Part shown: positions 1 to 64,000 of the stretch, in pieces | How the letters are laid out: each line of letters begins with the position of its first letter | How positions within the stretch are numbered: the stretch's first letter is position 1 | Origin: Candidatus Babeliales bacterium | GTDB taxonomy: Bacteria; Babelota; Babeliae; Babelales; JANWKD01 | DNA length: 64,000 nucleotides | Direction: 5' to 3' | Assembly (NCBI GenBank): GCA_963722075.1 | Contig: CAVRJM010000001.1 | Location: 981,898-1,045,897, forward strand | The notes under the pieces: generated by a model | What the model saw: only the letters and a program-made list of their open reading frames with translations | The model's database searches: none | What the model was told of the DNA's origin: nothing | Translations under genes and position numbers: made by a program

Positions 1-2
1 TT

Positions 3-785
3 CCTGGTGTAGCTTTTAGCCCTGATGGAAAATTTTTAGCCGCCTGTTCTGAAAATATTCTTAAAATATGGGATACAAATACTTTTGACTGTATTTATAC
101 TCTTGATGAGCATACTGCGCAAATTAATCGTTTTGCATTTAGTCCACAGGGCCATTTTGTTGCTACCTGTTCTGACGATACCACTATTAAACTGTGGGAT
201 GTTGATACCGGTAGATGTGTACGAACTTTTAATGATACCGATAAAGTTACCTGTTTAACCTTTAGCCCCGATGAGAAAATACTTGTCACCGCCTCTTCTG
301 ATCATTATCGTAAACTCTGGGATGTACATACTGGCAAATGCTTAAAAGCAACTTACGGTCCTCAATTTTGCGTTCTTGCCTTTAGTCCACATGGCCTATT
401 TCTTGCAGGTTCATCCAAGGATAGTGTTAGTTTATGGGATACGAGTACTAATTACTCATTAATTCATAATGATAGCCATAGAGAAGTAGATGCCCTCCGG
501 TTTAGCCCTAATGGTCAATTTCTTGCTACTGCATCTTTTGGTGAGGTCTTTTTACGAAGAATGGTTGATACGGCAAAAATAGAAGAATATAAATATTTAC
601 CACCAGAACAATTGTTGTTACTTGCCTTTTGCTATAATGCGTTTGCAAACAAAATTACTTTTGATTTCTCTTGGCACCCCTATTTAAACGAGGTATATAA
701 TAACTGTTCTTCTGCAGTACGTGATCTGATTACCCAAAAGTTAATGCCAACTGGTTACCAACCAAGCTCATGCTTACTTAGTTAA
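3..785 (+). CDS. WD40-repeat protein, C-terminal part (5' end outside window)
   Basis: Frame 3 is open from the window edge to the stop at 783-785. It has repeated ~40-aa units of the type FSPDGKFLA...(I/L)K(I/L)WD (AFSPDGKFLAACS..LKIWD, AFSPQGHFVATCSDDTTIKLWD, FSPDEKILVTASSDHYRKLWD, FSPHGLFLAGSSKDSVSLWD, FSPNGQFLATAS). The track ORF 561..785 is only its tail. Confidence 0.85.
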   Translation, partial: PGVAFSPDGKFLAACSENILKIWDTNTFDCIYTLDEHTAQINRFAFSPQGHFVATCSDDTTIKLWDVDTGRCVRTFNDTDKVTCLTFSPDEKILVTASSDHYRKLWDVHTGKCLKATYGPQFCVLAFSPHGLFLAGSSKDSVSLWDTSTNYSLIHNDSHREVDALRFSPNGQFLATASFGEVFLRRMVDTAKIEEYKYLPPEQLLLLAFCYNAFANKITFDFSWHPYLNEVYNNCSSAVRDLITQKLMPTGYQPSSCLLS

Positions 786-810
786 AACACTGTCCAAATT
801 ATTTCTAATT

Positions 811-850
811 GAAAAAATAGCTAGTTAAAATTATAATTAGCTATTTTTTC
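811..850 (+). terminator. Hairpin terminator after the WD40 gene
   Basis: Perfect 13-bp stem gaaaaaatagcta / tagctattttttc with a 14-nt loop. The T-run lies in and after the 3' arm. Confidence 0.55.
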
Positions 851-906
851 AAAAAAATAGTATTATTAATTAAAATAATGATCCAGTCAATAAATGGGGG
901 ATTTAT

Positions 907-2469
907 ATGACCATGGTACGTTGGTTAAAATTAATCACTATTCTTATCAGTATAACTGCTGCATTTTTCTTTATTAACAAAAACGCTCATATACTTATTC
1001 ATACAGGATATGAATTATACTTCAAATTAATGCATCCTATCCCAAAAAAATCCCTTTGCCCTTATCAAGCTACCAATAAACGATTTGGCTTTAACTCGGT
1101 AACCTCTGCTACTCCTTTACAAGAATTAAAACACACCGGATCATTACCAAGCTGGCTCAAAGGAACCTTCTTAGCAACAGTACCCGCTCAATTTGAATTA
1201 GGAAATACTAAAGCCGCTTATTCCTTTAGTGGCCTTGCTATGCTACAAGGGTTTTATTTTGATGGCAATGGTATTAAATTTCAAAACTCATTCTTAGATA
1301 GTATTTATTACCGCCGTTGCACAAAAAACGGCAAATTTGATAGCAACATGACCAATCAAAAAAAAAGCTTTTTTTCACGGTTAGCAAACAGTTTTAGCAC
1401 TCCCGATCCTTATGACAATGGCAACATTGCTATAGGATATATGAATGGTAATGCAATCGCCTTAACAGAAACAACATTGGGTGTTATTGTTGATTCCAAC
1501 ACCTTACATACAAGAGCATCATTTGATCTTAATGAGCAGCTGGAAGGGCATCTTACCACTGCTCAATTTCAGTATGATCCTGAAACTAAATCGTGGTATA
1601 ATTATATGACAAACTTTGCACAACAAAGCACTTATCAGATTTATAAAATTACCGCTGATAACAAAACAGTATTAATTAGTTCCATACCGGTTAAAACGCC
1701 ATCATACATGCGCAGCTTTGCCATGAGCAAAGATTATATCGTGTTGATTGAGATTCCTTTTGTAGTTAATCCCATGGATTTATTATTTAATGGAGGGCCA
1801 TTTTTAACTGCATTACAATGGAAACCTGAGCTGGGAACTCGTTTTATTGTAATTAATAAACATACGGGTGAGCAACACCAACCATTGGTTACCACTCAAC
1901 CATTTTTCACGATTAATATTATCAATACCACTCAAGAAAATAATACCCTTACCATAGATGCTATTACCTATGAAAATGCTGACTTAATAAACCATATCAG
2001 TATGGAAGCATTGCAGAGTAATGATCCGCATGAATTTGAACCAGGATATACTACCCGTTTCACACTCAATCTAGAAAATAAAGAAGCATCACATCAGCGC
2101 ATTCCTTCTGCAGCCATTGAATTCCCTACTATAAATGCACAATACAACATGAAGCCATATACATTCTTATACGGACTTACTGCTGATCACCCACACCAAT
2201 TTCCTGCACAGCTTATTAAAATAAACATAAGCAATGGAACTTCAACTAAATGGCAACAAGAACAGTGCTTTGCCAGCCAGCCGGTGTTTGTACCAAATCC
2301 TACCGGAACTAATGAAGATGACGGTGTTATTCTTTCTGTTGTTTTTGATAGTATTGCACATCAATCATTTTTACTGCTATTGGATGCGCATAATTTTACG
2401 GAGCTTGCACGCGCACCGCTGCCATGCGCTATTCCATTGGGACTTTCAGGTACGTTTATTAAAGAATAA
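907..2469 (+). CDS. Carotenoid cleavage oxygenase / RPE65-family homologue with N-terminal hydrophobic anchor; predicted catalytically inactive
   Basis: Family blocks present: LPSWLKGTF, FDGNG, SFAMSKDYIVLIEIPF, EFPTIN, QPVFVPNP..EDDGVILSVVFD, LLLLDAHNF. The four Fe-ligand His positions read Q (TAQFQYDP), R (YMRSFA), I/N/T (FFTINIIN) and S (GLSGTF). SD-like GGGGGA lies upstream of the ATG. Confidence 0.8.
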   Translation: MTMVRWLKLITILISITAAFFFINKNAHILIHTGYELYFKLMHPIPKKSLCPYQATNKRFGFNSVTSATPLQELKHTGSLPSWLKGTFLATVPAQFELGNTKAAYSFSGLAMLQGFYFDGNGIKFQNSFLDSIYYRRCTKNGKFDSNMTNQKKSFFSRLANSFSTPDPYDNGNIAIGYMNGNAIALTETTLGVIVDSNTLHTRASFDLNEQLEGHLTTAQFQYDPETKSWYNYMTNFAQQSTYQIYKITADNKTVLISSIPVKTPSYMRSFAMSKDYIVLIEIPFVVNPMDLLFNGGPFLTALQWKPELGTRFIVINKHTGEQHQPLVTTQPFFTINIINTTQENNTLTIDAITYENADLINHISMEALQSNDPHEFEPGYTTRFTLNLENKEASHQRIPSAAIEFPTINAQYNMKPYTFLYGLTADHPHQFPAQLIKINISNGTSTKWQQEQCFASQPVFVPNPTGTNEDDGVILSVVFDSIAHQSFLLLLDAHNFTELARAPLPCAIPLGLSGTFIKE

Positions 2470-2491
2470 AAATAGGATTTTTTATTTATCA

Positions 2492-2646
2492 ATGGATCCC
2501 CACGTTCCTCGGGATGACATATGGTTTTTATCTTTTAATTTGATCTTCACGGCCTAACGGCCTCGGGATGACAAAAAATAAGATATTTTGTTTACATTAT
2601 TCCAAACGGTAATATTGTCATCCTGAGCGTCAGCGTAAGGATCCAG
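2492..2646. repeat. GC-rich palindromic repeat cluster (MITE/REP-like, GGATCC type)
   Basis: Left unit atggatccccacgttcctcgggatgac, middle unit ggcctaacggcctcgggatgac, and right unit gtcatcctgagcgtcagcgtaaggatccag in inverted orientation. The same units recur at 6690, 28569, 32570 and 61154. Confidence 0.8.
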
Positions 2647-2713
2647 TAAATAAAAACATTCCTTTTTCTTTTATTTTTTTTCCATACTTCAAAAGAAAGT
2701 ATGAGGAAAAAAG

Positions 2714-4012
2714 ATGCAGATAAACAATAAATCGGCTATGCCGATTCAGCAAGTATATTGGTATATCAATAAGCCATTAAATCCGCCACTTAAAGAAAAT
2801 ATCACCGTTGATGTTCTTATTATTGGCGGTGGCATGGCCGGATTAAGTGCCGCCCAAGCATTTCATGAAAAAGGGTTGCGCGTTGCGCTCATAGAAAAAA
2901 ATTTTTGTGGCGCTGGAGCAAGCGGCAAAAGTTCAGGATTTATTACTCCCGATTCAGAATTTGCACTCCATAATTTAATTGATTTTTATGGAAATGAGGT
3001 TGGCAAACGCCTTTGGGAATTTTCTTCTAACGGCGTAGCACTCATAGAAAAGAATATACACCAACATAAGATTTCATGTGATTATCAAAAACAAAATACG
3101 CTGGTTATTGCTTCAAGCCATCATGCTTTTAACTCATCAATTAAAGCAGAATATCAGGCACGCAAACAATTTAATTACGCTGCAACTCTTTATGAAAAAG
3201 ATCGGGTGCCTTCAATTCTAGGATCATCAAGCTATTATGGCGCTATTGAATATCCTGACACGTTTGGCATACATGCATACGCCTATTGCCAAGAAATGAA
3301 AACGATTTTAACAAATGCGGGTGTTTTACTATACGAAGATACGCCGCTTACGAGCTTTACTACAAACGGTGCGCAAACGCCACATGCCACGATTACTGCT
3401 GATAAAGTAATTGTTTGTATTGATCGCTTTATTAATGATTATGCAAAATTGCTTTCTCAAGTATACCATGTACAAACGTTTTTAATGATGAGTGAACCCG
3501 TATCAGATCAGGTAATTAATGCGTTATTTCCAGCACGCAAATTTATGGTATGGGATACCAATCTTATTTATAATTATTTTCGCTGCACCGGGGATAATCG
3601 ATTAATGCTGGGGGGCGCACGGCTTTTATCAACGTATGCTCCACGTGAACATTATCATAATAAAAAAATAATTAAAAAATTATCTTCTTATTTCAAAAAA
3701 AGCTTCCCGCAAGTTGATATTCAATTTAATTATATATGGCCAGGCCTTATTGGGATAACCAAAGATATTATGCCTATTGCCGGACCGGATAAACAACATC
3801 CTCACATTTATTATATTAGCGGGGCCGCCGGGCTACCATGGGCTGCAGCCTTGGGCGTCTATAGTGCACAGCATATACTAGAAAACCGTACTGATTTAGA
3901 TGTCGTGTTTTCTCCTGAACGCCATTTTGCACTCGGCAGTTGCGCACAAAAATTATTAGGAACACCGCTTACATTTGCTTTATGTAATTTTATGCGCACC
4001 AGATCACTATAA
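2714..4012 (+). CDS. FAD-dependent oxidoreductase (DAO family)
   Basis: N-terminal Rossmann dinucleotide motif VLIIGGGMAGLSAAQAFHEKGLRVALIEK. Its length (432 aa) and C-terminal GAAGLPWAA block are typical of DAO-type flavoproteins. Confidence 0.75.
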   Translation: MQINNKSAMPIQQVYWYINKPLNPPLKENITVDVLIIGGGMAGLSAAQAFHEKGLRVALIEKNFCGAGASGKSSGFITPDSEFALHNLIDFYGNEVGKRLWEFSSNGVALIEKNIHQHKISCDYQKQNTLVIASSHHAFNSSIKAEYQARKQFNYAATLYEKDRVPSILGSSSYYGAIEYPDTFGIHAYAYCQEMKTILTNAGVLLYEDTPLTSFTTNGAQTPHATITADKVIVCIDRFINDYAKLLSQVYHVQTFLMMSEPVSDQVINALFPARKFMVWDTNLIYNYFRCTGDNRLMLGGARLLSTYAPREHYHNKKIIKKLSSYFKKSFPQVDIQFNYIWPGLIGITKDIMPIAGPDKQHPHIYYISGAAGLPWAAALGVYSAQHILENRTDLDVVFSPERHFALGSCAQKLLGTPLTFALCNFMRTRSL

Positions 4013-4017
4013 AAATT

Positions 4018-4830
4018 TTAATTTGGAAAATCGCGAATAACATCTACATCAACCGCTCCACCACCAATTTGTAATGCACGTGCTTTTACCCTTCTACGGT
4101 CCCACATCCGTGCATGGTAAATAATAAAATCAAGGATAGTTTTTCCTATTGCCGGCTTACCACCCGCATAGGTAGTCCGTTGTAATTCCTTCATCAACGG
4201 ATAATTAACTATCGCGTTACGTAGCTGTTCATTCTCATCTGAGAAAGATTTTGGTATGAGAGAATAAGAAGTTTTGGGTTGTGGTATAGCACGTAATTTA
4301 TCTCCTGCCCCATGAATACGTTTGGCTGCTCTATAAATTTTTTTAAGAAATTTACGTATAGGCTGTGTTGTACTAAGAGGAGCATCTGAAGTATTATAAG
4401 CAGCCATAGCTTTAATAGTATTGTATAATGGTGGTATATGGTCATCTATTATTTCTAATATTTCAAGTATTCTTATTAATATTCTCGTAATTATCCGTTG
4501 GTCGCTGGCTTCACCCTTGACATAATCTGGTAAATAATCGGAATTAAGAATTAATCTGGTCACCGCGTCTTCAATTAAAGCAAATTCTGCGCAACCTTTA
4601 TGAAATAAATCATTTAATGCTTCAGGGGTTACTTGTTTATCACATATTTTCAATGATATGATAGGTTTTTCTGGTTGTACTGATACCGGAATCGTGGGAG
4701 GAATGCCTGGCGTTAAATAATTATGTAACGTAGTAAGACGATTTTTTAAATCACCTAATTCTGTTTCTAAGGAACAATGTGCAATTTGAAAACCGACCAA
4801 AACAATTACTGAAGCAATATATTTATTCAT
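4018..4830 (-). CDS. Secreted protein of unknown function (carries LxxLKxxLxxLxxxLxP motif)
   Basis: 270-aa ORF with an N-terminal signal peptide (MNKYIASVIVLVGFQIAHC). Its ATG directly abuts the stop of the upstream BI-1 gene (TAAATG junction). Confidence 0.65.
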   Translation of the reverse strand: MNKYIASVIVLVGFQIAHCSLETELGDLKNRLTTLHNYLTPGIPPTIPVSVQPEKPIISLKICDKQVTPEALNDLFHKGCAEFALIEDAVTRLILNSDYLPDYVKGEASDQRIITRILIRILEILEIIDDHIPPLYNTIKAMAAYNTSDAPLSTTQPIRKFLKKIYRAAKRIHGAGDKLRAIPQPKTSYSLIPKSFSDENEQLRNAIVNYPLMKELQRTTYAGGKPAIGKTILDFIIYHARMWDRRRVKARALQIGGGAVDVDVIRDFPN

Positions 4831-5529
4831 TTATTCATTACCTCTTCTGCCAAAAAGTCTAAGCAACATTAAGAACAAGTTAATAAAATCAAGATACAAG
4901 GTAAGGGCACCTAAAACCGCCACTTTATTTTCCATTTCACCTTGATCAATTAAAAATTCACTCATTTTCTTTATTTTTTGAACGTCATATGCCGTTAACA
5001 ACGTAAAGATGACAATTCCTACTAAAGTGATTATGTAATCAAAGGTTCCATTTCTCAAGAAAATATTAACAACCATACCAATAATCAATCCAAAGAGTGC
5101 CATAATTAAATATTTACCAACATTGGTTAAATCTGTTTTGGTAAAATAGCCATATAAGGCCATGCACAGAAACATTCCTGCCGTTACAAAAAAGGCGGTA
5201 TAAATAGTGCCAATATGGTAAACTAAAAAGATTGTTGAAAAGGTGACACCCATTAAAATGGCATAAAGAATTAATAATAATATTGCCGTAGCAAAATTTA
5301 ATTTTAAAATTGCTGCTGATAATACAACAACAATCACCAATTGAAGAATAAAAAGAAAAAAGAGCAACCAGGGGCTGGTTACCAATTTTTGCACCAGTGC
5401 TGGTTGACTAACTACATAAAAAGCAGTTGCAGCAGTAATCAGCAACGCACCAGCCATAAAGGCATACACTTTATATAATAAATTTTTAGCTACGGAATTA
5501 ACCGTACGAGAGTTATCAGAATTAACCAT
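4831..5529 (-). CDS. BAX inhibitor-1 / YccA family membrane protein
   Basis: About 7 predicted TM helices in 232 aa. C-terminal LGALTLYLDFINLFLMLLRLFG matches the family signature (LYLDxINxFL). Confidence 0.8.
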   Translation of the reverse strand: MVNSDNSRTVNSVAKNLLYKVYAFMAGALLITAATAFYVVSQPALVQKLVTSPWLLFFLFILQLVIVVVLSAAILKLNFATAILLLILYAILMGVTFSTIFLVYHIGTIYTAFFVTAGMFLCMALYGYFTKTDLTNVGKYLIMALFGLIIGMVVNIFLRNGTFDYIITLVGIVIFTLLTAYDVQKIKKMSEFLIDQGEMENKVAVLGALTLYLDFINLFLMLLRLFGRRGNE

Positions 5530-5718
5530 TTTTTCCCTTCTTATATGAAATCCCTAATTTTTATATTTAAGATAATAAAATCCATTTTATCGGTGCAATG
5601 GTTTTAACTTGAACTTTACAGCACAAGTTTAGTAAATATAAGAATAACTGACGGTAACCTAGATTCTGTTGAGTTTTGGAAATAACTTTAAAATTTAAAG
5701 TTATATGCTTGGAAAAAA

Positions 5719-5905
5719 GCCGTCGTCACGAGCCGAAGGCGTGGTGATCAAGGCTATGCCGGACAAGGGCGTGGGGACTGTGTCCGCCGTAGCTTGTAGC
5801 GAAGGCTGGATCCAGGCTAAAATTTTCAAGGGAACCTGGATTGCTTCGACAAGCTCGCAACGACAAATTGTTGTTTTCGTCGTCATTACGAGCACAGACT
5901 GTGCA
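5719..5905. repeat. Composite GC-rich repeat island (several nested repeat units)
   Basis: Abrupt GC-rich patch containing cgtcgtcacgag...cgtggtgatc, gaaggctggatccagg, cctggattgcttcgacaagctcgcaacgac and cgtcattacgag. The overlapping track ORFs 5701..5895(-) and 5705..5944(+) are translations of these repeats. Confidence 0.75.
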
Positions 5906-5947
5906 TCTAGATTTTTTATAATTTATTATTTATATAAGGAGTAAATA

Positions 5948-6646
5948 ATGTGGTATGAGAGAATAATAAAAGTAACTCTAGTAATCAGCAGCTTTTTGCT
6001 GTTTACTCAATTTAGTTCACAAACTTCAGTTGATGGCAAAGAGAAGCCTTCCCTTAATGTATATGGATTACTAACTGATACCAGTAATCATAGTTATCGA
6101 GTAGAAAATGTTACCATTGCTGGTCGGTTCAGTGATATAGCCGTTTATCAAAAACCAATAAGTCCTGATTTAAATCCTGATATTAATACTACCAAATTGG
6201 ATCTTTGTGAAATCAGTGAAATAAGAATAGAAGCACCAAAAGTAGTTCAATTTAACAAACGAGATTATATAGAAATTACCGTCATCTCTAATGACACTCG
6301 AAAAACGCAAAATCGATATATTATTGAAAAATTAAAAAAGCTTTTTTGCGATGAAGTAAATGAAGCAGGTCCTATAGAAAAAGAATTGTCGTTTCTGGCG
6401 GTACAACGATTGCAAATTCAAGGGTGCAAAAAACAAGAAGAAGAATCGCGGGTATATAAATTACAACCACAGTCAATTGATCAAAAGACGATTGATTATA
6501 CCATAACCAAAACAGAAGCATTAATTAAAGAACTGCAAGAAAAAGCTGATCAATTACCTAATGATGCCAATGATGGTTCATTAAAATCACAAATGCTTCA
6601 GCTTTTGACTGAGTTACAAGCTACCTTTAAAAAGTGGTTTGCATAG
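5948..6646 (+). CDS. Secreted protein of unknown function
   Basis: 232-aa ORF with an N-terminal hydrophobic signal sequence and AAGGAG-like SD (ataaggagtaaataATG). No recognisable domain. Confidence 0.6.
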   Translation: MWYERIIKVTLVISSFLLFTQFSSQTSVDGKEKPSLNVYGLLTDTSNHSYRVENVTIAGRFSDIAVYQKPISPDLNPDINTTKLDLCEISEIRIEAPKVVQFNKRDYIEITVISNDTRKTQNRYIIEKLKKLFCDEVNEAGPIEKELSFLAVQRLQIQGCKKQEEESRVYKLQPQSIDQKTIDYTITKTEALIKELQEKADQLPNDANDGSLKSQMLQLLTELQATFKKWFA

Positions 6647-6689
6647 GGTGAATGATTAGTCGTATAATGGAAAAAGGAAAATTTAATTA

Positions 6690-6818
6690 CTGGATCCTTA
6701 CGCTATGCTCAGGATGACATTTAGAAAATTTATATTTATACTTGATCATTTTAATTTATTATAAGTGAGATTGTTATTCACTGGTCATCCTGAGGAACAA
6801 AGTGACGCAAGGATCCAG
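6690..6818. repeat. MITE-like element, GGATCC-type terminal inverted repeats
   Basis: ctggatccttacgctatgctcaggatgac (left) and gtcatcctgaggaacaaagtgacgcaaggatccag (right) are inverted copies flanking an AT-rich core of about 65 bp. Confidence 0.8.
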
Positions 6819-6842
6819 TTATAAAAATAAAAGGAAAATACC

Positions 6843-7163
6843 ATGGCTATTGATATAACAAAAGAAAATTTCGAAAAAGAAATCGAAAAATCAACCTTAC
6901 CCGTAGTACTTGATGTATATGCCACCTGGTGTGGACCCTGCCTTCAAATGAAACCTATTTTTGAAGAATTGTCGCAAGAATACGGCAATAAATATAAATT
7001 TGCACAATTAAACGTTGATGAAGGACGCGAATTAGCAATAAATTATGGTGTTACCTCAATTCCTACTTTTATCTTCATTAAAAATAAAGAAATTGTAGGT
7101 AAAGAAATGGGCTATATGAGTAAAGACCAGCTTTTAAAAAAAATAACTGAATATCTCAAATAA
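6843..7163 (+). CDS. trxA: Thioredoxin
   Basis: 106 aa with the WCGPC active site and the typical thioredoxin length and context (VLDVYATWCGPCLQMKP). Confidence 0.95.
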   Translation: MAIDITKENFEKEIEKSTLPVVLDVYATWCGPCLQMKPIFEELSQEYGNKYKFAQLNVDEGRELAINYGVTSIPTFIFIKNKEIVGKEMGYMSKDQLLKKITEYLK

Positions 7164-7686
7164 GCTTTACAATATCATAGGCAAATTCAGCTGCGTAGGT
7201 GGGGCCTTGAGCGGTAACTACTCTTCCATCAGTAACAACACCTGTTGTGTTATCATAAATTACACCGTGCTGATCATAAATCGCTTTTAGCTTGTTATCA
7301 CCATCCCATCCCGTAGCTGTTTTGCTTACTAATGCGCCAGCTTTTGCCAAAATACGTGTTGCTATACAAATAGCTGCCACTACTTTTTCTGCCATCACTG
7401 CTTGCTGAATAAATCGATAGCTTGCATCGGTATCTAATGCTTCTAATGCTCCCGGACCTCCAATAAGAATAACTGCTTCAAATTGCAATGGATCACTATG
7501 AGCTATATCAGCATCCACCGAAGCTGATGATTTATCATGAGCAATGGCAGTTCCTTTCTTATTACTGATGGTAACTACCTGAAATCCCGCCTCTTGGATT
7601 ATCTCTTTTGTAATGGCGTATTCAACTTGCTGGTACCCATTATGCGCTATTACTATCGCTACTTTTTTTGCCATTTTTTTTGCCAT
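7156..7686 (-). CDS. DJ-1/PfpI family protein
   Basis: 176 aa with the nucleophile-elbow motif VVAAICIATRILAKAG, GGPGA and the type-1 glutamine amidotransferase-like layout. Confidence 0.8.
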   Translation of the reverse strand: MAKKMAKKVAIVIAHNGYQQVEYAITKEIIQEAGFQVVTISNKKGTAIAHDKSSASVDADIAHSDPLQFEAVILIGGPGALEALDTDASYRFIQQAVMAEKVVAAICIATRILAKAGALVSKTATGWDGDNKLKAIYDQHGVIYDNTTGVVTDGRVVTAQGPTYAAEFAYDIVKLI

Positions 7687-7778
7687 AATCGCTTCCTTTT
7701 ATGTGCCAAACGTTATTTACAAAGATTAATATCTCATTTAAACTCTGCAGGTATAATTATAACTAAGGAACAATAAGC

Positions 7779-8072
7779 ATGGTAAAAAAGATTTTTTTAC
7801 TCATATTACTTATTAATTCATTTGTACCTTTTACCTACACTCAAGAAGAAACTATAGCTGAATTAATAAGTTCAAATAAAGAAAATAATGAAACTGCTCC
7901 CTATGATCATCTTGATTACTTAGCAGACCACGAACCTGTTGAAGTAGTAAAACCACATCCGCTTCCCCATTGGTTAAAATCTTTTTTATTTGGCGCATTC
8001 ATACGTTTTTTTAATACGGTTGAATTTTTTAAAAAAAGCTGGAAAAAAATACAGTTAAATTATAAAAAATAA
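7779..8072 (+). CDS. Small secreted protein of unknown function
   Basis: 97-aa ORF with a signal peptide. Its stop overlaps the rsmE start (ATAATG junction). Confidence 0.5.
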   Translation: MVKKIFLLILLINSFVPFTYTQEETIAELISSNKENNETAPYDHLDYLADHEPVEVVKPHPLPHWLKSFLFGAFIRFFNTVEFFKKSWKKIQLNYKK

Positions 8073-8833
8073 TGGAATCATCATCAAAACATCTGTTTGC
8101 TCTTTTTTATCAGGCTTCTATAGATTGGCATTCAATAAGCCCTCTCAGTACAGTAACTATAACTGATGAATCGATTGTTCACCGAGCGTACCATGTTTTG
8201 CGCCTTGGGCCAGATGATCAAATTATTCTTTTTAATAAGCAGTATCATTTTTTACTAACGCTTATCACTCTTTCAAAAAAAGAAATAAAGGCGACCATCA
8301 CGCAAGCAAATAAAAATACCGTATATCAACCAAGTATTACGGTTGCTTTACCGCTCTTAAAACGAGATGCACTCACCTATGCACTTGATGGATTAACTCA
8401 ACTTGGCATTAATACCATACAATTGATTACAACGCAAAAGAGCCAAAGCCAATTTTCCCAGCAAAAAGATATGCAACGACTCTACAAAATTATCTATGCT
8501 GCTGCTGAGCAATCAAAAAATTTTTCATTTCCTGAGCTTATAAAACCAGTACCATTATCTGATTTTATTACCGATTATAATACGCAAAAAAAACGTATTA
8601 TCTTTGGTGATCCCGCTGGCTTACCAGCACATGAAGTAATAAGCTCACTGCAACAAAATAATACAACTCCCATAACTATTATTATGGGACCAGAAGGAGA
8701 CTTAACCGTAAATGAAAAAAGCTTATTAAAACAGCATTCGGTTATGTATATGGCATTAACCCCTACCATTTTACGAGCAGAACAAGCGATTTGCTTAGCA
8801 AGTGGTATGGTACGCGCGCTCATGCAACCATAG
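8072..8833 (+). CDS. rsmE: 16S rRNA (uracil1498-N3)-methyltransferase RsmE
   Basis: N-terminal PUA-like HRAYHVLRL, and a C-terminal SPOUT knot with IIMGPEGDLTVNE and LTPTILRAEQA. Confidence 0.85.
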   Translation: MESSSKHLFALFYQASIDWHSISPLSTVTITDESIVHRAYHVLRLGPDDQIILFNKQYHFLLTLITLSKKEIKATITQANKNTVYQPSITVALPLLKRDALTYALDGLTQLGINTIQLITTQKSQSQFSQQKDMQRLYKIIYAAAEQSKNFSFPELIKPVPLSDFITDYNTQKKRIIFGDPAGLPAHEVISSLQQNNTTPITIIMGPEGDLTVNEKSLLKQHSVMYMALTPTILRAEQAICLASGMVRALMQP

Positions 8834-9821
8834 AAAAATTATCAATCAGTTTTTTATCTTGATACATTTGTATATCAAGTGCAGGAAAATAACTATCTTT
8901 ATACGTTAACAACTGTTCATTTGGTTTTATAACAAGCCTGCTATCACCAAGTGAGATAACAACAGATCGAGCGCCAATTCGTTGCAATAGACCGCCATTT
9001 TTTTCTAGATGATAACGAAGCAGCCCATATTTTCTTAATAATACTGGATCGCTTTGCCCCTGCCAAAGAACCAAGTAAATACGTTTCACCTGAGCAAGCT
9101 TGCATAATTGTGCACAATACTCAAAAGCAAGGATGCTTGGCTTTGTTATTATTAAATGATCAATAGTCGTTGATCCAAAATATTGAGTAAGCTCTCTTAG
9201 TAAGGTGTATTCAATCCAATTTTTTATAGTACCTCTAAGAGTAATTGCCGGATTAATAACGACCAATTGCTTATTATGTTGTAGCGCAATAATATCGCCT
9301 TTGCCACAAGGAATTTTTGTTACCCGCAATGAGTAAATTGGAAACAGCTTTAAAACCATTATTATAAACATTAGCGCCACCAGCAAACAAATGATTCTAT
9401 ATAATCGTGATAATGGCTTTAGGTGTAAAATCAAAAATCCCAATGCTGCAATACTTATAAGAACAAACAATGGCGGTTTTGCAAACCCTATAAGCCAACC
9501 CCGCGTTGCATATGTCATAAAGAACTGCCACCACTCTGCAAAATAGCTTAAACAACTGATTACAAAATCATTAGGCACATTGCAAAGCTCCAAGAAAAAA
9601 ATTGCACAACAAAGTAATAAAAAAATCGATAAAAATGGTGCAAATACTATATTCCCAATACAAGCCATGAGCGATATGGGCAATCCCCACGCAATTAAAA
9701 TTGGAAACGATAAAAATAATAAAAAAAGCTGTAATTCAATGCCTTGAGCAATCCGATTACCAATACGATAGCAAACGGATAATAGTTTTGTATGTATCAT
9801 AGTAGTTAAAAAATTGTTCAT
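8820..9821 (-). CDS. ComEC/Rec2-related membrane protein, short form
   Basis: TM-rich N-half with the competence-domain pattern QLFLLFLSFPILIAWGLPISLMACIGNIVFAPFLS. The C-half resembles the ComEC beta-lactamase-like region (PCGKGDIIALQ, IDHLIITKP) but lacks the HxHxDH metal motif. It is less than half the usual ComEC length. Confidence 0.5.
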   Translation of the reverse strand: MNNFLTTMIHTKLLSVCYRIGNRIAQGIELQLFLLFLSFPILIAWGLPISLMACIGNIVFAPFLSIFLLLCCAIFFLELCNVPNDFVISCLSYFAEWWQFFMTYATRGWLIGFAKPPLFVLISIAALGFLILHLKPLSRLYRIICLLVALMFIIMVLKLFPIYSLRVTKIPCGKGDIIALQHNKQLVVINPAITLRGTIKNWIEYTLLRELTQYFGSTTIDHLIITKPSILAFEYCAQLCKLAQVKRIYLVLWQGQSDPVLLRKYGLLRYHLEKNGGLLQRIGARSVVISLGDSRLVIKPNEQLLTYKDSYFPALDIQMYQDKKLIDNFSMVA

Positions 9822-9907
9822 GTTATTATATTAATAATAACAATAATCAAAATTTTAACTACAAAAATTGACAAGAGATATTTTTACTAGAGCTATACCA
9901 TTATCGT

Positions 9908-10735
9908 TCAATGCATCAAAAAAAGTGCTTCAAAAAATTCTCTATTAGTAGGATTTGATAATTTTAATGGATGATTAAAATAAGAATTAACGGGGTATTT
10001 TTCAAGCGAAAATCCATATACATTTTCGGTTTTTAACCATAACCAATCTTTTTTTAAGCTAATACAGCTTGTTATTGTTGGTATCGCTAATTCTAAAAAT
10101 ACTTTATTGTTAAAAAATAGTTGCGCTAAATCTATAAAATCATTCCTATAGCGAGCGGGCAAATAAAGAACATCTGAAAAAAAGGTACATACATGATTGC
10201 GTCCCCAATTATTTTCCAATGTTTTTTTATATTTTTTTGAAACATTTTTTAACGATTTATTCATCGCATTATAACCAAAACCACTTTGCCACCAGTACCA
10301 ATTTAATGCTTTGGATCCTTTAGATAGATCAATGGCAGTCCCATGATAATCATTATTTACAAAATACAAAAATTTCATTTCTGGTACCCAGATTTTGCTC
10401 GTATCAAGATTTTCGAACAACCATGCATGCGCAACACAATCATCCATTAAAAAAAAGTACCCATCAAAAGAAGGATATTTTTTCATCGCATCAGCAAGCG
10501 CTATGTACCCAAAATAGCCACGCGTATGATTCACTTGATGTACTTCAGGATGGTTGCTCGGTCCGTAAAAAACAATATTAGGGAAATAATTACCGTATAT
10601 TTTTTTTAAAAGGGGAATCGATTCATAATGTTGATGATTATAATTTATGATTAATAAAATATTTTTAAAATCAGCAGCAAATCCCTGAGAAATAAAAAAG
10701 AATAATAGAAATAACAAGAAATTATACCTATTCAT
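9908..10735 (-). CDS. Signal-anchored protein, possible glycosyltransferase-like (function unknown)
   Basis: ORF with a hydrophobic N-terminus (MNRYNFLLFLLFFFISQGFA). I moved the start to the second ATG, which has GAAAGG 7 nt upstream. FFLMDDC could be a DxD-type motif. It lies next to the glycan genes. Confidence 0.5.
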   Translation of the reverse strand: MNRYNFLLFLLFFFISQGFAADFKNILLIINYNHQHYESIPLLKKIYGNYFPNIVFYGPSNHPEVHQVNHTRGYFGYIALADAMKKYPSFDGYFFLMDDCVAHAWLFENLDTSKIWVPEMKFLYFVNNDYHGTAIDLSKGSKALNWYWWQSGFGYNAMNKSLKNVSKKYKKTLENNWGRNHVCTFFSDVLYLPARYRNDFIDLAQLFFNNKVFLELAIPTITSCISLKKDWLWLKTENVYGFSLEKYPVNSYFNHPLKLSNPTNREFFEALFLMH

Positions 10736-11038
10736 AGTATACCTTTCATTTTTATTAAGAATAATCTTAAAGATCATAACAACTTTGAGGATTATTTTTC
10801 AATAAAAAATTATTGGTATATTTATTTATTTTAATATTTACAATTATAAATATTAAAATTCTTAGTTTACTGTTGGCATTTGATAATTAAGGACCTTGAG
10901 ATCATCCAGCCATGCATCCATGAGCGCACGCTCATTTGTTTTGAAAAAATCATGCACTATCATAAGATCAATTAGTTCTTTAATGCGATCATCAAACTGC
11001 TTTTGTTCTGAACGCCAATCACATAAAAGCGCTAATAA

Positions 11039-11938
11039 TTATTCAGTTTTCAAATATAAATCAAGTTCATCGATAAAATCATGCAATAGATTATGCAAAT
11101 TTCTGTATTGAGCAACCGTCGGCTTTGAAAAACAGAGCGAAGCATTCAGGTCCCATAATAAGCGTTGTACCCAATAGCCACGCCAAATATCACATACCCT
11201 AAACGATGTTGTTATTGGTAATACTAAACCCCAAAAAGCATGGTAATAAAAAATAGTATTCTGTGAATTAAAAGGGCTCATAGTATACGCAGCTAAACAA
11301 ATTGGATCATGATCTTCGAATATGACTTCCTCTTGCCGCGTTAATCTAAAAATTGCATCCACATCAGGATCTATATTAGCCAAAGCTTGCTGGATGGGGA
11401 TATGCGCAGATTGCATGGCTACTGAATAATTGAAAGGTGCGGTGATTTTACTTAATGGGTAACCACGTGGCCACACGTTCGCTTGCCCAAAAAGTGCATA
11501 CGGATTAATAGCCGTTTCTACAGAAGAATATTGTAAAAGAGTAACGTGCTCAGGATAGCAATTTATATGCTCATCAATAAGCAAATTATCATCATCTGTT
11601 TCATAAATTATTTTGGCACCATGCTCTATAGCATATAAATAGCCTATATTTTTTCTACAATAATGATTCCATGGTAACAATGGAATAATTTTATATGGAA
11701 GCTGTTCTTGAACTTCTACGCTCAGAAAATCGCAATTATCTAAATGCCAATTTGAGGGCGTCTTTTTATCGGCAACCACCACCAAGCGCCATTCTCTCAA
11801 ACGTGCAAGCTTTTTTAATGTTGCAGTGGGATAATTGATAGTGGTTACTACAATCCACTTATCATGAGCTTGCACGCCTCCATAATAAAAAAAAATAACT
11901 ACAATAAGAAAATGCTCATTTGCCCAATACTTCATCAC
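11039..11938 (-). CDS. STELLO/DUF288-like glycosyltransferase-like protein (ends at an in-frame TAA; see findings)
   Basis: WIVVTTINYPT...WRLVVVADKKTP..W, RKNIGYLYAIEHGAKIIYETDDDN and WPRGYP are the blocks I associate with the eukaryotic STELLO/DUF288 family. N-terminal signal anchor. Confidence 0.6.
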   Translation of the reverse strand: MMKYWANEHFLIVVIFFYYGGVQAHDKWIVVTTINYPTATLKKLARLREWRLVVVADKKTPSNWHLDNCDFLSVEVQEQLPYKIIPLLPWNHYCRKNIGYLYAIEHGAKIIYETDDDNLLIDEHINCYPEHVTLLQYSSVETAINPYALFGQANVWPRGYPLSKITAPFNYSVAMQSAHIPIQQALANIDPDVDAIFRLTRQEEVIFEDHDPICLAAYTMSPFNSQNTIFYYHAFWGLVLPITTSFRVCDIWRGYWVQRLLWDLNASLCFSKPTVAQYRNLHNLLHDFIDELDLYLKTE

Positions 11939-12119
11939 TTCCTTTTTTTAACAATGTTTTATGAATTTATAAGTATCCCAACAGAAAATGTATTATGAAC
12001 AAATAATGTTATAACTATTACTTCCCTTTAGGATTTGAAAAAACAAAATAATTCACTAAAATGGTAGCAACCTTATCCCTATAATTTCAATAAATCCACG
12101 CAAGGAGATATTACACGGT

Positions 12120-13121
12120 ATGAAAGAAAAGATTTCTATTGTAATACCTGTTTATAATGAAGAAAATAATTTAATTCCTATGTATTCCATTATTAATGAG
12201 ATTGTTCAAAAAGTTGCTGATTATTTTAGTTATGAACTGATTTTAGTTAACGACGGCAGCAAGGATAATTCTTGGTCTATTATTAAAAAATTAGCCGCTG
12301 CAGATCCAGCAATTAAAGCAATTAATTTTAGTAGAAACTTTGGGCATCAAATTGCACTCACTGCTGGCTATGATATAGCAACCGGTGATGCTATTATCAC
12401 TATGGATGCAGATTTACAAGATCCACCTCATCTTATATTGGAGATGATTGAATCATGGAAAAAAGGAAATTTAATTGTATATGCACGGCGAGCCAACCGA
12501 AGCGATACTTTTTTAAAAAAATATACCGCACTCCTTTATTATAAATTTTTAGATTATATAGCTGACGTTAAAATACCACGTAACGTAGGTGATTTTCGCT
12601 TAATTGATAAAAAGGTGTTACAAACGCTAAAAGAATGTCCAGAAAAATCACGCTACTTGCGCGGCATGGTTGCTTGGACTGGCTTTAAACATGATTTTAT
12701 AGATTTCAATAGATCAAATAGACATGCAGGAACTACTGGATATACATGGAATAAAATGTTTAAGCTTGCATTTGATGGGCTTACGGCATTTTCATTATTT
12801 CCACTTAAAATTGCAGCCTTTGTTGGATTATTTGTTATGGTAACAGGAAGCCTTATGTTTAGTTATATCACCATTGATGCACTTATTTTTGGCATCGATT
12901 ACCCACTTTTCAAATGGCTCGTTACTATAATTTATATTTTTATGGGCTTACAATTTATTCTTTTATGGTTAGTAGGTGAATATATTGGTAGAATTCATGA
13001 GCAACAAAAAAATAGACCTTTATATTTAGTTGATGAATTAGTAAATTTTGAAAAAGCAATTTCGATATCAGATTCCATCATTGCTGCAAATGACCCCAAA
13101 GTAAAAGATCTTCATTATTGA
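12120..13121 (+). CDS. GT2 polyprenyl-phosphate glycosyltransferase (GtrB/ArnC-like), copy a
   Basis: ISIVIPVYNEENNL, LVNDGSKDNSW, FSRNFGHQIALTAGY and TMDADLQDPP, plus two C-terminal TM helices. Confidence 0.85.
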   Translation: MKEKISIVIPVYNEENNLIPMYSIINEIVQKVADYFSYELILVNDGSKDNSWSIIKKLAAADPAIKAINFSRNFGHQIALTAGYDIATGDAIITMDADLQDPPHLILEMIESWKKGNLIVYARRANRSDTFLKKYTALLYYKFLDYIADVKIPRNVGDFRLIDKKVLQTLKECPEKSRYLRGMVAWTGFKHDFIDFNRSNRHAGTTGYTWNKMFKLAFDGLTAFSLFPLKIAAFVGLFVMVTGSLMFSYITIDALIFGIDYPLFKWLVTIIYIFMGLQFILLWLVGEYIGRIHEQQKNRPLYLVDELVNFEKAISISDSIIAANDPKVKDLHY

Positions 13122-13209
13122 TTACGAGTTGAGTTTTTTATTGATTTTTTTAGAGTAATTAAAAATATTATTTCAAAAGAAAGAATTATACAATTCAAAG
13201 GAAATTATA

Positions 13210-13899
13210 ATGAAAGCAGAATTCGATTCATATATAAAAGATTACCGCAAAGATCTTGATAATCACCTTGCATTATCGGGAGAAAATAGTAGTTTTTTTG
13301 CTGAGTATAAAGCATTAAAACTCAAGGAATGGCTGGGTAAGCAAGCGTTAACTGCACAAAAAATATTAGATTTTGGTTGCGGTGACGGGCTAATGACTAA
13401 CTTTGTGAGCGTTCACCTTCCCAACGCTCAACTCTATGGCGTTGATCCTTCCCCAGATAGCATTAAAGCTGCGCAAAAAAATTATCCCCATTTACGCCTA
13501 AGTGTCAGCTATGATGAACGGTATGATTTAGATTTTCCCACCGCTTATTTTGATATTATATTTGCTGCAGGAGCGTTTCATCATATTCAATTTAAGCATC
13601 ATAACGGCTTTTATAAAGAACTATTTAGAATCTTAAAACCTAATGGCGTATTAGTTACTTTTGAGCTTAACCCACTTAATCCTCTTACTTATAGAACCTT
13701 TAAAAAAAATCCTATTGATCAACATGCCACCATGCTCAAACCATGGTATGCATATCAATTAGGTAAAGAATGGGCTCGTAAACGTTCATTAAAATTTTAC
13801 TGTTTTTACCCTCATGCACTTCGATGGTTGCGTTTTTCAGAAAAATATTTAACCAAAATACCAGCAGGTGCATTATATGCTACTATTTTCACCAAATAA
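13210..13899 (+). CDS. Class I SAM-dependent methyltransferase
   Basis: Motif I ILDFGCGDGLM, post-I YGVDPS, and motif III LKPNGVLV. Confidence 0.8.
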   Translation: MKAEFDSYIKDYRKDLDNHLALSGENSSFFAEYKALKLKEWLGKQALTAQKILDFGCGDGLMTNFVSVHLPNAQLYGVDPSPDSIKAAQKNYPHLRLSVSYDERYDLDFPTAYFDIIFAAGAFHHIQFKHHNGFYKELFRILKPNGVLVTFELNPLNPLTYRTFKKNPIDQHATMLKPWYAYQLGKEWARKRSLKFYCFYPHALRWLRFSEKYLTKIPAGALYATIFTK

Positions 13900-13932
13900 A
13901 GATCGTTATTTTGCACATAAAGGGAGCAATTA

Positions 13933-15117
13933 ATGAATATCATGCTGTGCCGGCTTAATAATCTTCAACATGCGCTTGCAGGCCTTATTAAAACAGGCGT
14001 TCCGCTTATTTTTTATGATGGTCAAAAACTAGTTCCTTTTGATGCAAGTGATGATATAGGCATATATTATTTCATTCCCCGGCTTGCTTGCTTTTTTAAT
14101 ATATCCCTTGAACAGAGTATCGCGTTTTTCTTTAATACCATGCTAGCGTGTTCATTTATAGCAGCCTTTGTGGGATTTTGGTGTTTATATCGTACTCTTT
14201 TTTCAAGAATTTTCATCACCGCTGAGCTATCGCTCCTTCTTTTTTTTATTATTCGGACTAAAACTTATGATGTATACCTAACCTATATCATGGCAAATTT
14301 ATGTTTGATCCCATTATTTTTATATCTGTTTTTTAAAAAAAATAATTCAGCTATATTTGATATCTTTTTAATAATCGGCGGTGTAATAATAGGATCTTTA
14401 CATTATATAAGAGCTTTTTCAGCCCTGGGTGCCGGTGCATTTATCGTCTGTATGATCATATTAAATCACCAATTTTCTGGCAAAAAAAAGTCATTTTTAT
14501 TAAGTTGCTTACTAGGTGGATTACTTCTTTCAGTTTGTTATTTTCAAAACATTATATATTCATATCAAAGCGCTGCTAAAAAAATATTTACCAACTACTC
14601 GGACTTTCCTATACACCATCCTTTTTGGCATTCTATTTATATAGGCTTTGGTTTTTTAAAATTTTTAAATGACGATAATATTGAATATGCTGATCAATGT
14701 GGCACTAATAAAGTGCAACAGCCTATAACTGCACATAATTTCAATGAATATGAAAATTATTTAAAAAATGAAGTCGCTCTTCTATGGAAAAAGAAGAAGG
14801 TATTTTTTTTATTTACTATTTTTGCAAAAATAGGCGTCTTAATTTTGTTTTTCCTTTTTTTTACAAATATAGGCATAATTCATCTATTTTTTACCAAATC
14901 ATGGGCCATTGAATGTTCTTTTATAGCATCATTTATATGCAATAGCTTACCTTGTCTTTTAGCAGTACCTTGTTTTGCTTATGGCGTTGGATTCATTACC
15001 CTGAGCACGATATATTGTATTGTGAGTATTTGCACTATATCAAGGCAAGAGCTCGTAGGAAAATTATTTACGTTAAAAAAAATAATGGGTCGAAACATTT
15101 TCTTTAACAATGCATAA
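13933..15117 (+). CDS. Polytopic membrane protein, candidate GT-C-like glycosyltransferase, copy a
   Basis: About 11 hydrophobic segments. Paralogous to 16035..17261 (shared FDASDDIGIYYFIPRL / SFDDVGIFILIPKL and HHPFWHSIYIGFGFLKFLNDDNIEYADQCG / KHPFWHTVYAGLGLLRWKNDDNIEFDDGCV). Its end overlaps the start of the next GT2 gene by 8 nt. Confidence 0.6.
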   Translation: MNIMLCRLNNLQHALAGLIKTGVPLIFYDGQKLVPFDASDDIGIYYFIPRLACFFNISLEQSIAFFFNTMLACSFIAAFVGFWCLYRTLFSRIFITAELSLLLFFIIRTKTYDVYLTYIMANLCLIPLFLYLFFKKNNSAIFDIFLIIGGVIIGSLHYIRAFSALGAGAFIVCMIILNHQFSGKKKSFLLSCLLGGLLLSVCYFQNIIYSYQSAAKKIFTNYSDFPIHHPFWHSIYIGFGFLKFLNDDNIEYADQCGTNKVQQPITAHNFNEYENYLKNEVALLWKKKKVFFLFTIFAKIGVLILFFLFFTNIGIIHLFFTKSWAIECSFIASFICNSLPCLLAVPCFAYGVGFITLSTIYCIVSICTISRQELVGKLFTLKKIMGRNIFFNNA

Positions 15118-16045
15118 AAAATTAATTTCAATCATATTACCTGTTTATAATGAGCAGCATAATATTCCATTGGTATATAAAGAAATTATCAAGCATGTAA
15201 AAGATACCACTTATAACTTTGAAATTATTTTTATTAATGATGGTAGTAAGGATAAGTCATGGGAAACCATTAAACAACGTGCCTCATCTGATTCTCAAGT
15301 AAAGGGGGTTAATTTTATAAGAAATTTTGGTCATCAAGCTGCTTTAATGGCTGGGTATCATTATGCTTCTGGAGAGGCTATTATTTCAATGGATACCGAT
15401 CTACAACATCCTCCTGAAATGATTCCTTCCATGATTATTGCTTGGCAGCAAGGTTTTGACATTGTATATATTCAGAATGTAAAACGTAATGATAATTTTT
15501 TGAAAAAAATCACAGCTGCGTGTTATTACAAATTCCTTGAAAAATCAGCCCATATAAAAACACCACGCAATGTAGCCGATTTTAGATTGATTGATAAAAA
15601 AGTGAGAGATATTGTTATTACCTTACCCGAGAAAGCATTATACCTGCGCGGTCTAATAGCATGGGTAGGTTTCTCATATACTATTATTCCTTGTATATTT
15701 GCTAAACGGCATGCTGGTCAACCAGGATATACTTGGCATAAAATGATCAAACTCGCCCTGGATGGTATTTTTGGATTTTGCACTTCTCCTTTTAAAATGT
15801 TGTACTTTATTTCTTTATTTATTATAAATAGCGGGTTAACGTGTCTCATATATCATATAGTATATCCATACCCTATGATGCACTATTCCTCTTTAACAGT
15901 AATTATAACCGTAACGTATATGCTATTGGGGATACAGTTTTTTCTCATTGGGCTATTATATCATCACTTAAGTATTTTTTATCAAGCAATAAAAAAACGT
16001 CCTACCTATATTATTACTGATTTACACAGCCATTTTAAGAATTAA
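15110..16045 (+). CDS. GT2 polyprenyl-phosphate glycosyltransferase (GtrB/ArnC-like), copy b
   Basis: ISIILPVYNEQHNI, FINDGSKDKSW, IRNFGHQAALMAGY, SMDTDLQHPP and C-terminal TM helices. Paralogue of 12120..13121. Confidence 0.85.
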   Translation: MHKKLISIILPVYNEQHNIPLVYKEIIKHVKDTTYNFEIIFINDGSKDKSWETIKQRASSDSQVKGVNFIRNFGHQAALMAGYHYASGEAIISMDTDLQHPPEMIPSMIIAWQQGFDIVYIQNVKRNDNFLKKITAACYYKFLEKSAHIKTPRNVADFRLIDKKVRDIVITLPEKALYLRGLIAWVGFSYTIIPCIFAKRHAGQPGYTWHKMIKLALDGIFGFCTSPFKMLYFISLFIINSGLTCLIYHIVYPYPMMHYSSLTVIITVTYMLLGIQFFLIGLLYHHLSIFYQAIKKRPTYIITDLHSHFKN

Positions 16046-17261
16046 GAAATTGAAGATTACGCACTCTTTTTTTAAATGCACGCTTACTATAGTTAATTAA
16101 GAAGGCTTGATTCATTTCCAAATAATGACTAAGGCTTATTATGCCATATAGTATACATAAGGTTATAAATGATAATGTATAATTACTAAATGGTAATGCG
16201 ATAAATGGAAAAACAATACTCGTCAAAATAGCCATTATAAATGATAATTCAAGAGTAAATGATTTAGGACAATAATACGCAGCAAGCAACCCAATGTTGG
16301 CAAAAAATAATAGATAAAAAAGTAAAATGCCTATTTTTGCAAATAGTGTTGCTGCAATAAAAAATGGTTTAGTTTTAATTAAATGAATAACTTCATCCTT
16401 AACTATTTTTTCATACTCATCCATTTGAAATAAGGAAATACTCGGATCCTTTTTTTCAACCATGCGAAACACACAACCATCATCAAATTCGATATTATCG
16501 TCATTTTTCCATCGTAATAAACCCAATCCAGCATATACCGTATGCCAGAATGGATGCTTTGTTGGGAAACAAGCAAGATCACTAAAATGGGTTCGCGCAT
16601 ATTCGTCGTATTTACGCATTTGATTATTAAAGTAATACCATGGTACTAAAGATGAACATAGTAACGCCCCTAAAAGAATGGCTTTTTGCTTCATTAACAA
16701 CCGCGTTGATAAAAATATAGCCATCATTATAAAAACCCAAACTGCTAATCCTGAATGAGAACGAATATAATGAAAAGAGCTCAAAGTAAATCCTGATAAC
16801 AAAAGAACGCCAAGGAGTTTATTAAATGCCTCACTTCTTTCAAGATAATATAAAAATGGCGGGATGATACCAATAACCATTGCAAAATAAGCAATATACA
16901 CATCTACCGCGGCTACTTTAGTTACAAAAAGGAGAAAAAACATACCCATCGTTGTTGCAACACGTGCACTCAAAGAACGATACATTAATAATAAATAAAA
17001 AAAACCTATGACAAATGCCATATATTTTATGCCATAGAAAAAAACATCAATACCTTGTTGCACTGAAAGATTACACCAATTGATTAATTTGGGTATCAAA
17101 ATAAAAATACCAACATCATCAAAAGAGCCGGTCCAACGTTGAGTATTCCCGGTAAAGGGAATAAATGAAGCACCATCAAAACCTATTAAGGGTACATTAA
17201 TTTTACCAAATGCCTGCACTATATAATCGATCATTATATACCGTGAAATGAGAATATTCAT
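16035..17261 (-). CDS. Polytopic membrane protein, candidate GT-C-like glycosyltransferase, copy b
   Basis: 408 aa, multi-TM, paralogue of 13933..15117 (see the motifs there). Confidence 0.6.
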   Translation of the reverse strand: MNILISRYIMIDYIVQAFGKINVPLIGFDGASFIPFTGNTQRWTGSFDDVGIFILIPKLINWCNLSVQQGIDVFFYGIKYMAFVIGFFYLLLMYRSLSARVATTMGMFFLLFVTKVAAVDVYIAYFAMVIGIIPPFLYYLERSEAFNKLLGVLLLSGFTLSSFHYIRSHSGLAVWVFIMMAIFLSTRLLMKQKAILLGALLCSSLVPWYYFNNQMRKYDEYARTHFSDLACFPTKHPFWHTVYAGLGLLRWKNDDNIEFDDGCVFRMVEKKDPSISLFQMDEYEKIVKDEVIHLIKTKPFFIAATLFAKIGILLFYLLFFANIGLLAAYYCPKSFTLELSFIMAILTSIVFPFIALPFSNYTLSFITLCILYGIISLSHYLEMNQAFLINYSKRAFKKRVRNLQFLNS

Positions 17262-17276
17262 ACCATTCCTTTTTGA

Positions 17277-17981
17277 TTATATTTTATACAGCTCATTGAA
17301 ATTTAAATTAAATAATGACTTAATACTATACAAAAACCGTAGATAACCATTATGTTCTTTCTTGGGCTTTGGTTTACTATTCATCGTTTGAACTTTTTCT
17401 TTTAAACGATCGAATTTTTCTTTATACGATCTAACAATAGTAACACGATCCGTTACCACCATATTTTCTTCATTACGCGTTAAACCCCCTTGTGTGGTGT
17501 TTGCTGAACCAAACATCACCAGCGCTTTATTATATAAGTTCATACTAAAATGCCACACTTTATTATGCATTATAGAAAATGATTTTCTATAAACATACAC
17601 TTTAATGCCGTGCTTTTTTAACTGAGTAATTTTCTCATATTTGCTTTCTAAACAACTTTTATCAGTTATAATTTCTATACTAACACCGCGTCGGCGCGCG
17701 CTAACTAATGCATCAACAATATCTGGATCTGTCAATTGATAAACCGCCGCTCTAATTGCTCTTTTTTCGTGATGAATTAACCCAATGAGCACTTGTTTGA
17801 GTGGATCATCAGGTACAAAAAATACTCCTTCTATTTTATTAAGCGGTTTTATTAACTGGGCTTTTGCATAATTCATACATTCAACGATATCGTAATTAAC
17901 TTGCGTAGAGGTTAAAAAGAAATAACCAAAAATTAATAAAAAAGAAAGGGCTGTAGTAATAAAGGTTGAGTTATCAGTCAT
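17277..17981 (-). CDS. Phospholipase D / Nuc-like single-HKD family protein with N-terminal TM anchor
   Basis: HKD-type motif HNKVWHF...[17 protein letters not shown] and Nuc-like size (234 aa). Its start overlaps the gmd stop by 4 nt. Confidence 0.7.
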
Positions 17982-19144
17982 TTATTCGCCCAATGCTCCG
18001 TAATGGCATAACTTACTGGATGATTTAAACCGTTGTAAGCCCGTTCCAGCTTTTTACAATCTTCTTCAACCATTAACCTAACCAGTTCATTAAATGTTGT
18101 TTGTGGGCGCCAGTGCAATCCATGCCATGCTTTTTGGGCATCTCCTAAAAGATAATCAACTTCTGTAGGCCTAAAATAAAGTGGATCAATAAGCACTAAT
18201 GGTTTTTTCGTTTGCGCATCAACTCCTTGCTCATGAATACCTTCACCCTGCCATTCAATAGTAATACCAATATGAGCAAATGCTTGTTCAACAAATTCAC
18301 GCACCGAATGGGCCTGACCGGTAGCAATAACATAATCATCCGGAACCTCTTGTTGCAACATTAACCACATAGCTTCTACATATTCTTTTGCGTATCCCCA
18401 ATCGCGTTTGGCGTCCAAATTGCCTAGATACAATTTTTCTTGCAACCCATATTTTATATGAGCTACCGCTCGCGTAATTTTACGCGTTACGAATGTTTCC
18501 CCACGGATTGGTGATTCATGATTAAACAAAATACCATTGCAGGCAAATATACCGTACGCTTCTCTATAATTTACGGTAATCCAATAGGCATATAATTTTG
18601 CAATAGCATACGGAGAACATGGATGAAACGGTGTTAATTCATTTTGCGGTGGAAGAGAACTGCCATACATTTCACTGGTGGAAGCTTGATAAAATTTAAC
18701 CTTCTTGGTTAATCCCAATAATCTAATTGCTTCAAGAATGCGTAACGTCCCAATGGCATCAGCATTTGCCGTATATTCGGGCGTTTCAAATGATACTGCC
18801 ACATGACTTTGCGCCGCTAAATTATAAATCTCATCAGGCTGTGCCTCCTGAATGATACGAATAACATTAGTGCTATCGGTTAAATCTCCATAATGTAAAA
18901 TAAAATTTCGCTTATCGAAATCATGCATATCTTGATATAAATGATCAATGCGCGCTGTATTAAGTGACGATGATCTTCTTTTTATGCCATGTACTATATA
19001 CCCTTTTTTGAGTAAAAATTCTGCTAAATAGGCACCGTCTTGACCAGTTATACCAGTAATTAAAGCAACTTTTGGATTTTCGACTTCTGACCAGATTGGA
19101 TTATAGAGAAATAATGCATATGTTAACCATAGAATTTTTTTCAT
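17978..19144 (-). CDS. gmd: GDP-mannose 4,6-dehydratase with ~24-aa hydrophobic N-terminal extension
   Basis: [34 protein letters not shown], the SDR catalytic context (STSEMYG, YAIAKLY) and [17 protein letters not shown] are typical Gmd blocks. Strong SD GAAGGAAG lies upstream of the first ATG. Confidence 0.9.
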
Positions 19145-19219
19145 TTCAACTTCCTTCTTTTAAACTTAATATCAAATGAATATAAGAAGTTTTTTCAATT
19201 GATGTAAATTTGAAAATGG

Positions 19220-19489
19220 CGTCGTTGCGAGTTTACGAAGCAATCCAGGCTAATTATATATCTTTATTTTTTAGCTATGTACAAAATCATTTCTTGGCCA
19301 ATTTTCTTGGTTTGCATTTTGTTTTGTGTTTTTATTTTAAAATGACACTAATTTAATTAATCTTGTATTGTAATTTTAATTTATTCTTTCACTATTTATA
19401 GCATTATATATTATTTATTTTAATCTGGATTGCTTCGACAAGCCATGTCCGCCCGAAGCCCTATCGGGCGAAGGCGGATCGCAACGACG
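19220..19489. repeat. MITE-like element, GCAATCCAG-type terminal inverted repeats
   Basis: Left end cgtcgttgcgagtttacgaagcaatccagg. Right end cctggattgcttcgacaagccatgtccgcccgaagccctatcgggcgaaggcggatcgcaacgacg. AT-rich core of about 175 bp. Same architecture as 26202-26431. Confidence 0.8.
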
Positions 19490-19591
19490 TCTTTTTCTAA
19501 ATCTTATACCATTTAACTATGAGCATGATTTTATAATGCTTTTAAAAAAATTCAACAGTCCAAGAAAATAATCCCATTTTTGAGAAGAATG

Positions 19592-22306
19592 TTAGAATTT
19601 CCAACGCATTTCTACTTCACCACCATAATCACCCCGTTCATCACGCATACCGCGCAGAGTGATGTCATCAGATAAGAAATACTCAACTTCTAATTTAATA
19701 TCTTCAGATAAGCTAAAATTTTTCTGTATCATGCCACGCAACTGATCGTTAACATCAATTTCGATGGTCCCTCGAAAACCACCACGTCCTGATTGATCAG
19801 AAAAACCTGGTATAAAACGGATATGCTTAAACTGTTCTAATAACCCTTTAAAATACCCTTCCAATTTAGTCGCTGATTGCTCCGGACCAAAAATGATATT
19901 TTGCAACTTTTGCATAATCATTGCTGGCATCGCCAGACTTAATGATCCTTCTTCAGTTCCCGCCAGTAATAGGGTAATAATCTGTTCTTCAGTTAAGGGT
20001 GGCGTTGATTCAAAACTAATATGCGGTTGCTGTAACGATCCTTCACAACGCAATGTTATTTGATATTTTCTAATCTTGCCTTTTGCAATAAGCTCAACTA
20101 AAGGATCGTATAATTGATGCGGTAAAAAATGAATACCACAATGCGTAATAGAAAGCGGCCGATAGGGAAATGCTAATGTTCCTTTTTCTAAATATAAACT
20201 TCCCGTGCATTCTGGGTGTTGTAATCTTCCTTGTATAGCAACCGATCCTTGCACTGACGTATCTAAAAAGGATGTTTTCACTTCAATAGGATTTTTCGTT
20301 TCAATGAATAAATTTAACCAACATTGTTCCTTTAAATCAGTTCGAGAATCAGTTAAATCATTAGTAACTGGTTTACCAAATTGAGCAAAGATATTTTTTT
20401 TAAAATAACCACGATCGATAATTATATTACCCGTTAATTCATTTTTCTTATTTTCATCATATACATACACAATAGTGCCGGAAAAAACAGCAAACAACTC
20501 TTTTTGTAAGGTTAAAAACGCTTTTTTTATAAGACATGGTGCATAAATATAATAGGGAGTTCCATTATTGCGCAAAAGTATATGTGCTCGCGAACAATAT
20601 AATGATCCTTTATCAAGCTCTAAAAGACAATCGTTAAGTACAATTTTTTTAGCTTTAAAATCTGCATGCATTACCGCTTTCAAATTTCTAATCAAACTAT
20701 AGGTACCGGGTATGCGTATATTCCCTTCAATTAGTTCTAAAGAAGATTCTACTGATGATTCTTTATAGGTACCTTTTATATGTAAAATGCCTTGGCCCGG
20801 AACTTTATAATTAAAAAGATGATTGGTAATTTCTTGACCAATACTGAAATCAATAACCCCATTAAACCCTTCTTGATCGCTCATAATTTGTATCAGCGGC
20901 TGTTCTTTTTTTTCATGTACCGTAAAATCTGTTAATGCAAAATGTGGCTGTAAAGTAAAAGAGCCCTTATATTTTTTTTTATTAAATTCACCTTTAATAG
21001 AACAATCTTTAAAAGTTCCATCAATGGTCCCCTTTATACCATACGCAATTGATTTTGTTATCATATCTCGAGCATGCAATGTGTAGGATCCTGTATAGAT
21101 CCCATCCAACAAAGAAAGCTCAAACCATAATGCTTTTTTTTCAATAACTAATTCATTATGTATGGCAATATCAGCTACATTAGTAGCCTTAAGATAGCCA
21201 GTACTGGCTTTTTCATCATAGTAACCACCAATATGAGCATCTTTTACATCATCAAAAAAATGATCCGCATGCATCACCCATTTTTGTTTATTATAATCAA
21301 TAGCTATTTCTAAAGAGCCTAAAGGAATATTACACAAAGCGATATCGGTACATGTTAAGGATCCATTGAGCGTATCGGATAATTGTATGGTAAAATGACT
21401 TGTAATAGTCCCATTTAATACATCAGGTGCAACAAAAGGTATGAATGATGTTAAATAATGAGCTGGTATTGCTCCAATAACGGTACCATGCACGGCATGC
21501 GCTGTTTTAATCCAATTATAAAACATAAGATGCCACTGCTGATCAGAAGAATTAATAAAGAGCTGACCATTATTATTGCTCCAATGACCTTCAATAATAT
21601 ACTTTTGATCGTCAATGGGTAAATGCGGGAATAATAAGGTACTATACATATCGAGGCTAATTATATTATTTTTCCAATCGGGAATATCTAAATCAAAATG
21701 CCCCGAAAGAGCAGTACAATATTTCTTGCTATCATAAGTAACTTCACCTTCCATAAAATAAATTTGTAATTTTAACCATCCTTGTACATTGCTATAAGCA
21801 CCATTAAACAGGGTGCTATACGTCATGCTATTAGCACAATTATGTAAAAGAAAAGATCCATTATTAATGGTTAATGTTCTGAGTGTCGCAGGAAATCCTT
21901 CTGCACCAGCAATAAAATTTTGCAAATGCCCCACAATTGCTATTGATGAATGATCAAAGGTAGAATGGGAATCAAGATCATTTAAGGTAACTTCTATATC
22001 AAATTTATTTTGAAATAAAAATGAAAGCCATGAAAAATGTATCTTAAAATAAGGTGCACGCCATTGCCATTGCCCCTCAGGATCCGTAACACATACTTCC
22101 CTAAGCTCTATGGTACCGGTGAGAACATTCACCCGTGTTACCGTTCCTTCTAAATAACTTTTAAAAGACGTTAAAAAAATCTTCTTTATTTGCAACTCAA
22201 CAAAATGAATTACTTGGGGATCAAATTGAAGCAAGAGAAGCGCTATAATCACCGAAGCAAGAAATGATAAAAGCAGAGATCTAACGCATCTAAAGAACAC
22301 ATTCAT
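19592..22306 (-). CDS. tamB: TamB-like translocation and assembly module protein (DUF490 C-terminus)
   Basis: N-terminal TM anchor, long beta-rich body and a C-terminus typical of TamB (ISFESTPPLTEEQIITLLLAG ... GGEVEMRWKF). I placed the start at the ATG that forms an ATGA overlap with the upstream stop; the track start 22321 is also possible. Confidence 0.75.
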   Translation of the reverse strand: MNVFFRCVRSLLLSFLASVIIALLLLQFDPQVIHFVELQIKKIFLTSFKSYLEGTVTRVNVLTGTIELREVCVTDPEGQWQWRAPYFKIHFSWLSFLFQNKFDIEVTLNDLDSHSTFDHSSIAIVGHLQNFIAGAEGFPATLRTLTINNGSFLLHNCANSMTYSTLFNGAYSNVQGWLKLQIYFMEGEVTYDSKKYCTALSGHFDLDIPDWKNNIISLDMYSTLLFPHLPIDDQKYIIEGHWSNNNGQLFINSSDQQWHLMFYNWIKTAHAVHGTVIGAIPAHYLTSFIPFVAPDVLNGTITSHFTIQLSDTLNGSLTCTDIALCNIPLGSLEIAIDYNKQKWVMHADHFFDDVKDAHIGGYYDEKASTGYLKATNVADIAIHNELVIEKKALWFELSLLDGIYTGSYTLHARDMITKSIAYGIKGTIDGTFKDCSIKGEFNKKKYKGSFTLQPHFALTDFTVHEKKEQPLIQIMSDQEGFNGVIDFSIGQEITNHLFNYKVPGQGILHIKGTYKESSVESSLELIEGNIRIPGTYSLIRNLKAVMHADFKAKKIVLNDCLLELDKGSLYCSRAHILLRNNGTPYYIYAPCLIKKAFLTLQKELFAVFSGTIVYVYDENKKNELTGNIIIDRGYFKKNIFAQFGKPVTNDLTDSRTDLKEQCWLNLFIETKNPIEVKTSFLDTSVQGSVAIQGRLQHPECTGSLYLEKGTLAFPYRPLSITHCGIHFLPHQLYDPLVELIAKGKIRKYQITLRCEGSLQQPHISFESTPPLTEEQIITLLLAGTEEGSLSLAMPAMIMQKLQNIIFGPEQSATKLEGYFKGLLEQFKHIRFIPGFSDQSGRGGFRGTIEIDVNDQLRGMIQKNFSLSEDIKLEVEYFLSDDITLRGMRDERGDYGGEVEMRWKF

Positions 22307-22806
22307 GGCATAAGAACCCAACGGTTCTGATACTCATATTTTCTTATATAAGGCAGTTGCGCACTTGGTATTGTTATTGCATACGCATATTGTTTAGTTG
22401 CGTCAATCAAATATATCGTTCCAGAGCTCATTGATCCATCAGGGAAAAATTGTATTTTATCGTGCACAAAGGTGATCGCTTGATTAATCTTGTGCAACGG
22501 TTGTGAGGGGGGGCCATAACATTCAGGTAAAAAACCAAATCGTATATTATTAGATAATGAATACGTACTTGAATCCACGGTATAACTTTGGCGAGCTTGA
22601 TTAAATGTCAGCTTCTGTTCCTTATGAGTTGCTAATGCATATTGACGCAAATAGTAACAAACCATAGCCAATTTTTCTACTTCTGATTTAAGTACCGTGT
22701 TATTTAAAAATGAAAGACTTGGTAACGCTAATCCTATAATAACCATGATAAGCGTAATAACTATGAGAAATTCCATGAGAAAAAACCCCTGCTTAGCAGT
22801 TATCAC
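22303..22806 (-). CDS. Prepilin-type N-terminal cleavage/methylation domain protein (minor pilin / GspH-FimT-like)
   Basis: The leader MITAKQG followed by FFLMEFLIVITLIMVIIGLALP fits the G/F-x-x-x-E prepilin peptidase motif with Glu at +5. GTG start 12 nt after the ATPase stop. Confidence 0.75.
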   Translation of the reverse strand: MITAKQGFFLMEFLIVITLIMVIIGLALPSLSFLNNTVLKSEVEKLAMVCYYLRQYALATHKEQKLTFNQARQSYTVDSSTYSLSNNIRFGFLPECYGPPSQPLHKINQAITFVHDKIQFFPDGSMSSGTIYLIDATKQYAYAITIPSAQLPYIRKYEYQNRWVLMP

Positions 22807-22818
22807 TTTTTTTCCCTT

Positions 22819-24549
22819 TTATTCTGGTTGATCCTCTTCGCTGGTGGCTACGCGCAACACTTCTTCCGGCGTTGTTAATCCTTCAGCAATTTTGGCAATA
22901 CCATCCTGAATTAAAAGTGTCATACCGTCAGCAATCGCCTGGCGTCTAATTACCGATGCATCAGCCTTTTCTATAGTAAGCTTAGCCACTTCACTGCTCA
23001 TTTCCATTACTTCAAATATAGCAAGCCGCCCCTTATAGCCATTAACACATTCCTCACACGCCACTGGTTTATAAAAAGTAATTTTAGCTGCTTTTTCTTT
23101 ACTTAATCCAAGCAAACGTAATACTTCATCATCAGGAGTGTATGGTTGTTTTGATTTTGGGCATAAGCGACGTACTAAACGTTGCGCCAATACACTCACC
23201 ACTGAAGAAGCAATTAAGAATGGTTCAATTCCCATATCGATTAATCGGGTAATACTGGCAGGCGCATTATTAGTATGTATCGTTGTTAGTACTAAGTGCC
23301 CCGTAAGTGCCGCTTGGATAGCAATTTGCGCTGTTTCTTGATCGCGCGTTTCACCAATCATAATAATATCTGGATCTTGCCGTAAAATAGAACGTAAAGC
23401 AGCAGCAAAAGTTAAACCAATTTTAGCATTCACTTGCACTTGACCAATACCCGCCATTTGATATTCAACAGGATCTTCCACCGTAACCACGTTAACTTCA
23501 GGTTTATTTAAGCGGCTTAAAATTGAATATAACGTCGATGTTTTACCAGACCCAGTAGGACCTGAGACCAATATAATACCGTTAGCACGCGCTGTGCTTT
23601 TAGTGATCACCTCAAAATCACGTTTACTAAATCCAAGTTGTTCAAGAGCCCCAAATGTTTTTGATTTATCAAGAAGTCGCATTACAATTCGTTCACCAAA
23701 AGTGACCGGCAATACCGAAACACGAATATCGATTGCTTTATCGGCAACTTTAATTTGAATTCTCCCATCTTGCGGCAATCGCTTTTCAGCAATATTAAGA
23801 TTTGCCATAATTTTTATTCGCGAAGATAATGCTGCTTGCACCCGTTTAGGAGGCGTAAATGCTGGATACATAATACCATCAATTCGATAACGAACACGCA
23901 CTTCTTTTTCATACGGTTCAATATGAATATCTGAAGCGCCGCGCTTAACTGCCTGCACAAAGATATGATTTACTAATTTGATTATGGGCGCTTCACCAGC
24001 CATAGTAAGGATATCTTTTTCTTCGATCTCCTCAAATTCCATAGCCTCAGGCATTCCCTTTTCTTCTTCAAGCTCCTCAATCATCTGCTTGGTACCCTCA
24101 AGCGGATAATAGCGATTGATTCCTTCTATAATAACCTCTTTGGTTGCAACAGCCCGCTGCACATCACCGCCCAACAGCATCGTCAGCTCGTCAAGCGGTT
24201 GAAAGAGCGTAGGATTTGAAGTAATTAAGGTTACTGCACCGTTATACATAACCGGCATAATACTATTTTGCCGTAAAAATTTAAGCGGAATTCTACCAAG
24301 TAAGGCCGGATCAGCCATTTTTTCAGTAATTTTTTCTATAAAGGGAAGTCCTGTTTGCTCTGCATAGGCACGGGCAATATCCTCATTGGTTACAAACTGA
24401 TGCTCTACTAAACAATCCGCCATTGATTGCCCCGTAGTGCTTATTTTGGCGGAGCACTCTTTTATTTGATCCTGACTTATAATACCCCGATCAAGTAAAA
24501 TCGTTATTATATCTTTTTTAATTACCATATTTGATCTTTCAACCGACAA
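22819..24549 (-). CDS. Type II secretion / type IV pilus assembly ATPase (GspE/PilB family)
   Basis: N-terminal T2SSE_N-like domain, Walker A GPTGSGKTST, Asp and His boxes (IMIGETRD, TGHLVLTTIHTN) and a tetracysteine motif (CPKS...CEEC). Confidence 0.9.
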   Translation of the reverse strand: MSVERSNMVIKKDIITILLDRGIISQDQIKECSAKISTTGQSMADCLVEHQFVTNEDIARAYAEQTGLPFIEKITEKMADPALLGRIPLKFLRQNSIMPVMYNGAVTLITSNPTLFQPLDELTMLLGGDVQRAVATKEVIIEGINRYYPLEGTKQMIEELEEEKGMPEAMEFEEIEEKDILTMAGEAPIIKLVNHIFVQAVKRGASDIHIEPYEKEVRVRYRIDGIMYPAFTPPKRVQAALSSRIKIMANLNIAEKRLPQDGRIQIKVADKAIDIRVSVLPVTFGERIVMRLLDKSKTFGALEQLGFSKRDFEVITKSTARANGIILVSGPTGSGKTSTLYSILSRLNKPEVNVVTVEDPVEYQMAGIGQVQVNAKIGLTFAAALRSILRQDPDIIMIGETRDQETAQIAIQAALTGHLVLTTIHTNNAPASITRLIDMGIEPFLIASSVVSVLAQRLVRRLCPKSKQPYTPDDEVLRLLGLSKEKAAKITFYKPVACEECVNGYKGRLAIFEVMEMSSEVAKLTIEKADASVIRRQAIADGMTLLIQDGIAKIAEGLTTPEEVLRVATSEEDQPE

Positions 24550-24716
24550 ATGAAGAACTTTTTATAGAATACTACTGATATGCATCAAGATACCAGATTT
24601 TTATAAATTATGGTGCAGCATGTTCACTTGCTCGCCCTTTAAACGTATGGTAGTCTATATTATATAGAAAGAGTGTTACACAAATAAATTTCTAATTGCA
24701 AAAATTAATCCCAAGC

Positions 24717-24826
24717 GTCATCCCGAGCTTGCGTGGGGATCCATTAATAAAATGAATAACCTATTAATGGATTGTTTCGTAAACCCTGTCCGCCGAAGCC
24801 CGGGGCGAAGGCTGGATCGCAATGAC
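24717..24826. repeat. GC-rich palindromic repeat units (both subtypes)
   Basis: gtcatcccgagcttgcgtggggatccattaataaaat, followed by atggattgtttcgtaaaccctgtccgccgaagcccggggcgaaggctggatcgcaatgac. Confidence 0.75.
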
Positions 24827-24850
24827 ATCCACTTATCAAGGTTCTAGTAA

Positions 24851-25732
24851 ATGAGTAAAAACCTCAAAGTACAACAAATTATTACCATTATTTTATTTGC
24901 ACTTTTCTTATCTTCCTGCAAAAAAAGTAAATGGGAAATAACGCCAACTTATTATAAATCAAAGTATTCTGAAACTGCTGATAAAAAAGAAAAGCCAGCG
25001 CGTCCTTCGGTCATGAACCGAAACCCACAAAATCTTACCTTTGATGAATTAAAAGTTGCCAAAAATTATGCCCAACAAACCGGTAACAAACGACAGATTA
25101 TTATTTACTTAGAAAATATGGTAAAACAATGCATCGATCCAAATCTATTAAAAGATATCAATTTAGAACTTGCTGATTTGCATTTTGAACTAGGCAACAT
25201 GGAACAAGCTTCTAAATTATATACCGCATACATTAATTTGTTTCCCGGCAGCCCACAACGCGCTTATGTTCATTACCAAGCCATTTTATGTAAATTTTAT
25301 AGTACCTTTACTCCTGATCGGGACCAAACGCGAACTGAAGAAACATTCAAATTAACACAATTATATTTAGATGTTGTAGGTAAACAAGATGAGTTATATA
25401 AAGAATATGCCGATGAAGTAAGCTCAATACAAAAACAATGTTGCAAAAAATTATATGATCATGAAAAGGATATTTTTAACTTTTATTTCAAAAAAAGAAA
25501 CTACAAAGCAGCACAAGTGCATTTAGATGAAATGAAAAAAACATTTATTGCACTTATGAAATCAGACGTAGAGCCTGAACTTATTGCGTTAGAATGTTCC
25601 TTAGCTACCAAACAAGGAAATAATCAATTATTTGAACTCAAACAACATGAGCTGATTACTAAATATCCACACCAGGCTACTATAACCTTAGCAGCAAACC
25701 TTCCTAAAACTGATCATGTCACTCGCTTCTAG
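24851..25732 (+). CDS. bamD: BamD/ComL-like outer-membrane assembly lipoprotein
   Basis: Lipobox FLSSC at residues 19-23. TPR-like helical repeats with BamD-type blocks (LFPGSPQRAYVHYQAILCKF, TPDRDQTRTEE, FYFKKRNYKAAQ). Confidence 0.65.
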   Translation: MSKNLKVQQIITIILFALFLSSCKKSKWEITPTYYKSKYSETADKKEKPARPSVMNRNPQNLTFDELKVAKNYAQQTGNKRQIIIYLENMVKQCIDPNLLKDINLELADLHFELGNMEQASKLYTAYINLFPGSPQRAYVHYQAILCKFYSTFTPDRDQTRTEETFKLTQLYLDVVGKQDELYKEYADEVSSIQKQCCKKLYDHEKDIFNFYFKKRNYKAAQVHLDEMKKTFIALMKSDVEPELIALECSLATKQGNNQLFELKQHELITKYPHQATITLAANLPKTDHVTRF

Positions 25733-26099
25733 CTACCAGATTAATAAAAAGCTTGGTAATGAAGGAGAACAAGCCGTTGGCAAATGGTTAGAAAAAAAAG
25801 GATTTACGATTCGTGCTTATAATTATAAATCGCGAACCGGTGAAATTGATATTATTGCCTACTATAAAGATATCGTTGCTTTTGTAGAAGTTAAAGTACG
25901 AACCACTGAGTATTTTAATAATTCATTAGTGGTAAATCACACTAAGCAACAAAAAATTATAAAAACGGCACTCTTTTTTTGTGCAACTGAACGTATTACT
26001 GATAAAGTGTTACGTTTTGATGTGGCATTATTAAAACCAATTAGCAGCACCTTTGAAATTACGTATATTGAAAATGCGTTTACTCAGAAGGAATGGTAA
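25716..26099 (+). CDS. yraN: YraN family (UPF0102) endonuclease-like protein
   Basis: GEQAVGKWLEKKGFTIRAYNYKSRTGEIDIIAYYKDIVAFVEVKVRT is the canonical YraN core. Overlaps the bamD-like gene end by 17 nt. Confidence 0.8.
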   Translation: MSLASSYQINKKLGNEGEQAVGKWLEKKGFTIRAYNYKSRTGEIDIIAYYKDIVAFVEVKVRTTEYFNNSLVVNHTKQQKIIKTALFFCATERITDKVLRFDVALLKPISSTFEITYIENAFTQKEW

Positions 26100-26201
26100 T
26101 ATAATTAATGGATCCTTATCCTTTTTTTTCCAAGGGCATTCGCTGAAAAGTCATCATAACTAGCCTTATGTTCAAAGCCGAAAAATATATATGTAGAAAA
26201 C

Positions 26202-26431
26202 CGTCGTTGCGATCCAGCCTTCGCTCGAAGAGCTTTGGAGGAGAAGCAATCCAGGCAGCATTATAAACTTTCATTCAGATCAGAATTAAACTTACCAATT
26301 TATTTACTTCTTGATAGATTTGCTTGTAGAGAAAATTAATTAAATTTATTATTTAGTATCGATTTCATTTATTTTAACCTGGATTGCTTCTCCGCCGAAG
26401 CTCTTCGAGCGAAGGCTGGATCGCAACGACG
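26202..26431. repeat. MITE-like element, GCAATCCAG-type, ~54-bp near-perfect terminal inverted repeats
   Basis: cgtcgttgcgatccagccttcgctcgaagagctttggaggagaagcaatccagg at the left, and its reverse complement (cctggattgcttctccgccgaagctcttcgagcgaaggctggatcgcaacgacg) at the right. AT-rich core. Confidence 0.85.
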
Positions 26432-26481
26432 TACATTTGTAAATTTTTATCAATTGAGCGATATTTTATTGATAAACCTTT

Positions 26482-26531
26482 GTCATTCCGAACGAAGTGT
26501 GGGAATCCATTAATAAAATAAAATCAAAATT
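26482..26531. repeat. Repeat unit abutting the cdsA start codon
   Basis: gtcattccgaacgaagtgtgggaatccattaataaaataaaatcaaaatt runs straight into the ATG. It is about 85 percent identical to 58586-58637 upstream of the RHH gene. Confidence 0.75.
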
Positions 26532-27200
26532 ATGAATTACACCGAACTTAAAAAAAGAATAATCACCGGAAGCTTAATTGGCACCACGCTTAGTTCAATT
26601 TTCTTTTTCTTACCACCAACTTTCACTACCATCCTTTTACTAAGTTGCTTAATCGAAATCCTCATTTTCGAAATGCCACGTCTTCTTAATTACCAAAAAA
26701 TCAGCTCATGGATTTTTACGATCTTTTACCCCATTTTTCCCTTTTATTTACTTATTACCTTAAATCAATCTAATCAACGAATGTTATTACTATTTATTTT
26801 TGTAGTTACTTTTGCTCATGATATAGGTGCTTATTTTGCAGGCAATTTTTTTGGCAAACATAAATTGCTCCCTTCGGTAAGCCCTAAAAAAACATGGGAA
26901 GGTTTTGTAGGCGGCATTATAGCCGTATTTATAATGGTGGTTGTTTTTTACAAAGCATCTTTTGTAGCACTTATTTTAGGATCTCTGGCAATCGCCTGCG
27001 CAGCAACCATTGGTGATTTATTTGAATCATGGCTAAAACGGAAAGCAAGTATTAAAGATACGGGAACATTACTACCAGGACATGGTGGATTATTGGATAG
27101 GTTTGATAGTATCTTGTTTGTCGCAATAATTATATATTTTCTGCATTATTATTATTTTGATTTTGCAAGTCCGGTATTTTTCTCGCCAAAAATACCGTAG
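26532..27200 (+). CDS. cdsA: Phosphatidate cytidylyltransferase (CDP-diglyceride synthase)
   Basis: SPKKTWEGFVGG and the signature GDLFESWLKRKASIKDTGTLLPGHGGLLDRFDS. Multi-TM. Confidence 0.9.
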   Translation: MNYTELKKRIITGSLIGTTLSSIFFFLPPTFTTILLLSCLIEILIFEMPRLLNYQKISSWIFTIFYPIFPFYLLITLNQSNQRMLLLFIFVVTFAHDIGAYFAGNFFGKHKLLPSVSPKKTWEGFVGGIIAVFIMVVVFYKASFVALILGSLAIACAATIGDLFESWLKRKASIKDTGTLLPGHGGLLDRFDSILFVAIIIYFLHYYYFDFASPVFFSPKIP

Positions 27201-27271
27201 ACAAAAAGGCGCCAACATGCTGTTGGATTGCTTCGCTCCGGATGACAAATGAAATAAATGATATAAGAATT

Positions 27272-28528
27272 TTATCTCTTTAAATAACTTACTAATGCAG
27301 TTTGATCAATCAGTTCTTCACTACCTGTTATCATATCTTTAACCATAACCTTACGCGCTTCTTGTTCTTGAGAACCAATAAGTAATACATACCGCGCTCC
27401 CATCTTATTTGCTTTGCGCATCATACTTTTGAGCGAATCATCTTCCAGCATAATATCAACACAGAGCTGCTGCGCTTGCAATTCATCAGCAAGTAATAAC
27501 GCCAATGAATGCTGTTCCTTACTTAAAGGAATTATTATATGTAAGGTAGGAGGCATTTCCAATGGTAACTGGGCCATCATTGGCTCAAGTAATAATGTTA
27601 ACCTCTCTATACCAATTGACGCACCAACGGCAGGAACATCAGTAGGTGCACCCAATTGTGTAGCAAGCCTATTATAACGTCCACCCCCACAAAATGCTCG
27701 TTGCGCTCCTAAATTATCACTGACAAATTCAAAGACTGTTTTATCATAATAATCAAGACCACGTACCAAATAAGGAGAATAACTAAAAGAAATGGAAAGA
27801 ATATGTAACTGATCTTGCAGCCGATGCCATTCAGCCTCACATTCTTTGCATAAATTATCGGCAATGCGTGGCGCGTTCTCATACAATACTCTACAGGTAG
27901 CAACCTTACAATCAAAAACGCGCAAAATATTATGTTCTTTGCGAAGTAAGCAATCAGCGCACAATTGTTCTTGAACATTATTTAAAAATTCATACAATTT
28001 TTTTTTAAAGCGCTGACGATCATCAAAACACCCTAAATAATTAATTAATAACGCATACACATCAAGCTTAAAAGCTTCTTGAAATAACCGATCGAGCATT
28101 TTGATAAGTTGCACATCCTGCGCAACAGATTCCGATGCAATAACTTCATAAGTAACTTGATGGAATTCACGAAACCGCCCTTTTTGAGGACGTTCATGGC
28201 GAAACATCGGTCCAATGGAATATACTTTCCATGGTGTGGTTAGTTGCTCTTTATGTTCTAGATAGGTGCGCATCGTTGGCGCGGTTGCTTCAGGCCGTAA
28301 ACATAAAGAATCTGGTTGGGTTGCGTCACCAATAATAAACATCTCCTTGCTTACCACGTCAGTCTGTAAACCCAATGAGCGTTTAAAAAGCTCCGTATGC
28401 TCTAAAATAGGAGTTTCAATTTGATTAAAATGATAATAAAGCGCATGCTGATGAATTATTTTTTGAACATATGAAACTAAACGAAAATCTAAAATGTCGT
28501 GTGTCCCTTTTACGCGCGAAATCATCAT
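27272..28528 (-). CDS. hisS: Histidine--tRNA ligase
   Basis: KGTHDILD N-terminus, class II motif 2 (FRHERPQKGRFREFHQ), motif 3 (GGGRYN), and a C-terminal anticodon-binding domain. Confidence 0.95.
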   Translation of the reverse strand: MMISRVKGTHDILDFRLVSYVQKIIHQHALYYHFNQIETPILEHTELFKRSLGLQTDVVSKEMFIIGDATQPDSLCLRPEATAPTMRTYLEHKEQLTTPWKVYSIGPMFRHERPQKGRFREFHQVTYEVIASESVAQDVQLIKMLDRLFQEAFKLDVYALLINYLGCFDDRQRFKKKLYEFLNNVQEQLCADCLLRKEHNILRVFDCKVATCRVLYENAPRIADNLCKECEAEWHRLQDQLHILSISFSYSPYLVRGLDYYDKTVFEFVSDNLGAQRAFCGGGRYNRLATQLGAPTDVPAVGASIGIERLTLLLEPMMAQLPLEMPPTLHIIIPLSKEQHSLALLLADELQAQQLCVDIMLEDDSLKSMMRKANKMGARYVLLIGSQEQEARKVMVKDMITGSEELIDQTALVSYLKR

Positions 28529-28568
28529 AGTAACCTTATAAAATTAAAATTTTCGACTTATTTATTCA

Positions 28569-28649
28569 CTGGATTCTTACGCTACCGCCCAGAATGACAT
28601 TCCTGTCCATCGTCATCCTGAGGAGTCGGAAGACGACGTGAGGATCCAG
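28569..28649. repeat. GGATCC-type inverted repeat pair
   Basis: ctggattcttacgctaccgcccagaatgac and cgtcatcctgaggagtcggaagacgacgtgaggatccag. Confidence 0.75.
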
Positions 28650-28982
28650 TAAGTATAAATGATACATTTTTTATAAATGGATCCAACCTTCGTTAAAACT
28701 ACAAAGCACTATCATTTCTCAAGATCGCAATGAAAGCACTGTCTCAATGCAAGTTTTGAATAGAATTTTATAGCTTTTCCCTCCAAAACTCAATAGATGT
28801 CAGTTTATCAAATAAAAATTTTTTTACATTTTTTTAAAAAAATAGTTGACTTACTTTTATATAAATTGATAAAACACAGTTCAAAGAGGTGTAATCAAGG
28901 CTAAAAAAAGGAGAGCTGCCTATGAAATAGATTGATAGCTCACTTAAAAACGAACAAAAAAAAAGAAAAAAAACAAAAAATA

Positions 28983-29012
28983 TTGACTCATGTTAGTTAA
29001 AATTGTTATGAA
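28983..29012 (+). promoter_or_regulatory. Candidate sigma70-type promoter for the OMP gene
   Basis: TTGACT, then 17-18 nt, then TATGAA, about 50 nt upstream of the ATG. A second TTGACT box lies at 28846-28851. Confidence 0.35.
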
Positions 29013-29064
29013 AAAGAGAAATAAGTAACGGTAGTTTATTTTAACACTTCAAAAAGGAGTATTT

Positions 29065-30687
29065 ATGAACAAAAAACTGCTCAAGGTCAGTTTACTTGCG
29101 CTGGGGGCTGTCTTTATGCCTGCCATTAATGGCGCAAGCGTAATAGATGACACCGGAGACAATGGCAAATATAATGGCGACGTAAGTGGCCATACCTTCT
29201 TATCAGTTCGTCCTCAATTTCAAAGCGGTATGCCAGAAAAAGAATCACTCTGGCGCAGAAGAGCAACCCCTGGCCCATGTGGTTTAGGTCGTGATTGCGG
29301 ATGGGGTGGCGCAGTTCAAGTAGTTGGTTTTGGTGGCCAATCCAATAAATCAGCACGTCTTGGCGAATTCTTCATGTATGGTGGTTCTAATCAACTCTTT
29401 GTAAGTTCAAATCAAGAACTATTCCCTCAAATAGATCCTGCTAACTTTGGTCTTTTTGCTGTTACTCCTGACACTCAATATAGCAGTACTATCCAATTTA
29501 ATCCACGTGAAAGCGATGGTGGTGTTGGTTTTGAATGGCGTCAATATTTAGGATGCGTTTCTGAATGCGCAGGCAACTGGTGGTTTGACATCTCATTCCC
29601 GGTAGTACAAATAAGCAACCGCGTTACCCTAACAGAATTAAATAGAACTGTTTCAGGGGCCGGTGATTTTGAAGCCGGAAGCGCTACCAGTATGATCCAA
29701 GCATTCCAAGGCACTGTCCCTTTTGATTTTCTTAATCCAGAAGGAAGTCATTCAGTTGGGCCTATGCTCTATGGCCTTATTCCAAGCCCTACCGGTTATT
29801 TAAGAAAATCGGGCGTTGCTGATCTTGAACTTAAAATTGGCTATGATGCATTATGCACTGAGTGCTGTTTCATTAATGGCTATGTAGGTGTGTTAGTACC
29901 AACGGGCAACAGACCTAAAGCAAAATACATTTTTGAACCAATTGTTGGTCATAACCATCACGTAGGATTCCTCTTTGGTAGTGCTATGTTCTATGATTGT
30001 TGGTCAGATTGCGATAGAAACTTAACCTGGGAAGTTGCATTTGATAGCAGATACTTATTCAGTGGGCATGAAACCCGTTCATTTGATTTAAAATATCGTC
30101 CATGGAGCCGTTACCTCTTAGTATACGCAAGCGCTGCTGATGCCGTTGCAGGTATAGTATCTCCTGGTATCAACTACTTCACGCAAGAATTTAAAGTTAC
30201 GCCACGCTTCTATACCACAATAGATACTTCCCTCGTATATACTTCAATGTGCGGACTTCAAGCGCAAGTTGGTTGGAACTTCTGGGCACGCGAATCAGAA
30301 AAACTTAAACTCAAAAATCCATTCCCTAATGGTATAGCAGTTGCAGCATTAAATTCAGGAAACGAACAACTGCCAAATGCAACCAACCTCTTAAGTAATA
30401 TTGGTAATAATAATGGTTGTGCGACGCCTGGTGTAATATGTACCGGCCAAGTTTCTCTTCCAACCGTTTATGGTATATCAACCACTCTTAACTCCTCAAA
30501 CATTGATTTTGCATCCGCAACAAACCCTGCAGTTATTTCTAATATAATTTATGGTACGGTTGGCTATGACTTTGATATTTGCTGTTATCCTACGTTTGCT
30601 GCTGTTGGTGGTTCATATGAATTCCCAGCAGTTAATACAGCGCTTACTCGTTGGAAAGTTTGGGGTAAGGTAGGTATTTCATTCTAA
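29065..30687 (+). CDS. Outer-membrane beta-barrel protein (porin/MOMP-like), family copy 1
   Basis: Signal peptide and strong SD AAAGGAG. Alternating beta-strand pattern with a terminal aromatic residue (WKVWGKVGISF). Paralogous to 59485..60996 and to the fragment at 32262..32558. Confidence 0.7.
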   Translation: MNKKLLKVSLLALGAVFMPAINGASVIDDTGDNGKYNGDVSGHTFLSVRPQFQSGMPEKESLWRRRATPGPCGLGRDCGWGGAVQVVGFGGQSNKSARLGEFFMYGGSNQLFVSSNQELFPQIDPANFGLFAVTPDTQYSSTIQFNPRESDGGVGFEWRQYLGCVSECAGNWWFDISFPVVQISNRVTLTELNRTVSGAGDFEAGSATSMIQAFQGTVPFDFLNPEGSHSVGPMLYGLIPSPTGYLRKSGVADLELKIGYDALCTECCFINGYVGVLVPTGNRPKAKYIFEPIVGHNHHVGFLFGSAMFYDCWSDCDRNLTWEVAFDSRYLFSGHETRSFDLKYRPWSRYLLVYASAADAVAGIVSPGINYFTQEFKVTPRFYTTIDTSLVYTSMCGLQAQVGWNFWARESEKLKLKNPFPNGIAVAALNSGNEQLPNATNLLSNIGNNNGCATPGVICTGQVSLPTVYGISTTLNSSNIDFASATNPAVISNIIYGTVGYDFDICCYPTFAAVGGSYEFPAVNTALTRWKVWGKVGISF

Positions 30688-30707
30688 TATAAAAAGGAAT
30701 ATAAATT

Positions 30708-31139
30708 ATGAAATTCAAAATTACGGTTATTACCCTAGCAATGTTGTTCTCTATTGAGTGCTGGGCAATGTCACGTACGGAACGTCTTAAGCAAGCTGCT
30801 GAACGAGCAGGATTAGCAGCACCGGGAGCACAAGCAGGACCTTCTCAACCAAGCGCAGAAGCAAAACGCAAAGCAGCAGCAGATGCCGAAGCAAAACGCA
30901 AAGCAGATGAAGCTAGACGCAAAAGAAAAGGCAAAGAAAAAGAGACAGAAAAAAAACCTTGGGAAGAAATAGGTCAACCTGAGGTAGATGAAAACCCACT
31001 ATTCAAATTAGTTGACGACATAACTGATTTAAGAGATTCAGCAATTGAAGCAGCTAGAAAAGCAAGACAAGATGACAAAATCTCTACAGAACTTTATAAC
31101 CGTGTATATGCAGGAGTAGGCAAAAGCGTAGTTGACTAA
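30708..31139 (+). CDS. Secreted Lys/Ala-rich protein of unknown function, co-oriented 20 nt after the OMP gene
   Basis: Signal peptide and SD AAAGGAA. Internal AEAKRKA repeat. Followed by a terminator. Confidence 0.6.
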   Translation: MKFKITVITLAMLFSIECWAMSRTERLKQAAERAGLAAPGAQAGPSQPSAEAKRKAAADAEAKRKADEARRKRKGKEKETEKKPWEEIGQPEVDENPLFKLVDDITDLRDSAIEAARKARQDDKISTELYNRVYAGVGKSVVD

Positions 31140-31160
31140 AACATCTAGCAAATATCTAAA

Positions 31161-31197
31161 AAGGGCCCGGAAAATTTATTCCGAGCCCTTTTTTATT
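31161..31197 (+). terminator. Rho-independent terminator
   Basis: aagggcccgg / ccgagccctt stem (1 mismatch) with a 10-nt loop, followed by ttttatt. Confidence 0.75.
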
Positions 31198-31279
31198 TCA
31201 ATAAATTATTGAAGCAAATATTCATCTATGTTTAAAATAATACGGTAACTTATTCAACACCTTCAAAAAGGAGTATGTA

Positions 31280-32259
31280 TAGCACTAATCACTTGTTAAC
31301 CCCCAAAAGTAGTAATAGCAGCTGCATAAAGATCATGATTTGAAAGCTGAAGATTTTTTTAATTTTATGTTTGATAGCTTGCCAGTGATGTTCGATAGGA
31401 TTTAAATCAGGAGAATAAGGTGGCAAATAAAGCAATTTGCAATGAGCTTGCTGAAGTATTTTTGCAATAGAACCACCTTTGTGAAATGCAGCATTATCAA
31501 GGACTAAAACTTGATTAGGGCGAAGATTTGAAAGAATACCTTGCTTAAAAATAAGTTTCAAAAATATCCCGATTACAGGGACCTTCAAAAACAAATGGAG
31601 CAATAAAGCAATTTTGGCTTAATGATCCTATTATATTAAGACGATTTGATCGTACAGCATTCTTCATAGCAAAAAGCCGTTCACCTTCTGGGGCCCAGCC
31701 ATAATCATAAGTTTCATTATCATCTATTCCTGCTTCATCAAGATAAATAATATCTTCAATTTTATATTGTGCTATTTCTTGTTTAAAGTCTTGTCTTTTT
31801 TCTTCATCACGTTCTTTATATCCATAAGTTTTTTTTTACGAGTAAAATTTATTTTTTTCAGGGATCTTCCTATAGAACTTGTAGATCCTGATCCCCATAA
31901 CTCTGCCATTTCTCCTGTTGTTTTATCTGAGTAAGTCTGTGCAAAAATTTTGAATTCTTCCCAATCACTAACAATAGGTTTTGATCCGCCTTTAAAAATT
32001 ATTGGAGGTTGTTTTACTGACCCTGTGCTTTTTCTTAACTTTCTCCATGTTGATAATGTTTTTCTATTTATGCCTAATACTTCCGCAATTTTCGTATAGG
32101 ACATCTTCCCTTCATCCACAAGTTCCATTGCTCTTTTACGTAAATCATCACTATAAATTAAGGGCATTTTCTTTCCTTTTTACTTCATTTACTTAATGCT
32201 CTTAATTTGCCTTATTTTTTATCATTTTCAAGTTGATACCTTGCAAACGTTTAATGCTA
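31280..32259 (-). mobile_element. IS630/Tc1-mariner-family insertion sequence (~980 bp) with TA target duplication
   Basis: Ends tagcactaa... and ...ttaatgcta are inverted (one mismatch in the outer ~9-11 bp), each flanked by TA (31278-79 and 32260-61). It encodes an HTH plus DDE transposase. Confidence 0.75.
31289..32167 (-). pseudogene. IS630-family transposase, split into three frame segments
   Basis: N-terminal HTH (SYTKIAEVLGINRKTLSTWRK). Middle segment in the -1 frame (YLDEAGIDDNETYDYGWAPEGER). C-terminal DNAAFHK...PPYSPDLNPIEHHW. The first shift is at an A9 run (about 31832-31840) and could be programmed -1 slippage. The second shift is at a T-run near 31560-31570. Confidence 0.7.
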
Positions 32260-32261
32260 TA

Positions 32262-32558
32262 AGTAATATTGGTAATAATGCTGCATGTACTTCAGTTTCT
32301 CCTACCTCTCCTGCTGATTGTTCAAGCACTACACAAGCTACTTACCCTGTTGGTACAATTACTGCTGCTGATATTGATTTTGCTTCTGTAGCAAATCCTG
32401 CAGTTATTTCTAATATTATTTACGGTACTGTTGGCTATGACTTTGATGTTTGTAGCTATCCAATTTTTGCCGCGGTTGGTGGATCATATGAATTCCCTGA
32501 TATTAATACCGCACTTACTCGTTGGAAAGTATGGGGTAAAGTAGGAGTTTCATTCTGA
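32262..32558 (+). pseudogene. 3' remnant of an OMP paralogue (last ~98 codons only)
   Basis: SNIGNN...NPAVISNIIYGTVGYDFDVCSYPIFAAVGGSYEFPDINTALTRWKVWGKVGVSF aligns with the C-terminus of 29065..30687. The paralogue's SD and ATG survive at 31262-31277 on the other side of the IS. Confidence 0.8.
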
Positions 32559-32569
32559 CATCGTAAGAT

Positions 32570-32603
32570 GTCATCCTGAGGTCTTTAGGCCGTAAGGATC
32601 CAG
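32570..32603. repeat. GGATCC-type repeat unit
   Basis: gtcatcctgaggtctttaggccgtaaggatccag followed by taataaaataaaataat. Confidence 0.75.
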
Positions 32604-32628
32604 TAATAAAATAAAATAATATATCGCA

Positions 32629-32668
32629 GAAAACAGGCTTGAATAATTTCAAGCCTGTTTTCTTATTA
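32629..32668 (+). terminator. Rho-independent terminator
   Basis: gaaaacaggctt / aagcctgttttc 12-bp stem with a 10-nt loop and T-rich tail. It lies inside the track's TTG-extended galE ORF. Confidence 0.7.
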
Positions 32669-32710
32669 ATAAATTTTTTATACTGTAACTCAAAAATAAT
32701 AAGGAGTTAC

Positions 32711-33721
32711 ATGATAAAGCAACCCGCAGTGTTAATTACCGGCGGAGCCGGTTATATAGGCTCTCATATTGCATATCTGTGCGCGCAACACAATTATAAA
32801 ATAATTATTATTGATCTTTTTATCCACAATCAATATTTTAATCCTAGCTGGGCAACTATTTTTAAGGGGGATTTTTCAGATAAAAAACTACTCACCGATA
32901 TTTCCTCACAATACGATATTAAAGCCGTAATTCATTGTGCTGCTTTTATTGAAGTAGGACAATCTGTAACCAACCCCAGCAGTTATTATGAAAATAATGT
33001 TGCTAAAACATTAGTGCTATTACAAACCATGATTGAACATGGTATTAAAAAAATAGTCTTTTCTTCTAGTTGCGCCGTATATGGCAATCCTGAATTTTTA
33101 CCGCTCGTTGAAGATCATCCAAAAAAACCAATTAGCCCCTACGGCAAAACTAAATTAATGGTTGAAATGATACTTAATGATTTTCAACAAGCTTATGGTC
33201 TTGAATATGTCTGTTTACGCTATTTTAACGCCGCAGGAGCACTACCAGAAGAAGGGTTAGGCGAGCAACATATCCCTGAAAGTCATCTGATACCAAGAAT
33301 CTTAGATGCTGCTTTAAAACAAACACCTTTTACTATTTTTGGTAATGACTATGAAACTAAGGATGGTACTGCTATTCGTGATTATGTACATGTACTGGAT
33401 ATTGCGCAAGCACATCTGCTTGCTTTGCATCATTTAGATGCGCGTAAGCCATCTGATTGTTTTAATTTAGGTACGGGCTATGGGTTTTCTATAAAAGAGA
33501 TTATTGAAGTGGTAGAAAAGGTATGCCATATAAAAATAAAATCAATACCCGAAAAAAGAAGAGCTGGTGATCCAGCAATTTTAGTTGCCGATCCCTTGCG
33601 CGTAGAAACTATTTTAGGATGGAAAAGAAATTACAGTCAACTAGAGTATATAATTAAATCAGCGTATACATTTGAAATATATAAAAACAATCAACTTAAA
33701 GAAAAAATTTTAGAATTATAG
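32711..33721 (+). CDS. galE: UDP-glucose 4-epimerase
   Basis: VLITGGAGYIGSH, SSSCAVYG and YGKTK (YxxxK). Start set at the ATG preceded by AAGGAG (32701-32706) rather than the TTG at 32639. Confidence 0.9.
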   Translation: MIKQPAVLITGGAGYIGSHIAYLCAQHNYKIIIIDLFIHNQYFNPSWATIFKGDFSDKKLLTDISSQYDIKAVIHCAAFIEVGQSVTNPSSYYENNVAKTLVLLQTMIEHGIKKIVFSSSCAVYGNPEFLPLVEDHPKKPISPYGKTKLMVEMILNDFQQAYGLEYVCLRYFNAAGALPEEGLGEQHIPESHLIPRILDAALKQTPFTIFGNDYETKDGTAIRDYVHVLDIAQAHLLALHHLDARKPSDCFNLGTGYGFSIKEIIEVVEKVCHIKIKSIPEKRRAGDPAILVADPLRVETILGWKRNYSQLEYIIKSAYTFEIYKNNQLKEKILEL

Positions 33722-33730
33722 TAATAAAAA

Positions 33731-33769
33731 ATGAATGCCTACAAAGAATAATTCTTTGTAGGCATTCAT
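33731..33769. terminator. Bidirectional hairpin terminator between convergent genes
   Basis: Perfect 18-bp stem atgaatgcctacaaagaa / ttctttgtaggcattcat with a 3-nt loop. Confidence 0.65.
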
Positions 33770-33794
33770 ATAACATTTAGTCTAATAATTTAAT

Positions 33795-34697
33795 TTATTT
33801 TTTTATTAAATTATTAAAGTATCTTACAAATGCTAGTCTTTGCTTACGTAATTCAGCTTCTGCTGCTTCTTTGTTCCGTTCTGTTGCCTTTAGAAAAGCG
33901 GTAACTGCTGCATAAAGATCTTGACAAAGCTTATGAGCATCTTTTGATTTATTTTGTAATCTGCTCATTAATAAGGCAATATTTGTTTCAAATGTATCTT
34001 TATCTATGTTAATTTCATTATCATTATTTTGTGTAATTGCCATAGAAGCTGCTTTAGCCTGTTCAATTATTTCTGCTTCTTCTTTGCTAAATTTGTTGCC
34101 TTTAAGCATTTTATAACCTAATGTACCTGCAACTGCAGTAGTTAAAACACCACCAGTTATTGCTGCTGCTTTCTTAGTAACATATGGAGCAACAAAGTTA
34201 TATGCTTGAGACGCGTAACCAGTTGCGTAAGCACCATATCCTAATCCTACTAAAGCACCTAAGCCAACGCCGTATTTACCTAGCTTTTTAGCTGTTTGAT
34301 ACTTAGAAGATGCTGCTGGTGTATTCTTCTTAGCTTTTTTTGCATCTTTCTTTTTTTCTACTGGAGCTTGTGCTGGTTTTTTGTATCTTTGATACAATTT
34401 ATACCCACCAAAAGTAACAGCAGGAACTGCTACCGCTGCGGCAATACCGGCAACATAAGGATGGTTTTTTACTACATCAGGCGTAAAAGCTGACGCTTTT
34501 GATGCACCGTATGACCAAGCACCTTTAACAGCATCTAATGCCATTTCACGGTAATTCTTAACCGCTTCTTTAACCGGTTCTTGTAAATGTAACTGAACAA
34601 AAGATCCAGTATCACTTTCCATTGCAGCTGATTGAGCAACAACAGACGCTGCTGCAACGAGCAACAACATTGATTTATTTAATTTTGAGATGTTCAT
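33795..34697 (-). CDS. Signal-peptide membrane protein, Lys-rich and Gly-zipper segments (HPYxAGIA family)
   Basis: Start set at the second ATG, 8 nt after GGAGG. Signal peptide, TM segment NHPYVAGIAAAVAVPAVTFGGYKLY, KKKDAKKAKK tract, and the glycine-rich hydrophobic stretch GVGLGALVGLGYGAYATG. Confidence 0.6.
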   Translation of the reverse strand: MNISKLNKSMLLLVAAASVVAQSAAMESDTGSFVQLHLQEPVKEAVKNYREMALDAVKGAWSYGASKASAFTPDVVKNHPYVAGIAAAVAVPAVTFGGYKLYQRYKKPAQAPVEKKKDAKKAKKNTPAASSKYQTAKKLGKYGVGLGALVGLGYGAYATGYASQAYNFVAPYVTKKAAAITGGVLTTAVAGTLGYKMLKGNKFSKEEAEIIEQAKAASMAITQNNDNEINIDKDTFETNIALLMSRLQNKSKDAHKLCQDLYAAVTAFLKATERNKEAAEAELRKQRLAFVRYFNNLIKK

Positions 34698-34752
34698 TCG
34701 AACGTCCTCCATTTAGGTTTGTAATATGAACAAACGATACCATTCACTTTCC

Positions 34753-34780
34753 ATGGTACCATAAATAACAAGTTTGTCAA
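34753..34780 (-). promoter_or_regulatory. Candidate sigma70-type promoter for 33795..34697
   Basis: On the minus strand: TTGACA, 16 nt ending in TGg, then TACCAT (extended -10 like). Confidence 0.4.
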
Positions 34781-34967
34781 AAAACGCTTTTGTTGTTTAT
34801 AATATCATTTCAATTTTAAATATGCTTGAACACATATTTACCGTAAACAGCTCATTTCAATTATAAATTTACCTCAAATAAAAATTTTGTCAATAATTTA
34901 TATTAATTTATTATCCAAATAGATAATTAACAACAAAACTATTACAATGTTTTCTATTTGAAATTAT

Positions 34968-35225
34968 TTAGTTATTCTCTTCTTGATTTACTTCTGTAGC
35001 TTCTTCTTGAACCACTACTGGCTCTTCTTCCACTACCGCTGATTCTTCTTGAGCTGGGGTAGCATTTTCTTCTTCTTGTGCATTCATTTTATTGAGTAAT
35101 AGCTCTTGTATAGCTTGCATTTTGTCATCTATTGTAGCTGAATCATCTTCAGCGTATGCTAAGCCCGCTACAGAAGCGATTACCATTATAGATAAAGAAA
35201 GGATATGAAATTGTTTTAATTCCAT
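34968..35225 (-). CDS. Small secreted acidic protein
   Basis: 85 aa with a signal peptide, GGAGG SD and an E/V/Q-rich tail. Confidence 0.55.
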   Translation of the reverse strand: MELKQFHILSLSIMVIASVAGLAYAEDDSATIDDKMQAIQELLLNKMNAQEEENATPAQEESAVVEEEPVVVQEEATEVNQEENN

Positions 35226-35312
35226 GTAAATAACCTCCGTTTAATAGTTGATATATAAGGAAGGCCTAAGGGTTTAACTTAGGCCTTTAATTTTACTATA
35301 TAGTATTTTCGA

Positions 35313-36125
35313 TTAAGCCGCAACCGGCATAACCACAGGAGGAATAGGATACCACTCGTGCTTTGTAGCCTGATTACTAAAGTAATACAGCCATACTGCA
35401 GCTGGAATAAGGGTTACCAAACCAGCTTTTACTAGTGACGGAACATCGTTTTTAACCTTTTCATAAAGCCAATGCTTTTGTACCGTTTCAGGGGCATATT
35501 TATAGAGAAGCGTAATAACGGCTGGAATGGCTAAAGTAAGAGCCGTAAAAGCTTTATGGTCATTACCAAAGGTTACCATATCAGATCCCATGATTCTTGC
35601 TTTTGTCCAGCTATTAGCTGCTGAATTACGCATCGTGGTTAAATAACCTTTGATACCTTCTGCTTTTGCCACTGGATTAGTTGCATTTGCATTAGATGCA
35701 GGAGCTGACTCATTAGCTGGAGCTTGGCTTTCAGCTTTATTAATTGATGATTCAGAAGGCTCGAGCGCTATAATTGGTTCAACTGTGTCGATCGCTGGCT
35801 GAGTTGTTTGATCAGAAGCAACTGAATTTTCAGCTACAACTGCCTTTTGAACTTCCGGCTCAGTTACTGATTGTGCAACTGGTATTTCAACGCCGAGCAC
35901 ATTGTGAACTTCTTGTGCCGGCTCAGTGATTGCTTGAGCTTCTTGTGGTACCGATACTTGCTCTGCAACTTCACTTACTGCTTTAGATGCAGAAGTATCA
36001 ACTTGTGCAACTTCTGGGTCAATAGCATATTGAAGATTTTCATCTTCCATTGCTTGTGCCAAGCTGGTGGTGATAAGAAATAAACCTATAGTAATTTTTG
36101 TACGCGATGCATATAATGCCTGCAT
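35313..36125 (-). CDS. Signal-peptide membrane protein with low-complexity A/E/Q/V/P region
   Basis: 270 aa, SD GAGGA and a signal peptide. C-terminal TM segments (NDHKAFTALTLAIPAVITLLYKY; LVTLIPAAVWLYYF). Confidence 0.6.
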   Translation of the reverse strand: MQALYASRTKITIGLFLITTSLAQAMEDENLQYAIDPEVAQVDTSASKAVSEVAEQVSVPQEAQAITEPAQEVHNVLGVEIPVAQSVTEPEVQKAVVAENSVASDQTTQPAIDTVEPIIALEPSESSINKAESQAPANESAPASNANATNPVAKAEGIKGYLTTMRNSAANSWTKARIMGSDMVTFGNDHKAFTALTLAIPAVITLLYKYAPETVQKHWLYEKVKNDVPSLVKAGLVTLIPAAVWLYYFSNQATKHEWYPIPPVVMPVAA

Positions 36126-36170
36126 AGAAATCCTCGTTTTTGATGATGGAATTATTAGTCTAATAGCATA

Positions 36171-36198
36171 TTTTAATTAGAACACTAAAATTGTCAAT
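36171..36198 (-). promoter_or_regulatory. Candidate sigma70-type promoter for 35313..36125
   Basis: On the minus strand: TTGACA, 16 nt, then TAAAAT. Confidence 0.5.
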
Positions 36199-36325
36199 AA
36201 AACTATTTTTTCACATCAGATAATTTTCTAATGAATTATTTATTGAATCAATACCATCAAAAACGAAGAAATAGGCTTATATTTAATCTAAATTATAAAT
36301 TAAGATTATGAACAGGAATATTAAA

Positions 36326-37030
36326 TTATTTTAAATGATTAGCCGTATCATTAATAGAGGTAAAAACCTTTTCTCTCAATTCATCAATCGACGGCAGATC
36401 AATTGATTCCATAAGATATTTTTGATTATAATTTTTAATATTATCGTCTAAATTACTTAAATCGATATTAATGTTATAAATCAAATCATTTAATGGAAAA
36501 TTAAGCAACTTGCCAAAAATTTTGTTTAAATCTTCGATTAATGCTCCAGAGACTTCGAGATTCTTATTAACTATATTTTTAATCATAGCCAACACATCCT
36601 CAATTTCTTCTTTAAGCATATCAAAAGATGGCTGTTTCTTTTGCTCCTCGAAAACGTTGTCGCCTTCTTTTTCTTTGCCTACTTGTTCGTCTGAAGGCAG
36701 CTCTTCTTCTTCATTACCTACTTCTTCATCTGAAGCCAGTTCTTCATCTTCATTGCTTGATTGCATAGATTTAATTCTCTGCTTTTCTGCTTTATAACCT
36801 AAATATGCACCAGAGCAAACAACAGGAATAAATGCAATTCCAGCAACAATATAAGGATGATCTTTTATTATTTGTGAAATATACGAGAGAGAACCAGTTA
36901 AATTATCTAAAACGGTTGATTTAACAGAAGAAAAATAAGAGCAATAAGCTGCGGGCTGAAACGCCATACAGAGCGCCAAAGCAAGGACACTCTTTTTTAA
37001 AACTTTTCCATTTGTAACATTAGTAAACAT
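36326..37030 (-). CDS. Signal-peptide membrane protein with acidic tandem repeat (HPYxAGIA family)
   Basis: Start set at the ATG 5 nt after GGAGG. TM segment KDHPYIVAGIAFIPVVCSGAYLGYK. Two copies of a 39-bp repeat (36675-36752) encode EELxSDExVGxE. Confidence 0.6.
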   Translation of the reverse strand: MFTNVTNGKVLKKSVLALALCMAFQPAAYCSYFSSVKSTVLDNLTGSLSYISQIIKDHPYIVAGIAFIPVVCSGAYLGYKAEKQRIKSMQSSNEDEELASDEEVGNEEEELPSDEQVGKEKEGDNVFEEQKKQPSFDMLKEEIEDVLAMIKNIVNKNLEVSGALIEDLNKIFGKLLNFPLNDLIYNINIDLSNLDDNIKNYNQKYLMESIDLPSIDELREKVFTSINDTANHLK

Positions 37031-37112
37031 TGTAACCTCCATAATTAATATCTACAACATAAACAGCGTATCATTAATCTCAAAATAACGCAAATAGGGT
37101 TATTTTAAAATT

Positions 37113-39653
37113 TTATTTCTGCGCGCCGCAACATTTCTTATATTTCTTTCCCGAACCGCATGGACACTGTTCATTTCTGCCAACTTTATCTTCTGCGCGT
37201 TCAAGCGGACGATTTCCTTCTGCCTGTTGCATGCTTGCGGAAATTAAATTGAGTTCATCAAGCTCTCGTTGACGTTTATGCTCAAGTTCATGTTGGTTAA
37301 AGCGTTCTAATTTAAGATGGAATATGTGATGAACAATATCCCAACGCATTTGCTGCATCATTTCTTTAAACATATCAAATGCTTCGCGCTTATATTCAAT
37401 AAGTGGATTTTTTTGTCCCCAGCTGCGCAAATTGATACCTTCTTTTAAATGATCCAAGTTAAGCATATGCTGCTTCCATGCATTATCTAAAATTTCAAGC
37501 ATGAGCCATTTTTCAGCTTCTTGAATGCGTTCTGCATCTTGCTGTGTGCGATAGCTTTCATATTTATTAAGCAAGAAGTCAACAATATCGCTTTTAAATG
37601 CTTCTACATTAGCAGTATTAAATTGCTCTTTTTTAAGCTCATCGATTTTTACGCCAGTCAACACCGAAAGCATTTCCATAATTCTCTGAATGCCTTCAGG
37701 AGTCATACGTGCTGGTAAAATTGCGGTAACCATATCATTCACTGATTGGCTCATGAGATCTCGTATTAGATCGTAAATTTCTTGCGAACCTTCTAAAATG
37801 GAACGCCTATATTTGTAAATAACAATACGTTGTTGATTTAATACGTCATCATATTCAAGCAAGTGACGGCGCGTCTCAAAATTATGTTTTTCCACTTTTT
37901 CTTGGGATCGTTCAATTGTTTTTGAAATGAAGCCTGATTCTATTGTTTCATCTTCTTTCATGCCCACCCGTTTCATATTTTTTTGGATCGTATCACCCGC
38001 AAAAATACGAATTAAATCATCTTCCAAGGAAATGTAAAAACGAGATTCTCCCGGATCTCCTTGACGTCCCGAACGGCCACGCAGCTGATTATCAATACGT
38101 CGACTTTCATGCCGTTCAGTACCCAAAATATACAACCCGCCCGCTTTCACTGAATCAGGCGTTAATTTAATATCGGTGCCACGACCTGCCATATTAGTAG
38201 CAATGGTAACGCGCCCCGGTTCACCGGCATGTTCTACAATCTCCGCTTCACGTTGATGCTGTTTAGCATTAAGCACCTCATGCGGTACCCCTTGAGCACG
38301 TAAAATATCGCTTAATAATTCTGATGTTTCAATAGCAATAGTACCAATAAGTACTGGTTGCCCCTTGGTATAGCGTTCTTTTATATCACCCACAATAGCT
38401 TGATATTTTCCTGATTTAGATAAGAAAATAAGATCGGATTTATCAAGACGAATCATCGATTTGTTGGTCGGAATTGAAACTACATCAAGGCCGTAAATCT
38501 TATGAAATTCTTCCGCTTCAGTTGATGCAGTACCGGTCATACCAGCTAATTTTTTATATAATCTAAAGAAATTTTGTAAGGTAATTGAAGCAAGTGTTTG
38601 GCTTTCGCGCTCTACTTTAACGCCTTCTTTTGCTTCTAATGCTTGATGCAAGCCATCACTATACCGACGCCCTGGTAATATACGGCCAGTAAATTCATCA
38701 ACAATGAGTACTTCATCATCTTTGACCACATAATCAACATCACGTTTAAAAAGACTATGCGCTCGTAATGCTTGGTTAATATGATGCAGCAAAGTAAGCT
38801 GTTCTACGGCATACAGATTATCAATAGAAAATGCTGATTCAACTTTATCAACACCCGATTCAGTTAGTTGCACTGACCGCTGTTTTTCATCAATTTCATA
38901 ATCAACATTTTTCACTAAGCGCGGAATTACTTTATTTGCTTCTAAATATAAATTACTACTTTTATCAGCAGCACCAGATATAATTAAGGGAGTTCGCGCT
39001 TCGTCAATTAAAATGGAGTCAACCTCATCCACAATGGCATAATTTAAATCACGCTGCACATAATCTTCTAAGCGAAATTTCATATTATCGCGCAGATAGT
39101 CAAAGCCCAGCTCATTATTAGTAGCATATAGAATATCTGATTGGTATACTTTTTTGCGCTCTTCGTCACTCATTTGATTTTGTAAGATACCCACCGTAAG
39201 CCCAAGCCTATTATAAATAGGAGCCATCCAGGTACCATCACGACGCGCTAAATAATCATTAACGGTGACTAAATGAGCGCCTTTACCGCTTAATGCATTC
39301 AAATATAAAGGAAGCGTTGCCGTGAGTGTTTTTCCCTCACCCGTTTTCATTTCAGCAATTTTACCTTGATGTAATACAATACCGCCCATTAATTGCACGT
39401 CAAAATGACGTTGACCTATTTCACGTTTAGACACTTCACGAACCACTGCAAATGCTTCAGGCAAAATATCGTCAAGCGTTTTACCTTGTGCTAATTGTGC
39501 TCGAAATTCGTCTGTTTTTGCGCCTAATTGTTCTATGGTTAACGAAGACATAAGCGGCTCTAAACTATTAATTTTTTCAACAATTGGACGCAGCCTTTTT
39601 AGCTGCCGGACATTGGCCGTACCCATAATTTTTGCTAAAATCTGCGCAATCAT
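37113..39653 (-). CDS. secA: Preprotein translocase ATPase SecA
   Basis: MKTGEGKTL Walker A, DEVDSILIDEARTPLIISG, TNMAGRGTDI and the C-terminal zinc motif CPCGSGKKYKKCCG. Confidence 0.97.
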   Translation of the reverse strand: MIAQILAKIMGTANVRQLKRLRPIVEKINSLEPLMSSLTIEQLGAKTDEFRAQLAQGKTLDDILPEAFAVVREVSKREIGQRHFDVQLMGGIVLHQGKIAEMKTGEGKTLTATLPLYLNALSGKGAHLVTVNDYLARRDGTWMAPIYNRLGLTVGILQNQMSDEERKKVYQSDILYATNNELGFDYLRDNMKFRLEDYVQRDLNYAIVDEVDSILIDEARTPLIISGAADKSSNLYLEANKVIPRLVKNVDYEIDEKQRSVQLTESGVDKVESAFSIDNLYAVEQLTLLHHINQALRAHSLFKRDVDYVVKDDEVLIVDEFTGRILPGRRYSDGLHQALEAKEGVKVERESQTLASITLQNFFRLYKKLAGMTGTASTEAEEFHKIYGLDVVSIPTNKSMIRLDKSDLIFLSKSGKYQAIVGDIKERYTKGQPVLIGTIAIETSELLSDILRAQGVPHEVLNAKQHQREAEIVEHAGEPGRVTIATNMAGRGTDIKLTPDSVKAGGLYILGTERHESRRIDNQLRGRSGRQGDPGESRFYISLEDDLIRIFAGDTIQKNMKRVGMKEDETIESGFISKTIERSQEKVEKHNFETRRHLLEYDDVLNQQRIVIYKYRRSILEGSQEIYDLIRDLMSQSVNDMVTAILPARMTPEGIQRIMEMLSVLTGVKIDELKKEQFNTANVEAFKSDIVDFLLNKYESYRTQQDAERIQEAEKWLMLEILDNAWKQHMLNLDHLKEGINLRSWGQKNPLIEYKREAFDMFKEMMQQMRWDIVHHIFHLKLERFNQHELEHKRQRELDELNLISASMQQAEGNRPLERAEDKVGRNEQCPCGSGKKYKKCCGAQK

Positions 39654-39837
39654 CTAAGATCTCCGTACCTTAATTTATATATATTTTTTAACCATTAACG
39701 TTCATTAGGCAATTTAAGTAACTAATAATACCATTAGGTCAAAAAATTCTCAATTTTTAACATAGTATTGAAACATAAGTCTCATTGGTAAACAAAAATG
39801 AAAAACGTATCTTGGGCCACCAAGAACAAAAATAGCA

Positions 39838-41046
39838 TCAAGCAGCTTGTGATTTTTTTATACGTTCTACCAATGCTTTAATAGAATCATTTGATTGAAT
39901 TAAAAATGGAATTACCATAGAGCCATTTTGTTTATTTAATAACATAGTAATAACTTCAGAAGAACTAAAAAAGGTTGCCAATGAAGGGTTTTCATAAATC
40001 CAATAACTAATCGTATGCATAATTTCTTTTTTATCAGATACTTGTGATAGTTGCTGAATACTGTATCCAACCACTCGTTTTTTTGCTTCTGGTGATTGTA
40101 TAAGATCCAGGTAATAAAAATCAGCAAATTCATCTATTCTTTTAAATAGCTCATCAGCAAATAAATGCTCATGATCATGTGGATCTGTTTCCATAAATAA
40201 TTTAAATAAGGCAAATACGATATAGTGGTTTTTGTTACCTAATTGAACTATCTTTCCAATTTTTTGCTTAAAATAATCACTTATCTCTTTTTTATAATCT
40301 TCATATAAAAATATACGATATTTGGGAACTACTTTATAAAAAAATTCAGTAAGCCGCTCATCAAGGGTTTCTACAATGGTATCTAAAGAGCCCACTAAAA
40401 GCCCTGCCCCTCTTTTTAATTCTTCTTTTTTCAATGAACTTATCTCAGCATCATCACTTATTTCTAAATACGTATAATAGCTGCTTACTAATTCAGTAGC
40501 AGTAGTATCATACATCACTTCTTGAAACGAGTTTTGTATATATATACTCAAACCAGGTGCCAGCGCCTTTTTAAGAGATTCTAAAGCGTTCGTATCTGCT
40601 TTAAAAATAGTAAGTATTAATTTCTTACCGCGCTGACTTGTTAATAACTCCGGCACGTGTGTTGCAATAAGATCATCATATTCTCGACTGTAAAGAAGCT
40701 GCTTAATCACTGCTCCAGGATTATTTTCATAAGTTTGCATTAATGCAGTAAGGCGTTCACGCTCTTCTTGCTGGTGATTAACATCTTGCGCATAAATAGC
40801 ATTTCTTTTTTTATACCCCATATACACACTTATTCCAAGCGCCGCACCTATAAAAGGATTGCGCACTGAATAGATCGGGGCCTTTATAAACCCTGCTTTA
40901 TTAAAAAAACCATGATTTTTTTGAGACAAAATAGTACGGGTAGTAAATGGGCTGTAACTCTTGAGACGCCCCCAAAGAGAGCTGCCTAATCGAGCATCCG
41001 CATGAGCAGCAAAAAGACATAAAAATAGAAATAACATTTTTTTCAT
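39838..41046 (-). CDS. Secreted protein of unknown function
   Basis: About 400-aa ORF. Start set at the ATG after GAGG (the track uses an upstream GTG). Signal peptide MKKMLFLFLCLFAAHA. Confidence 0.55.
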   Translation of the reverse strand: MKKMLFLFLCLFAAHADARLGSSLWGRLKSYSPFTTRTILSQKNHGFFNKAGFIKAPIYSVRNPFIGAALGISVYMGYKKRNAIYAQDVNHQQEERERLTALMQTYENNPGAVIKQLLYSREYDDLIATHVPELLTSQRGKKLILTIFKADTNALESLKKALAPGLSIYIQNSFQEVMYDTTATELVSSYYTYLEISDDAEISSLKKEELKRGAGLLVGSLDTIVETLDERLTEFFYKVVPKYRIFLYEDYKKEISDYFKQKIGKIVQLGNKNHYIVFALFKLFMETDPHDHEHLFADELFKRIDEFADFYYLDLIQSPEAKKRVVGYSIQQLSQVSDKKEIMHTISYWIYENPSLATFFSSSEVITMLLNKQNGSMVIPFLIQSNDSIKALVERIKKSQAA

Positions 41047-41116
41047 ATAGAGAGACCTCACATTTGTTAAGAGCTTAATCTTAATACAATTAGAATATAT
41101 TATAAATAGAATAAGA

Positions 41117-41854
41117 TCAAGGGGATGGCCGTAGGGCTACAATGCTCATTTGCCGGTACAACGTTCCTGGCTGCCGACGAACCGAACAAAACCGCTCATT
41201 ACACAAGGTGCACAGATTGTATACCATTGAAAATGCGGTGGGAGGCACTCCTGTATTTTGTAATATACCCTGATTAAATGCGGGAACATCAAAAAACAGC
41301 TTGCCATTTCTATATTTTAATACACGCTCAGGAAGCATAAAAGGAGCTATCAGCTCCTTGAATTCTGGCCCCACTTGATAACAACAACTTTTAGCGCTCG
41401 GGCCAAAAAAAATCTTTAAATCTTCTACATCGGTATTATAATGCTGCTTTAATTCATCAACTACTTTTTGCGCAATACCGTTCACTGAACCGCGCCAACC
41501 TGCATGGGCAATTGCTATCACCTTTTGTATTTCGTCATAGAAAACAATTGGCAGGCAATCGGCAGTAGCAACTGCAAGTCCTATTGTAGGCTCTTGCGTT
41601 ATTAAGTAGTCACCATCACGACTAAAGCAACCTACTGGAGATATTTCATGAGCAGCATGTATCATCATGCCAGCGGTCCCATGAACTTGATGCAAAAAAA
41701 ATAATTTATCTAGTTTTGATCTATCTAAAAGATTGGCAAAGGGAGCTTTAGTAAGCATTTCCTGAGATGTGACATTCTTAAAATCTGTCGGTATAAAAGA
41801 ATGCTGCATGTCACCAAAAAAAATAGAAAGCTGTTTTTCAGTATAAAATGACAT
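41117..41854 (-). CDS. pgeF: YfiH/PgeF laccase-domain protein (peptidoglycan editing factor family)
   Basis: QVHG, ATADCLPIV, HAGWRGSVNGI and a C-terminal C..C..FCS motif, all typical of DUF152/YfiH. Confidence 0.85.
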   Translation of the reverse strand: MSFYTEKQLSIFFGDMQHSFIPTDFKNVTSQEMLTKAPFANLLDRSKLDKLFFLHQVHGTAGMMIHAAHEISPVGCFSRDGDYLITQEPTIGLAVATADCLPIVFYDEIQKVIAIAHAGWRGSVNGIAQKVVDELKQHYNTDVEDLKIFFGPSAKSCCYQVGPEFKELIAPFMLPERVLKYRNGKLFFDVPAFNQGILQNTGVPPTAFSMVYNLCTLCNERFCSVRRQPGTLYRQMSIVALRPSP

Positions 41855-41866
41855 ACTAATGCCGCC

Positions 41867-43636
41867 TTATTTTTCTATTGATTCCAATTTCTTTTTTAAA
41901 TGATCAACTACTTTTGCATCAACGTTATGCTCTTGGGCAAATTCTATTAATGTTTGATTTGGATTTGTAGTAACCGTAATATCCGCATTGTATTTAAGCA
42001 ACAAATTAATAAGTTTGTTTTTTACTGATACGGATAATGGATTAAGAAGAATAAACATAAGAGGCGTGTGATCTATCCCATCCCTTTCCAATGCAATAAG
42101 AGGATATTTTTTGAGCAGTTCTTCGACTATCATTATTTTACCCACACCAACGGCTTTTAAGAAAACGTACTCCGCAAGTTCATTATATTTTTTATTGCTG
42201 TTAGGTTCTGAATCTAAACTATCAAATACACCGGTAGCATTTTTTTCAATAGCTAAACATATCAGATTGAGCAGATTATCATCATCAACTCTATACTTAT
42301 TTTTTTCTTCTTTAAATTTTTCTAATAAAAGTGGCCATGCCTCTTTAAAACTGGTACGAAGCGCTACAAATAGGGGCGTATTTATTTGAAATTTCTTATT
42401 ATAATTATTTTTATGCACATAATTAACGCAAACATCTTTAGCAAGCAATGCCTCAACTAACTTTTTACTTCTAATTAATACCGCATGAGCAAGCGGTGTC
42501 ATGCCATATAAATCAGGTTGATCATATTCAAAAGAATTTGACCAATGTTCAAGTAAATAAAGAGCTAATGGCACTTTTTCTTTTTTAATCAAATAATGAA
42601 AGGGCGTCTCATTTTCAATGGTACATGATCGAACTAAAGAAGAATCATTTTTAAGCACTATATCAATTTCTTCGATTGAGTTAACCATATGGAGCGGCGT
42701 AAGACCTATCACTTTTTTATAGCATTCATTATTCTTTTCTTTTGGTATATATTCTTTTAATTCTTCTAAGCGAAATAAAAAATCTTTTGGAAAATTCATT
42801 TTAGAATTCTTACAACAAGAAGCATGGAGTTCTTTAATTTTTTTAAAAAGGGAAACTAATGCCTTATTTTTCAACCAACAAGCCCGTTGATAGGGTATTA
42901 CACCATACATATCTTGAGCACAGCATATTCCAAATGTTGCTTCCATGCATTTTGTTAATGAATTTTTCAATAGAATCACTGTATCGCTGGCATCCTTAAA
43001 GGTATGAAGCGGTGCTAAACCAATCTTGCTATTATTCAATTTAAATTCTTGTTTAAGCATTCTCTTCATTTCTTTAGAAAAAACATTCGTATGGGGTTGG
43101 TATTCTGTCATATATTGTTGCTTTAATTGTTCTTTACAATGCGTTTTGACTTCTTTTATGCTAGCCGATCCATCAAGGATGGCTAATAACTTATAACAAT
43201 ATTCAGCCCGTTCAATTAAAATCCATAGAAGCTCAATCGCTTCTTTCACGCGGCCGTCCTTAAGCATAGTTAATAATGCAGTTTCTCTTTCATTAGAAAA
43301 AGAAACAGGATTTACCCCACAGGTTATTAAAGCAGGTATTCGTGTTGCTTGTTGTACGGTAAATAATACCGGGTACTGCGAATGAGGTGGCTTTTGGCAA
43401 AGATCACGCATTCTATCCTGAAGCTCTAGGGGAATCATTCGCCATTTTTCATGAATTAGATGAGCTGGGTATATAGAATATTCATTAAAAAAAAATCGCA
43501 TTGTTCTATTAAGCAATGATTCAACTTGGCCAGAAGAAACATAGGGAAAAAGTGGAGTTATCTCTTGAGGAGTCTCAGATGCCGATCCAAATAATAATTG
43601 TGTAGCTAATGCTATTTTTGCAAACATAATCTCCAT
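41867..43636 (-). CDS. Ankyrin-repeat protein
   Basis: The C-terminal half contains several ANK-like units (GLTPLHMV, ETPFHYLIKKEKVPLALYLLEH, GMTPLAHAVLIRSKKLVEALLAKDVCVNY, HTPLMFILLNP..LINLLLKYNADI). Confidence 0.75.
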   Translation of the reverse strand: MEIMFAKIALATQLLFGSASETPQEITPLFPYVSSGQVESLLNRTMRFFFNEYSIYPAHLIHEKWRMIPLELQDRMRDLCQKPPHSQYPVLFTVQQATRIPALITCGVNPVSFSNERETALLTMLKDGRVKEAIELLWILIERAEYCYKLLAILDGSASIKEVKTHCKEQLKQQYMTEYQPHTNVFSKEMKRMLKQEFKLNNSKIGLAPLHTFKDASDTVILLKNSLTKCMEATFGICCAQDMYGVIPYQRACWLKNKALVSLFKKIKELHASCCKNSKMNFPKDFLFRLEELKEYIPKEKNNECYKKVIGLTPLHMVNSIEEIDIVLKNDSSLVRSCTIENETPFHYLIKKEKVPLALYLLEHWSNSFEYDQPDLYGMTPLAHAVLIRSKKLVEALLAKDVCVNYVHKNNYNKKFQINTPLFVALRTSFKEAWPLLLEKFKEEKNKYRVDDDNLLNLICLAIEKNATGVFDSLDSEPNSNKKYNELAEYVFLKAVGVGKIMIVEELLKKYPLIALERDGIDHTPLMFILLNPLSVSVKNKLINLLLKYNADITVTTNPNQTLIEFAQEHNVDAKVVDHLKKKLESIEK

Positions 43637-43724
43637 TCCTTTATATAAAGTATACTAATATGAATAATACATATTGTACTACAATTTAAAAGGAATGTAA
43701 AATTTATTTTAAATAGAATTTATC

Positions 43725-44876
43725 CTACTCTTTTGTTGCTTGCGTACCCTGCCTCATAAAGGTAGGAATATCTAGATCATCTTGGTAAATTTCTGGGTTA
43801 ATAAGGGGGTCTTGCTTAACCAATCCAGGCTCTATTTTCTCTTTAGCAGCTGTTTTTGCCTGCTCAACGGCCGGTTTGTAGGCAATAGCTGCCTCTTTTT
43901 GAATTGCTTGCTGTTCTCCAAAACCAGTCGCAATCACCGTAATGATTATTTCGTTAGAAAGCTGTGGATCAATGACAGAGCCCACTATTATATTAGCATG
44001 AGGATCTGCTTCTTTGGTGATAATATCAGCCGCATCACCCAGTTCATATAAGGCTAAATCAGGTCCGCCAGAAATATTTAATAATACTCCTTGCGCGCCC
44101 TTTATGCTCATATTTTCTAAAAGTGGTGAAGATATTGCTTGATACGCAGCTTGTGCAGCACGATCAGCTCCAGTAGCCCTACCAGTTCCCATTACAGCCA
44201 ATCCCATATCTTTCATAATGGTGCGTACATCAGCAAAATCGACATTTATGTGGCCTGGTTTAGAAATAATATCAGAGATTCCTTTAACCGATTGATTCAA
44301 AATCCCATTAATAAGCGCAAATGCATCGATCATTGAAACATGCTTATCAACAACTTCAAGTAACTTTTGGTTTGGAATTACCAAAAGCGTATCAACCTCT
44401 TTTTTTAATTGCTGAATCGCTTCTTGAGCTACAATTGCTCTTTTTTTTCCTTCAAAATCAAACGGTTTAGTGACAACCGCAATTGATAAAATATTTTTTT
44501 CCTTGAGTGCTCGTGCAATAACGGGTAACGCGCCAGATCCTGTTCCCCCGCCAAGACCACCGGTCAAGAAAACAATATTAGCATCAGCTAAACATTCCAT
44601 AAGAGTAGTTAAATCTTCTTCAGCAGCACGTTTACCAAGTTCTGGATTTGCACCAGTTCCTAATCCCTTAGTTGATTTGATCCCTAATTGTATTTTTATC
44701 GGCGCTTTTGAAAGTGATAATGCTTGTGCGTCAGTATTAGTAGCAATAAATTCAATTCCTTGAAATTGAGCATCAATCATACTATTAATTGTGTTACCGC
44801 CGCCACCTCCCACACCAATAACTTTAATTCGTGCAAGCGGTTTTGGTTCTTCTTGTATGATCTCAAATTCTAACAT
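43725..44876 (-). CDS. ftsZ: Cell division protein FtsZ
   Basis: IKVIGVGGGGGNTIN, NTDAQAL, the tubulin signature GGLGGGTGSGALPVIA, and a C-terminal DDLDIPTFMR peptide. Confidence 0.97.
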   Translation of the reverse strand: MLEFEIIQEEPKPLARIKVIGVGGGGGNTINSMIDAQFQGIEFIATNTDAQALSLSKAPIKIQLGIKSTKGLGTGANPELGKRAAEEDLTTLMECLADANIVFLTGGLGGGTGSGALPVIARALKEKNILSIAVVTKPFDFEGKKRAIVAQEAIQQLKKEVDTLLVIPNQKLLEVVDKHVSMIDAFALINGILNQSVKGISDIISKPGHINVDFADVRTIMKDMGLAVMGTGRATGADRAAQAAYQAISSPLLENMSIKGAQGVLLNISGGPDLALYELGDAADIITKEADPHANIIVGSVIDPQLSNEIIITVIATGFGEQQAIQKEAAIAYKPAVEQAKTAAKEKIEPGLVKQDPLINPEIYQDDLDIPTFMRQGTQATKE

Positions 44877-45057
44877 ACTACTCTCCTTTTAATACACGTT
44901 GAGCAATTCTCTTTATTTTTTGTACGTAATTATTTTATGAATGTTCTTATGTAGCAGTATCAATTTTTTTATTACAGCAATGCAATAGTTAACTATTTAT
45001 TTTTTCAGTTAAAGCATGATATAGTTGCTCCAAATAATTATCTATAAGGATTATCTT

Positions 45058-45732
45058 ATGAAAAATATGCTTAGATTAAGTATAGTATCTTTGTTATATT
45101 CTGTTTACAGCATTTGTATGGATCCAGCAATCGATCAAAGCCTTATGAGCTTAAAAAGAGGATTGCGACAGTTACATCAAGAATTAGTACCAGCTGGCAA
45201 TTTGCCACCAACAATGCGCGTAATACCAACTATGGCAGAAGAAGTGGAAGAAGAAGAGCCTACTTTTATTGAAAAAGACGAACGTGGTGGGGTACGTCAC
45301 CTTTCTCGTCACAAATTTGGGAAACTCAGAAGAGCTCATCGAAGCACGCATCGCCGAACTACCTTATTCAAATGCAAGCGCGGTAAATGTCGCAAAGTAG
45401 AGCAGTATATTGCTGGATCTCAAGAACATAGTAAGCATGATCAAATAAGAAGAGCATTTTTTGAATTGCAAAAAAAATATGGCATTTGTGTAGCTCGCCC
45501 TCAACAAACACGCTTACCAATTGCTGAACGACGAGCGTGGGGAAAAAATCCAAATCGCAAACAAATTATTGCATTGCGCAGTGAATTAAACGAGTTACTA
45601 AAAAAAGATACTTTAATGGGTTCTGAAATTACCCTCATAAAAAATAAAATCAACCAGTTGCGCCAATTAAATCCTCGTCGCTGGCCAAAACCAGAAGATT
45701 ATGAAGAAGTTTTAACGGCAAGAGAGCTCTAG
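45058..45732 (+). CDS. Secreted basic protein with KCKxGxC motif (unknown function)
   Basis: Start set at the ATG 7 nt after AAGGA. Signal peptide, then the LxxLKxxLxxLxxxLxP motif. Arg/Lys/His-rich with FKCKRGKCRKV. Confidence 0.6.
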   Translation: MKNMLRLSIVSLLYSVYSICMDPAIDQSLMSLKRGLRQLHQELVPAGNLPPTMRVIPTMAEEVEEEEPTFIEKDERGGVRHLSRHKFGKLRRAHRSTHRRTTLFKCKRGKCRKVEQYIAGSQEHSKHDQIRRAFFELQKKYGICVARPQQTRLPIAERRAWGKNPNRKQIIALRSELNELLKKDTLMGSEITLIKNKINQLRQLNPRRWPKPEDYEEVLTAREL

Positions 45733-45800
45733 AAGGGTTTTCTAGCTTTTAAGGCTGCGTATATGCTATACTCAAAATAAACCTAAAAAATGGAGGATAT

Positions 45801-46166
45801 ATGAATAAATTCTATACAATTACTACCTTACTGCTTTTAGCAGCTACCAGCCAATTTAATACCATGCAAGCACAGCCAACCCAACAAGAATGGGATGAAT
45901 TACAAGAAAAAGTAGATGCTCTTACCGTGCGTGTTGATGCATTAGAAGAAAAATCTGAAGCCCGTAAGCAAGCGCGAGAAAAAATTAAAGCTCAATTTGC
46001 TGGAAGACGACATGGTGTACCGGGCAAATTTGCAGGGCGTCATAAATACAAATGTAAAGGCGGCAGATGTAAAAGAGTATCAGGTCGCAAATTTAATCGC
46101 TTACAAAATAAACGAGGATTCACCTGTACTGGCGATGTTTGTAAAGCAACAGAATCCGCTGAGTAA
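45801..46166 (+). CDS. Secreted basic protein with KCKxGxC motif (paralogue of 45058..45732)
   Basis: SD GGAGGA, signal peptide, coiled-coil-like segment and YKCKGGRCKRV. Confidence 0.6.
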   Translation: MNKFYTITTLLLLAATSQFNTMQAQPTQQEWDELQEKVDALTVRVDALEEKSEARKQAREKIKAQFAGRRHGVPGKFAGRHKYKCKGGRCKRVSGRKFNRLQNKRGFTCTGDVCKATESAE

Positions 46167-46199
46167 TTTAGTTTCATAACATAAAGGATGGCAGCATTA

Positions 46200-47414
46200 T
46201 TAAAAGAAATCTGCCATCCAAGATTTCATACGATTCATAATGCGCATCACCAACGGGCCTGCATGCGTTGTTATAATATCATTATTTTTTTGTGCACATA
46301 CTAATAATCCGTAGCCGGTTGCATAAATGGGATTATTTAACAAAATAACGTTATCTATATTTGGTGGATTACCAATGCGCACTGGCACTTTAAAAATCTC
46401 CTGTGCTAATTCCTGCATACCACCTAAAAGCGATCCGCCACCGGTGAGTACCAATCCCGATGCCATGTTTTTTCTCAAACCATGCGTGGTAACTTCTGTA
46501 TGAATAAGGCGTAATAATTCTTGAGCACGTGCTTCTAAAATAGTAATAATTTGAGATGAAGCTATAGTTCTTTTACCAGTGCTTATTGATTCAATCTCAA
46601 CACACTGAGTATATTGATTATCCCACAATACTGAACCAAATTCTTTTTTAATACGCTCAGCCTCATAAAGAGTTGTATTTAACCCAACTGCTAAATCATG
46701 GGTAAAATGATTACCAGCAACGGGAATAACTTTAGTAAAAGCGATTGCATCACGGCAAAAAAGCGCAATATCGGATGTGCCACCACCAATATCAACCATT
46801 AATACTCCCAATTTTTTTTCATCAGGAGTTAATACTGCTTGAGCAGATGCTAATTGCTCTAATATTATATCAGTAACTTTCACACCCGCCATTTCACAAC
46901 ATTTGATCAGATTATGCACTGAGGCAATAGAGCCGGTAATAATATGAACTTCTGCTTCTAAGCGAACACCATACATACCTACTGGATTTAATACTTTTTC
47001 TTGATTATCGATGATAAAGTGCTGTGGCAATACATGTAAAATTTGGTGCCCTTCAGGAACATTAATTGCACGTGCCGTCGCAATAACCTGCGCAATATCT
47101 GAGGTTTTAATCTCACCCCGCTTAATAGGAACCATGCCATGCGAATTAAGCGATTTAATATGACTCCCTGAAATTCCTATACATGCCGATTCAATACTAC
47201 AATCAGCCATTAATTCTGCTTCGCGAATTGCTTGTTTAATTGATTTCACCGTCTTATCAATATCAATCACTACTCCTTTTGCAAGCCCCTCAGAGGGTGC
47301 TCTGCCGATACCGATAATAGTATGAGCATCATCATTAAGAGCTATTAACACACAAATTTTAGTAGTCCCAATATCTATTGCCACGGTAATTTGATCAGAA
47401 AAAAATTTTTTCAT
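46200..47414 (-). CDS. ftsA: Cell division protein FtsA
   Basis: Actin-fold motifs (AIDIGTTKI, VDIGGGTSDIA, LTGGGS). 404 aa. Overlaps the ftsQ stop by 4 nt. Confidence 0.93.
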   Translation of the reverse strand: MKKFFSDQITVAIDIGTTKICVLIALNDDAHTIIGIGRAPSEGLAKGVVIDIDKTVKSIKQAIREAELMADCSIESACIGISGSHIKSLNSHGMVPIKRGEIKTSDIAQVIATARAINVPEGHQILHVLPQHFIIDNQEKVLNPVGMYGVRLEAEVHIITGSIASVHNLIKCCEMAGVKVTDIILEQLASAQAVLTPDEKKLGVLMVDIGGGTSDIALFCRDAIAFTKVIPVAGNHFTHDLAVGLNTTLYEAERIKKEFGSVLWDNQYTQCVEIESISTGKRTIASSQIITILEARAQELLRLIHTEVTTHGLRKNMASGLVLTGGGSLLGGMQELAQEIFKVPVRIGNPPNIDNVILLNNPIYATGYGLLVCAQKNNDIITTHAGPLVMRIMNRMKSWMADFF

Positions 47415-48127
47415 AAACTCCCCATGTCTCTTTGAGTAATGATAATTTGATTTTTAAAGCGCATATCAATCAACCATTTTTTTTTACTACCATTTTTTTG
47501 AACTAAAATCTGTTGCTTAATTTGTTGATATTGCTTCTGTAATTTTTCATCAAAAATGAGTTGATAATGCCCTACTAACGTAAACATTTGATTATTTTTA
47601 TCTTGTAATTCAATAACCGTATGATCAATCCAAGTAACCGTAAAATAATCGAATAACCAAGAAGGAGATGTTTTAAAAAACGTTAAAAAAAATGGCACAT
47701 AGAGATCATGTTGATTTTTCATCATAACATGCGGCAATGAAGTGAGCACGTTATTATTACATGCTATTTGTTCAACGATACCACCATGAGCCAATAAAAG
47801 TACGTTATTAATGAATAACAACGGTTGATGGCTATATACATGACAACGAGCAGTATGCGGATAGGCGTATCCTATTTCTATTTTACGAACGGTGGAAAAA
47901 TTCTTTTTTAATTCATCTAAGGCAAGTTGTGTAAATGGTTTTCCTAAAAAAAGCTTATTTGCTTGCTGAGTAATTATTTGCTTAAGCTCTGTTGAAATAT
48001 AAGAATCAAAATTAAAAACAACAGACGATACCACAAAAAAATGGCTACATACAAACCAATACGCCAAACAGATCAATATAAGTCCACTCGTACCGATTAA
48101 TAAACCGGTGCTGGTAACCATTTTCAT
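47411..48127 (-). CDS. ftsQ: Cell division protein FtsQ-like (POTRA-containing)
   Basis: N-terminal TM anchor followed by a ~200-aa periplasmic domain. Immediately upstream of ftsA and translationally coupled to it. Sequence similarity is weak, so the call rests mainly on architecture and synteny. Confidence 0.65.
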   Translation of the reverse strand: MKMVTSTGLLIGTSGLILICLAYWFVCSHFFVVSSVVFNFDSYISTELKQIITQQANKLFLGKPFTQLALDELKKNFSTVRKIEIGYAYPHTARCHVYSHQPLLFINNVLLLAHGGIVEQIACNNNVLTSLPHVMMKNQHDLYVPFFLTFFKTSPSWLFDYFTVTWIDHTVIELQDKNNQMFTLVGHYQLIFDEKLQKQYQQIKQQILVQKNGSKKKWLIDMRFKNQIIITQRDMGSL

Positions 48128-48358
48128 TGTATCCCCTAATCCCTCTAAAGATTATTTTCGCACAATAACCTTTTATCAATTTAATACAATTTTGCAATTA
48201 TAATTGTCAATAATTTAGAAAAGATTAAGGAATACTTCTAAGAACTTTTTTAGAACACAAAGAAATACAGATAACTATATTATCAAATACCTCACAACAT
48301 TGACCCTTACTGACTTGAGATACCTCCCAGTTATTAAAGTTTCAATCTGTATTTTTCA

Positions 48359-48386
48359 TTGACAATAAAGCTTATTTAACTATACT
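48359..48386 (+). promoter_or_regulatory. Candidate sigma70-type promoter for the phosphatase gene
   Basis: TTGACA, 16 nt, then TATACT, about 35 nt upstream of the ATG. Confidence 0.5.
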
Positions 48387-48421
48387 TATAAATATATAAA
48401 ATTAGTTAAATGGGGGATTTT

Positions 48422-50062
48422 ATGCATTCTATTCTCAAAAAAATAGCTTTAATACTATTGATTATAGGCCAAGCTCAGGCAGGATGGGTTCCTTCTTGGC
48501 TGAGTTCAGCATTACCACAATTATCAAATAAGCAAACAACATTTATTGGTGTTGGCCTTGGTTTGGCCACTGTTGGTTTGGGCAGCTATTTACTCTATAA
48601 AAAATTAAATAGCCTCCCTTTAATAACAAATCAAATTACTAACGCCCCAGAATTTATTACGTTTGATGATTGGAATTTGGATTGTAATAATCTTCCTCGC
48701 TACATTATGACGGAAAAAAACAAGGAGCCTTATCATAACCCCACTCAAACACCATTAATAGCTGCTGATCTTCAAACAGCATTGGATCATTATTTTCAGC
48801 TTTTACAAAATAACGATAATTTTACTAATAACGAAAATTGGGTAAATCAAGAACGGCCCGAAAAACTACTTACTTCATTACAAAAAAATAAAAATAATGT
48901 CTTTGATCCGTATGTTGAAAAATTGGTGGTAAAACCTGGTTCTGTTATTTCATTTCATGGTGATTTGCATGGCGACATCCATTCTCTTAATCATTATTTA
49001 TGTTATTTAAAAGAAAAAAGGTATTTAGATCAAAAAAATCCTTTCAAAATTGCTGAAGAGCATAATGATTTTTATATGGTCTTTTTAGGCGATTATACAG
49101 ATCGTGGCTGGTATGGAGCGGAAGTTATTTATACCATTTTGCGCCTTAAAATAGAAAACCCTGATAAGGTGATTTTAGTACGCGGTAACCATGAAGATTA
49201 TGATATCAATAAACGTTATGGATTTATTGAAGAGCTCGAACATAAATTCGGTGAAAAATCAATTATCAAAAGAATGTTTGGTACAAATCCAGCAACAACC
49301 CTTATGGCATCTATACAAAAAATGTATGAAACATTGCCACTCGCTTTATATATAGGTTCAGGAACTGAAGATCATAACGATTTTATTATTTGTTGCCATG
49401 GCGGTATTGAATTTGGCTTTGATCCATTACCATTACTTAACCATGAATCACCACACGCCTATACTAAGCTAGGCATAATAGACCGTGAAAAACAATTAGA
49501 GAAATTACCACAATATAAATTACTTAAAAAAGGCTTTGTTAATATTGGCAAGGCGGATTTAAACCATTTTTTACCTACCAGTATTTTTGATCTTAATACT
49601 TTTTTATTCATAGGATTCCAATGGAATGATTACGAAGTTGATCTCACTCGTGAAGAAGTTCCTTGGTTTATTGAATTAATTAAGGACCGAGGTTTTCGTA
49701 TTGGAAAAACATTTAATGAAGTCATGCTTAATGTGCAAAGCAATGAACGTAATACTGTACGAGGCGTTTTCAGAGCGCATCAACACAGCCCAGATAAAAA
49801 TGATCCTATGATGCGAAGAATATTAAATCTTGATGAATTCGATCATCATTGTAATGCCGGCGTAGGAAGATTATGGATTGAGAATTTACCACGCAACGAA
49901 GACAAACTCTGGAATAATATTGTATGCACTTTTAACGTATCACCGCACACCCCTTATCAAATGGCAATGTTCAATTATGATACCTATGGCCTTTTAACCG
50001 TAGATGAACAATTTGAAGATTGGCGCCTCAAAGTAGTTCGACAAGAAATGTTTAATCAGTAA
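48422..50062 (+). CDS. PPP-family (eukaryote-like) Ser/Thr protein phosphatase with N-terminal signal/TM region
   Basis: Full PPP motif set: GDLHGD, GDYTDRG, RGNHE, CCHGG and FRAHQH. The N-terminus has two hydrophobic segments. Start set at the ATG after GGGGGA. Confidence 0.8.
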   Translation: MHSILKKIALILLIIGQAQAGWVPSWLSSALPQLSNKQTTFIGVGLGLATVGLGSYLLYKKLNSLPLITNQITNAPEFITFDDWNLDCNNLPRYIMTEKNKEPYHNPTQTPLIAADLQTALDHYFQLLQNNDNFTNNENWVNQERPEKLLTSLQKNKNNVFDPYVEKLVVKPGSVISFHGDLHGDIHSLNHYLCYLKEKRYLDQKNPFKIAEEHNDFYMVFLGDYTDRGWYGAEVIYTILRLKIENPDKVILVRGNHEDYDINKRYGFIEELEHKFGEKSIIKRMFGTNPATTLMASIQKMYETLPLALYIGSGTEDHNDFIICCHGGIEFGFDPLPLLNHESPHAYTKLGIIDREKQLEKLPQYKLLKKGFVNIGKADLNHFLPTSIFDLNTFLFIGFQWNDYEVDLTREEVPWFIELIKDRGFRIGKTFNEVMLNVQSNERNTVRGVFRAHQHSPDKNDPMMRRILNLDEFDHHCNAGVGRLWIENLPRNEDKLWNNIVCTFNVSPHTPYQMAMFNYDTYGLLTVDEQFEDWRLKVVRQEMFNQ

Positions 50063-50386
50063 TCAAAAAATACACGGTATTTCGAACTCAATTACCTTTT
50101 GCCTTCTTTAGAAATTTAAAGTATTATTGAAGTATAGGATACAAGCTTTCTTTTACCTCTCACAAACCTATAACTCTTCTAAAAAAAGCTTAAAAAAGTA
50201 GCATGCCTTGAGGCACAAAATCTTCTTTACATTTTTGCACAAATCTATTATTTTAAGAAAGAAAATATGAGTCTGTTACTGTAAGTTATTCCTCAAACAT
50301 TCCCACAAATCCAGTATAAAAACAGCACTCATAGCTCTGTAGTTTTTTGTTAAATTTTTGCACCATTTTTTAAACAAGGAGGAATC

Positions 50387-50671
50387 ATGTTTGAAAAGAT
50401 GAAACCCTTAGGCGATAAAGTACTCGTTAAGCGTATTGAACATGAAGCAAAAACGCCAGGCGGTATCATAATCCCAGACGCTGCTAAAGAAAAGGCACAA
50501 CAAGGTACCGTCATTGCCGCAGGACCAGGCAGAACTACTCCTGAAGGAAAAGTAATTCCATTAGGTGTTCAGGTTGGCAACCAAGTGTTTTTTGGTAAAT
50601 ATGCTGGCACTGAAGCAGGAAATGACTATCTCATTATCCGAGAAGATGAAATTCTAGGAATCGTTGAATAA
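50387..50671 (+). CDS. groES: Co-chaperonin GroES
   Basis: 94 aa with the mobile loop and family pattern (PLGDKVLVKR...GGIIIPD...G.V.AAGPG). SD AAGGAGG. Confidence 0.97.
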   Translation: MFEKMKPLGDKVLVKRIEHEAKTPGGIIIPDAAKEKAQQGTVIAAGPGRTTPEGKVIPLGVQVGNQVFFGKYAGTEAGNDYLIIREDEILGIVE

Positions 50672-50684
50672 CTAAGTAAATTAA

Positions 50685-52340
<1,656 letters not shown>

Positions 52341-52365
52341 GAAATATTCCGCGTACAAAACAAAA

Positions 52366-52403
52366 AAAGGCTCGCAGTAATTTATGCTGCGGGCCTTTTT
52401 TGT
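52366..52403 (+). terminator. Rho-independent terminator after groEL
   Basis: aaggctcgcag / ctgcgggcctt stem (1 mismatch) with an ~8-9-nt loop, followed by tttttt. Confidence 0.8.
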
Positions 52404-52477
52404 ATAAACAAAGTTTACTTTGTTTAAATCGTAATTTGAATAATCATTATTTTAAATGTAATCAATGAAAGATTTCT

Positions 52478-52855
52478 ATGAAAAAATTTATTCTTGTAAC
52501 TTTACTTGCGGCTACTCAAGCAACTTTTTGCTTAAATGAAAATCATGATTCAACCGACGATCAAATTTGTCAAAATGTTGAACATTTTTTTAATGAAGTA
52601 GTTCATAATAAACGTGAAGAGGGAATGGAAAAAATCGAAGCCTTTTTTGATCTTCGCGAATTCTGTGAATGCAATAGCAACCAACTAGAAGATTGCTGCC
52701 CTATACTTTCGGAAAAAAGCGCTCAAATAGTAAAAAATTATCAATTTATGACTGAGGATGGTCAAGTTGCTCCAGAAATATGTATGTTCTTAAAAAAGCT
52801 TAAGGAAAATGGTTCAATTATCTTTAAGGAAAATTCTATTCATATTAAACAGTAA
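52478..52855 (+). CDS. Small secreted Cys-containing protein of unknown function
   Basis: 125-aa ORF with a signal peptide. Confidence 0.5.
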   Translation: MKKFILVTLLAATQATFCLNENHDSTDDQICQNVEHFFNEVVHNKREEGMEKIEAFFDLREFCECNSNQLEDCCPILSEKSAQIVKNYQFMTEDGQVAPEICMFLKKLKENGSIIFKENSIHIKQ

Positions 52856-52862
52856 AATAATA

Positions 52863-52918
52863 GATTACTATGTATATCCATTTATATGCGGTATACATAG
52901 TAATCTCCACAGCTTAAT
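52863..52918. repeat. Hairpin repeat, copy A (upstream bracket of the TA cassette)
   Basis: Perfect 14-bp stem gattactatgtata / tatacatagtaatc, followed by tccacagcttaa. Related to 53694-53748. Confidence 0.7.
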
Positions 52919-53027
52919 TCCTTATCTAATCTTTAAAATTACGAACTGTTTTAAGCTTATTATATACATTGTATCAACAATGTGATAACATTATTAATAA
53001 TTATAATGTTTATTTTTTAGGATTTTT

Positions 53028-53267
53028 ATGAATAAAAAGCTTACAAAGCATGGAAATAGCTTAGCCTTGGTAATAGATAAGCCATTATTAAAGCTCCTTA
53101 AAATTAACGAAAAAACCTTATTGGAAATATCTATTAAGGATAATACGCTTATTATAAAACCAACTACTGTAAAAAAAGCGAAGAAAAAAGAAGCCTCTAT
53201 TGATGAAATTGCCGAACAAATCATGAATAAATATGATATTACTTTTAAAAAACTTTCTAAAACGTAA
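53028..53267 (+). CDS. AbrB/MazE/SpoVT-type antitoxin
   Basis: 79 aa. KHGNSLALVIDKPLLKLLKI is a swapped-hairpin (looped-hinge helix) motif. Its stop overlaps the doc start by 1 nt. Confidence 0.75.
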   Translation: MNKKLTKHGNSLALVIDKPLLKLLKINEKTLLEISIKDNTLIIKPTTVKKAKKKEASIDEIAEQIMNKYDITFKKLSKT

Positions 53268-53665
53268 TGGACATTTATTTTTTATCACTTCAAGAAGTCA
53301 TTTTTTTGCACAAAAAAATTATGGAACGTTATGGAAATGGCTCTATGCTTATCAGAGATTTATCCCTTTTAGAATCAGCGGTTGCCCAACCTCAAGCAAC
53401 CGCATTTGGCAATTATCTTCATAATGATTTATTTGAAATGGCATCTGCGTATGCTTTTCATATTATTAAAAATCATCCTTTTATCGATGGCAATAAACGA
53501 ACAGGATTACTTATTGCATTAACGTTTCTAATGCGCAATGGAGTAGAAATAACCACATCATCTAAAGATTTATATGATTTTGCTCTTGATATTGCATCTT
53601 CAAAAATAAACAAAGAAGAAATCGCTAGTTTCTTTAATAAACATTCAAAACTTATTGGTAATTAA
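53267..53665 (+). CDS. doc: Doc (death-on-curing) / Fic-family toxin
   Basis: The Fic/Doc core HIIKNHPFIDGNKRTG matches the Doc variant HxFxDGNKR. 132 aa. Confidence 0.85.
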   Translation: MDIYFLSLQEVIFLHKKIMERYGNGSMLIRDLSLLESAVAQPQATAFGNYLHNDLFEMASAYAFHIIKNHPFIDGNKRTGLLIALTFLMRNGVEITTSSKDLYDFALDIASSKINKEEIASFFNKHSKLIGN

Positions 53666-53693
53666 TTCATTTTCTCTAATTCATATAAACAGG

Positions 53694-53748
53694 GATTACT
53701 ATATCTACTTGCGTGAATAGGTATACATGGTAATTTCCGCAGCTTAAC
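53694..53748. repeat. Hairpin repeat, copy B (downstream bracket of the TA cassette)
   Basis: gattactatatcta...ggtatacatggtaatttccgcagcttaa. The right half is about 90 percent identical to copy A. The stem is degenerate (10 of 14 pairs). Confidence 0.65.
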
Positions 53749-53764
53749 CCTCTTGATGCCCCAT

Positions 53765-53792
53765 GTCATTGCGAGCTCGCGAAGCAATCCAT
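53765..53792. repeat. GCAATCC-type repeat unit
   Basis: gtcattgcgagctcgcgaagcaatccat followed by taataaataaaag. Confidence 0.75.
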
Positions 53793-53987
53793 TAATAAAT
53801 AAAAGTCCGAATACCTTACTTGCAAAATTAAAATTTTAATTTTATAAAATGGATCCTTCACAGTCGTTTATAATAGTATATACAACTGAATCTTCTGGAA
53901 ACTGTTTACTCAAAAAAGGCCTTTTTGCTAATATAACAATAGATAGAATCTTATCTTTTTTATAATTTTATTCAAAACGGGGGTATT

Positions 53988-54305
53988 ATGAAGTTAAATA
54001 AATTGTTTTTTTTCTTAATCCTTATTGTTAGCGGTAATCATATCAAAGCAATGGAGTACTCAGCAGGCTGGGGTAAATACAGAGATTACGCTAAAGAAGA
54101 ATATGAAGGATGGAAAAACAAAGTAACTGATTTAGAAAATAATAAGAATAAAATATTAATTGATATAATGAGCCAAAAACCTACCATGACATATGAGGAG
54201 GCCCAGCAACATTATATAGAAGCATTAAGAGAAGCCAAAGAAAAACGCAAAAATGCATGGGATGAGTATAAATCCAACGAATGGAGTGGTTCTAGATTCG
54301 AGTAA
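53988..54305 (+). CDS. Small secreted protein of unknown function
   Basis: 105-aa ORF with a signal peptide and GGGGG SD-like sequence upstream. Confidence 0.5.
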   Translation: MKLNKLFFFLILIVSGNHIKAMEYSAGWGKYRDYAKEEYEGWKNKVTDLENNKNKILIDIMSQKPTMTYEEAQQHYIEALREAKEKRKNAWDEYKSNEWSGSRFE

Positions 54306-54382
54306 GCAACTTCAGTACCACTTAAGAATCAAGCAATCTAGATCACACCAATAAAATCAAATCATTTTTGAGCAAAACCATT

Positions 54383-54428
54383 GAACGGTCTGCAGCACAT
54401 CTTCTGATATGCGAGGACCGTTCTTTTT
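54383..54428 (+). terminator. Candidate terminator
   Basis: gaacggtc ... gaccgttc stem followed by ttttt. The loop is large (~26 nt). Confidence 0.5.
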
Positions 54429-54439
54429 GCAGTCACGAG

Positions 54440-54665
54440 ATTAAATAAGAAGTGGCCACTATAGTGCATGATTCTCATAGCTGTTTACTTTGCCATAGGC
54501 TGAAGAACGACGTCTGGATGCCAAGCCGGAATGTGCGTGGATAAGCGAAATGGCCTTTTGAATTGAAAATATTGGGCATGCAATATTTTCATGCCTGGCC
54601 GGTATTAGGCCAATAGAAAAAGGATTAGATTTTATTACTGGATTGCTTCGCAAGCTCGCAACGAC
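54440..54665. repeat. GC-rich island ending in a GCAATCCAG-type unit
   Basis: GC-rich relative to its flanks. Small hairpins (ggcatg..catgcc, tggcc..ggcca). Ends with ctggattgcttcgcaagctcgcaacgac. Track ORF 54459..54653(-) begins with RSNPV, the usual translation of the repeat. Confidence 0.55.
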
Positions 54666-54792
54666 AGGTTTTTAATTAATTAATGGATTCTATCAGATGA
54701 TGTTCAAAACAACCATTTCTCATTAAATTCTTCTTTAATATCCATTTCGAACCTGTAATGGCATAAAAAATTAAAAGATATTTTAAAAACTA

Positions 54793-54822
54793 TTGAATTT
54801 AACATGTCTTTTCTATTAGAAT
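54793..54822 (+). promoter_or_regulatory. Candidate sigma70-type promoter of leader copy 1
   Basis: TTGAAT, 18 nt, then TAGAAT. Conserved in copy 2. Confidence 0.55.
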
Positions 54823-54831
54823 AAGAATTAG

Positions 54832-54925
54832 AAGTCGGGAGAGGTAGTTTGAAGCTTGTCTCAGTAATAACGAAAGAAATTGTTGAGAATATAGGATTAA
54901 ACCTATGAATCCCCGACTTTTTTAA
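54832..54925 (+). ncRNA. Structured RNA leader, copy 1 (unclassified cis-regulatory RNA or sRNA candidate)
   Basis: Closing stem aagtcggg / cccgactt, followed by a U-run. Inner 10-bp hairpin 54859-54868 / 54879-54888 with loop aacgaaagaa. Conserved blocks GGUAGUUUGAAGCUUG and AGGAUUAAA. Covaries with copy 2. Confidence 0.55.
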
Positions 54926-54958
54926 TTAAAAAACCCTTAAAAAATAGGTTTTTTTATA

Positions 54959-55399
54959 ATGAAAAAAAGTTCATTATTTCTTTTTATCATATTATTACCA
55001 ACATTTCTTTGTGCAAAACGAATGGTCTATTTCAAAAATGATACCAATTTTCCTGCAGATAACTTTTTATTTATCTTTGTATGGCACAGTCCAGATGCCA
55101 CGCAAGAAGAGCGTGATAAAGCGCATCATCAATTAGGCTTTATGCATTATTTTAAAGGATTTCCCAATCATATAGACCTTGATTCCCTAGTAGATACACA
55201 TACCAATAAACCAGTACAACCAGGTTATATTGTAGATCTTTTTATTAAAACCACCATTCCTTCAGGGTTAGAAACCAGAACATATCCTCCTCATAGAAAG
55301 TTTTATAAAGGAGAATTACGGCGTATTAAGCCACTAACCTATTCAGTAAAAGCATCTGATCTATATTTTGAGATTCAATTTGAACCTGTAATACCATAG
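54959..55399 (+). CDS. Small secreted protein, paralogue pair member 1
   Basis: 146 aa with a signal peptide. Shares RMVYFKNDTNF and IDLDSLVD..KPVQPG with 55591..56118. Confidence 0.6.
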   Translation: MKKSSLFLFIILLPTFLCAKRMVYFKNDTNFPADNFLFIFVWHSPDATQEERDKAHHQLGFMHYFKGFPNHIDLDSLVDTHTNKPVQPGYIVDLFIKTTIPSGLETRTYPPHRKFYKGELRRIKPLTYSVKASDLYFEIQFEPVIP

Positions 55400-55425
55400 C
55401 AATTTAAAAATATTATTAAAAACCA

Positions 55426-55456
55426 TTGAATTTAGCACTATCTTTTCTATTAGAAT
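55426..55456 (+). promoter_or_regulatory. Candidate sigma70-type promoter of leader copy 2
   Basis: TTGAAT, 19 nt, then TAGAAT. Confidence 0.5.
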
Positions 55457-55465
55457 TATAAGTAG

Positions 55466-55560
55466 AAGTCGGAAGAGGTAGTTTGAAGCTTGCCTAAATA
55501 CAGACGAAAGAATTTATTTAGGACAGAGGATTAAAAGCCTGTGAATCTCCGACTTTATAT
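55466..55560 (+). ncRNA. Structured RNA leader, copy 2
   Basis: Closing stem aagtcgga / tccgactt. Inner hairpin cctaaata / tatttagg (55493-55500 / 55515-55522) around the same ACGAAAGAA loop core. Confidence 0.55.
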
Positions 55561-55590
55561 TTTTGTATTAATATATAAAAAGGGTGTGTT

Positions 55591-56118
55591 ATGAAAAATA
55601 AAATAGGATTATTGGTTTTGCTGTTTATTTCATTGCCAGCAGCTGGTACTCGTATTGTTAAATTTCAAAATAACACTAATTATACTGATAAAATATTTTC
55701 TTATTTTGCATTTTCATTTTACAAGCCGGAGAATATAAAACCCGGTACTACTATAAATCCAGATTACTCTGCAATAGAATATGGTTTTGTAAAGCGGGTT
55801 GATTTAGATAATCTAAAAGATGATAAAACCAAGAAAGCAATTCCAGCAGGTCTTTCTGCCGATGTAAGGGTAGTAACGACACAACCTTCTAACCTTCCTC
55901 CAGAAGGTATTCCCCCCCAACCAATACCTTTAACCGGATCTCAAACTAATTTGGCACCTGGTACTTATACTATATATGAATCAAGCGATGCCATCCACTT
56001 TAGGCTGATTACTCCAACAGCACCTGCAGCTAGCACGCTCACCATCAGCAGCAAAATAAGTTATTTTGATTCTAATAACGATATAATTTCTTTATCAAGT
56101 GCTATTTTTTCTTCATAA
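55591..56118 (+). CDS. Small secreted protein, paralogue pair member 2
   Basis: 175 aa with a signal peptide. RIVKFQNNTNY and VDLDNLKD..KAIPAG. Confidence 0.6.
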   Translation: MKNKIGLLVLLFISLPAAGTRIVKFQNNTNYTDKIFSYFAFSFYKPENIKPGTTINPDYSAIEYGFVKRVDLDNLKDDKTKKAIPAGLSADVRVVTTQPSNLPPEGIPPQPIPLTGSQTNLAPGTYTIYESSDAIHFRLITPTAPAASTLTISSKISYFDSNNDIISLSSAIFSS

Positions 56119-56924
56119 TTATTTTTTATATCTATTTGCAATTGTGATTGAGCCGCTTGAAGTGCCGTATGAATATTTTGATCATATGCGTCGAATGGAA
56201 CATTTAGATTAGGATCAGCACCATTCATTAGTAGAAAATCTACTAATGATATATTCCTTATTTCAATGGCATAAAATAATAAGCTGCCATATCCACGATC
56301 ATTTGGACTCTTAAAAAGAGTATTAGGATTAAGTCCTTTTTGAACTGCTTTTTTAATAAAGTTAATAATATTTGTATTTTCAGAAGTAAAACCAACAAGT
56401 CTCATTCGAATAAAATATGGCTCATTTGAATTTTTTATGGGTGGCAAAGATGGATTAGCGCCATGATCTAATAGTTCAATTGCTATATCATATTGTGCGG
56501 TCTTATATCGTGATCCCTTTAGCGCTATATATAAAAGAGTTTCATCAGCTACATACGTATTAGGATTTAATCCATGGTCAAGAAGAGCTTTTGCCAATGA
56601 AAAATTGTTACCAAAAATCTCTATTAAAAGATGCTCATGTTGCATAAAAAAGGCGATTCCATTTGCATCTTCAAAAATGGCCAATCCAAGTTCAAAAGCA
56701 TTTTCTTTCATTATGTTCATTAAAATTGCGATGATAATTTCATCATTAAATACTTTTAAAGATATCCCATCATCTAATAGGCTTATTGCTGCTTCTTGCC
56801 ATTTTGTTACATTTTCTTTATTCAAAAAAATCATTAATATTCCTCTCCCTCTGAGCGGATGGTAATAATAAATGCGTGTTACCATTATATTTAAGTGATT
56901 AATAAATTCGTTTAATTTGAACAA
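56061..56924 (-). CDS. Ankyrin-repeat protein
   Basis: ANK-like units ending LLDHGLNPN, LLDHGANPS, VQKGLNPN and LLMNGADPN. The true start may be an internal Met. Confidence 0.7.
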   Translation of the reverse strand: MFKLNEFINHLNIMVTRIYYYHPLRGRGILMIFLNKENVTKWQEAAISLLDDGISLKVFNDEIIIAILMNIMKENAFELGLAIFEDANGIAFFMQHEHLLIEIFGNNFSLAKALLDHGLNPNTYVADETLLYIALKGSRYKTAQYDIAIELLDHGANPSLPPIKNSNEPYFIRMRLVGFTSENTNIINFIKKAVQKGLNPNTLFKSPNDRGYGSLLFYAIEIRNISLVDFLLMNGADPNLNVPFDAYDQNIHTALQAAQSQLQIDIKNNYEEKIALDKEIISLLESK

Positions 56925-56966
56925 ATTACCACACTTTTTTAGCTAAACGGAATCCACTTTACCACA

Positions 56967-57608
56967 TCAGACGAAGTAATGGCGCGCACTATTTTTTTTC
57001 GAACATCGGGAAAAATATCTAATTAATACGAATTTCTTATTTCCTTTAGTGAATGCAAATCGGTACAATGTTTTAATGGTCGCTACTAATTCATCTTGCG
57101 TATTAATTGAATCAGGTATCAATTCTAAAACCATCATAAGCTTTATTTCATTAGGCATTTCTAAAAATTTTTGGGTGCTTTCCTCCGTAGGCGTCTTTTT
57201 AAGTCTTTTTTTAAATCTTTTTTCAGCTTTTGCTTTTTCTTCTCGTTCGGCAGCTACTTGTGCTGCAATTAACTTAAATTGTTCCATTTCTTTACTTGGC
57301 TGTCCCTCAACTTCTTCAGGTAATTCCTCCCGCTCTTTTTCTTTTTCTCTAACAGATGGAGATTTTAGTTTTTTGCCTTTTTTTTCTACTTTTTTTGCTA
57401 ATTGTACAAGCCTTTGCTGAGTTAATTCATATTCCATTTGTTTTTGTTGCTCAAGCATAGATTCTTGCGTTCTTTGTGGCTTGCCTGGTCTTTTTAAATT
57501 ATTCTCTAAATCTGCTAATTTTTCTTTTAACGTTATAAGCTGATCCAGCTGCGCATACGTCATTCCATACAAAAATAACAGACAACTAATGATATATATT
57601 TTTTTCAT
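56967..57608 (-). CDS. Secreted K/E-rich coiled-coil protein (carries LxxLKxxLxxLxxxLxxP motif)
   Basis: 213 aa with a signal peptide and a highly charged central region. Confidence 0.6.
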   Translation of the reverse strand: MKKIYIISCLLFLYGMTYAQLDQLITLKEKLADLENNLKRPGKPQRTQESMLEQQKQMEYELTQQRLVQLAKKVEKKGKKLKSPSVREKEKEREELPEEVEGQPSKEMEQFKLIAAQVAAEREEKAKAEKRFKKRLKKTPTEESTQKFLEMPNEIKLMMVLELIPDSINTQDELVATIKTLYRFAFTKGNKKFVLIRYFSRCSKKNSARHYFV

Positions 57609-57765
57609 ACTGCGTTTCCTTTTTTATATAATTATTACCATCCATATCATAATAGAAGGGATGAATAGAATCGTTAAATAAAAAATGCATCTCTTGCTTT
57701 TTGTAATCTTAGTAATGCACTATGAATTTATAAACTCTGTAAACAATGTAAAAAGGAGATACCAT

Positions 57766-58515
57766 ATGAGAATCATTGCATTCTTAAATCAAAAAGGCGG
57801 TGTAGGAAAAACAACTACTACTGCTAATGTAGGAGCAGGGCTTGCCCAACTTAAAAAAAAAGTTTTGCTTATTGATCTAGATGCGCAGGCAAGCCTTACC
57901 CATTCGTTTGGCATTGAGCCGCATGAACTTTCGGTAACGATACATGATTTTTTAAAAAAGAAATGTCTTTTTGAAGAAGCGGCATTACAAAAAAATAATA
58001 TCGCCATTATTCCTGCGTCTATTAGCCTTTCAGCTTTTGAAAAAGAATGTTCCCAACTACTTGATAAAGAATTCATTATCAAAAAAGCATTAAAATCTAT
58101 TACTAAATTTGATTATATATTATTAGATTGCCCACCCAGCCTTGGATTATTAACCATTAATGCTTTGGCTGCAGCACAAGAAGTAATTATTCCCGTACAA
58201 ACTGAGTTTTTAGCGCTGCAAGGATTGAGTCAACTCCTTGATACCATTGCGGTAATACAGCACAAAATAAATCCGAAATTACAAATCAGCGGTATTTTAG
58301 GAACGCGCTTTAATCGAAGAAAAATGCATCACGATGTTGTAGAGTTTTTGCAAATTCATTTTAGAGAAAAAGTTTTTAATACCGTTATTCGAGAAAATAT
58401 TGCATTAGCTGAAGCACCTAGTTTTGGTAAAACCATTTACGAGCATAATCAATATTCTAATGGCGCAAAAGATTATAAAACATTATGTAAAGAAATTATT
58501 AAACAAGAAAGATGA
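57766..58515 (+). CDS. parA: ParA/Soj-type partition ATPase
   Basis: Deviant Walker A NQKGGVGKTTTT and DLDAQASLT. About 250 aa. Start set at the ATG after AAGGAG (the track starts upstream at 57685). Confidence 0.9.
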   Translation: MRIIAFLNQKGGVGKTTTTANVGAGLAQLKKKVLLIDLDAQASLTHSFGIEPHELSVTIHDFLKKKCLFEEAALQKNNIAIIPASISLSAFEKECSQLLDKEFIIKKALKSITKFDYILLDCPPSLGLLTINALAAAQEVIIPVQTEFLALQGLSQLLDTIAVIQHKINPKLQISGILGTRFNRRKMHHDVVEFLQIHFREKVFNTVIRENIALAEAPSFGKTIYEHNQYSNGAKDYKTLCKEIIKQER

Positions 58516-58532
58516 CTTTTATGATGTTATTA

Positions 58533-58637
58533 ATGGATCACCACGTCGCATTCGCTCCTCGTGATGACGTATCCTTATGTCATTCCGAGCGTAGCGTGGG
58601 AATTCATTCATAAAATAAAAATCAAAATTATAATCGT
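58533..58637. repeat. Two GC-rich repeat units between parA and the RHH gene
   Basis: atggatcaccacgtcgcattcgctcctcgtgatgacg, then gtcattccgagcgtagcgtgggaattcattcataaaataaaaatcaaaatt. Confidence 0.75.
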
Positions 58638-58657
58638 GATCACAAAAAGGATATCTT

Positions 58658-58957
58658 ATGAAAAAAGGATTAGGAAGCATCCCAAAAGGACTTGCTTGGA
58701 TTACTAATAGTGAATCAAAAAATAAAAATGCAACTTCAAAAAATATCAAACCGGTTGAGCCGGTTAAAACATCACAACAAGGGCTTCCCAATGGATGGAC
58801 ACGCGCAACGTTTATTATTCAAGAAGAACATGCCTCAAAATTAAAAGCCCTTGCCTATTGGGATCGGTTAACCGTAAAAGAATTAATGGATGAAGCATTA
58901 ACTAATTTTTTAAAAAAGAAGCGAATTAAGGCGATACCAAAAGGAAAAGTGTCATAA
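58658..58957 (+). CDS. Ribbon-helix-helix protein with ParB-like N-terminal peptide (putative ParA partner)
   Basis: The C-terminal RATFIIQEEHASKLKALAYWDRLTVKELMDEALTNFLKK fits a strand-helix-helix layout. The N-terminus MKKGLGSIPKGLAWI resembles the ParB KGLGKGLxAL peptide. SD AAAGGA. Confidence 0.6.
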   Translation: MKKGLGSIPKGLAWITNSESKNKNATSKNIKPVEPVKTSQQGLPNGWTRATFIIQEEHASKLKALAYWDRLTVKELMDEALTNFLKKKRIKAIPKGKVS

Positions 58958-58986
58958 ATGGATCACCACGTAAACTCGTGATGACG
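58958..58986. repeat. GC-rich hairpin repeat unit
   Basis: atggatcaccacgtaaactcgtgatgacg. Same unit as 58533-58569. Confidence 0.7.
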
Positions 58987-59077
58987 TTCATGTTTTCATT
59001 TAATAAAATCGCGCTATAATAAGGCGTACAGTGTCGTGTTCCTTAAGCATTACATACAACATTGTTAAGGAGAACAT

Positions 59078-59437
59078 ATGAAAAAACTCACCTTATTAAC
59101 ACTCAGCTTACTTACTTCAGCTGCATATGCAGATGTATTAGTTAAAATGACCTACACAAAAGATGGTCATGAAATGTCAACTGAATTTGTTCATATAGCA
59201 TCTGAAAATCCAATGGCTCTTTTTCAATTTGGGGAATCAGTTGGCGATCAAACAATAATTGATCAAACATTCAAAGTAGTGCTTAAAGAAGAAAATCCTA
59301 ACGTTGAACTGGAAATATATTCAGTGACCGCAGAAGGTGAATCATTAGTTATGCAACCAGTTATAAGTAATGGCGGCTCGATTACCCTCGGAAATGGCGA
59401 TGAAGTAGTTACCGTATCAGTAAAGCCAATTGAATAA
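59078..59437 (+). CDS. Small secreted protein of unknown function
   Basis: 119 aa with SD AAGGAG and a signal peptide ending AYA. Confidence 0.6.
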   Translation: MKKLTLLTLSLLTSAAYADVLVKMTYTKDGHEMSTEFVHIASENPMALFQFGESVGDQTIIDQTFKVVLKEENPNVELEIYSVTAEGESLVMQPVISNGGSITLGNGDEVVTVSVKPIE

Positions 59438-59484
59438 ATAAATTAGTAAATAGATAATTAATGTATGTTTAAGGAACGCGGCAC

Positions 59485-60996
59485 TTAATAAGAAATCCCC
59501 ACCTTACCCCATACACCCCAATTTGATAACGCAGAGCTATATTGCGAAGCTTCTATGAATGCACCCACACCAGCCAACACTGCAAATGATTCAGTTGCGT
59601 ATATATAACCCACTGAAATATGTCCGCGATGTGCCAACGCACCACGCGCTGCTCCTGAATCAATATCAAGATCTTCTACGCGAATTGGAACAAAAATCTG
59701 CTCGCCTCTGAAATTAACATCATTAGGAGCTTGTTCTTGAATGGTACTGCGACTTGCCGTAGCTGGTATTGCACTGGTGGTTGATAAGAATCCAACACCT
59801 GCGATGCCAAAGTCAGCAGGAAAACAATCGGCAAATTTAAGTTGTTCACGTCCACGAGCCCATAACCCATAGCCAACTTCTACTTGTACGTTTGATAGCT
59901 CCCAATCAAAACCAGTATATAAATCAAGCATATTATATGGCCGTGCTCGTACTCGACGCGTTAAAATATTCATCGCTGGAATATTCAACCCACCCTCTTT
60001 ATTATTAAGCAATAAATAACGGCTCCACGGGCGATCGATTAAATCAAAAGTACGCTTTTGATGGTTTCTAAAAAAATAGATGTTTTCAAAATAAGCAAAA
60101 AATGAAAAAAGTTGGCATTCAGGATCACATAATAATGGGAGTTTAAACGTGACGCCACTGCCAAAACCAAAATGACCATTATTACCAAGAAATGGATTAA
60201 AGACAAATTCCTGATTCGCTGAACCACGCAACGGAATCACCAGCATTGAGTACATACCAATTTGAAAATAATCACGATTTAATAAATTGGTTCCTAATTT
60301 GAAATCAACTTCAGCGAGTCCATTTTTTTTCTTTTTGCCATCAAACTTTTGAAAAAGATAGGCGGGGTTTGATAATGCTTCAAGCGCATCAGTAGGAAAC
60401 GTGGTACCCGGATTAATCGGCGGCGTTTGAGTAGGGGTTACCTTATTTTCTATCATCTGATAAGGAAGTGCCACGCCAACCCAAAAACTATCTAAGCATT
60501 CATACCCAAAGCAATTACCAAGTGGCATCATTGCCTCAATCCATAAACCAAATTGTTTTTGCCGTGGGTGCACCGAAAACGTGCCCGCAAAATTGCTTGG
60601 TAATCCCAACCATTCAGCGCGTACATCACGGCTATAGGGATTATTTGCAACAACCGCATCGCCTTTTATTAAAAGATTATGTTGATCATTAAATAAAAAA
60701 TAATGTGCTAAATCACGATCATGAGCTGATTGCTGGTATATTGGAATAATTTGTAATGCTAAGGATTGACACGTATTAAAAACAAACTCTTGCCAGAGCG
60801 GTTTTTGTGCGCCAATATTGCGGTAAACGGGACGCGACCAGAAGAAAGTACGGTCAGTTAGACAACTTACATGGCAATAACCAAATACTTCATTACACAT
60901 CACATTTACGCGATCCGGAACAGCAGAGTAGTTATTAAAATCAATGCTGTATAAAGGCATTACCACCATGCAGACAAGCAATAAAATTTTTTTCAT
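59485..60996 (-). CDS. Outer-membrane beta-barrel protein, family copy 2
   Basis: C-terminal WGVWGKVGISY, shared central blocks (RTFDLIDRPWSRYLL versus RSFDLKYRPWSRYLL) and NNGHFGFG versus HNHHVGF. Start set at the internal ATG (MKKILLL); the track start 61026 is possible. Confidence 0.7.
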   Translation of the reverse strand: MKKILLLVCMVVMPLYSIDFNNYSAVPDRVNVMCNEVFGYCHVSCLTDRTFFWSRPVYRNIGAQKPLWQEFVFNTCQSLALQIIPIYQQSAHDRDLAHYFLFNDQHNLLIKGDAVVANNPYSRDVRAEWLGLPSNFAGTFSVHPRQKQFGLWIEAMMPLGNCFGYECLDSFWVGVALPYQMIENKVTPTQTPPINPGTTFPTDALEALSNPAYLFQKFDGKKKKNGLAEVDFKLGTNLLNRDYFQIGMYSMLVIPLRGSANQEFVFNPFLGNNGHFGFGSGVTFKLPLLCDPECQLFSFFAYFENIYFFRNHQKRTFDLIDRPWSRYLLLNNKEGGLNIPAMNILTRRVRARPYNMLDLYTGFDWELSNVQVEVGYGLWARGREQLKFADCFPADFGIAGVGFLSTTSAIPATASRSTIQEQAPNDVNFRGEQIFVPIRVEDLDIDSGAARGALAHRGHISVGYIYATESFAVLAGVGAFIEASQYSSALSNWGVWGKVGISY

Positions 60997-61130
60997 TCTT
61001 GTGTTTCCTTTTTTGGTATCTTTCATAGGATAGGATAGCTACGTAAGAAAAACAAGGTACCTTTTTTTAATAAAATCTTGCAAATGATTTTCTTATTATT
61101 TTAGTATTGGGTTCATGAAATAGATAAATC

Positions 61131-61188
61131 GGAATGACAATTTGCTACCTATCGTCATCCCGAGGAACAAAGTGACGTGGGGATCTAG
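61131..61188. repeat. GGATCC-type repeat inserted in the 5' region of 61212..62801
   Basis: ggaatgac...cgtcatcccgaggaacaaagtgacgtggggatctag. Absent from the otherwise homologous upstream region of the paralogue at 63020. Confidence 0.75.
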
Positions 61189-61211
61189 TCCTTATAAAAC
61201 GGAGAAAAAAT

Positions 61212-62801
61212 ATGTTGTTATATCTTTTAACACTTTTCTTATTTCTATCCCATTCTTGTTTTGCCGATATGCAAAGGGAATTAACTAACCTTAAAGGAAA
61301 ATTAAACAATTTGTTATATGGTTTGCAGCCGTCTGCACCACTACCCACTCGCCTACCAACACCTACCTCGACATACCAACCACAACAACAAGTGCCAATC
61401 AGCGCTCGTATGGTAACGCCAACACCAATACAAGATCGCATATTAAATATTCAAAGGCGCCAACAGCAACCAATAAACTTTGGTGATATTTCTGATGAAA
61501 TATTACGCCGTGAAATGATTCTTATTGGATCGTCATGGAACTCTTCTGCAGCTCATTTACCCGCTTTTGAAAATGCCGTACAAGCTTTTTTAACATTTAT
61601 TCAATCAGATCAAGCAAAAAATATTCGCGCTGAGCCCCAACAATTTGTAGAAGTGGTAAATCAATTTCACAAGCTTTTTAACCCAACAGATGTTCAATAC
61701 CTCAAAGTACATCTTCAAACGATAACTGATTATGCTAAAAACCATACTGTAAGTAATCATGACAAGCAAATTGTATATAATTTTCTAACACTTATTTCAA
61801 ACATTTTGAATATTATTGCTGAAGAAGTTCTTTCTTATCGTGAAGACATTCTTATTCCTGAAGACCGAACAAAAAATATTTTTTGGGATTCAACACCATC
61901 AAATATATTTCAATTACCTGGTCATCAAGGTTACCCTCATGTACAAGGTTGGTGGTCAGAATTCATTGGAAAACCCTTAAGAGAACAAGCGCTTCATTAT
62001 AAACAAGGAGTACGCTATCCCGATGCCTTAAATATGGGTTATCTTGATCGCGCAATTCATGCGTTTATTCCAAAACCCGCACCACAACCAACCGTTACTC
62101 AGCCAACTCCACAACCTACGCCAACAACCATGCAACCAGTGCCTCAACAAGCCAGTTCACAACCAACAAGAACCTATCCTCTACGAGAGTTAGCTGAAAA
62201 ATATAAATACATTGACGAAGAATTAGTAGATATTAGTAACGATGACGTACAAATAGTTGCCGCCTCATATTTATATCCTTTTAGTCACAATATCATACAG
62301 CATCTTTCTCTTTTTGAACGGGCATTAGATAACTTTAGAAATTACTTAGTAACTCAACAAGGCGAAACAATTAACGAACCCGAGAGATTTGTTGAATTAG
62401 TAAGAGAGTTTAGAGATTTTTTTGGTACTGATAAAATAGAAGTGGTAAAACAAGCGCTGGATCATTTGATAAAAATGCCGTCTAGGTCTTTTTCCCCTGA
62501 AGACAAAGCAATTCTTCATAATTATTTGGATGATCTTTCTTACTTATTAAATCAAGTTTATGAAATTGCTAGTCAATTTGAACAAGATAATCAACGGCTA
62601 TTACATTCAGTTAAATGGGAAGGCGACGAATTTTCTGTTATGGCCCCAGGCGCACGTGATGCATATTTTTGGTTCAATAGCGGTATTGCTCAGCCATTAT
62701 ATGATGATGCAAAAGCGCGAGAAAATCCACGTGCTTCGCCAGCAGGCACCCCACTAAACAGCTACTATCTTTTTGATGCAATTAGACACTTTAAACAATA
62801 A
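61212..62801 (+). CDS. Secreted modular protein with P/Q-rich linkers (two ~200-aa internal repeats)
   Basis: Signal peptide, LxxLKxxLxxLxxxLxP motif and PQPT-type linkers. Two homologous modules (AFENAVQAFLTF..EPQQFVEVVNQFHKLF and LFERALDNFRNY..EPERFVELVREFRDFF). Confidence 0.7.
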   Translation: MLLYLLTLFLFLSHSCFADMQRELTNLKGKLNNLLYGLQPSAPLPTRLPTPTSTYQPQQQVPISARMVTPTPIQDRILNIQRRQQQPINFGDISDEILRREMILIGSSWNSSAAHLPAFENAVQAFLTFIQSDQAKNIRAEPQQFVEVVNQFHKLFNPTDVQYLKVHLQTITDYAKNHTVSNHDKQIVYNFLTLISNILNIIAEEVLSYREDILIPEDRTKNIFWDSTPSNIFQLPGHQGYPHVQGWWSEFIGKPLREQALHYKQGVRYPDALNMGYLDRAIHAFIPKPAPQPTVTQPTPQPTPTTMQPVPQQASSQPTRTYPLRELAEKYKYIDEELVDISNDDVQIVAASYLYPFSHNIIQHLSLFERALDNFRNYLVTQQGETINEPERFVELVREFRDFFGTDKIEVVKQALDHLIKMPSRSFSPEDKAILHNYLDDLSYLLNQVYEIASQFEQDNQRLLHSVKWEGDEFSVMAPGARDAYFWFNSGIAQPLYDDAKARENPRASPAGTPLNSYYLFDAIRHFKQ

Positions 62802-62815
62802 TCGTATTATTTTAA

Positions 62816-62850
62816 AAAGGGATGCAGTAGGCATCCCTTTTATTTTTTTA
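62816..62850 (+). terminator. Rho-independent terminator
   Basis: aaagggatgc / gcatcccttt stem with loop agtag, followed by a T-rich tail. Confidence 0.8.
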
Positions 62851-63019
62851 TTACTTCTTCTACGCTCTTATTTTCATAAATAATACCATGCATCGCTTGC
62901 GTTAATGTGCTTCTTGTAAACAAGGTACCTTTTTTTAATAAAATCTTGCAAACGCTTTCCTTATTATTATAAAAAATAAAATGATTGATTCCAATACTCT
63001 AATCCGTACGGAGAAAAAA

Positions 63020-64000
63020 ATGGCCATTTATTTTTTATTAATTTTCTTATTTCTATCCCATTCTTGTTTTGCCGATATACAAGGGGAATTAACTAATCTA
63101 AAAGGAAAATTAAACGATCTATTATATGGATTGCAGCCATCAGCACCTTCTTACCAACCATCATACCAGCCGCCATCATATAAACAACCACAACCAACGC
63201 CAACCGGTCGTCTAATGACGCCGACACCATTAAAAGATAGCATCATTGATATGTATACTGTGGTAAAAAAGACCCCAATCAGCAGGCTTAATCATATTCC
63301 AAAAATATACCCATTAATGACGAAAATATATTTAGAATGGCTTGCATTATTTGATGGCTTAGACGCTTTTGATTCTGCCTTAAATGATTTCTCAAACTTT
63401 ATAAAATCAGGCAAATTAAAAGGAACGATTACTGAACCACAAAAATTTGTTACGTTAGCTGATGCTTTAGATGCTTTTTTTAATGAAGAAAGAATTAAAA
63501 AATTAAAAAAAAGTATCATTGATTTAATAAAGACTTACCAAGCGAACCCTTCGCAAGTTGATTCAGAAAGCAAAAATCTCATCATTAGTTTTTTTAAACG
63601 AATTTCAACAATATATAATACGCTTGCCGAAAAAACATCAGAAATCTATGACGATTTGGCTAAGTTTTCAAAAACATTACCAGTAGATATCATTTGGACG
63701 GGAGAAGAAATAGCACAAGGCAAAACACGTACTATGCAACATTGGTTTAATGGATATATTAATATGCCTATGACTTATAAAGCAATGGCATATAATCCAT
63801 CAAAAGGAATTACTGAATCGCATTATTTAAATGCAGGATATATTCGTAATGCAATTCAAGCATTCGAAGGACATACGGTAACTTTGCCCGGCATACAACA
63901 GCCAGCTCCTCAACCAACCGCTCAACCACAACCAACTCCGCAACCCATGCCCTCACCAGTGCAACCTGTTACTCAACCAGCGCCGCAACCTACGCCAACG
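63020..64000 (+). CDS. Secreted modular protein, paralogue of 61212..62801 (3' end outside window)
   Basis: By my reading this frame is open from ATG 63020 to the window end (327 codons), and it is not in the ORF track. The first ~45 codons are nearly identical to 61212. Same module (LDAFDSALNDFSNF..EPQKFVTLADALDAFF) and PQPT linker. Confidence 0.75.
   Translation, partial: MAIYFLLIFLFLSHSCFADIQGELTNLKGKLNDLLYGLQPSAPSYQPSYQPPSYKQPQPTPTGRLMTPTPLKDSIIDMYTVVKKTPISRLNHIPKIYPLMTKIYLEWLALFDGLDAFDSALNDFSNFIKSGKLKGTITEPQKFVTLADALDAFFNEERIKKLKKSIIDLIKTYQANPSQVDSESKNLIISFFKRISTIYNTLAEKTSEIYDDLAKFSKTLPVDIIWTGEEIAQGKTRTMQHWFNGYINMPMTYKAMAYNPSKGITESHYLNAGYIRNAIQAFEGHTVTLPGIQQPAPQPTAQPQPTPQPMPSPVQPVTQPAPQPTPT

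Follow-up and report, generated by a model that had tools for sequence, protein, structure and literature searches.

What can a protein of the carotenoid-oxygenase fold do once the residues that hold its catalytic iron are gone? The question is raised by a single gene near the beginning of the 64-kb window (the whole stretch of DNA that was analysed), whose product belongs to the CCD/RPE65 superfamily but lacks every one of the iron-binding His residues. The source genome of this gene is a metagenome assembly. The gene and the signals upstream of it are as follows.

907..2469, + strand: coding sequence of the His-less CCD/RPE65-fold protein, 520 aa, stop codon included
896..901, + strand: Shine-Dalgarno-like GGGGGA, with the ATG 5 nt downstream
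809..837, + strand: candidate promoter-like TTGAAA-17-TATAAT, 11/12 match, intergenic, upstream of the coding sequence

Sites of the TTGAAA/TATAAT type are no commoner in the real sequence than in shuffled sequence, and the one at 809..837 is a candidate only. Rfam and tRNA scans of the whole window returned no matches.

Both profile and fold place the protein in the CCD/RPE65 superfamily by homology. The product of the open reading frame matches the Pfam RPE65 family (PF03055) with a score of 316 bits (cut-off 27, E 6.1e-94), residues 64-518 aligning with profile positions 3-468 of 469. A phmmer search of the PDB aligns residues 53-518 in a single near-gapless stretch with NdCCD (6vcf, E 2.4e-100). 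The AF2 model of the 520-aa protein has a pLDDT of 92.6 overall and of 93-96 within the four metal-site motif blocks; Foldseek superposes it on 6vcf with a TMt of 0.95 and an rmsd of 2.3 Å, and on NinaB, RPE65 and ACO at TM 0.8-0.88. The first-pass annotation, which had called the protein a full-length CCD/RPE65 homologue and had proposed comparing a model of it with structurally characterised CCDs, is borne out by both kinds of match. The domain concerned occupies most of the protein.

1090..2460, + strand: seven-bladed beta-propeller domain, residues 62-518, identified by CCD homology

The four iron-binding His residues of this superfamily have been described as absolutely conserved and as its defining feature (PMC8866865, PMC5643517, PMC12051055). 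In the window protein these positions, and several of those around them, are occupied as listed here.

1564..1566, + strand: Q220, Fe-ligand His position 1 (NdCCD H172), by alignment to 6vcf
1711..1713, + strand: R269, Fe-ligand His position 2, invariant in the core clade and putatively filling the former metal position
1915..1917, + strand: N337, Fe-ligand His position 3, by alignment to 6vcf
2446..2448, + strand: S514, Fe-ligand His position 4, which varies in the clade (I, M, S, A, V, N, K)
1468..1470, + strand: E188, first second-sphere carboxylate, kept; clade-invariant and the putative salt-bridge partner of R269
2119..2121, + strand: E405, second second-sphere carboxylate, kept; E or D in 16/18 core members
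2278..2280, + strand: Q458, third second-sphere Glu position, E in 159/160 canonical relatives
1219..1230, + strand: YSFS (Y105-S108), where canonical members have HWFD (HWFDG/'FDG' motif); clade consensus YWFN
1426..1428, + strand: I174, iron-site 'occluding' residue, kept (NdCCD V126), inside the conserved DNGNI block

H172 is an iron ligand of NdCCD (PMC12051055). In the phmmer alignment with 6vcf, TTAQFQYD of the window protein pairs with TTAH172PHYD at ligand 1, YMRSFAM with YMHSFAM at ligand 2, FFTINIIN with FFAFHHVN at ligand 3, and PLGLSGTF with PFGFHGNY at ligand 4. The register of the four positions is not in doubt, since 160 of the 198 aligned relatives have His in all four columns. 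Misalignment is ruled out by four independent views that agree, namely the phmmer alignment to 6vcf, the 53-sequence alignment, the 198-sequence alignment and the Foldseek superposition. The ligand positions chosen in the first-pass annotation were therefore the correct ones, the register error that it had named as fatal to its case does not exist, and in place of the four His of functional CCDs the protein has, as was claimed, four other residues: Q220, R269, N337 and S514.

The changes extend beyond the ligands themselves. Canonical CCDs carry three second-sphere carboxylates that are hydrogen-bonded to three of the His ligands (PMC12051055); the window protein keeps two of them, with Q458 at the third position. 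The FDG motif is highly conserved in the CCD family (PMC5643517) and reads YSFSG in the window protein and YWFNG in the clade; both the His of HWFDG and the Asp of FDG are replaced in the window protein. The aliphatic or Thr residue that occludes the site is retained, as I174, despite the loss of the iron site itself. The third Glu (458), which partners His4 in canonical enzymes, was lost together with His4, and E188 and E405 persist alongside R269 and N337; this pattern has the appearance of a coherent co-loss. With no 4-His/Fe(II) site, the protein should be unable to activate O2 and therefore unable to cleave alkenes. Automatic annotation at JGI gives such proteins the name 'beta,beta-carotene 9',10'-dioxygenase', which for His-less proteins is almost certainly wrong.

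The substitutions are not confined to one genome. The ligand pattern Q/N-R-N/S-x recurs in some 20 orthologues from Candidatus Babeliales (Dependentiae), which answers the earlier question of whether orthologues in related genomes also lack the His tetrad. In a neighbour-joining tree the His-less proteins form a clade of 22 members (bootstrap 86/100), none of which has the full tetrad (0/22), and this clade is nested among HHHH proteins. All 18 members of the core clade have R269 and E188, and almost all have Q220 and N337. Basal members read QRHH, YRHR and QHTV at the ligand positions, forms that show a stepwise dismantling of the iron site. Scans of a genome collection and of a metagenome collection found three loci each, and the clade is therefore rare. 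Dependentiae are obligate intracellular parasites of protists. The first-pass suggestion of a eukaryote-associated bacterial host agrees with the origin of the relatives in Candidatus Babeliales genomes and with the ankyrin and WD40 genes in the window.

Several measures indicate that the gene is under constraint. First, dN/dS is 0.11 between the window gene and its relative L004 and 0.12 between L007 and L003; across comparisons it ranges over 0.11-0.31, with dS saturated. Second, the open reading frames are intact in 8/8 genes examined, at identities down to 38%. Third, the blocks of ±3 residues around the former metal-site positions have an entropy of 1.01, compared with 1.35 elsewhere (p=0.003). 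Fourth, 19 tunnel-lining positions, obtained by mapping the residue list of BCMO-1 (PMC8866865) through the 6vcf phmmer alignment, have an entropy of 0.80, compared with 1.33 elsewhere (p=0.004), and 16 of them carry a hydrophobic residue in two thirds or more of the core members. At tunnel position 106 the conserved Trp is replaced by Ser in the window protein, and 12/18 clade members have Thr at tunnel position 364. From these alignments, the former metal-site blocks and the hydrophobic tunnel residues are the most conserved parts of the protein. Two hallmarks of a pseudoenzyme are found together: residues essential to the ancestral chemistry have been lost, and purifying selection operates in several lineages, as indicated by dN/dS, the clade and synteny. 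The first-pass proposal of a protein that was repurposed, not broken, is upheld by the dN/dS of the window gene, by the same substitutions in about 20 orthologues and by the conserved synteny described below.

The N-terminus adds information on where the protein is likely to act.

931..975, + strand: hydrophobic signal-anchor, residues 9-23, LITILISITAAFFFI, mean Kyte-Doolittle 2.66

A basic n-region (R5, K8) lies ahead of the anchor and a linker of variable length, extending to about residue 60, lies behind it; AF2 predicts a helix at residues 2-42. An N-terminal anchor had been pointed out before as unusual for the family. The hydrophobic segment is real, but it is not peculiar to the His-less proteins, because canonical HHHH sisters, one of them from Parachlamydiaceae, also carry an N-terminal hydrophobic anchor. 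Thus the anchor is older than the loss of the His residues and is ruled out as a novelty of the His-less proteins. Judged from the charge distribution around the anchor, the propeller most likely resides in the periplasm with the anchor uncleaved. Such an uncleaved signal-anchor would argue for an envelope-tethered protein over an effector secreted into the host.

Taken at roughly even odds (a probability of about 0.5), our main reading is that the gene encodes a selectively maintained, iron-free CCD/RPE65 pseudo-oxygenase that is tethered to the membrane and binds a lipophilic ligand without cleaving it. The 4-His Fe(II) centre would have been dismantled and refilled by protein side chains, and the uncleaved signal-anchor would hold the propeller at the cell membrane. 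The guanidinium of Arg269 would sit at the Fe(II) position, which it should be able to reach, the Calpha-Czeta length of Arg (~6 Å) being similar to the distance from Calpha to Fe through a His ligand (~6 Å). At this location Arg269 would keep a positive charge at the end of the tunnel, paired with Glu188 and hydrogen-bonded to Gln220 and Asn337/Glu405. The retained tunnel may admit a lipophilic molecule from the membrane, which the protein would hold without turnover, for a role in binding, sequestering or transfer. The ligand could be fatty-acid-like or apocarotenoid-like, with a carboxylate possibly anchored on Arg269 in the way that the palmitate carboxylate reportedly contacts the iron in RPE65 structures; RPE65-palmitate complexes are among the Foldseek PDB matches of the AF2 model.

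A new catalytic centre would account equally well for the conservation of Q, R and N at the former ligand positions. An alternative that we regard as unlikely, though worth weighing, is that the Gln-Arg-Asn(-Glu) centre has become a catalytic site of a new, metal-free type, built on the CCD scaffold. The protein could act on a lipophilic molecule as an isomerase, a hydratase/lyase or an ester-cleaving enzyme, Arg269 serving as the electrophile or stabilising an oxyanion, and in some lineages the protein would share a pathway with an adjacent SAM N-methyltransferase. The invariance of R269, the near-invariance of Q220 and N337 and the strong conservation of the former active-site blocks all fit this reading, as does the retained hydrophobic tunnel, and RPE65 is an example of non-oxygenase chemistry on the same fold, though with iron. 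There is, however, no known precedent for metal-free catalysis in the CCD fold, and the variation at ligand position 4 and at the third Glu position is that of a site that has been filled in, rather than tuned.

The neighbouring genes bear on the same alternative. In six related loci, a gene resembling small-molecule N-methyltransferases overlaps the stop codon of the CCD-like gene or lies within 25 nt of it, and this translational coupling hints at a metabolic, possibly catalytic, context. However, no SAM methyltransferase gene is present anywhere in the 64-kb window or at the P0002, P0012, P0017 and P0018 loci, and the idea of an obligatory methyltransferase partner is unsupported here. In addition, a periplasmic propeller, if the topology is as predicted, would occupy a different compartment from a SAM-dependent enzyme. 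The fuller version, in which Gln-Arg-Asn forms the metal-free site of an uncharacterised enzyme that acts on a host-derived lipophilic substrate and is coupled to an N-methyltransferase in several lineages, is a little less probable again.

No better placed than a new catalytic site, and likewise improbable, is a scaffolding or regulatory pseudoenzyme, either a protein-protein interaction module of the envelope or a regulator of an active CCD paralogue, for which the tunnel would be irrelevant. Beta-propellers often serve as platforms for interactions, and regulation of an active paralogue is a role that many pseudoenzymes have. Anchor-bearing canonical HHHH relatives do occur in similar organisms, and the metal site would on this account have been filled for stability alone. 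Against this, conservation is concentrated at interior active-site and tunnel positions and is not evenly spread, and no canonical CCD paralogue is encoded within the 64-kb window or at the other loci examined.

It is far less probable that the protein is still an oxygenase that uses iron or another metal, bound through ligands recruited from elsewhere in the sequence, the second circumstance under which the first-pass interpretation would have failed. E188 and E405 do persist near the site, and H215 is the only clade-invariant His; but canonical sisters and C. elegans BCMO-1 also carry H215, and it was rejected as a replacement ligand. The alignments reveal no clade-specific conservation of any further His or of a new Cys/Asp/Glu cluster that could bind a metal, and the Arg at ligand position 2 precludes a cation there. 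A decaying, functionless relic of a former dioxygenase is the least credible reading, for although the catalytic residues are lost, positions 514 and 458 vary and the host lineage is in reductive genome evolution, a pseudogene is ruled out by the intact open reading frames at all loci over the identities given above, by the dN/dS range with its saturated dS and by the same replacement residues fixed in about 20 divergent orthologues, and the ribosome-binding site is good and the fold prediction of very high confidence.

Comparison with characterised systems helps to place a membrane-tethered, iron-free pseudo-oxygenase. Among solved structures the nearest, at 36% identity, is that of NdCCD, an apocarotenoid-cleaving dioxygenase from the archaeon Nitrosotalea devaniterra (PDB 6VCF/6VCG/6VCH). 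NdCCD shares with the window protein the seven-bladed propeller, the DNxN(V/I) occluding block, the TET(T/P) Glu block and the hydrophobic tunnel residues. It differs in having H172 and three more Fe(II)-binding His, three second-sphere Glu and HWFDG, where the window protein has Q/R/N/S, a Q at the third Glu and YSFSG; NdCCD also has no N-terminal membrane anchor, whereas the window protein has a signal-anchor. The retinoid isomerohydrolase RPE65 is more distant (Foldseek TM ~0.82, just 24% identity); it shares the fold and, as is proposed for the window protein, cleaves no alkenes, binds membranes and can carry a fatty-acid carboxylate in the middle of its propeller. Unlike the window protein, RPE65 keeps its 4-His Fe(II), which it requires as a Lewis acid, and is monotopic, not anchored by a transmembrane segment. 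Outside this fold, the carbonic anhydrase-related proteins CARP VIII, X and XI are a conserved acatalytic branch, maintained by selection, of a Zn metalloenzyme family, in which ligand His residues have become Arg or Gln and an Arg fills the metal site. They are analogous to the His-less clade, but have an unrelated fold and a different metal (Zn), are eukaryotic, and have known roles in protein-protein interactions.

A literature search found nothing relevant on His-less or pseudoenzyme CCDs, or on CCDs in Dependentiae/Babeliales. The clade, which is under purifying selection and in which one ligand position is an invariant Arg, would be the first branch of the carotenoid-oxygenase fold without iron for which we have found a description. 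It would amount to a natural experiment in what a propeller and a hydrophobic tunnel can do without a metal, and the QRHH, YRHR and QHTV intermediates record the order in which the metal centre was taken apart. For Dependentiae, whose host-interaction biology has barely been explored, the clade draws attention to an uncharacterised protein of the envelope that might be involved in lipid handling.

Two further genes define the surroundings of the CCD-like gene in the window.

2714..4012, + strand: DAO-family FAD oxidoreductase, downstream of the CCD-like gene on the same strand
4831..5529, - strand: Bax1-I family membrane protein, a conserved synteny anchor

No terminator-like site was seen between the CCD-like gene and the DAO gene, and the two are adjacent in most His-less loci; the DAO gene is missing beside the P0017, P0018 and L003 genes. 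It gave no informative PDB match and no NCBIfam equivalog. With more than 1000 close homologues, compared with about 20 His-less CCDs, DAO is a core Babeliales gene. The functional link between the two genes is weak for this reason, and DAO was downgraded as a partner on account of its core status and its absence from some loci. The Bax1-I gene is the more informative neighbour. The order CCD-like gene, (DAO), Bax1-I, hypothetical gene, thioredoxin recurs across Babeliales, and this Bax1-I synteny identifies the CCD-like genes as positional orthologues of one another in different Babeliales.

The nearest canonical relatives are HHHH proteins from Babeliales-like and Parachlamydiaceae metagenome bins (among them P0021, P0057, P0060, P0036 and P0040, the last being MBA3603791.1), which form the sister group in the neighbour-joining tree. 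These proteins resemble the His-less clade in their N-terminal anchor with its variable linker, in their similar length and in H215. They differ in keeping the four His, the three Glu and, for the most part, HWFDG, and are presumably active iron enzymes. In the loci examined, the genes of these HHHH sisters lie away from the Bax1-I syntenic position.

The His-less CCD-like protein of the window is a member of the CCD/RPE65 superfamily by descent and fold. Its gene and candidate start signals are as follows:
907-2469, + strand: coding sequence of the His-less CCD-like protein, 520 aa
896-901, + strand: Shine-Dalgarno-like GGGGGA, 5 nt upstream of the ATG
809-837, + strand: candidate promoter-like TTGAAA-17-TATAAT; such sites are no commoner here than in shuffled sequence

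The Pfam RPE65 (PF03055) match spans the entire profile (316 bits, E 6e-94). The best solved relative is NdCCD, the apocarotenoid dioxygenase of the archaeon Nitrosotalea devaniterra (PDB 6VCF), which phmmer aligns in one stretch over residues 53-518 (E 2.4e-100). An AlphaFold2 model with 53 homologues as input has a mean pLDDT of 92.6 and a pTM of 0.86, with pLDDT 93-96 in the blocks holding the four iron-ligand motif positions; Foldseek places it on 6VCF with a TM-score of 0.95 (target-normalised) and an rmsd of 2.3 A, and ranks NinaB, C. elegans BCMO, RPE65 and ACO next. Comparison with characterised CCDs had been proposed in the first-pass annotation, and both phmmer against NdCCD and Foldseek on the predicted model support the CCD/RPE65 fold, an assignment that is secure.

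The site of O2 activation in CCDs is a five-coordinate Fe(II) bound by four His residues that are described as absolutely conserved, three of the four being hydrogen-bonded to second-sphere carboxylates (PMC12051055, PMC5643517, PMC8866865). In the phmmer alignment, the window protein reads TTAQFQYD against TTAHPHYD of NdCCD at position 1, PSYMRSFAM against PAYMHSFAM at position 2, FFTINIIN against FFAFHHVN at position 3, and PLGLSGTF against PFGFHGNY at position 4. Because His172 of NdCCD is a named iron ligand (PMC12051055), the register is fixed, and the ligand positions are therefore Q220, R269, N337 and S514, as expected from the earlier claim that all four His are replaced. A family alignment of 198 members combined 53 word-index matches with the 150 top-ranking representatives obtained when 1.84 billion proteins were searched exhaustively with a profile; 160 of the 198 carry His in all four ligand columns. 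Other hallmarks kept by these canonical relatives have changed as well: the third second-sphere glutamate is Q458 (E in 159/160), the His of HWFDG is Y105 (H in 142/160), and the Asp of FDG is S108 (D in 153/160). E188 and E405, the first and second of the second-sphere carboxylates, are both kept, as is I174, the aliphatic occluder of the iron's open coordination site, which aligns with NdCCD V126. Because none of the four His is present and an Arg occupies ligand position 2, we strongly infer that the protein cannot carry out Fe(II)-dependent alkene cleavage. A cryptic alternative metal site is effectively excluded: the clade alignment contains no alternative ligand set and no clade-specific new Cys/Asp/Glu cluster, and H215, the sole clade-invariant His, also occurs in canonical sisters and C. 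elegans BCMO-1. Neither a substitute His nor a wrong register accounts for the missing tetrad, and the first-pass observation is confirmed.

The loss is shared by orthologues in related genomes, a point raised in the first-pass annotation, and follows a stereotyped pattern. None of the homologues P0001-P0016 and P0019 has the tetrad; the exhaustive search added three more proteins with the same ligand-loss pattern, P0054, P0055 and P0180 (a fragment). Position 1 in the His-less proteins is Q (N in two), position 2 is invariantly R in the core clade, position 3 is N (S in two), and position 4 varies (I, M, S, A, V, N, K). Divergent members comprise P0017 (QRHH at positions 1-4), P0056 (YRHR), P0018 (QHTV) and P0058 (RREA). 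In a neighbour-joining tree on Kimura-corrected distances, as opposed to maximum likelihood, the 22-member clade, in which no protein has the full tetrad, is nested among HHHH proteins with bootstrap 86/100 (64-sequence subset); all sequences compared come from metagenome assemblies. The intermediates QRHH, YRHR and QHTV suggest that H105 to Y, H1 to Q, H2 to R and E458 to K were early losses, and that H3 and H4 followed.

About 12 representatives outside the clade, among the 198 closest family members, independently lack one to four ligands: P0059, P0067 and P0069 (HHNH), P0090 (YHHY), P0091 (VQNH), P0092 (YHNG), P0111 (NHSR), P0130 (HNHG), P0174 (HHIH), P0175 (HQHH), P0194 (QHHH) and P0038 (HQHT). 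Metal-site loss may thus be recurrent in the anchor-bearing branch of the family, and individual cases may include alignment errors. A further representative, P0151 (ligands QHNR), is 978 aa long, nearly twice the normal length, with a profile match in three stretches, and may be a tandem or fused double propeller.

The clade genes bear the marks of selection. Reading frames are intact in 8/8 genes examined, and Nei-Gojobori dN/dS, at dS near saturation, is 0.11 for the window gene and its 75%-identical orthologue in locus L004, 0.12 for L007 and L003, and 0.31 for L001 and L002; at these values (0.11-0.31), pseudogene decay is effectively excluded. Within the core clade, conservation is higher in the blocks of +-3 residues at the former metal-site positions than elsewhere in the propeller (mean column entropy 1.01 vs 1.35; one-sided Mann-Whitney p=0.003), and the most conserved 9-mers of the protein include YSFSGLAML, PSYMRSFAM, EGHLTTAQF, DPYDNGNIA and ALTETTLGV. 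We consider the window protein to be a selectively maintained non-oxygenase protein of the CCD fold, with a probability of about 0.9.

Retention and loss at the former site are coherent: E188 is kept alongside R269 and E405 alongside N337, and the third carboxylate is lost together with His4, whose replacement is usually small or aliphatic. Since the Calpha-Czeta span of Arg (~6 A) roughly matches that from Calpha to Fe when His is the ligand, the R269 guanidinium would sit at the former metal place, by geometric inference rather than from coordinates, and would keep a positive charge and hydrogen-bond hub at the propeller centre. The 19 tunnel-lining residues listed for C. elegans BCMO-1 (PMC8866865) were mapped onto the window protein via the phmmer alignment (PDB chain index = residue number + 20); as controls, BCMO-1 W54/F55 align with the HWFDG motif, V129 with the occluding residue, E143 with E188, and H522 with S514. 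Conservation at these 19 positions exceeds that elsewhere in the propeller (entropy 0.80 vs 1.33, p=0.004), and 16 of them are hydrophobic in at least two-thirds of the core clade. The amphipathic tunnel-mouth helix (KKSFFSRLA, 152-160) also ranks with the best-conserved blocks.

The N-terminal hydrophobic anchor noted in the first-pass annotation is present, although it is not peculiar to this protein. A basic n-region (R5, K8) precedes a hydrophobic run at residues 9-23 (LITILISITAAFFFI; mean Kyte-Doolittle hydropathy 2.66), modelled within one long helix, 2-42. All full-length clade members but P0054 have a basic N-terminus, then a ~15-18-residue hydrophobic run with an aromatic-rich end, then a linker varying in length and composition before the propeller. 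Because inspection by eye found no convincing signal-peptidase site, we read this segment as a probable uncleaved signal-anchor. Also judged by eye, the residues ahead of the helix include basic but no acidic ones, whereas acidic residues are mixed in beyond it, a bias that suggests an N-in, C-out orientation with the propeller in the periplasm. Many canonical HHHH sisters carry the anchor (P0021, P0036, P0037, P0057, P0060-P0066 and others), as does P0040, a canonical HHHH protein of Parachlamydiaceae; it is therefore older than iron-site loss, and characterises a broader set of CCDs found in host-associated bacteria.

The most economical reading, to which we give even odds, is that of a membrane-tethered holder of a lipophilic molecule. 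The protein would still admit such a molecule into the old substrate tunnel, where it would be held and not cleaved; R269, Q220 and N337 could bind its head group, if polar or anionic. Among the Foldseek PDB matches are RPE65-palmitate complexes, a precedent for a carboxylate at this place in the fold; in those complexes the palmitate contacts the iron.

Dependentiae are parasites of protists, and the window is ordinary chromosome of a Dependentiae-type intracellular bacterium: its G+C is ~35%, it encodes SecA, GroEL, HisRS, a T2SS/T4P ATPase, TamB, glycosyltransferases, and ankyrin and WD40 proteins, and the three related loci in a one-genome-per-species collection are all 'Candidatus Babeliales bacterium' MAGs. 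Neither tRNA genes nor Rfam families above the gathering threshold were found in the whole 64 kb. The gene order in the window and L004 is WD40, CCD-like, DAO, Bax1-I, a hypothetical protein of 230 aa, thioredoxin and DJ-1; at the P0017 and P0018 loci it is CCD-like, Bax1-I, hypothetical and thioredoxin, and at the P0010 locus CCD-like, methyltransferase, DUF1295, Fic, Bax1-I, hypothetical, thioredoxin and DJ-1. Because this chromosomal position is conserved, the CCD-like genes are positional orthologues kept over deep divergence, with identity down to 38%. Two neighbours of the gene lie as follows:
2714-4012, + strand: DAO-family FAD oxidoreductase, downstream of the CCD-like gene
L001:9422-10180, L013:3030-3788, L014:1998-2747, L015:2987-3754, L017:1728-2483 and L018:1548-2300: SAM methyltransferase in six related loci

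No terminator-like site was found between the CCD-like and DAO genes in the window. The DAO gene is near the CCD-like gene in most fully His-less loci, and none lies next to P0017, P0018 or the L003 gene. Its close homologues number more than 1000, most of them in Babeliales bins; it is evidently a widespread core Babeliales gene, and the adjacency was treated as synteny and not taken to indicate a shared pathway. JGI names the product gamma-glutamylputrescine oxidase automatically; it reaches no NCBIfam equivalog cut-off and has no solved relative beyond the FAD-binding motif. The ~250-aa class-I SAM methyltransferase lies 3' of the CCD-like gene, its start overlapping the CCD-like stop codon or lying within 25 nt of it in all six loci; among solved proteins it comes closest to the small-molecule or peptide N-methyltransferases CcbJ, TylM1/DesVI-type and CypM. 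The 64-kb window contains no orthologue, and the coupling is suggestive and not universal.

This coupling hints at a new metal-free enzyme built on Q/R/N, which the same conservation data would allow. However, such an enzyme has no known precedent and fits poorly with the variable position 4, the variable third Glu position, and the missing methyltransferase in half of the lineages. A protein-protein scaffold or regulator of an active paralogue is possible, but conservation is concentrated at interior positions and a canonical paralogue is found in none of the fetched loci. We give somewhat less than even odds to a role specifically in binding or transferring a ligand, as against new catalysis or scaffolding of proteins.

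JGI pipelines name the orthologues 'beta,beta-carotene 9',10'-dioxygenase'. Because the 4-His site, the set of three second-sphere carboxylates and the FDG motif all fail, the window protein should not be annotated as a carotenoid dioxygenase. A possible functional analogy, the nearest that we can name, is with the carbonic-anhydrase-related proteins; in these the zinc-ligand His residues have given way to Arg or Gln, and they persist as acatalytic binders. Pseudoenzymes in general are widespread, which lessens the surprise; for the CCD/RPE65 superfamily, a conserved clade that is iron-free and membrane-anchored and has intermediates would be unexpected. Full-text searches, which mostly leave out subscription journals, where an earlier mention is possible, returned nothing relevant on pseudoenzyme or His-less CCDs, or on CCDs in Dependentiae or Babeliales. 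The His-less CCD-fold clade is experimentally tractable.

Several minor features surround the locus. Directly 5' of the CCD-like gene, an ORF that runs off the window start (3-785, + strand, frame 3) encodes the C-terminal portion of a WD40-repeat protein; in the collinear L004 locus, a 606-aa WD40 beta-propeller protein occupies the corresponding place. A 270-aa ORF with a hydrophobic N-terminus (4018-4830, - strand), between the DAO gene and Bax1-I, has no Pfam or NCBIfam match; because it has no counterpart in the otherwise collinear L004/L005 or the other fetched loci, it looks like a lineage-specific insertion. In L002, two ankyrin-repeat genes stand between the CCD-like gene and the intact DAO gene, and upstream of these two genes a 41-residue fragment (L002:11056-11178) has 51% identity to the DAO oxidoreductase N-terminus; this fragment may be a remnant of rearrangement or ankyrin-gene insertion. 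Two family-2 glycosyltransferases, a class-I methyltransferase and an unassigned 394-aa ORF are clustered at 12120-16045 (+ strand) and probably serve envelope glycan synthesis; near this cluster lie:
19592-22321, - strand: TamB-like protein
22819-24549, - strand: T2SS/T4P ATPase

Follow-up and report, generated by a model that had tools for sequence, protein, structure and literature searches.

Five secreted proteins from a Babeliales (Dependentiae/TM6) genome, in which secreted orphans are abundant, raise the question of why otherwise dissimilar sequences begin their mature part with the same arrangement of leucines. They are encoded within a 64-kb stretch of DNA, referred to below as the window. 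Dependentiae are a widespread phylum whose cultured members are obligate parasites of protists (PMC6561590), and the source bacterium is probably parasitic as well. In the one relative studied in detail, signal peptides are encoded by up to about 44% of genes, most of these being orphans, and a dedicated system for secreting effectors is not known (PMC6561590).

When all six frames of the window were searched, the pattern L..LK..L..L...L..?P matched five places and no others, each with a hydrophobic N-terminus directly ahead of it, and a loose version that accepts [LIVMF] and [KR] found the same five places only. Translation returned the peptides and the spacing reported in an earlier note on this DNA. 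The first instance, LGDLKNRLTTLHNYLTP (4708-4758, minus strand), lies in p1 (4018-4830, minus strand), an orphan of 270 aa without a Pfam or NCBIfam match, and the second, LMSLKRGLRQLHQELVP (45142-45192, plus strand), in p2 (45058-45732, plus strand), a basic orphan of 224 aa. The Lys/Glu-rich orphan p3 (213 aa; 56967-57608, minus strand) carries LITLKEKLADLENNLKRP (57486-57539, minus strand), with the proline one residue later. The remaining two, LTNLKGKLNNLLYGLQP (61281-61331, plus strand) and LTNLKGKLNDLLYGLQP (63089-63139, plus strand), belong to p4 (529 aa; 61212-62801, plus strand) and its tandem paralogue p5 (63020-64000, plus strand). The latter runs off the end of the window; its database protein, P0004 (553 aa), has its start called at an upstream ATG at 62981.

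A purely compositional origin, in which Leu/Lys-rich sequence produces such patterns by chance, is refuted by the tests that were run and retains practically no probability. In the window proteome (60 genes, 18,139 aa), 0.0013 matches are expected by composition and 0.003 from shuffles, against four independent matches observed, although the pattern was defined after the instances had been seen, which speaks for the chance explanation and means that these figures overstate significance. In the same direction, leave-one-family-out HMMs scored the left-out family at just 5-9 bits, which makes motif profiles unusable in large databases. Against chance, when window ORFs of 100 aa or longer were scanned with a bare five-leucine heptad without the lysine and proline, and with a generic amphipathic Leu-heptad detector, both picked out no proteins but these five, always at the N-terminus. 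No occurrence was found at internal positions or in cytoplasmic proteins of the window, and an equivalent module was absent from all 423 signal-peptide-like control ORFs from other phyla. The earlier note had named occurrence at random positions or in cytoplasmic proteins as grounds for abandoning the idea; the window scans show neither, and they support a non-random motif confined to the mature N-terminus of signal-peptide proteins. Seven invariant columns at the same offset in four otherwise unalignable proteins are far beyond chance. Apart from p4 and p5, the 5' regions of the genes share no similarity at the DNA level, so a recently copied 5' cassette is rejected. The survey drew on 64 kb of the source genome, on eleven related genomes represented by 198 kb in all, and on syntenic contigs totalling about 60 kb. 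Neither the 198 kb, which come from 11 related Babeliales loci, nor 1.12 Mb of DNA from other phyla contained the complete motif.

The position of the motif is closely tied to the predicted cleavage site. Signal peptides, called by a hydropathy rule and inspection, are predicted to be of the Sec, signal peptidase I type, with n and h regions and small residues at -3 and -1. Predicted sites are CFA|D, AHC|S, SIC|M and TYA|Q in window proteins, and AYA|D, IQA|D, AHA|D and VHA|I in orthologues. In all clear N-terminal instances (five or six families), the helix starts 2-5 residues past the site, so the close placement previously noted holds, and the range given as 2-8 residues is corrected by extending the heptad one position upstream. 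In p1, for example, the signal peptide (1-19, ..IAHC|S) is followed by a heptad helix at 21-39, Pro41 and a Pro-rich stretch at 41-56. A cysteine near the cleavage site in four of the five proteins suggested a lipoprotein reading, which was rejected, as no lipobox is present: SHSC, IAHC and YSIC all depart from [LVI][ASTVI][GAS]C, and in p3 no cysteine lies near the site. A canonical lipobox, LSSC, occurs in a BamD-like gene at 24851 in the same window.

The leucines follow leucine-zipper spacing. L1, L4, L8, L11 and L15 occupy a/d positions, the heptad reaches one position further upstream ([MIL] at L1-4, in p3 at L1-3), and polar residues fill at least 8 of 10 non-core helix positions. The helix spans 2.5-3 heptads in window proteins and about 3 in L005, another Babeliales genome. 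From the residue pattern and the models, the module is a predicted heptad helix with all-leucine a/d positions, a Pro/Gly hinge, a disordered Pro-rich spacer and variable domains. A Pro-rich stretch had been claimed for every case; this is correct in general, but in p3 it is weak, with two prolines only.

Conservation shows which part of the motif matters. An exhaustive profile search recovered eight further members of the p4/p5 family, P0006-P0013, on syntenic contigs of related organisms. In a scan of 11,748 ORFs, the N-terminal profile of this family gave p1 as its first match outside the family (E 0.008). The ten members are 26-38% identical, compared with 73-88% for a neighbouring conserved gene, and four to five leucines are their most conserved columns. 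L1 and L11 are invariant, L4 and L8 nearly so, and L15 is leucine in eight of ten, being phenylalanine in P0009 and shifted by an insertion in P0013. Over the nine members that align cleanly, entropy averages 0.38 bits at the core vs 2.02 bits elsewhere, and the residues found at position 5 are K, K, A, H, N, K, R, E and N. Lys5 and Pro17, presented earlier as fixed motif positions, thus cannot be kept as such: both vary among orthologues, and surface-exposed positions are free to vary. The concern that the motif might lack conservation in orthologues does not apply to the leucine core, which is conserved. On these alignments, the 17-residue consensus is a genome-specific version of the motif, and among relatives only the a/d leucines are kept.

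Divergence between paralogues bears on selection. Six pairs, drawn from four genomes, have dN values of 0.06-0.22 for the helix vs 0.49-0.86 for the rest of the protein, which makes the helix the most constrained part of these proteins. Synonymous divergence in the helix is mostly substantial, so that its low dN is not due mainly to recent gene conversion. For the motif codons of p5 vs p4, dN/dS is about 0.09. This purifying selection on leucines kept in orthologues also counts against chance.

Such constraint might be expected if the carriers were simply a diverged superfamily, with the helix as its slowest-evolving structural element and no separate role. Evidence for shared descent alone comes from p1, which is as large as single-domain members of the family and shows a weak, unproven match to the family domain outside the motif (hhalign probability 21%, pairwise E 0.001). 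The claim that only p4 and p5 are homologous therefore stands for p2 and p3 and is left uncertain for p1; apart from this match, p1, p2, p3 and p4/p5 have no other detectable similarity. The single-sequence AlphaFold2 model of p1 is unusable (pLDDT 40.6). Against shared descent, p2 and p3, basic and Lys/Glu-rich respectively, align to the family at the N-terminus only. AlphaFold2 on the family alignment (pLDDT 79) predicts a helix to residue 37, disorder at 39-69 and a separate, confident helical domain, so that a disordered spacer sets the helix apart. In p4, this corresponds to a signal peptide at 1-18, the helix at 20-38, a disordered Pro-rich spacer at 39-69 and a C-terminal part with two copies of the helical domain joined by a second Pro-rich linker. 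Furthermore, four secreted genes lying in tandem in L005 encode an equivalent module ahead of differing C-terminal domains. Common ancestry without a separate function is accordingly a poor candidate for the whole explanation, and we consider it very unlikely.

The motif is probably the core of a portable N-terminal module on secreted, fast-evolving orphans of Babeliales. The function that we predict for it, with a probability approaching an even chance, is that of a coiled-coil association or docking helix; this prediction draws on residue patterns and structural models. Following Sec export, a cut by signal peptidase I would be expected from the n/h/c layout and the A|D-type sites. The first ~20 mature residues would then form an amphipathic helix, whose all-leucine a/d positions are seen directly and whose helicity is predicted. 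A proline or a Gly-Gly hinge would end the helix, and a predicted disordered spacer, 10-50 residues long and with a high content of Pro, Gln and Thr, would bear the variable C-terminal domains. The helix could oligomerise its own protein, or zip different cargos onto a common zipper-bearing partner in the envelope or on the cell surface. In such an arrangement, the spacer would act as a stalk and the helix as a docking handle, not as a linear signal read by a translocon. Retention of the hydrophobic stripe alone suggests coiled-coil packing rather than a tag read residue by residue, and a portable association module is supported by the lack of relationship between the C-terminal parts that follow it in p2, p3, the p4/p5 family and the L005 genes. 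The strong constraint on the helix, and the modelled order of helix, disordered stretch and separate helical domain, speak for the same reading. The earlier proposal of a tag rather than part of a domain is thereby upheld in that the spacer separates the helix from the domain, but not in the sense of a linear tag.

Copies at the other end of proteins point the same way. At two other Babeliales loci, L090 and L012, an ankyrin protein and an ORF respectively carry the L..LK..L..L...L helix at their C-terminal end; both have a hydrophobic N-terminus, so that secretion is predicted, and a Pro-rich linker ahead of the helix. As the helix ends these proteins and starts others, it may function at either terminus, and these copies argue against a function that needs adjacency to the signal peptide. 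On the other hand, stable coiled-coil self-association usually takes at least 3-4 heptads, and a length of 2.5-3 is short for an autonomous coiled coil, which speaks against association.

A second-step secretion or sorting tag, by which envelope machinery recognises the helix after Sec and sorts the protein further, is the alternative to be weighed most carefully; we regard it as unlikely. Placement 2-5 residues from the cleavage site is not needed for oligomerisation and fits a mature-N-terminus tag better, and receptors of amphipathic helices likewise select for the hydrophobic stripe only, which weakens the association-specific argument. A tag is also favoured by the occurrence of the helix, within the window, in signal-peptide proteins alone, by the effector-like, orphan nature of its carriers and by the retention of Lys5 and the Pro cap in all five window copies. 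This uniformity, together with variability elsewhere, could also reflect adaptation in this genome to one partner common to the five. Candidate machineries would be a type II secretion or type IV pilus-like system, outer-membrane vesicle loading or a surface-anchoring receptor, and the window itself encodes a type II secretion/type IV pilus-like ATPase (T2SSE) and a pseudopilin-like (GspH-like) gene at 22303-24549. Against a sorting tag stand the free variation of exposed positions between orthologues and the C-terminal copies. In addition, the helix is present in only about 5 of the window's 25-45 or so signal-peptide proteins and missing from ankyrin proteins with signal peptides, and the module was not seen in 10 of 11 related Babeliales genome fragments. 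We also know of no secretion route with such a signal.

The helix could also act once delivered into the host, where it might pair with coiled-coil proteins of the host, or it could be a translocation motif into the host cell similar to PEXEL or RxLR. Cultured Babeliales are intracellular parasites of protists (PMC6561590), the carriers evolve fast, like effectors, relative to the neighbouring conserved gene, and the gene immediately downstream of p3 (56061-56924) encodes ankyrin repeats. In L085, both p3 and the ankyrin-repeat gene are missing from the syntenic place. Evidence to the contrary is that the conserved residues are hydrophobic core positions, that an F-box reading of the p3 C-terminus was tested and failed, and that PEXEL RxLx[EQD], RxLR and the Bacteroidetes lipoprotein export signal are absent from all five sequences. 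A host-directed role is thus doubtful, with a low probability. Plasmodium PEXEL (RxLxE/Q/D), oomycete RxLR and the Bacteroidetes signal are linear motifs of 4-5 residues with charged or polar key residues; the Babeliales motif resembles them in its fixed short distance behind the signal peptide, in its occurrence on unrelated fast-evolving secreted proteins and in a host-dependent organism, but its conserved residues are five or six leucines on one helix face.

Closer architectural parallels to an association helix can be found among coiled-coil proteins. COMP/thrombospondin-5, tenascin and myocilin have, almost directly behind the signal peptide, a heptad coiled coil that multimerises the cargo, and after it a linker and globular domains. 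Here too, a signal peptide, a near-immediate heptad helix, a linker and variable domains follow one another, but those proteins are eukaryotic, have five or more heptads, are often disulfide-locked and show no sequence relationship to the Babeliales module, with its 2.5-3 heptads, all-leucine a/d positions and Pro cap. Among bacterial envelope proteins, the Braun lipoprotein Lpp, pneumococcal PspA and streptococcal M proteins open their mature N-terminus with a coiled coil. PspA shares the Pro-rich spacer behind it, and the sole database contact with this group was an insignificant PspA match (E 0.63) that fell on a Pro-rich linker. Lpp receives its lipid at a canonical lipobox, lacking in the Babeliales carriers, and PspA and M proteins differ in their long coiled coils and defined anchors (choline-binding repeats, LPXTG). 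In TonB/TolA-like proteins, which span the envelope, the N-terminal anchor stays uncleaved and a Pro-rich spacer accompanies a TonB_C or TolA domain; in the carriers the spacer is present, but Pfam detects no such domain and cleavage-type sites occur. Cohesin-dockerin and SLH domains follow the proposed logic of many secreted cargos bearing one small module on a common scaffold. They are folded, comprise 60-70 residues and have known partners, while the Babeliales module is a single short helix with a putative partner.

The motif had been described as unfamiliar, and the searches agree with this. No significant Pfam-A or NCBIfam match was obtained for the five window proteins or the ten family members, and no description of such a motif in Dependentiae was found in the literature or databases searched. 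The best PDB sequence match, to designed helical proteins, was below significance (E 0.01), as was the best Foldseek match against the PDB (E 1.2). A profile of the five N-termini run against 5.8 billion proteins missed even the queries and is uninformative; p1 is the sole protein of its kind in that set. Metagenome scans with alignments of the neighbour gene (A6) and of the L005 family (A7) gave no matches.

A recognisable, selected module common to unrelated orphans is a first way to group some of them, and it predicts a common partner or a self-assembly step. If it were merely an oligomerisation helix, this would be a modest addition to known coiled-coil modules. A more specific proposal, which we judge quite improbable, is that the helix is a lineage-specific second-step targeting signal bringing a subset of the Sec-exported, effector-like Dependentiae proteins to a common receptor and then across or onto the outer membrane, or further to the host. 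If true, it would be the bacterial equivalent of export motifs of the PEXEL/RxLR type, and would help to predict effectors from sequence in a phylum without a known effector secretion system.

Two further sequences in the window, each behind a signal peptide, are possible weak variants and were not counted as instances. LDNLTGSLSYISQIIKDHP (36854-36910, minus strand; gene 36326-37042), recovered by permissive detectors only, has no Lys5, a proline at +4 and a hydrophobic segment after it. WDELQEKVDALTVRVDAL (45891-45944, plus strand; gene 45801-46166, adjoining p2), recovered by one permissive detector only, keeps the heptad spacing with mixed hydrophobic residues and no Pro cap. The p2 gene itself forms, together with a second secreted ORF, an insertion between ftsZ and ftsA on the opposite strand.

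Translations of the five genes agree with the gene and motif positions of the earlier note. LxxLKxxLxxLxxxLxP lies at 4708-4758 in p1 (4018-4830, minus strand), 45142-45192 in p2 (45058-45732, plus), 57486-57539 in p3 (56967-57608, minus; Pro one residue later), 61281-61331 in p4 (61212-62801, plus) and 63089-63139 in its tandem paralogue p5 (63020-64000, plus, running off the window). In six frames of the 64-kb window, the strict pattern L..LK..L..L...L..?P was found at exactly these five places, as was a loose version (any of LIVMF, K/R), and a hydrophobic N-terminus directly precedes every match. Among window ORFs of at least 100 aa, both the bare five-Leu heptad without Lys or Pro and a generic amphipathic Leu-heptad detector picked out only the N-termini of the same five proteins. 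For this pattern, which was defined post hoc, 0.0013 chance matches are expected from composition (60 genes, 18,139 aa; Leu 10.3%, Lys 7.1%, Pro 4.2%) and 0.003 in shuffled proteomes. Chance was excluded, given seven invariant columns at the same offset in four otherwise unalignable proteins. Two weaker heptad stretches behind signal peptides, LDNLTGSLSYISQIIKDHP (36854-36910, minus strand) and WDELQEKVDALTVRVDAL (45891-45944, plus strand), may be degenerate versions of the module.

In pairwise BLASTP among the four families, the alignments (E 0.005-0.2) cover the signal peptide plus motif and nothing else; p4 and p5 are 47% identical and are the only carriers with DNA-level similarity in their 5' regions. 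In a word-indexed search of 5.8 billion proteins, p1 matched only itself and p4 had p5 as its sole other match; none of the five matched Pfam or NCBIfam. With the p4/p5 alignment as query, 1.84 billion representative proteins were searched exhaustively by HMMER, which recovered eight further real family members, P0006-P0013 (E 1e-57 to 6e-6), all on other metagenome contigs; one additional match was rejected as a false hit on the Pro-rich linker. Profile-profile comparison of this family with p2 and with p3 gave alignments confined to the N-terminus, and, judged by sequence comparison, p2 and p3 are not members. A weak extra match between family positions 179-225 and p1 residues 100-141 (probability 21%) lies outside the motif, so that p1 may be a very distant member. 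The earlier claim that only p4 and p5 are otherwise homologous therefore holds for p2 and p3 but possibly not for p1. Mere shared descent of the carriers, a reading on which both the p1 match and the N-terminally confined p2 and p3 alignments bear, seems improbable.

In all family members the same helix comes immediately after a signal peptide. L1 and L11 never vary in a ten-sequence alignment, L4 and L8 hardly do (an insertion displaces P0013), and eight of the ten sequences have Leu at L15; all five positions rank among the 14 best-conserved columns of the entire protein. Entropy in the nine members that align cleanly averages 0.38 bits over the six core positions and 2.02 bits over the others. 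In these nine, position 5 is occupied by K, K, A, H, N, K, R, E and N; five have Ser, Gln or Lys instead of Pro17, and some of the five carry Pro or Gly-Gly 2-5 residues downstream. The 17-residue pattern is thus conserved in orthologues as regards its leucines, but Lys5 and Pro17 vary.

In the p4-p5 comparison, codons 20-40 (spacer and motif) give dS 0.72 and dN 0.063, against dS 1.24 and dN 0.65 in the remainder. Five more paralogue pairs, from the related loci L005 (two), L088 (one) and L083 (two), gave a helix dN of 0.07-0.22 versus 0.49-0.86 in the remainder, with dS mostly at least 0.56; gene conversion may contribute in the one pair with dS 0.18. Constraint is consistently strongest in the helix, in proteins that otherwise evolve fast. 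Separately, p4 and p5 DNA is identical over about 36 nt at the signal-peptide end (..FLFLSHSCFAD; about 61233-61271 and 63041-63079; dS about 0.1), which may reflect gene conversion confined to this stretch or a constraint acting on the nucleotide sequence of the signal-peptide region; in the motif codons next to it there are 6 synonymous differences (dS 0.72).

Gene order was compared in five family contigs, and the window order recurs in four of them (L083, L084-L087, L090 and L091). It comprises ParA, a 99-aa gene, a 120-aa gene, an oppositely oriented gene of ~505 aa, one or more family genes, DeoC and a penicillin-binding protein, the first three being seen in L083 and L085 only. The fifth contig, L088, which encodes P0013, has a different neighbourhood. 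Family proteins are 26-38% identical among themselves; the ~505-aa neighbour (513 aa in the window, 59485-61026, minus strand) is 73-88% identical in three relatives. This secreted protein, whose gene neighbours the rapidly evolving zipper family in all four syntenic relatives, has no Pfam match and ends in ..GKIGISY, an outer-membrane-protein-like C-terminus as judged by eye.

The distribution of the module was assessed with a detector defined by a signal-peptide-like N-terminus, five hydrophobic a/d positions including at least four Leu, polar residues at eight or more of the other ten positions, and a start no more than about 22 residues from the hydrophobic core. The module was present in 5 of 46 signal-peptide-like ORFs of the window, 6 of 36 at syntenic family loci, 4 of 135 at eleven Babeliales FtsZ loci (198 kb) and 0 of 423 at 69 loci from other phyla (1.12 Mb). 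The FtsZ-locus matches are four tandem secreted genes in L005 (1477-5090), with N-termini ISGLQQELNTLNNELGNLSQKL, followed by a Pro-rich stretch, and RLSGELKQLDMQLDGLTQSLNKLG. Within each pair, the signal peptide and zipper are near-identical and the C-terminal parts far more divergent or different (only ~30% identical between ORFs 3 and 4). These matches are restricted to L005, L002 has a different secreted orphan without the helix between ftsA and ftsZ, and L085 lacks p3 and the adjacent ankyrin gene at the syntenic position. Within these small samples the module is thus patchy, recurring in certain Babeliales lineages without being seen in others. C-terminal zippers matching L..LK..L..L...L were also observed, in an ankyrin-repeat protein of L090 (6370-7638; LELLKNVLIQLQNQL) and in L012 (1794-2837, minus strand; LGLLKIKLNELTMKL). 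Both proteins have hydrophobic N-termini, a Pro-rich linker precedes each zipper, and these zippers may pair with the N-terminal ones or serve in their place.

In an AlphaFold2 model of p4 (529 aa) built with the family alignment (mean pLDDT 79, pTM 0.67), a helix at residues 2-37 spans the signal peptide and motif (pLDDT 82-85), segment 39-69 is disordered, and residues 72-284 form a confident helical domain without a match in the PDB. The motif stays where it had been placed, except that the heptad begins one position earlier, with [MIL] at L1-4; the helix therefore starts 2-5 residues past the predicted cleavage site (A↓DMQRE-L, C↓SLETE-L, A↓QLDQ-L). Lipoprotein processing was rejected: Cys lies near the cleavage site in four of the five proteins and forms no lipobox, whereas a BamD-like gene in the window has a canonical LSSC lipobox.

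The helix is most likely an association or docking zipper, a reading given slightly less than an even chance. Coiled-coil packing, rather than a linear tag, is suggested by the conservation of the hydrophobic stripe only, by the conserved residue at both a and d being strictly Leu, not any hydrophobic residue, and by the disordered stalk that parts helix from cargo; the C-terminal zippers of L090 and L012 imply that the helix need not adjoin the signal peptide. Its shortness counts against a zipper, and its invariable place at the extreme mature N-terminus would better suit a secretion or sorting tag, which is nevertheless considered rather unlikely. A helix directed at the host is a still less probable reading. 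Lys5 and the Pro cap, present in all five window copies and variable in orthologues, hint at a common partner in this genome, which would fit docking and sorting alike. A targeting signal, the less likely reading, would if true be important for effector delivery in this phylum.

In architecture the module recalls secreted modular proteins that oligomerise through an N-terminal coiled coil (COMP, tenascin, myocilin), as well as bacterial surface proteins of the coiled-coil-plus-Pro-rich type (PspA, Lpp). Its logic is like that of docking modules (dockerin, SLH) and of post-signal-peptide motifs common to effectors (PEXEL, RxLR, the Bacteroidetes export signal). The module has a leucine-zipper heptad and no lipobox, PEXEL/RxLR or TonB features. 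The impression that the motif is not a described one was borne out by the lack of any curated family match (Pfam, NCBIfam) or description in the literature searched. From the sequences, the module is genuine, under selection and undescribed, an N-terminal feature of secreted orphans in Babeliales and a putative terminal coiled-coil handle. Sampling is small, and the simplest reading would be an ordinary oligomerisation helix.

The window's FtsZ is closest to metagenome-assembled Candidatus Babeliales (phylum Dependentiae/TM6), with 75% identity to L002 and 66-68% to L003, L004 and L005; L006-L012 (52-64%) were also treated as Babeliales, although L008 alone among them carries that label. At ~35% G+C, the window encodes many signal-peptide orphans, ankyrin-repeat proteins, TamB, a BamD-like lipoprotein, a type II/IV secretion ATPase and a GspH-like protein. 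This content agrees with the published picture of the phylum, in which Chromulinavorax destructans has signal peptides in 44% of coding sequences, enriched in orphans (PMC6561590).

Between ftsZ (43725-44876, minus strand) and ftsA (46200-47414, minus strand) lie two small secreted orphans on the opposite strand, p2 and 45801-46166. In L002, the nearest relative, another, unrelated secreted orphan (9350-9823) occupies this gap, on the same strand as ftsA and ftsZ. The gap resembles an insertion site for new secreted genes. Beside p1 (907-5529) are genes for an RPE65-type carotenoid oxygenase, an FAD-dependent oxidoreductase and a Bax-inhibitor-1 family membrane protein; the last (4831-5529) abuts the p1 start codon, so both are probably co-transcribed. 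An IS630-family transposase (31289-32167, minus strand) is present as two pieces, an HTH part at 31772-32167 and a DDE_3 fragment at 31289-31603, and has probably decayed or undergone a frameshift. A Fic/DOC family protein of 132 aa (53267-53665) sits amid small secreted orphans, and tandem small secreted paralogues follow at 54959-55399 (..KRMVYFKNDTNFP..) and 55591-56118 (..TRIVKFQNNTNYT..). A look-alike of these paralogues, recognised by eye, lies directly upstream of ParA in L085 (450-863); in the window, p3 and the ankyrin gene are inserted between the paralogues and ParA.

Follow-up and report, generated by a model that had tools for sequence, protein, structure and literature searches.

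Glycosylation systems with Gtr-type logic have three components, a GtrB-type synthase, a GT-C transferase and a flippase (PMC11127046). In the O-antigen glucosylation systems of Salmonella, Shigella and phages these are the undecaprenyl-phosphate-glucose synthase GtrB, a serotype-specific GT-C enzyme of the GtrC type and the flippase GtrA. Related streptococcal systems pair PgfS with PgfM1/PgfM2 and GacI with GacL, or employ the Scc side-chain GT-Cs; in Pgf and other GtrB-dependent systems, one type of synthase serves one or more polytopic GT-C partners (PMC12041528, PMC11754754). GT66 enzymes use diphosphate-linked oligosaccharides as donors, and Wzy-type polymerases, the ECA polymerase and the O-antigen ligase, which make up CAZy families GT119-GT135, include proteins that are also counted as GT-C in the broad sense, namely the Wzy-type polymerases (PMC10920833). 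GT136, represented by ORF12 of Citrobacter youngae, is a new CAZy GT-C family without sequence similarity to existing families that was recognised by its AlphaFold fold and its gene context (PMC11127046).

We analysed a 64-kb stretch of DNA (the window) from a probable Babeliales bacterium, a host that itself sets the locus apart from the Gtr systems. The window holds a glycan island at 9908-19144, and an ORF check bore out the order, coordinates and strands that a sequence-only reading had given for its nine genes. Our analysis makes it probable that two lipid-carrier glycosylation modules, parallel to each other and operating outside the cytoplasm, are encoded here, with a GT-C-like family that lacks annotation as the transferase part. 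As in Gtr systems, a GtrB-type GT2 adjoins a polytopic protein with a predicted GT-C-like fold, and the modules are duplicated and variable, like gtr operons. Unlike Gtr systems, the island has a methyltransferase gene inserted between synthase and transferase, no GtrA was found in the window, and the membrane protein lacks both a hydrophobic TM1 and detectable similarity to E. coli GtrS/YfdI (hhalign < 1%).

The first gene of module 1 encodes GT2a (12120..13121, plus strand) and module 2 contains GT2b (15110..16045, plus strand). The gene for GT2b overlaps membrane gene a by 8 nt (15110-15117), as had been noted, and converges with membrane gene b, with which it shares 11 nt (16035-16045). 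Both GT2s carry the RNFGHQ and D(A/T)DLQxPP motifs on which their earlier assignment to polyprenyl-phosphate sugar transferases of the GtrB/ArnC type relied, and profile searches agree with that assignment. Glycos_transf_2 was matched by GT2a at E 3.1e-32 and by GT2b at E 8.5e-31 (Pfam), PgfS was the best NCBIfam match of each over the full length (E 2.5e-69 and 1.5e-64, respectively), and ArnC, from the lipid A aminoarabinose pathway, was also matched over the full length (E 1.1e-50 and 4.3e-44). GT2a aligned through residues 4-311 with the GtrB protein sll0501 (PDB 5EKP, E 1.7e-82), a structure with which GT2b also aligns along its full length. A C-terminal pair of hydrophobic helices is found in GT2a (220-252 and 262-289) and in GT2b (229-252 and 260-290), and the two proteins are 46% identical (BLASTP, E 8e-99). 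Strong homology thus shows both to be full-length enzymes of the GtrB/ArnC/PgfS type, with a predicted cytoplasmic GT-A domain and a C-terminal TM hairpin. They differ from PgfS in scoring far below its equivalog cutoff (234 against 500 bits), and the ArnC score of GT2a is below cutoff too. Further differences from the Pgf systems are that the membrane partners have no detectable sequence family in common and that the host of the island is diderm, as judged by TamB and a weak BamD/YfiO-like match in the window.

Membrane protein a (13933..15117, plus strand) and membrane protein b (16035..17261, minus strand) are 35% identical over 379 residues (BLASTP, E 8e-71), which places the proposed paralogy of these two polytopic proteins of about 400 aa far beyond chance. 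The motifs described in them, FDASDDIG / SFDDVG and HPFWH(S/T), are present. Neither protein matched Pfam, NCBIfam or PDB sequences, and there was no PMT_2, ArnT or STT3 family signal, the last of these being a point of difference from AglB and PglB. They are nevertheless part of a family that forms ~1,650 clusters at 50% identity; its members, nearly all of them in MAGs, come from about 17 named bacterial lineages. Protein a, of about 390 aa, has nine hydrophobic TM helices, a predicted N-terminal extracytoplasmic segment with D40-D41 and a predicted extracytoplasmic loop of 81 aa bearing W232-H233, N246 and D254. Across 61 aligned members, position 40 is Asp in 59 and position 41 is Asp or Glu in 60, so the DD motif is near-invariant. 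The complete set of invariant or near-invariant residues, in the numbering of protein a, is D40, D41, G43, P49, R160, W232, H233, N246, D254, K299 and Y350, with R160 and K299 invariant. By alignment their counterparts in protein b, of which the syntenic locus L052 contains a separate orthologue, include D48-D49, R167, W239-H240, N253, D261 and K309.

AlphaFold produced confident models of both proteins (a, pLDDT 94.0 and pTM 0.91; b, pLDDT 95.2 and pTM 0.93), and every PDB structure matched by Foldseek with a probability above 0.6, for either model, was a GT-C enzyme. For model a these were AglB (0.99), ArnT (0.99) and AftA (0.98), then Pmt4, PglB and Pmt1; for model b they were AglB (1.00), ArnT (0.92), Pmt1 (0.87), ALG3 (0.69) and DPY19 (0.66). 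AftB was also among the GT-C structures retrieved. The likeness is at the level of the fold: TM-scores of 0.36-0.52 are borderline, the best E values of 0.047-0.096 are not significant, and profile-sequence HH comparison of the family to ArnT and GtrS gave probabilities below 1%, the same as for unrelated transporters. ArnT (GT83, 5F15) gave the best TM-score for model a, with a TMq of 0.52 over 384 columns, although identity was only 9%. E. coli ArnT is also larger, with 550 aa against about 390, and has 13 TM helices and a periplasmic domain in the 5F15 structure, compared with nine helices here; in addition, there are no ArnA, ArnB, ArnD or ArnE/F genes. AglB was the top match for both models and, like PglB (GT66; 3WAJ and 5OGL), has an acidic motif in its first extracytoplasmic segment, as do the proteins of the island. 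The low TMt against AglB (0.22-0.25) reflects the size of that protein, which is twice as long and includes a large periplasmic domain at its C-terminus. For the present family, as a candidate new GT-C family, GT136 is a precedent, but ORF12 has more TM helices (11), carries a carbohydrate-binding module at its C-terminus and relies for its donor on a PRPP-dependent synthase and a MATE flippase (PMC11127046).

The acidic motif had been placed in the first extracytoplasmic loop. Its position outside the cytoplasm is upheld by prediction, but it lies in an N-terminal segment and not in a TM1-TM2 loop because the proteins of the window have no hydrophobic TM1. Longer homologues have a signal peptide where classical GT-C enzymes have TM1: of 14 sequences with N-terminal extensions, 13 have a single hydrophobic segment of signal-peptide type ahead of the DD pair. 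The positive-inside rule gives the same orientation, the short loops assigned to the cytoplasm carrying 0.97-2.85 K/R each over the 61 members and the outside loops 0.08-0.33, the invariant R160 excepted. One member, P0083, runs from the family domain into a C-terminal GT4 domain without a TM-grade segment in between, an arrangement that fits a cytoplasmic C-terminus; this is supportive and not decisive, because in P0109 a hydrophobic stretch separates the family domain from GT4. The GT-C reading of the membrane proteins is thus supported: high-probability matches were to GT-C enzymes only, with no transporter-like fold, the DD pair is conserved and its predicted location is not cytoplasmic. 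We conclude that proteins a and b are probably members of a large, previously unannotated GT-C-like family.

The pairing of this family with GtrB-type GT2s is also supported by synteny. Among 50 related loci, which represent about 17 named lineages, 25 have a full-length GtrB-type GT2 no more than 6 kb from a family member, and in 14 it is within 1 kb; in the other half none was found within 6 kb. Two to three tandem copies of the family occur in 18 of the 50. In 16 loci a family member has a homologous methyltransferase gene (E < 1e-15) at a distance of at most 300 bp. The order GT2-methyltransferase-family is seen again in MAGs of Babeliales, Verrucomicrobia and Campylobacter, and Pseudomonadota MAGs show methyltransferase-GT2-family.

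A different setting, in which the family lies inside Wzx-type polysaccharide clusters, raises the question of whether its members are Wzy-type polymerases or ligases (BP-Pol / O-Lig-like) that use undecaprenyl-diphosphate-linked oligosaccharides and not undecaprenyl-phosphate monosaccharides as donors. Loci L051, L053, L054 and L056 are Wzx-dependent clusters (BY-kinase-like ATPase, Polysacc_synt Wzx, GT4, AsnB-like and heparinase II/III-like genes) with no GtrB-type GT2 in view, and L055 mixes the two contexts. The architecture of the family, polytopic with about 390 aa, conserved residues on the outer face and a long conserved extracytoplasmic loop towards the C-terminus with conserved Arg and His, resembles that of the BP-Pol clans (PMC10920833), and the fused member P0109 has a weak EpsG match (E 0.0021). 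However, none of the 61 aligned members gave a Wzy_C, O-ag_pol_Wzy or EpsG signal, nor did the family match the Wzy group by sequence or profile. Although structures of WaaL (7TPG) and RodA (6BAR) are cited as solved (PMC10920833), no WaaL or SEDS protein was among the best 50 Foldseek matches listed for either model, where only GT-C_A-type and ALG3/DPY19 structures score. Tandem paralogues at the frequency given above are atypical for Wzy, and the coupling to GtrB-type GT2s is tight and often overlapping. Genes of the Wzy pathway, among them those for Wzx, PCP and an initiating phosphoglycosyltransferase, are absent from the window. Even in L051 and L054 another polytopic, unannotated protein of ~500 aa could be the polymerase, and in the tree the members from Wzx clusters fall together with an Actinomycetota pair that is coupled directly to GtrB. 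A Wzy-type role is weakened by these observations and we regard it as rather unlikely.

Since a three-component system requires a flippase (PMC11127046) and a search of the 64-kb window yielded no candidate of the GtrA, MATE, Wzx or SMR type, the family protein, as the sole polytopic partner of each GT2, might instead be a carrier for the sugars that the GT2s load, an analogue of GtrA, ArnE/F or a MATE flippase. The earlier observation that GtrA is missing held for all window ORFs scanned. Flippases of GtrB/GT-C pairs are, however, often encoded elsewhere in the genome, as with GtcA for CsbB/YfhO. The models resemble glycosyltransferases, while matches to MATE, MFS, MurJ and ABC proteins had TM-scores of about 0.13 and probabilities of at most 0.1, and those to transporters and GPCRs at large likewise scored about 0.13. 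Most of the strictly conserved polar residues (DD, R160, WH, N246, D254) are predicted to be extracytoplasmic, as in GT-C sites, and a flippase role appears very improbable. We give still less credence to a coincidental neighbourhood in which the proteins have some non-glycan function, such as scaffold or permease. Some automated source annotations do name family members 'MFS family permease', but MFS structures do not match the models, GtrB-type GT2s, methyltransferases, NDP-sugar pathways, Wzx and GT4 are co-located with the family repeatedly in about 17 named lineages, and two members carry a fused GT4 glycosyltransferase.

In the preferred reading of two GT-C-dependent modules, GT2a and GT2b work at the cytoplasmic face of the inner membrane, where, as their strong homology shows, they transfer a monosaccharide unit from its nucleotide-activated form to undecaprenyl phosphate, and the lipid-linked sugar would be flipped by a flippase encoded outside the window. 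At the periplasmic face, as fold, topology, conservation and synteny suggest, proteins a and b would pass the sugar from the polyprenyl-phosphate donor to an acceptor, using a predicted active site composed of the DD pair, R160, the W232-H233 / N246 / D254 loop and K299. A mechanistic precedent exists in the three-component systems of the Gtr type and in those of GT136 (PMC11127046). Since polysaccharide clusters house family members at other loci, a surface glycan resembling, for instance, LPS, O-antigen or exopolysaccharide is the most likely acceptor.

Among the accessory genes, the class-I SAM-dependent methyltransferase (13210..13899, plus strand; Methyltransf_25/11/12, E 1e-17 to 1e-19) has only generic class-I matches in the PDB. 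It is a recurrent partner of the family, directly upstream of members in several phyla, and not an incidental neighbour; it may modify the sugar at the nucleotide-linked or lipid-linked stage. The minus-strand unit starts with gmd (17978..19144), whose product is a GDP-mannose 4,6-dehydratase (TIGR01472, 602 bits against a cutoff of 415; GDP_Man_Dehyd in Pfam, E 2e-153). Gmd would supply a sugar derived from GDP-4-keto-6-deoxymannose and so may feed the pathway a precursor of the GDP-6-deoxyhexose type. There is no fcl or other reductase partner for Gmd in the window, where the only other SDR found is GalE (32639-33721). Between gmd, which it overlaps by the 4 nt reported earlier (17978-17981), and membrane gene b lies a gene for a single-HKD, Nuc/NucT-like protein of the PLD family (17277..17981, minus strand; PLDc_2, E 5.6e-26). 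Its best NCBIfam match, NucT, is below cutoff (E 2.1e-13) and it has an N-terminal hydrophobic segment (residues 5-26). Homologues adjoin gmd in L052 and a GT2b homologue in L013; the part of this protein in the glycan pathway is putative.

The two remaining genes, both on the minus strand, had been described as eukaryote-like, a label that does not suit genes so widespread in bacteria. The first was correctly assigned to the STELLO/DUF288 family, but the called ORF (11039-11938) ends early at an in-frame TAA (11041-11039), a codon that we read directly. Homology continues past this stop for 54 more in-frame codons, to the TAA at 10864-10862 that closes the frame, and tblastn with P0202 runs straight through the stop at 75% identity, giving a gene of 10862..11938 with a signal-peptide-like N-terminus. 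The called ORF had 3,869 homologous matches; nearly all of those listed carry a precomputed PF03385 and have 350-365 aa, and their named sources are Babeliales or other bacteria. The second gene (9908..10777) encodes a short, divergent STELLO-related protein (Pfam STELLO, E 0.0047, below threshold), also with a signal-peptide-like N-terminus. Its family of 36 homologous clusters, about half with a precomputed PF03385, is small and centred on Dependentiae; the sources named are Dependentiae, Parachlamydiaceae, Silvanigrellaceae and a 'Limnocylindria' MAG, and homologues are present at loci L001 and L013.

Lipid-carrier glycosylation modules built around a family of GT-C-like transferases offer the best explanation of the island, and we consider this reading probable. 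The nine open reading frames of the island have the coordinates and strands that the sequence-only reading gave them: two STELLO-like genes (ORF 9908, 9908-10777, and ORF 11039, 11039-11938, both minus strand), GT2a (12120..13121, plus), the SAM methyltransferase gene MT (13210..13899, plus), membrane gene a (13933..15117, plus), GT2b (15110..16045, plus), membrane gene b (16035..17261, minus), a PLD gene (17277..17981, minus) and gmd (17978..19144, minus). The reported overlaps were borne out, membrane gene a sharing 8 nt with GT2b and the PLD gene 4 nt with gmd; GT2b and membrane gene b are convergent and overlap by 11 nt. The G+C content of the island, at 31-34%, is slightly lower than that of its surroundings. 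Both GT2 proteins are of the GtrB/ArnC type, as had been proposed: each aligns end to end with PgfS (E 2.5e-69 for GT2a, 1.5e-64 for GT2b) and with ArnC, and each carries the two C-terminal hydrophobic helices (TM hairpin) that are typical of this enzyme class. GT2a matches the GtrB crystal structure (Synechocystis sll0501, 5EKP) over residues 4-311 with an E value of 1.7e-82, and is 46% identical to GT2b. The products of the membrane genes, proteins a and b, are indeed paralogues, with 35% identity across 379 residues (E 8e-71). Family scans identify MT as a generic class-I SAM enzyme and the PLD protein as Nuc-like, with a single HKD motif and a hydrophobic segment at its N-terminus. Gmd scores 602.2 bits over residues 25-365 against the curated TIGR01472 equivalog, whose cutoff is 415 bits.

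Proteins a and b belong to a large family that lacks annotation. Neither has a Pfam or NCBIfam match at E <= 0.1, and 61 aligned members scanned singly against Pfam at E <= 1 revealed no recurrent family. Searches of PDB chains with the membrane proteins, by phmmer and by profile, found nothing relevant, a 40-aa match to PsbX being dismissed as chance; tblastn with protein a gave no match among annotated plasmids and phages. A word-indexed search through 5.8 billion proteins yielded 62 clusters; all measure 360-475 aa, none has a Pfam domain, and the only names they bear are 'hypothetical protein' or the automated 'MFS family permease'. An exhaustive profile search of 1.84 billion representatives extended the family to 1,651 clusters at E <= 1e-3, of which 680 reach E <= 1e-30. 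Among GTDB species representatives 47 loci were found, all in MAGs; Babeliales are the most numerous, and the others are from Actinomycetota, several Pseudomonadota, Nitrospinaceae, Anaerolineales, Elusimicrobia, the Chlorobi group, Obscuribacter, Terriglobia/Acidobacteriota, Verrucomicrobia, Chlamydiae, Patescibacteria, Campylobacter, Gemmatimonadales, Flavobacteriales and Nitrospirae. The family was undescribed in the literature that we searched on Babeliales/Dependentiae glycosyltransferases and on GtrB-methyltransferase-GT-C modules, a search that cannot be exhaustive. Alignment of the family to E. coli K-12 ArnT, YfdI/GtrS, WaaL, WzyE, WbbH/Wzy and RodA with hhalign gave probabilities below 1% throughout, as did the controls WzxE, RfbX and ThrP, so these single-sequence targets are too weak to discriminate.

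AlphaFold2 with family alignments produced models of very high confidence for protein a (pLDDT 94.0, pTM 0.91) and protein b (pLDDT 95.2, pTM 0.93). By hydropathy and the AlphaFold2 secondary structure, protein a has nine hydrophobic helices, all within residues 59-368, and protein b has the same layout. The GT-C fold class has a polytopic membrane domain of about 7-13 TM helices (PMC11127046, PMC10920833), a range that includes the nine-helix domain of proteins a and b. When the model of protein a was compared with the PDB using Foldseek, it retrieved AglB (probability 0.99, TMq 0.45), AftA (0.98, 0.47) and ArnT 5F15 (0.99, 0.52 over 384 columns), then Pmt4, PglB, AftB, Pmt1/2 and a GPI-transamidase subunit (8IMX chain U); the model of protein b retrieved AglB (1.00), ArnT (0.92), Pmt1 (0.87), ALG3 (0.69), DPY19 (0.66) and AftB. 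For the two models together the GT-C matches have probabilities of 0.6-1.0 and TMq values of 0.25-0.52, with weak statistics (E 0.047-1.1, the best being 0.047-0.096; identity 9-15%; TM about 0.4-0.5). The sequence-only reading had likened these proteins to GT-C enzymes, and the AlphaFold models retrieve such enzymes in both cases; the predicted likeness is one of fold and not of family. A Foldseek search of the viral BFVD library for phage Gtr-type GT-C or phage Wzy proteins gave matches with probabilities of 0.30 at most.

In the numbering of protein a, G43, P49, R160, W232, H233, G238, N246, D254, K299, G314, P346 and Y350 are invariant among 61 members; the acidic pair D40-D41 (DD) is near-invariant, with Asp in 59/61 at the former position and in 56/61 at the latter, where a further 4/61 have Glu. 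An alignment of 93 sequences shows the same pattern, D40 and D41 both being at least 90% conserved. Topology was assessed by taking the AlphaFold2 helices as segments and applying the positive-inside rule over the 61 members. Mean K/R counts are 0.97 (residues 86-88), 1.0 (136-139), 2.85 (178-186) and 1.36 (320-323) for the loops assigned to the cytoplasm and 4.2 for the C-terminal tail, as against 0.33 (110-115) and 0.08 (344-347) for outside loops; in the loop at 160-164 the invariant R160 is the sole charge. This pattern puts the DD segment, R160 and an 81-residue loop containing W232-H233, N246 and D254 on the extracytoplasmic side. Homologues with an N-terminal extension of 50-130 residues give independent support, since 13 of 14 have exactly one hydrophobic, signal-peptide-like segment ahead of DD. 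K/R residues come before this segment, and a polar linker comes after it in the sequences inspected (for example ...VVVPAHA|QT in the homologue P0083). Two lines of topological evidence therefore support an extracytoplasmic position of the acidic motif.

The family departs from the usual GT-C layout at its N-terminus. In GT-C enzymes TM helix 1 comes before the catalytic loop, and the window proteins have no hydrophobic segment ahead of DD. Their helix 5-21 is amphipathic (mean Kyte-Doolittle -0.46, about 2 K/R and 1.6 D/E), so a hydrophobic TM1 is missing and the catalytic-type segment would be an N-tail that is exported; longer relatives have a signal peptide or anchor in the place of TM1. 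Two homologues, P0083 (989 aa) and P0109 (1029 aa), are natural fusions in which a signal peptide and the family domain are followed by a linker of ~110-160 aa and a GT4 (GT-B) domain. In these proteins a Leloir transferase on the cytoplasmic side and a putative periplasmic GT-C would be joined in a single chain. P0083 has no TM-grade segment between the family domain and GT4, an architecture consistent with nine crossings and a cytoplasmic C-terminus, GT4 being necessarily cytoplasmic. P0109 has a hydrophobic stretch at 577-609 in the corresponding position, so that the fusions are taken as supportive of this topology and not as a clean marker of it.

Gene context was surveyed in 50 non-redundant related loci by comparing every translated ORF with the window proteins and the family profile, accepting a GtrB-type GT2 at E < 1e-30 where the alignment reached the C-terminal helices, within flanks of roughly 6 kb, and an MT homologue at E < 1e-15. 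A full-length GtrB-type GT2 lies within ~6 kb in 25/50 loci, which supports the proposed pairing, and within 1 kb in 14/50. An MT homologue is present in 20/50, in 16/50 within 300 bp and mostly directly upstream of the family gene; one or other of the two partners occurs in 31/50, and 18/50 have two or three tandem family copies. Genomes usually hold few GtrB-type genes, so the frequency of co-location appears to be far above chance. The order GT2-MT-family is found in Babeliales (L001, L004, L011, L012, L035, L052), Verrucomicrobia (L030), an unclassified MAG (L031) and Campylobacter MAGs (L042, L046), and the order MT-GT2-family in Pseudomonadota MAGs (L009, L010). A pair of family genes in an Actinomycetota MAG comes after an NDP-sugar pathway (nucleotidyltransferase, dehydratase, epimerase/reductase and DegT aminotransferase) and a GtrB-type GT2. 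The 25 loci, together with the 8-nt overlap with GT2b, lend indirect support to the suggestion that proteins a and b use a polyprenyl-phosphate-linked donor.

The syntenic relative L052 has the flanks seen in the window (TamB, T2SS ATPase, gmd and PLD) and three family copies where the window has two, from which it follows that the locus varies in content among related Babeliales, much in the manner of an O-antigen locus. This synteny and the window's nearest relatives indicate Babeliales/Dependentiae as its source. All Babeliales copies form one clade in a rough NJ tree, and L052 has a separate orthologue for each of proteins a and b; the duplication that produced them is therefore older than the split between the two genomes. 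Between its flanks, at 3573-12901, L052 also carries two GT2-MT pairs and a GT10 fucosyltransferase-family gene. Between Babeliales, Verrucomicrobia and Chlamydiae MAGs (the window against L030, L031, L033 and L036) GT2a and MT are far better conserved than the adjacent membrane protein, with phmmer E values of ~1e-146 to 1e-149 for the GT2 in the four loci, 1e-84 to 1e-92 for MT in L030 and L031 and ~1e-41 to 1e-45 for the membrane protein. Such a difference would fit either divergence in acceptor specificity around a conserved donor or horizontal transfer between host-sharing bacteria.

A second genomic context is the main argument for regarding the membrane proteins as Wzy-type polymerases (BP-Pol) or O-antigen ligases. 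In L051 (6802-12053), L053 (6838-13269), L054 (5659-11017) and L056 (6779-12059) a fused ADH/GFO-IDH-MocA oxidoreductase is followed by the family and an AsnB-like amidotransferase, an arrangement seen in part in L002 (1-1366). Next in the first four loci come a methyltransferase and Wzx and, where the locus extends far enough, a heparinase II/III-like protein and GT4. Upstream, L051, L053 and L054 have a BY-kinase-like ATPase and a probable chain-length regulator, and no GtrB-type GT2 is in view in these three loci or in L056. L055 combines both contexts, and Wzx is present in L055 and L056. Wzy-type polymerases, the ECA polymerase, SEDS proteins and O-antigen ligase are, moreover, GT-C proteins in the broad sense, with WaaL 7TPG and RodA 6BAR as solved structures of the group (PMC10920833); neither WaaL nor RodA/FtsW structures are among the 50 best PDB matches listed for either model. 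Several observations weigh against a polymerase or ligase. A different polytopic protein of ~500 aa in L051 and L054 could be the polymerase, the family members of the Wzx clusters group in the rough NJ tree with the directly GtrB-coupled Actinomycetota pair, and the catalytic-type residues are invariant in both contexts. The partners of a Wzx/Wzy system, which are partly present around distant family members, are absent from the window, whose ORFs include no Wzx, PCP/chain-length regulator or initiating phosphoglycosyltransferase. On balance we consider it unlikely that proteins a and b are polymerases or ligases. Foldseek matches outside the GT-C class (GPCRs, MATE, MFS, ABC and MurJ) had probabilities of 0.21 or less and TM values of about 0.13; that the membrane proteins are flippases seems very improbable, and a membrane function unrelated to glycans is harder still to credit.

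In the loci of the second context the oxidoreductase is an ADH_zinc_N + GFO_IDH_MocA fusion of ~700-730 aa, one or two family genes are present and the AsnB-like protein has ~630 aa; the same fused oxidoreductase heads the GtrB-coupled Actinomycetota locus. The ~500-aa protein (L051 12933-14438 and L054 11034-12551, both minus strand) is conserved in these clusters, has 8-9 hydrophobic peaks and no Pfam or family-profile match, and is a candidate Wzy or further membrane glycosyltransferase.

According to the model that we favour, of glycosylation modules with a GT-C-like transferase, GT2a and GT2b, as homology shows, make polyprenyl-phosphate-linked monosaccharides at the cytoplasmic face of the membrane, and MT would modify that sugar. 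Methylation of a glycan already bound to its lipid has a precedent in the archaeal protein AglP, which acts on one linked to dolichol phosphate. The donor would then be exported by a flippase that is either novel or encoded outside the scanned ORFs of the window, and proteins a and b would pass the sugar to an extracytoplasmic acceptor. The DD pair would be the acidic element of the site, either catalytic or binding a metal, and R160, K299 and H233 would serve for the lipid phosphate. The position of gmd suggests that it is co-transcribed with the PLD gene and membrane gene b and that the sugar derives from a GDP-6-deoxyhexose; the GT10 gene of L052 fits fucose-type chemistry. No partner reductase for Gmd was found in the window, where the sole other SDR is GalE. 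A surface polysaccharide or LPS-like molecule is the most likely acceptor because of the recurrent polysaccharide-cluster setting and the envelope of the host bacterium, which we take to be diderm from the presence in the window of TamB and a weak BamD/YfiO-like match.

The logic of such a module resembles that of the Gtr, Arn, Pgf and GT136-type systems (PMC11127046), although the transferase lies outside their sequence families as judged from Pfam, NCBIfam, PDB sequences and HH comparison with ArnT and GtrS. It differs from them too in the small size of the transferase and its lack of TM1, in the built-in methyltransferase and in having no linked flippase. Of the three components of a Gtr-type system the GtrB-type synthase is present, as GT2a and GT2b, but a dedicated flippase is not: among window ORFs of at least 90 aa we detected no GtrA, MATE, SMR or Wzx-like protein encoded with the module, in agreement with the sequence-only reading, which had seen no GtrA-like flippase. 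Several of these ORFs have no family match, so that a novel flippase may be among them. The family is probably a new GT-C family within established lipid-carrier-dependent extracytoplasmic glycosylation. A fuller proposal is that it represents a minimal new GT-C class (~390 aa, nine TM helices, no TM1, the catalytic segment exported as an N-tail or behind a signal peptide) and a new CAZy family, acting in a conserved four-part pathway of GtrB-type synthase, SAM methyltransferase working on the lipid-linked sugar, flipping step and GT-C to install methylated sugars on the surface glycans of many uncultivated phyla, perhaps even with no flippase devoted to it; taken as a whole, we regard this as doubtful.

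If the GT-C assignment is correct, ~1,650 clusters that now bear the name 'hypothetical protein' or the wrong label "MFS permease" turn into candidates for periplasmic glycosyltransferases, spanning about 17 named lineages that include Babeliales, Chlamydiae, Verrucomicrobia, Chlorobi, Acidobacteria and Campylobacter MAGs. As happened recently with GT136, they would constitute a new GT-C family in CAZy, and they would widen the architectural range of GT-C enzymes to small members without TM1. New GT-C families have been recognised repeatedly of late and the overall mechanism would not surprise a specialist; the family is nonetheless large, wholly unannotated and directly testable. The GT2-methyltransferase-GT-C triad is a compact three-gene unit that could be expressed in E. 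coli, which would make the question of methylation before transfer addressable. Babeliales are thought to be obligate intracellular parasites of protists, and a copy number that varies while the flanks are conserved points to a surface glycan that is diversifying and bears on interaction with the host.

Elsewhere in the window, genes for two ankyrin-repeat proteins (41867-43636 and 56061-56924, both minus strand), a Fic/DOC protein (53267-53665, plus), a Bax1-inhibitor-family protein (4831-5529, minus) and an RPE65-family carotenoid oxygenase (907-2469, plus) are of host-associated type and consistent with an intracellular lifestyle. GalE, a UDP-glucose 4-epimerase encoded 13 kb away from the island (32639-33721, plus; TIGR01179, 380 bits against a cutoff of 262), might supply one GT2 with UDP-Gal or UDP-Glc. 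A 131-aa ORF at 31772-32167 (minus) has only the HTH domain of an IS630-type transposase and is probably a transposase fragment. Residues 1-24 of Gmd, outside the TIGR01472 alignment, are moderately hydrophobic and may be a membrane-tethering extension or the result of a mis-called start; the L052 homologue is also long (404 aa).

The description of the two upstream genes as eukaryote-like is not supported by database comparison. A search with ORF 11039 gave 3,869 matches, of which nearly all those listed carry PF03385 and the named ones are bacterial; ORF 9908 is a short, divergent STELLO relative mostly confined to Dependentiae. The window STELLO-like ORFs score 19.9 and 16.2 bits against a PF03385 gathering cutoff of 27.8, and the domain is carried by close homologues of ORF 11039 (57-77% identity) and by about half of the homologues of ORF 9908. 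The STELLO gene to which ORF 11039 belongs extends over 10862-11938 (minus) and is interrupted at 11041-11039 by an in-frame TAA in place of the Lys or Ser codon of its relatives; past it, homology (75% identity to the homologue P0202) runs for 54 more codons in frame to a closing TAA at 10864-10862. A 298-aa product is called from the same stretch in the Logan assembly of run ERR10755947 (L003). The internal TAA could reflect a recent nonsense mutation or a truncation, or it could be read through. We ruled out that ORFs 11039 and 9908 are halves of one split gene: they have no mutual similarity, L013 has them in the opposite order, and the C-terminal part that ORF 11039 lacks follows in frame straight after its own TAA. 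Both ORFs begin with signal-peptide-like sequences (...SQGFA|AD in ORF 9908, ...GGVQA|HD in ORF 11039) and both products are predicted to be of GT-A type. An exported nucleotide-sugar-type glycosyltransferase is unusual in a bacterium; these proteins could be secreted to act as effectors in the host, or they could work in the periplasm with another donor.

Follow-up and report, generated by a model that had tools for sequence, protein, structure and literature searches.

A structured RNA element of about 95 nt stands in the 5' leaders of two neighbouring genes for small secreted proteins, and a third copy precedes a gene of the same family in a different organism. The element matches no described RNA family; in kind, it is a structured regulatory leader. 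The account that we favour, with a confidence that stays somewhat below even, is that of a lineage-restricted, cis-acting structured leader RNA in which the closing helix (P1) and the U-run behind it form an embedded terminator. Riboswitch, protein- or ribosome-dependent attenuator and separate small RNA (sRNA) are all candidate roles for the element.

The window, by which we mean the whole 64-kb stretch of DNA analysed here (G+C content 34.8%), carries at positions 54767-56118 a tandem duplication whose unit consists of a promoter-like site, the ~95-nt element, a spacer of ~35-45 nt and a signal-peptide ORF. The two genes, their promoter-like sites, the leader copies with all their parts and the candidate uORFs discussed below lie on the + strand. 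Gene 1 (54959..55399) encodes a signal-peptide protein of 146 aa that was assigned to a small secreted beta-sandwich family from a profile and an AF2 model, and gene 2 (55591..56118) encodes its signal-peptide paralog of 175 aa, as taken from the ORF list and the alignment. Promoter-like site 1 (TTGAAT-N18-TAGAAT, 54793..54822) came from the promoter scan and from conservation, and site 2 (TTGAAT-N19-TAGAAT, 55426..55456), which begins 27 nt past the stop codon of gene 1, was read directly in the sequence; the hexamer pair predicted for both copies was found at these two places. Other genes in the neighbourhood code for GroEL, a MazE/Doc pair, an ankyrin-repeat protein and ParA.

The regions upstream of genes 1 and 2 can be aligned over ~190 nt with a mean column identity of 85%, and the RNA cores of the two leaders are 82% identical, whereas the two proteins share 30% identity over 135 aa (E=6e-13). 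Judged by this alignment, the gene products are true but highly diverged paralogs. The original prediction of a duplicated promoter and structured leader upstream of diverged paralogs was borne out by these figures; its statement that the proteins have only a few short blocks in common was right as to the high divergence and somewhat understated a similarity that extends over 135 aa. In the window, the 18-mer GAGGTAGTTTGAAGCTTG occurs exactly twice versus 0.08 occurrences expected when up to 3 mismatches are allowed. The covariance model scored the two window copies at ~115 bits, i.e. 114.9 bits for copy 1 (54830..54923, model R1) and 114.8 bits (R1) or 115.9 bits (R2) for copy 2 (55464..55556), and the next best site in the 64 kb reached 15-16 bits with filters off. 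Models R1 and R2, run without filters over the 64-kb window, returned nothing beyond the two copies.

A profile of both ORFs was run against 1.84 billion protein representatives and yielded seven family members beyond genes 1 and 2. The members of the family are 136-175 aa long, carry a signal peptide and have common motifs such as R-x-V-x-F-x-N-x-T-N and DLD. When the contigs of the family proteins were scanned with the covariance model from the two window copies, a third leader copy was found in a different organism (locus L002, positions 3279-3379; 88.5 bits, E=5e-20). This copy is located between a matching promoter and the family gene P0008, whose called start is probably wrong, the true start codon probably being at 3403, 15 nt upstream. 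The 3' end of the L002 element is also present in a sister sample (L001). RNA identity among the three copies amounts to 82, 81 and 86%, which makes them roughly equidistant, and copy 2 is nearer to L002 (86%) than to copy 1 (82%). The proteins downstream of the three leader copies are 29-36% identical, and ParA, itself a conserved protein, agrees between the source organism and the L002 organism at 77% on the protein level and at 77% on the DNA level. In these alignments, the leader is shown to be conserved above the coding sequence attached to it. Recent gene conversion was rejected as the cause of the similarity, given an identity of only 82% between the window copies and the closer match of copy 2 to L002.

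In all three copies the element folds as an independent domain, with an architecture that runs from the P1 closing helix through a 19-nt 5' core, the P3 hairpin and a semi-conserved 3' core to the 3' strand of P1 and the U-run. In copy 1 (MFE -28.7 kcal/mol) these parts correspond to the P1 5' strand at 54831-54842, the invariant core at 54840-54858, the P3 hairpin at 54859-54888 with CGAAAG at 54871-54876, the 3' core at 54889-54909, the P1 3' strand at 54910-54920 and the U-run at 54918-54923. In copy 2 the P1 5' strand occupies 55465-55476, the invariant core 55474-55492, the P3 hairpin 55493-55522 with CGAAAG at 55505-55510, and the P1 3' strand 55546-55556, after which the sequence continues with UUUAUAUUUUU.

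P1 comprises 11 pairs and one bulged A, and two of its pairs alternate, independently of each other, between G-C and A-U. The exchange of this kind that had been described in the closing stem between copies 1 and 2 is present at alignment columns 12/87. In P3, which has 10 or 11 pairs, 5-6 pairs change on both sides; this hairpin had been predicted to differ in sequence between the copies while preserving its pairing, and it does. The covariation extends to the further homologue as well, because in L002 another P1 pair is changed from G-C to A-U, and P3 has yet another sequence that still pairs. Over P1 and P3 together, 7-9 base pairs carry double-sided changes among the three copies and are still paired. 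Paired cells account for 95-98% of the three-sequence alignment, and pairing falls to 30-52% when the partners are slid by 1-3 columns. Seven double-sided pair changes were observed versus 2.6 +/- 1.2 in shuffles, none of 500 shuffles reaching seven, in a control that ignores the kinship of the sequences and is applied to n=3 sequences from two organisms with few covariation events.

Variation is distributed unevenly over the fold. The stem columns of P3 are variable at 15 of 20 positions; the apical loop varies in 1 of 10 columns and the 5' core AGAGGUAGUUUGAAGCUUG in 0 of 19, an invariant run of that length having a permutation P of about 0.006. The predicted conserved loop core is present as ACGAAAGAA, an apex in which a symmetric A-rich internal loop is followed by a C-G pair that closes a GAAA tetraloop. 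In a search by eye, hammerhead, K-turn and sarcin-ricin motifs could not be placed in a consistent register.

Folding z-scores for the + strand were -4.1 (-4.09) for copy 1 and -3.6 (-3.59) for copy 2, and those for the other strand were -3.2 and -2.6. The rod fold described below contains 12 G-U cells, which are A-C mismatches on the opposite strand; the G-U pairs and the better z-scores of the + strand thus indicate that the folded species is the + strand RNA. A reading of the element as a DNA operator was dropped because the G-U pairs and the compensatory changes point to RNA, and a hidden small protein gene was dropped because neither element contains an ORF of at least 20 aa.

The middle of the fold is ambiguous between two predicted forms. 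In the rod fold, GUAG/CURU, UUUGA/UUAAA and CUUG/3' side pairings fill the region between P1 and P3; in the junction fold, CURU pairs with AYAG instead and forms a separate hairpin. The two forms differ by ~1-2 kcal/mol in every copy and are both compatible with all three sequences. A pair of changes, U to C and A to G, counts as a single compensatory event if the junction forms and as two separate wobble changes if the rod does. Two blocks from this region, GGUAGUUUGAAGCUUG and AGGAUUAAA, had been described as conserved and single-stranded. The description needs correction on both counts: the blocks are able to pair with each other, and AGGAUUAAA varies, L002 having AGAGGUAAAA in its place. 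Taken over three sequences, the alignment describes a conserved, covariation-supported and aptamer-like 5' UTR fold.

All three copies begin a few nt past a conserved -10 box and end in a U-rich run before the family gene. The promoter was compared over five homologous upstream regions from four organisms, and both hexamers as well as an upstream AAAAC are conserved in copy 1, copy 2, L002, L005 and L006. Consensus promoter matches are not enriched in the window (91 vs 76.6 +/- 9.2 in shuffled sequence), so that what speaks for a real promoter is the conservation of the hexamers and of AAAAC. From the promoter position we infer that transcription of copy 1 starts at ~54829-54831, at the foot of P1 or 1-3 nt before it.

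The U-run that had been predicted right after the closing stem consists of six U in copy 1 and seven in L002; in copy 2 it is interrupted (UUUAUAUUUUU), and to this extent the prediction has to be qualified. About 35-45 nt separate the U-run from the start codon. An extended P1 could take up three of the U residues. P1 encloses ~70 nt, which is far above the size of a normal terminator loop, and P1 with the U-run was not called in a consensus terminator scan with a loop of 3-8 nt. It is the only terminator-like hairpin of the leader in copy 2 and L002. In copy 1, the MFE fold of the whole leader adds a weak second hairpin with a U-run (AAAAAACCC...GGUUUUUUU, 54928..54955) directly before the start codon of gene 1. 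This hairpin, whose A-run is able to pair with the U-run 3' of P1, is peculiar to copy 1, as copy 2 and L002 have no counterpart of this form. The leader folds show no consistent sequestration of the main gene's ribosome-binding region, and a separate antiterminator was not evident in the leader. Canonical intrinsic terminators are in use in the genome, e.g. at 62815-62841.

In the mechanism that we propose, transcription from the conserved sigma-70-type promoter would begin at the closing helix or 1-3 nt from it. If the core were folded, or held in this state by a ligand, a protein or a condition, P1 would close, and closed P1 with the U-run would act as an intrinsic terminator inside the sensing domain and stop transcription before the gene. 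If P1 were kept from closing, read-through into the gene of the small secreted beta-sandwich protein would follow. The rod and junction folds would be natural candidates for the two states. Termination at the U-run, the switching between folds and the existence of a trigger are all inferred here from the sequence of the leaders.

The element is narrowly distributed, and related family genes can do without it. In ~160 kb of loci from 8-9 related organisms, searched with filters off, the L002/L001 copy stands alone, and the remaining 16 loci (L003-L011, L040-L045) contained no element. The family genes in L005, L006-L011, L004 and L003 have the same promoter followed by a short unstructured leader, and some of the element-less family genes in relatives form a two-gene operon. 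The element is a clean presence/absence difference of ~95 nt between the -10 box and the ribosome-binding region, and its absence behind the same promoter in close relatives indicates that it is dispensable for the gene family. The 146-aa protein of gene 1 is 48% identical to P0004, whose gene lacks the RNA, and 29% identical to its RNA-bearing neighbour. Two histories fit these sequences: an ancestral element that was lost repeatedly, or an old movement of the element between family promoters. With ParA as a synteny anchor, four further related organisms were reached, in which no element was found; the sole family gene in these four (L045) is cut at the contig end, its upstream region being outside the contig.

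The strict pattern GGTAGTTTGAAGC-N15-45-AGGATTAAA had no match in genome, metagenome or viral contigs, and plasmid and phage BLAST returned no match to the element. A relaxed, structure-agnostic pattern hit 15 loci, all of which were rejected by the covariance model, the best one scoring 17.9 bits with a broken P1, and the 15-mer GAGGTAGTTTGAAGC gave 13 chance matches in viral contigs, none of them fitting the model.

The whole window was compared with Rfam 15 (4227 models, all named riboswitches, ribozymes and leaders among them) at gathering thresholds, without a match. At E<=10, positions 54700-55650 gave five chance-level matches, all below half of the threshold and none on the core of the element; three of the five fall on the weak A/U hairpin 3' of copy 1. 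This agrees with the original prediction, in which no known riboswitch had been recognised. The proposal made there, a possibly new cis-regulatory RNA built like an attenuator, is supported in that it survived each of the suggested tests that were run, i.e. the comparison with known families, the search for covariation in a further homologue, and the examination of recent gene conversion and of a mobile repeat as sources of the similarity.

Among described systems, the HMP-PP riboswitch (thiS motif) is close in design. Its aptamer is built into the terminator stem, and ligand binding prevents terminator formation (PMC6478431). Likewise, in the present element the sensing structure and the terminator stem would be one helix followed by a U-run, with no separate expression platform. 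There is no sequence or Rfam match between the two, and thiS is a small hairpin of thiamin genes, unlike the present element of ~95 nt, which encloses a hairpin, has large conserved cores and precedes genes of secreted proteins. A second comparison is with GEMM-I (c-di-GMP-I), a P1-closed multi-helix aptamer with a GNRA-capped hairpin that often precedes genes for secreted or surface proteins without an assigned function. The element shares with it the closing P1, the GNRA-capped hairpin and the secreted-protein genes downstream; it differs in having no Rfam match at E<=10, in lacking the GEMM core sequences and in the order of its parts. Orphan structured leader motifs are known from comparative genomics (PMC8632094, PMC11109978). 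The present leader resembles them in its narrow distribution and in its covariation-supported 5' UTR structure, and differs from them in having three representatives, which is far below the number usual for naming a motif.

A serious rival to the embedded terminator, and perhaps a component of it, is ribosome-dependent attenuation of the leader-peptide type, which we consider unlikely as the full explanation. The candidate uORFs were read from the sequence and are speculative. In copy 1, AUG AAU CCC CGA CUU UUU UAA (MNPRLF*, 54905..54925), with AGGA 8 nt upstream, spans the P1 3' strand and the U-run, and in copy 2 a uORF of 17 codons with a GUG start (55541..55594) ends in a UGA stop that overlaps the AUG of gene 2 (AUGA). 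A ribosome on the uORF would hold P1 open and allow read-through, and in copy 2 the AUGA overlap would bring ribosomes straight to the main AUG; with the SD-like block hidden in the rod, no ribosome would load, P1 would close and transcription would stop. Several observations agree with such a scheme. An SD-like block is present 8-10 nt before a start codon in three of three copies (AGGA before AUG 54905, GAGGA before GUG 55541 and GAGG before GUG 3358 of L002), and many genes of the source genome have AAGGAG or AGGA at the same spacing. The block is paired in the rod fold and lies in a loop in the junction fold. In copy 1 the SD of the main ORF is poorer than that of the uORF; the stop-start overlap of copy 2 also speaks for the scheme. 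As in trp- and erm-type attenuators, a short candidate uORF with its own SD and start lies inside a structured leader, covers the P1 3' strand and U-run and would compete with the terminator helix.

The peptides themselves argue the other way. The uORFs of copy 1, copy 2 and L002 have 6, 17 and 10 codons with unrelated tails, and their products MNPRLF, MNLRLYIFVLIYKKGVL and MNLRFFCLKK define no conserved peptide. The two codon changes among them are non-synonymous and are exactly the compensatory changes of P1, which indicates selection on pairing and not on the peptide. The A/G of the start codon can be accounted for just as well by pairing (U-A/U-G in the rod, U-A/C-G in the junction), and an AUG or GUG 8-10 nt past a purine-rich block may occur by chance in three related sequences. 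Unlike trp- and erm-type leaders, the element has no visible run of regulatory codons and none of the classical 1:2/2:3/3:4 hairpins.

Somewhat less likely again is a constitutive leader that does not switch at all. It would protect the mRNA from 5'-end-dependent decay or fix the level of read-through, its core being kept for recognition by a housekeeping RNA-binding protein or RNase. The fold starts at the predicted 5' end, it is a self-contained domain with no consistent masking of the main gene's ribosome-binding site, and the gene context suggests no metabolite, all of which would suit such a leader. A simple protective hairpin, however, needs no 19-nt invariant core, tetraloop module or U-run, and relatives manage without the element.

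We regard as improbable that the element is an independent, trans-acting sRNA gene of ~95 nt with its own promoter and with P1 and the U-run as terminator, the ORFs being reached by read-through only. Promoter, compact fold and U-run would make up a complete transcription unit, and copy 1 has the second terminator-like hairpin before its ORF. Against this, all three copies, the one in the different context of L002 included, immediately precede members of a single gene family, no separate ORF promoter is evident between element and start codon, and the family genes that lack the element use the same promoter directly.

Least probable of all, and by our estimate very unlikely, is a MITE-like relic with P1 as terminal inverted repeat that landed behind an ancestral family promoter and was copied with the gene: the exact presence/absence between the -10 box and the ribosome-binding region of homologous promoters, the inverted repeats at the element ends and the fact that the RNA-bearing genes are not mutual closest relatives in the protein family would fit it, but there is no target-site duplication (flanks ..TTAG/AAGTCGG...CCGACTT/TTTT.., ..GTAG/.../TATA.. 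and ..TTAG/.../TTTT..), the G-U pairs make the fold strand-specific, and no copy occurs at unrelated loci in the 64 kb or in ~160 kb of related DNA, as the original prediction of a regulatory RNA implied. The RNA has moreover remained 81-86% identical, with an invariant core and compensatory changes, while the genes fell to ~30%, which points to long purifying selection on the RNA fold.

The embedded-terminator leader would control proteins that have no Pfam or NCBIfam match. The AF2 model of the gene 1 product is a confident beta-sandwich (pLDDT 85.8), and Foldseek against the PDB gave no significant match, only a weak similarity to cytolysin domain 4 and transthyretin. Relatives of the ParA protein at ~60% identity carry the label Candidatus Dependentiae in their sources, which suggests, as far as sequence relationships go, that the host of the element is a host-dependent bacterium of the Dependentiae group. 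To our knowledge, gene regulation has hardly been described in these host-dependent bacteria with reduced genomes.

The most far-reaching interpretation is a new riboswitch class, i.e. a terminator-embedded aptamer of a small clade of Dependentiae-like intracellular bacteria that would respond to a molecule from the host or to a signalling molecule and turn on the small secreted beta-sandwich proteins, as candidate effectors, during infection. We put it forward as a possibility that is, on present evidence, more doubtful than probable by a wide measure. If direct ligand binding proved true, the element would be a second sensing domain that doubles as its own terminator, beside the HMP-PP riboswitch. 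The sequence bears the clear marks of a functional RNA, and its architecture is unusual; with three copies in a narrow distribution, the element is for now a good candidate and no more. Close relatives offer natural controls, in that this promoter and this gene family are found there both with the element and without it. If a conserved leader RNA does gate secreted proteins, it would reveal the timing of candidate effectors in these bacteria.

Two other tandem paralog pairs in the window also have conserved upstream DNA: 29028-30690 with 31242-32561, and 61050-61339 with 62918-63147 (93% over 54 nt in the latter). In both, the coding starts are likewise conserved (84-85% identity), whereas the two genes behind the leader RNA (54959..55399 and 55591..56118) lack such conserved coding starts.

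In all three copies of the leader element, the U-run that directly follows the closing helix P1 is itself followed on its 3' side by a complementary A-run: UUUUUUAAUUAAAAAA in copy 1 (54917-54933), UUUAUAU...AUAUAAA in copy 2 (55553-55579) and UUUUUUUGUUUAAAAAAA in the copy from a related organism (L002 3370-3387). Because of this A-run, an A/U hairpin that sequesters the U-run could form once polymerase has read through, although the genome is so AT-rich that the complementarity may mean little. Downstream, the 175-aa gene and a convergent ankyrin-repeat ORF (TTG start at 56924) overlap 3'-3' by 58 nt as listed (56061-56118), and no terminator was evident between them there.

Short GC-rich palindromes are repeated in intergenic DNA of the window; they fall into families and are conspicuous against the 34.8% G+C of the genome. 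One type reads GTCATCCYGAG...GGATC and another ...GCGAAGGCTGGATCGCAA. They lie at 2495-2518, 2617-2643, 6693-6718, 6784-6815, 24717-24741, 32570-32600 and 61154-61185, with further sites at 5800, 19469, 24806, 26211, 26410, 53765-53799 and 54640-54668, and look REP-like or terminator-like. One stands ~125 nt upstream of promoter 1 (TTGAAT-N18-TAGAAT, 54793-54822). The genes for a MazE-like antitoxin (53028-53267; PF04014, just below the cut-off) and a Fic/Doc-family toxin (53267-53665; PF02661, E=2e-20) overlap by one base and lie 1.2 kb upstream of the duplicated leader-RNA locus; they probably encode a toxin-antitoxin pair.

In three related organisms, genes of the same family of small secreted beta-sandwich proteins are packed tightly into two-gene operons, separated by 0-54 nt and served by a single promoter with no RNA element (L003 109-1165, L004 128-1062 and L006 9524-10414). 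ParA/RHH partition genes lie within 3 kb of the family in four of five organisms. Short leaders of element-free family genes contain fragments resembling the element core, namely GGAAGAG (L006 9474-9495) and AGTC..TGAAAAGCTCAAGCTT, which folds into a small hairpin (L005 1390-1420); they could be what a deletion left behind, or a coincidence.
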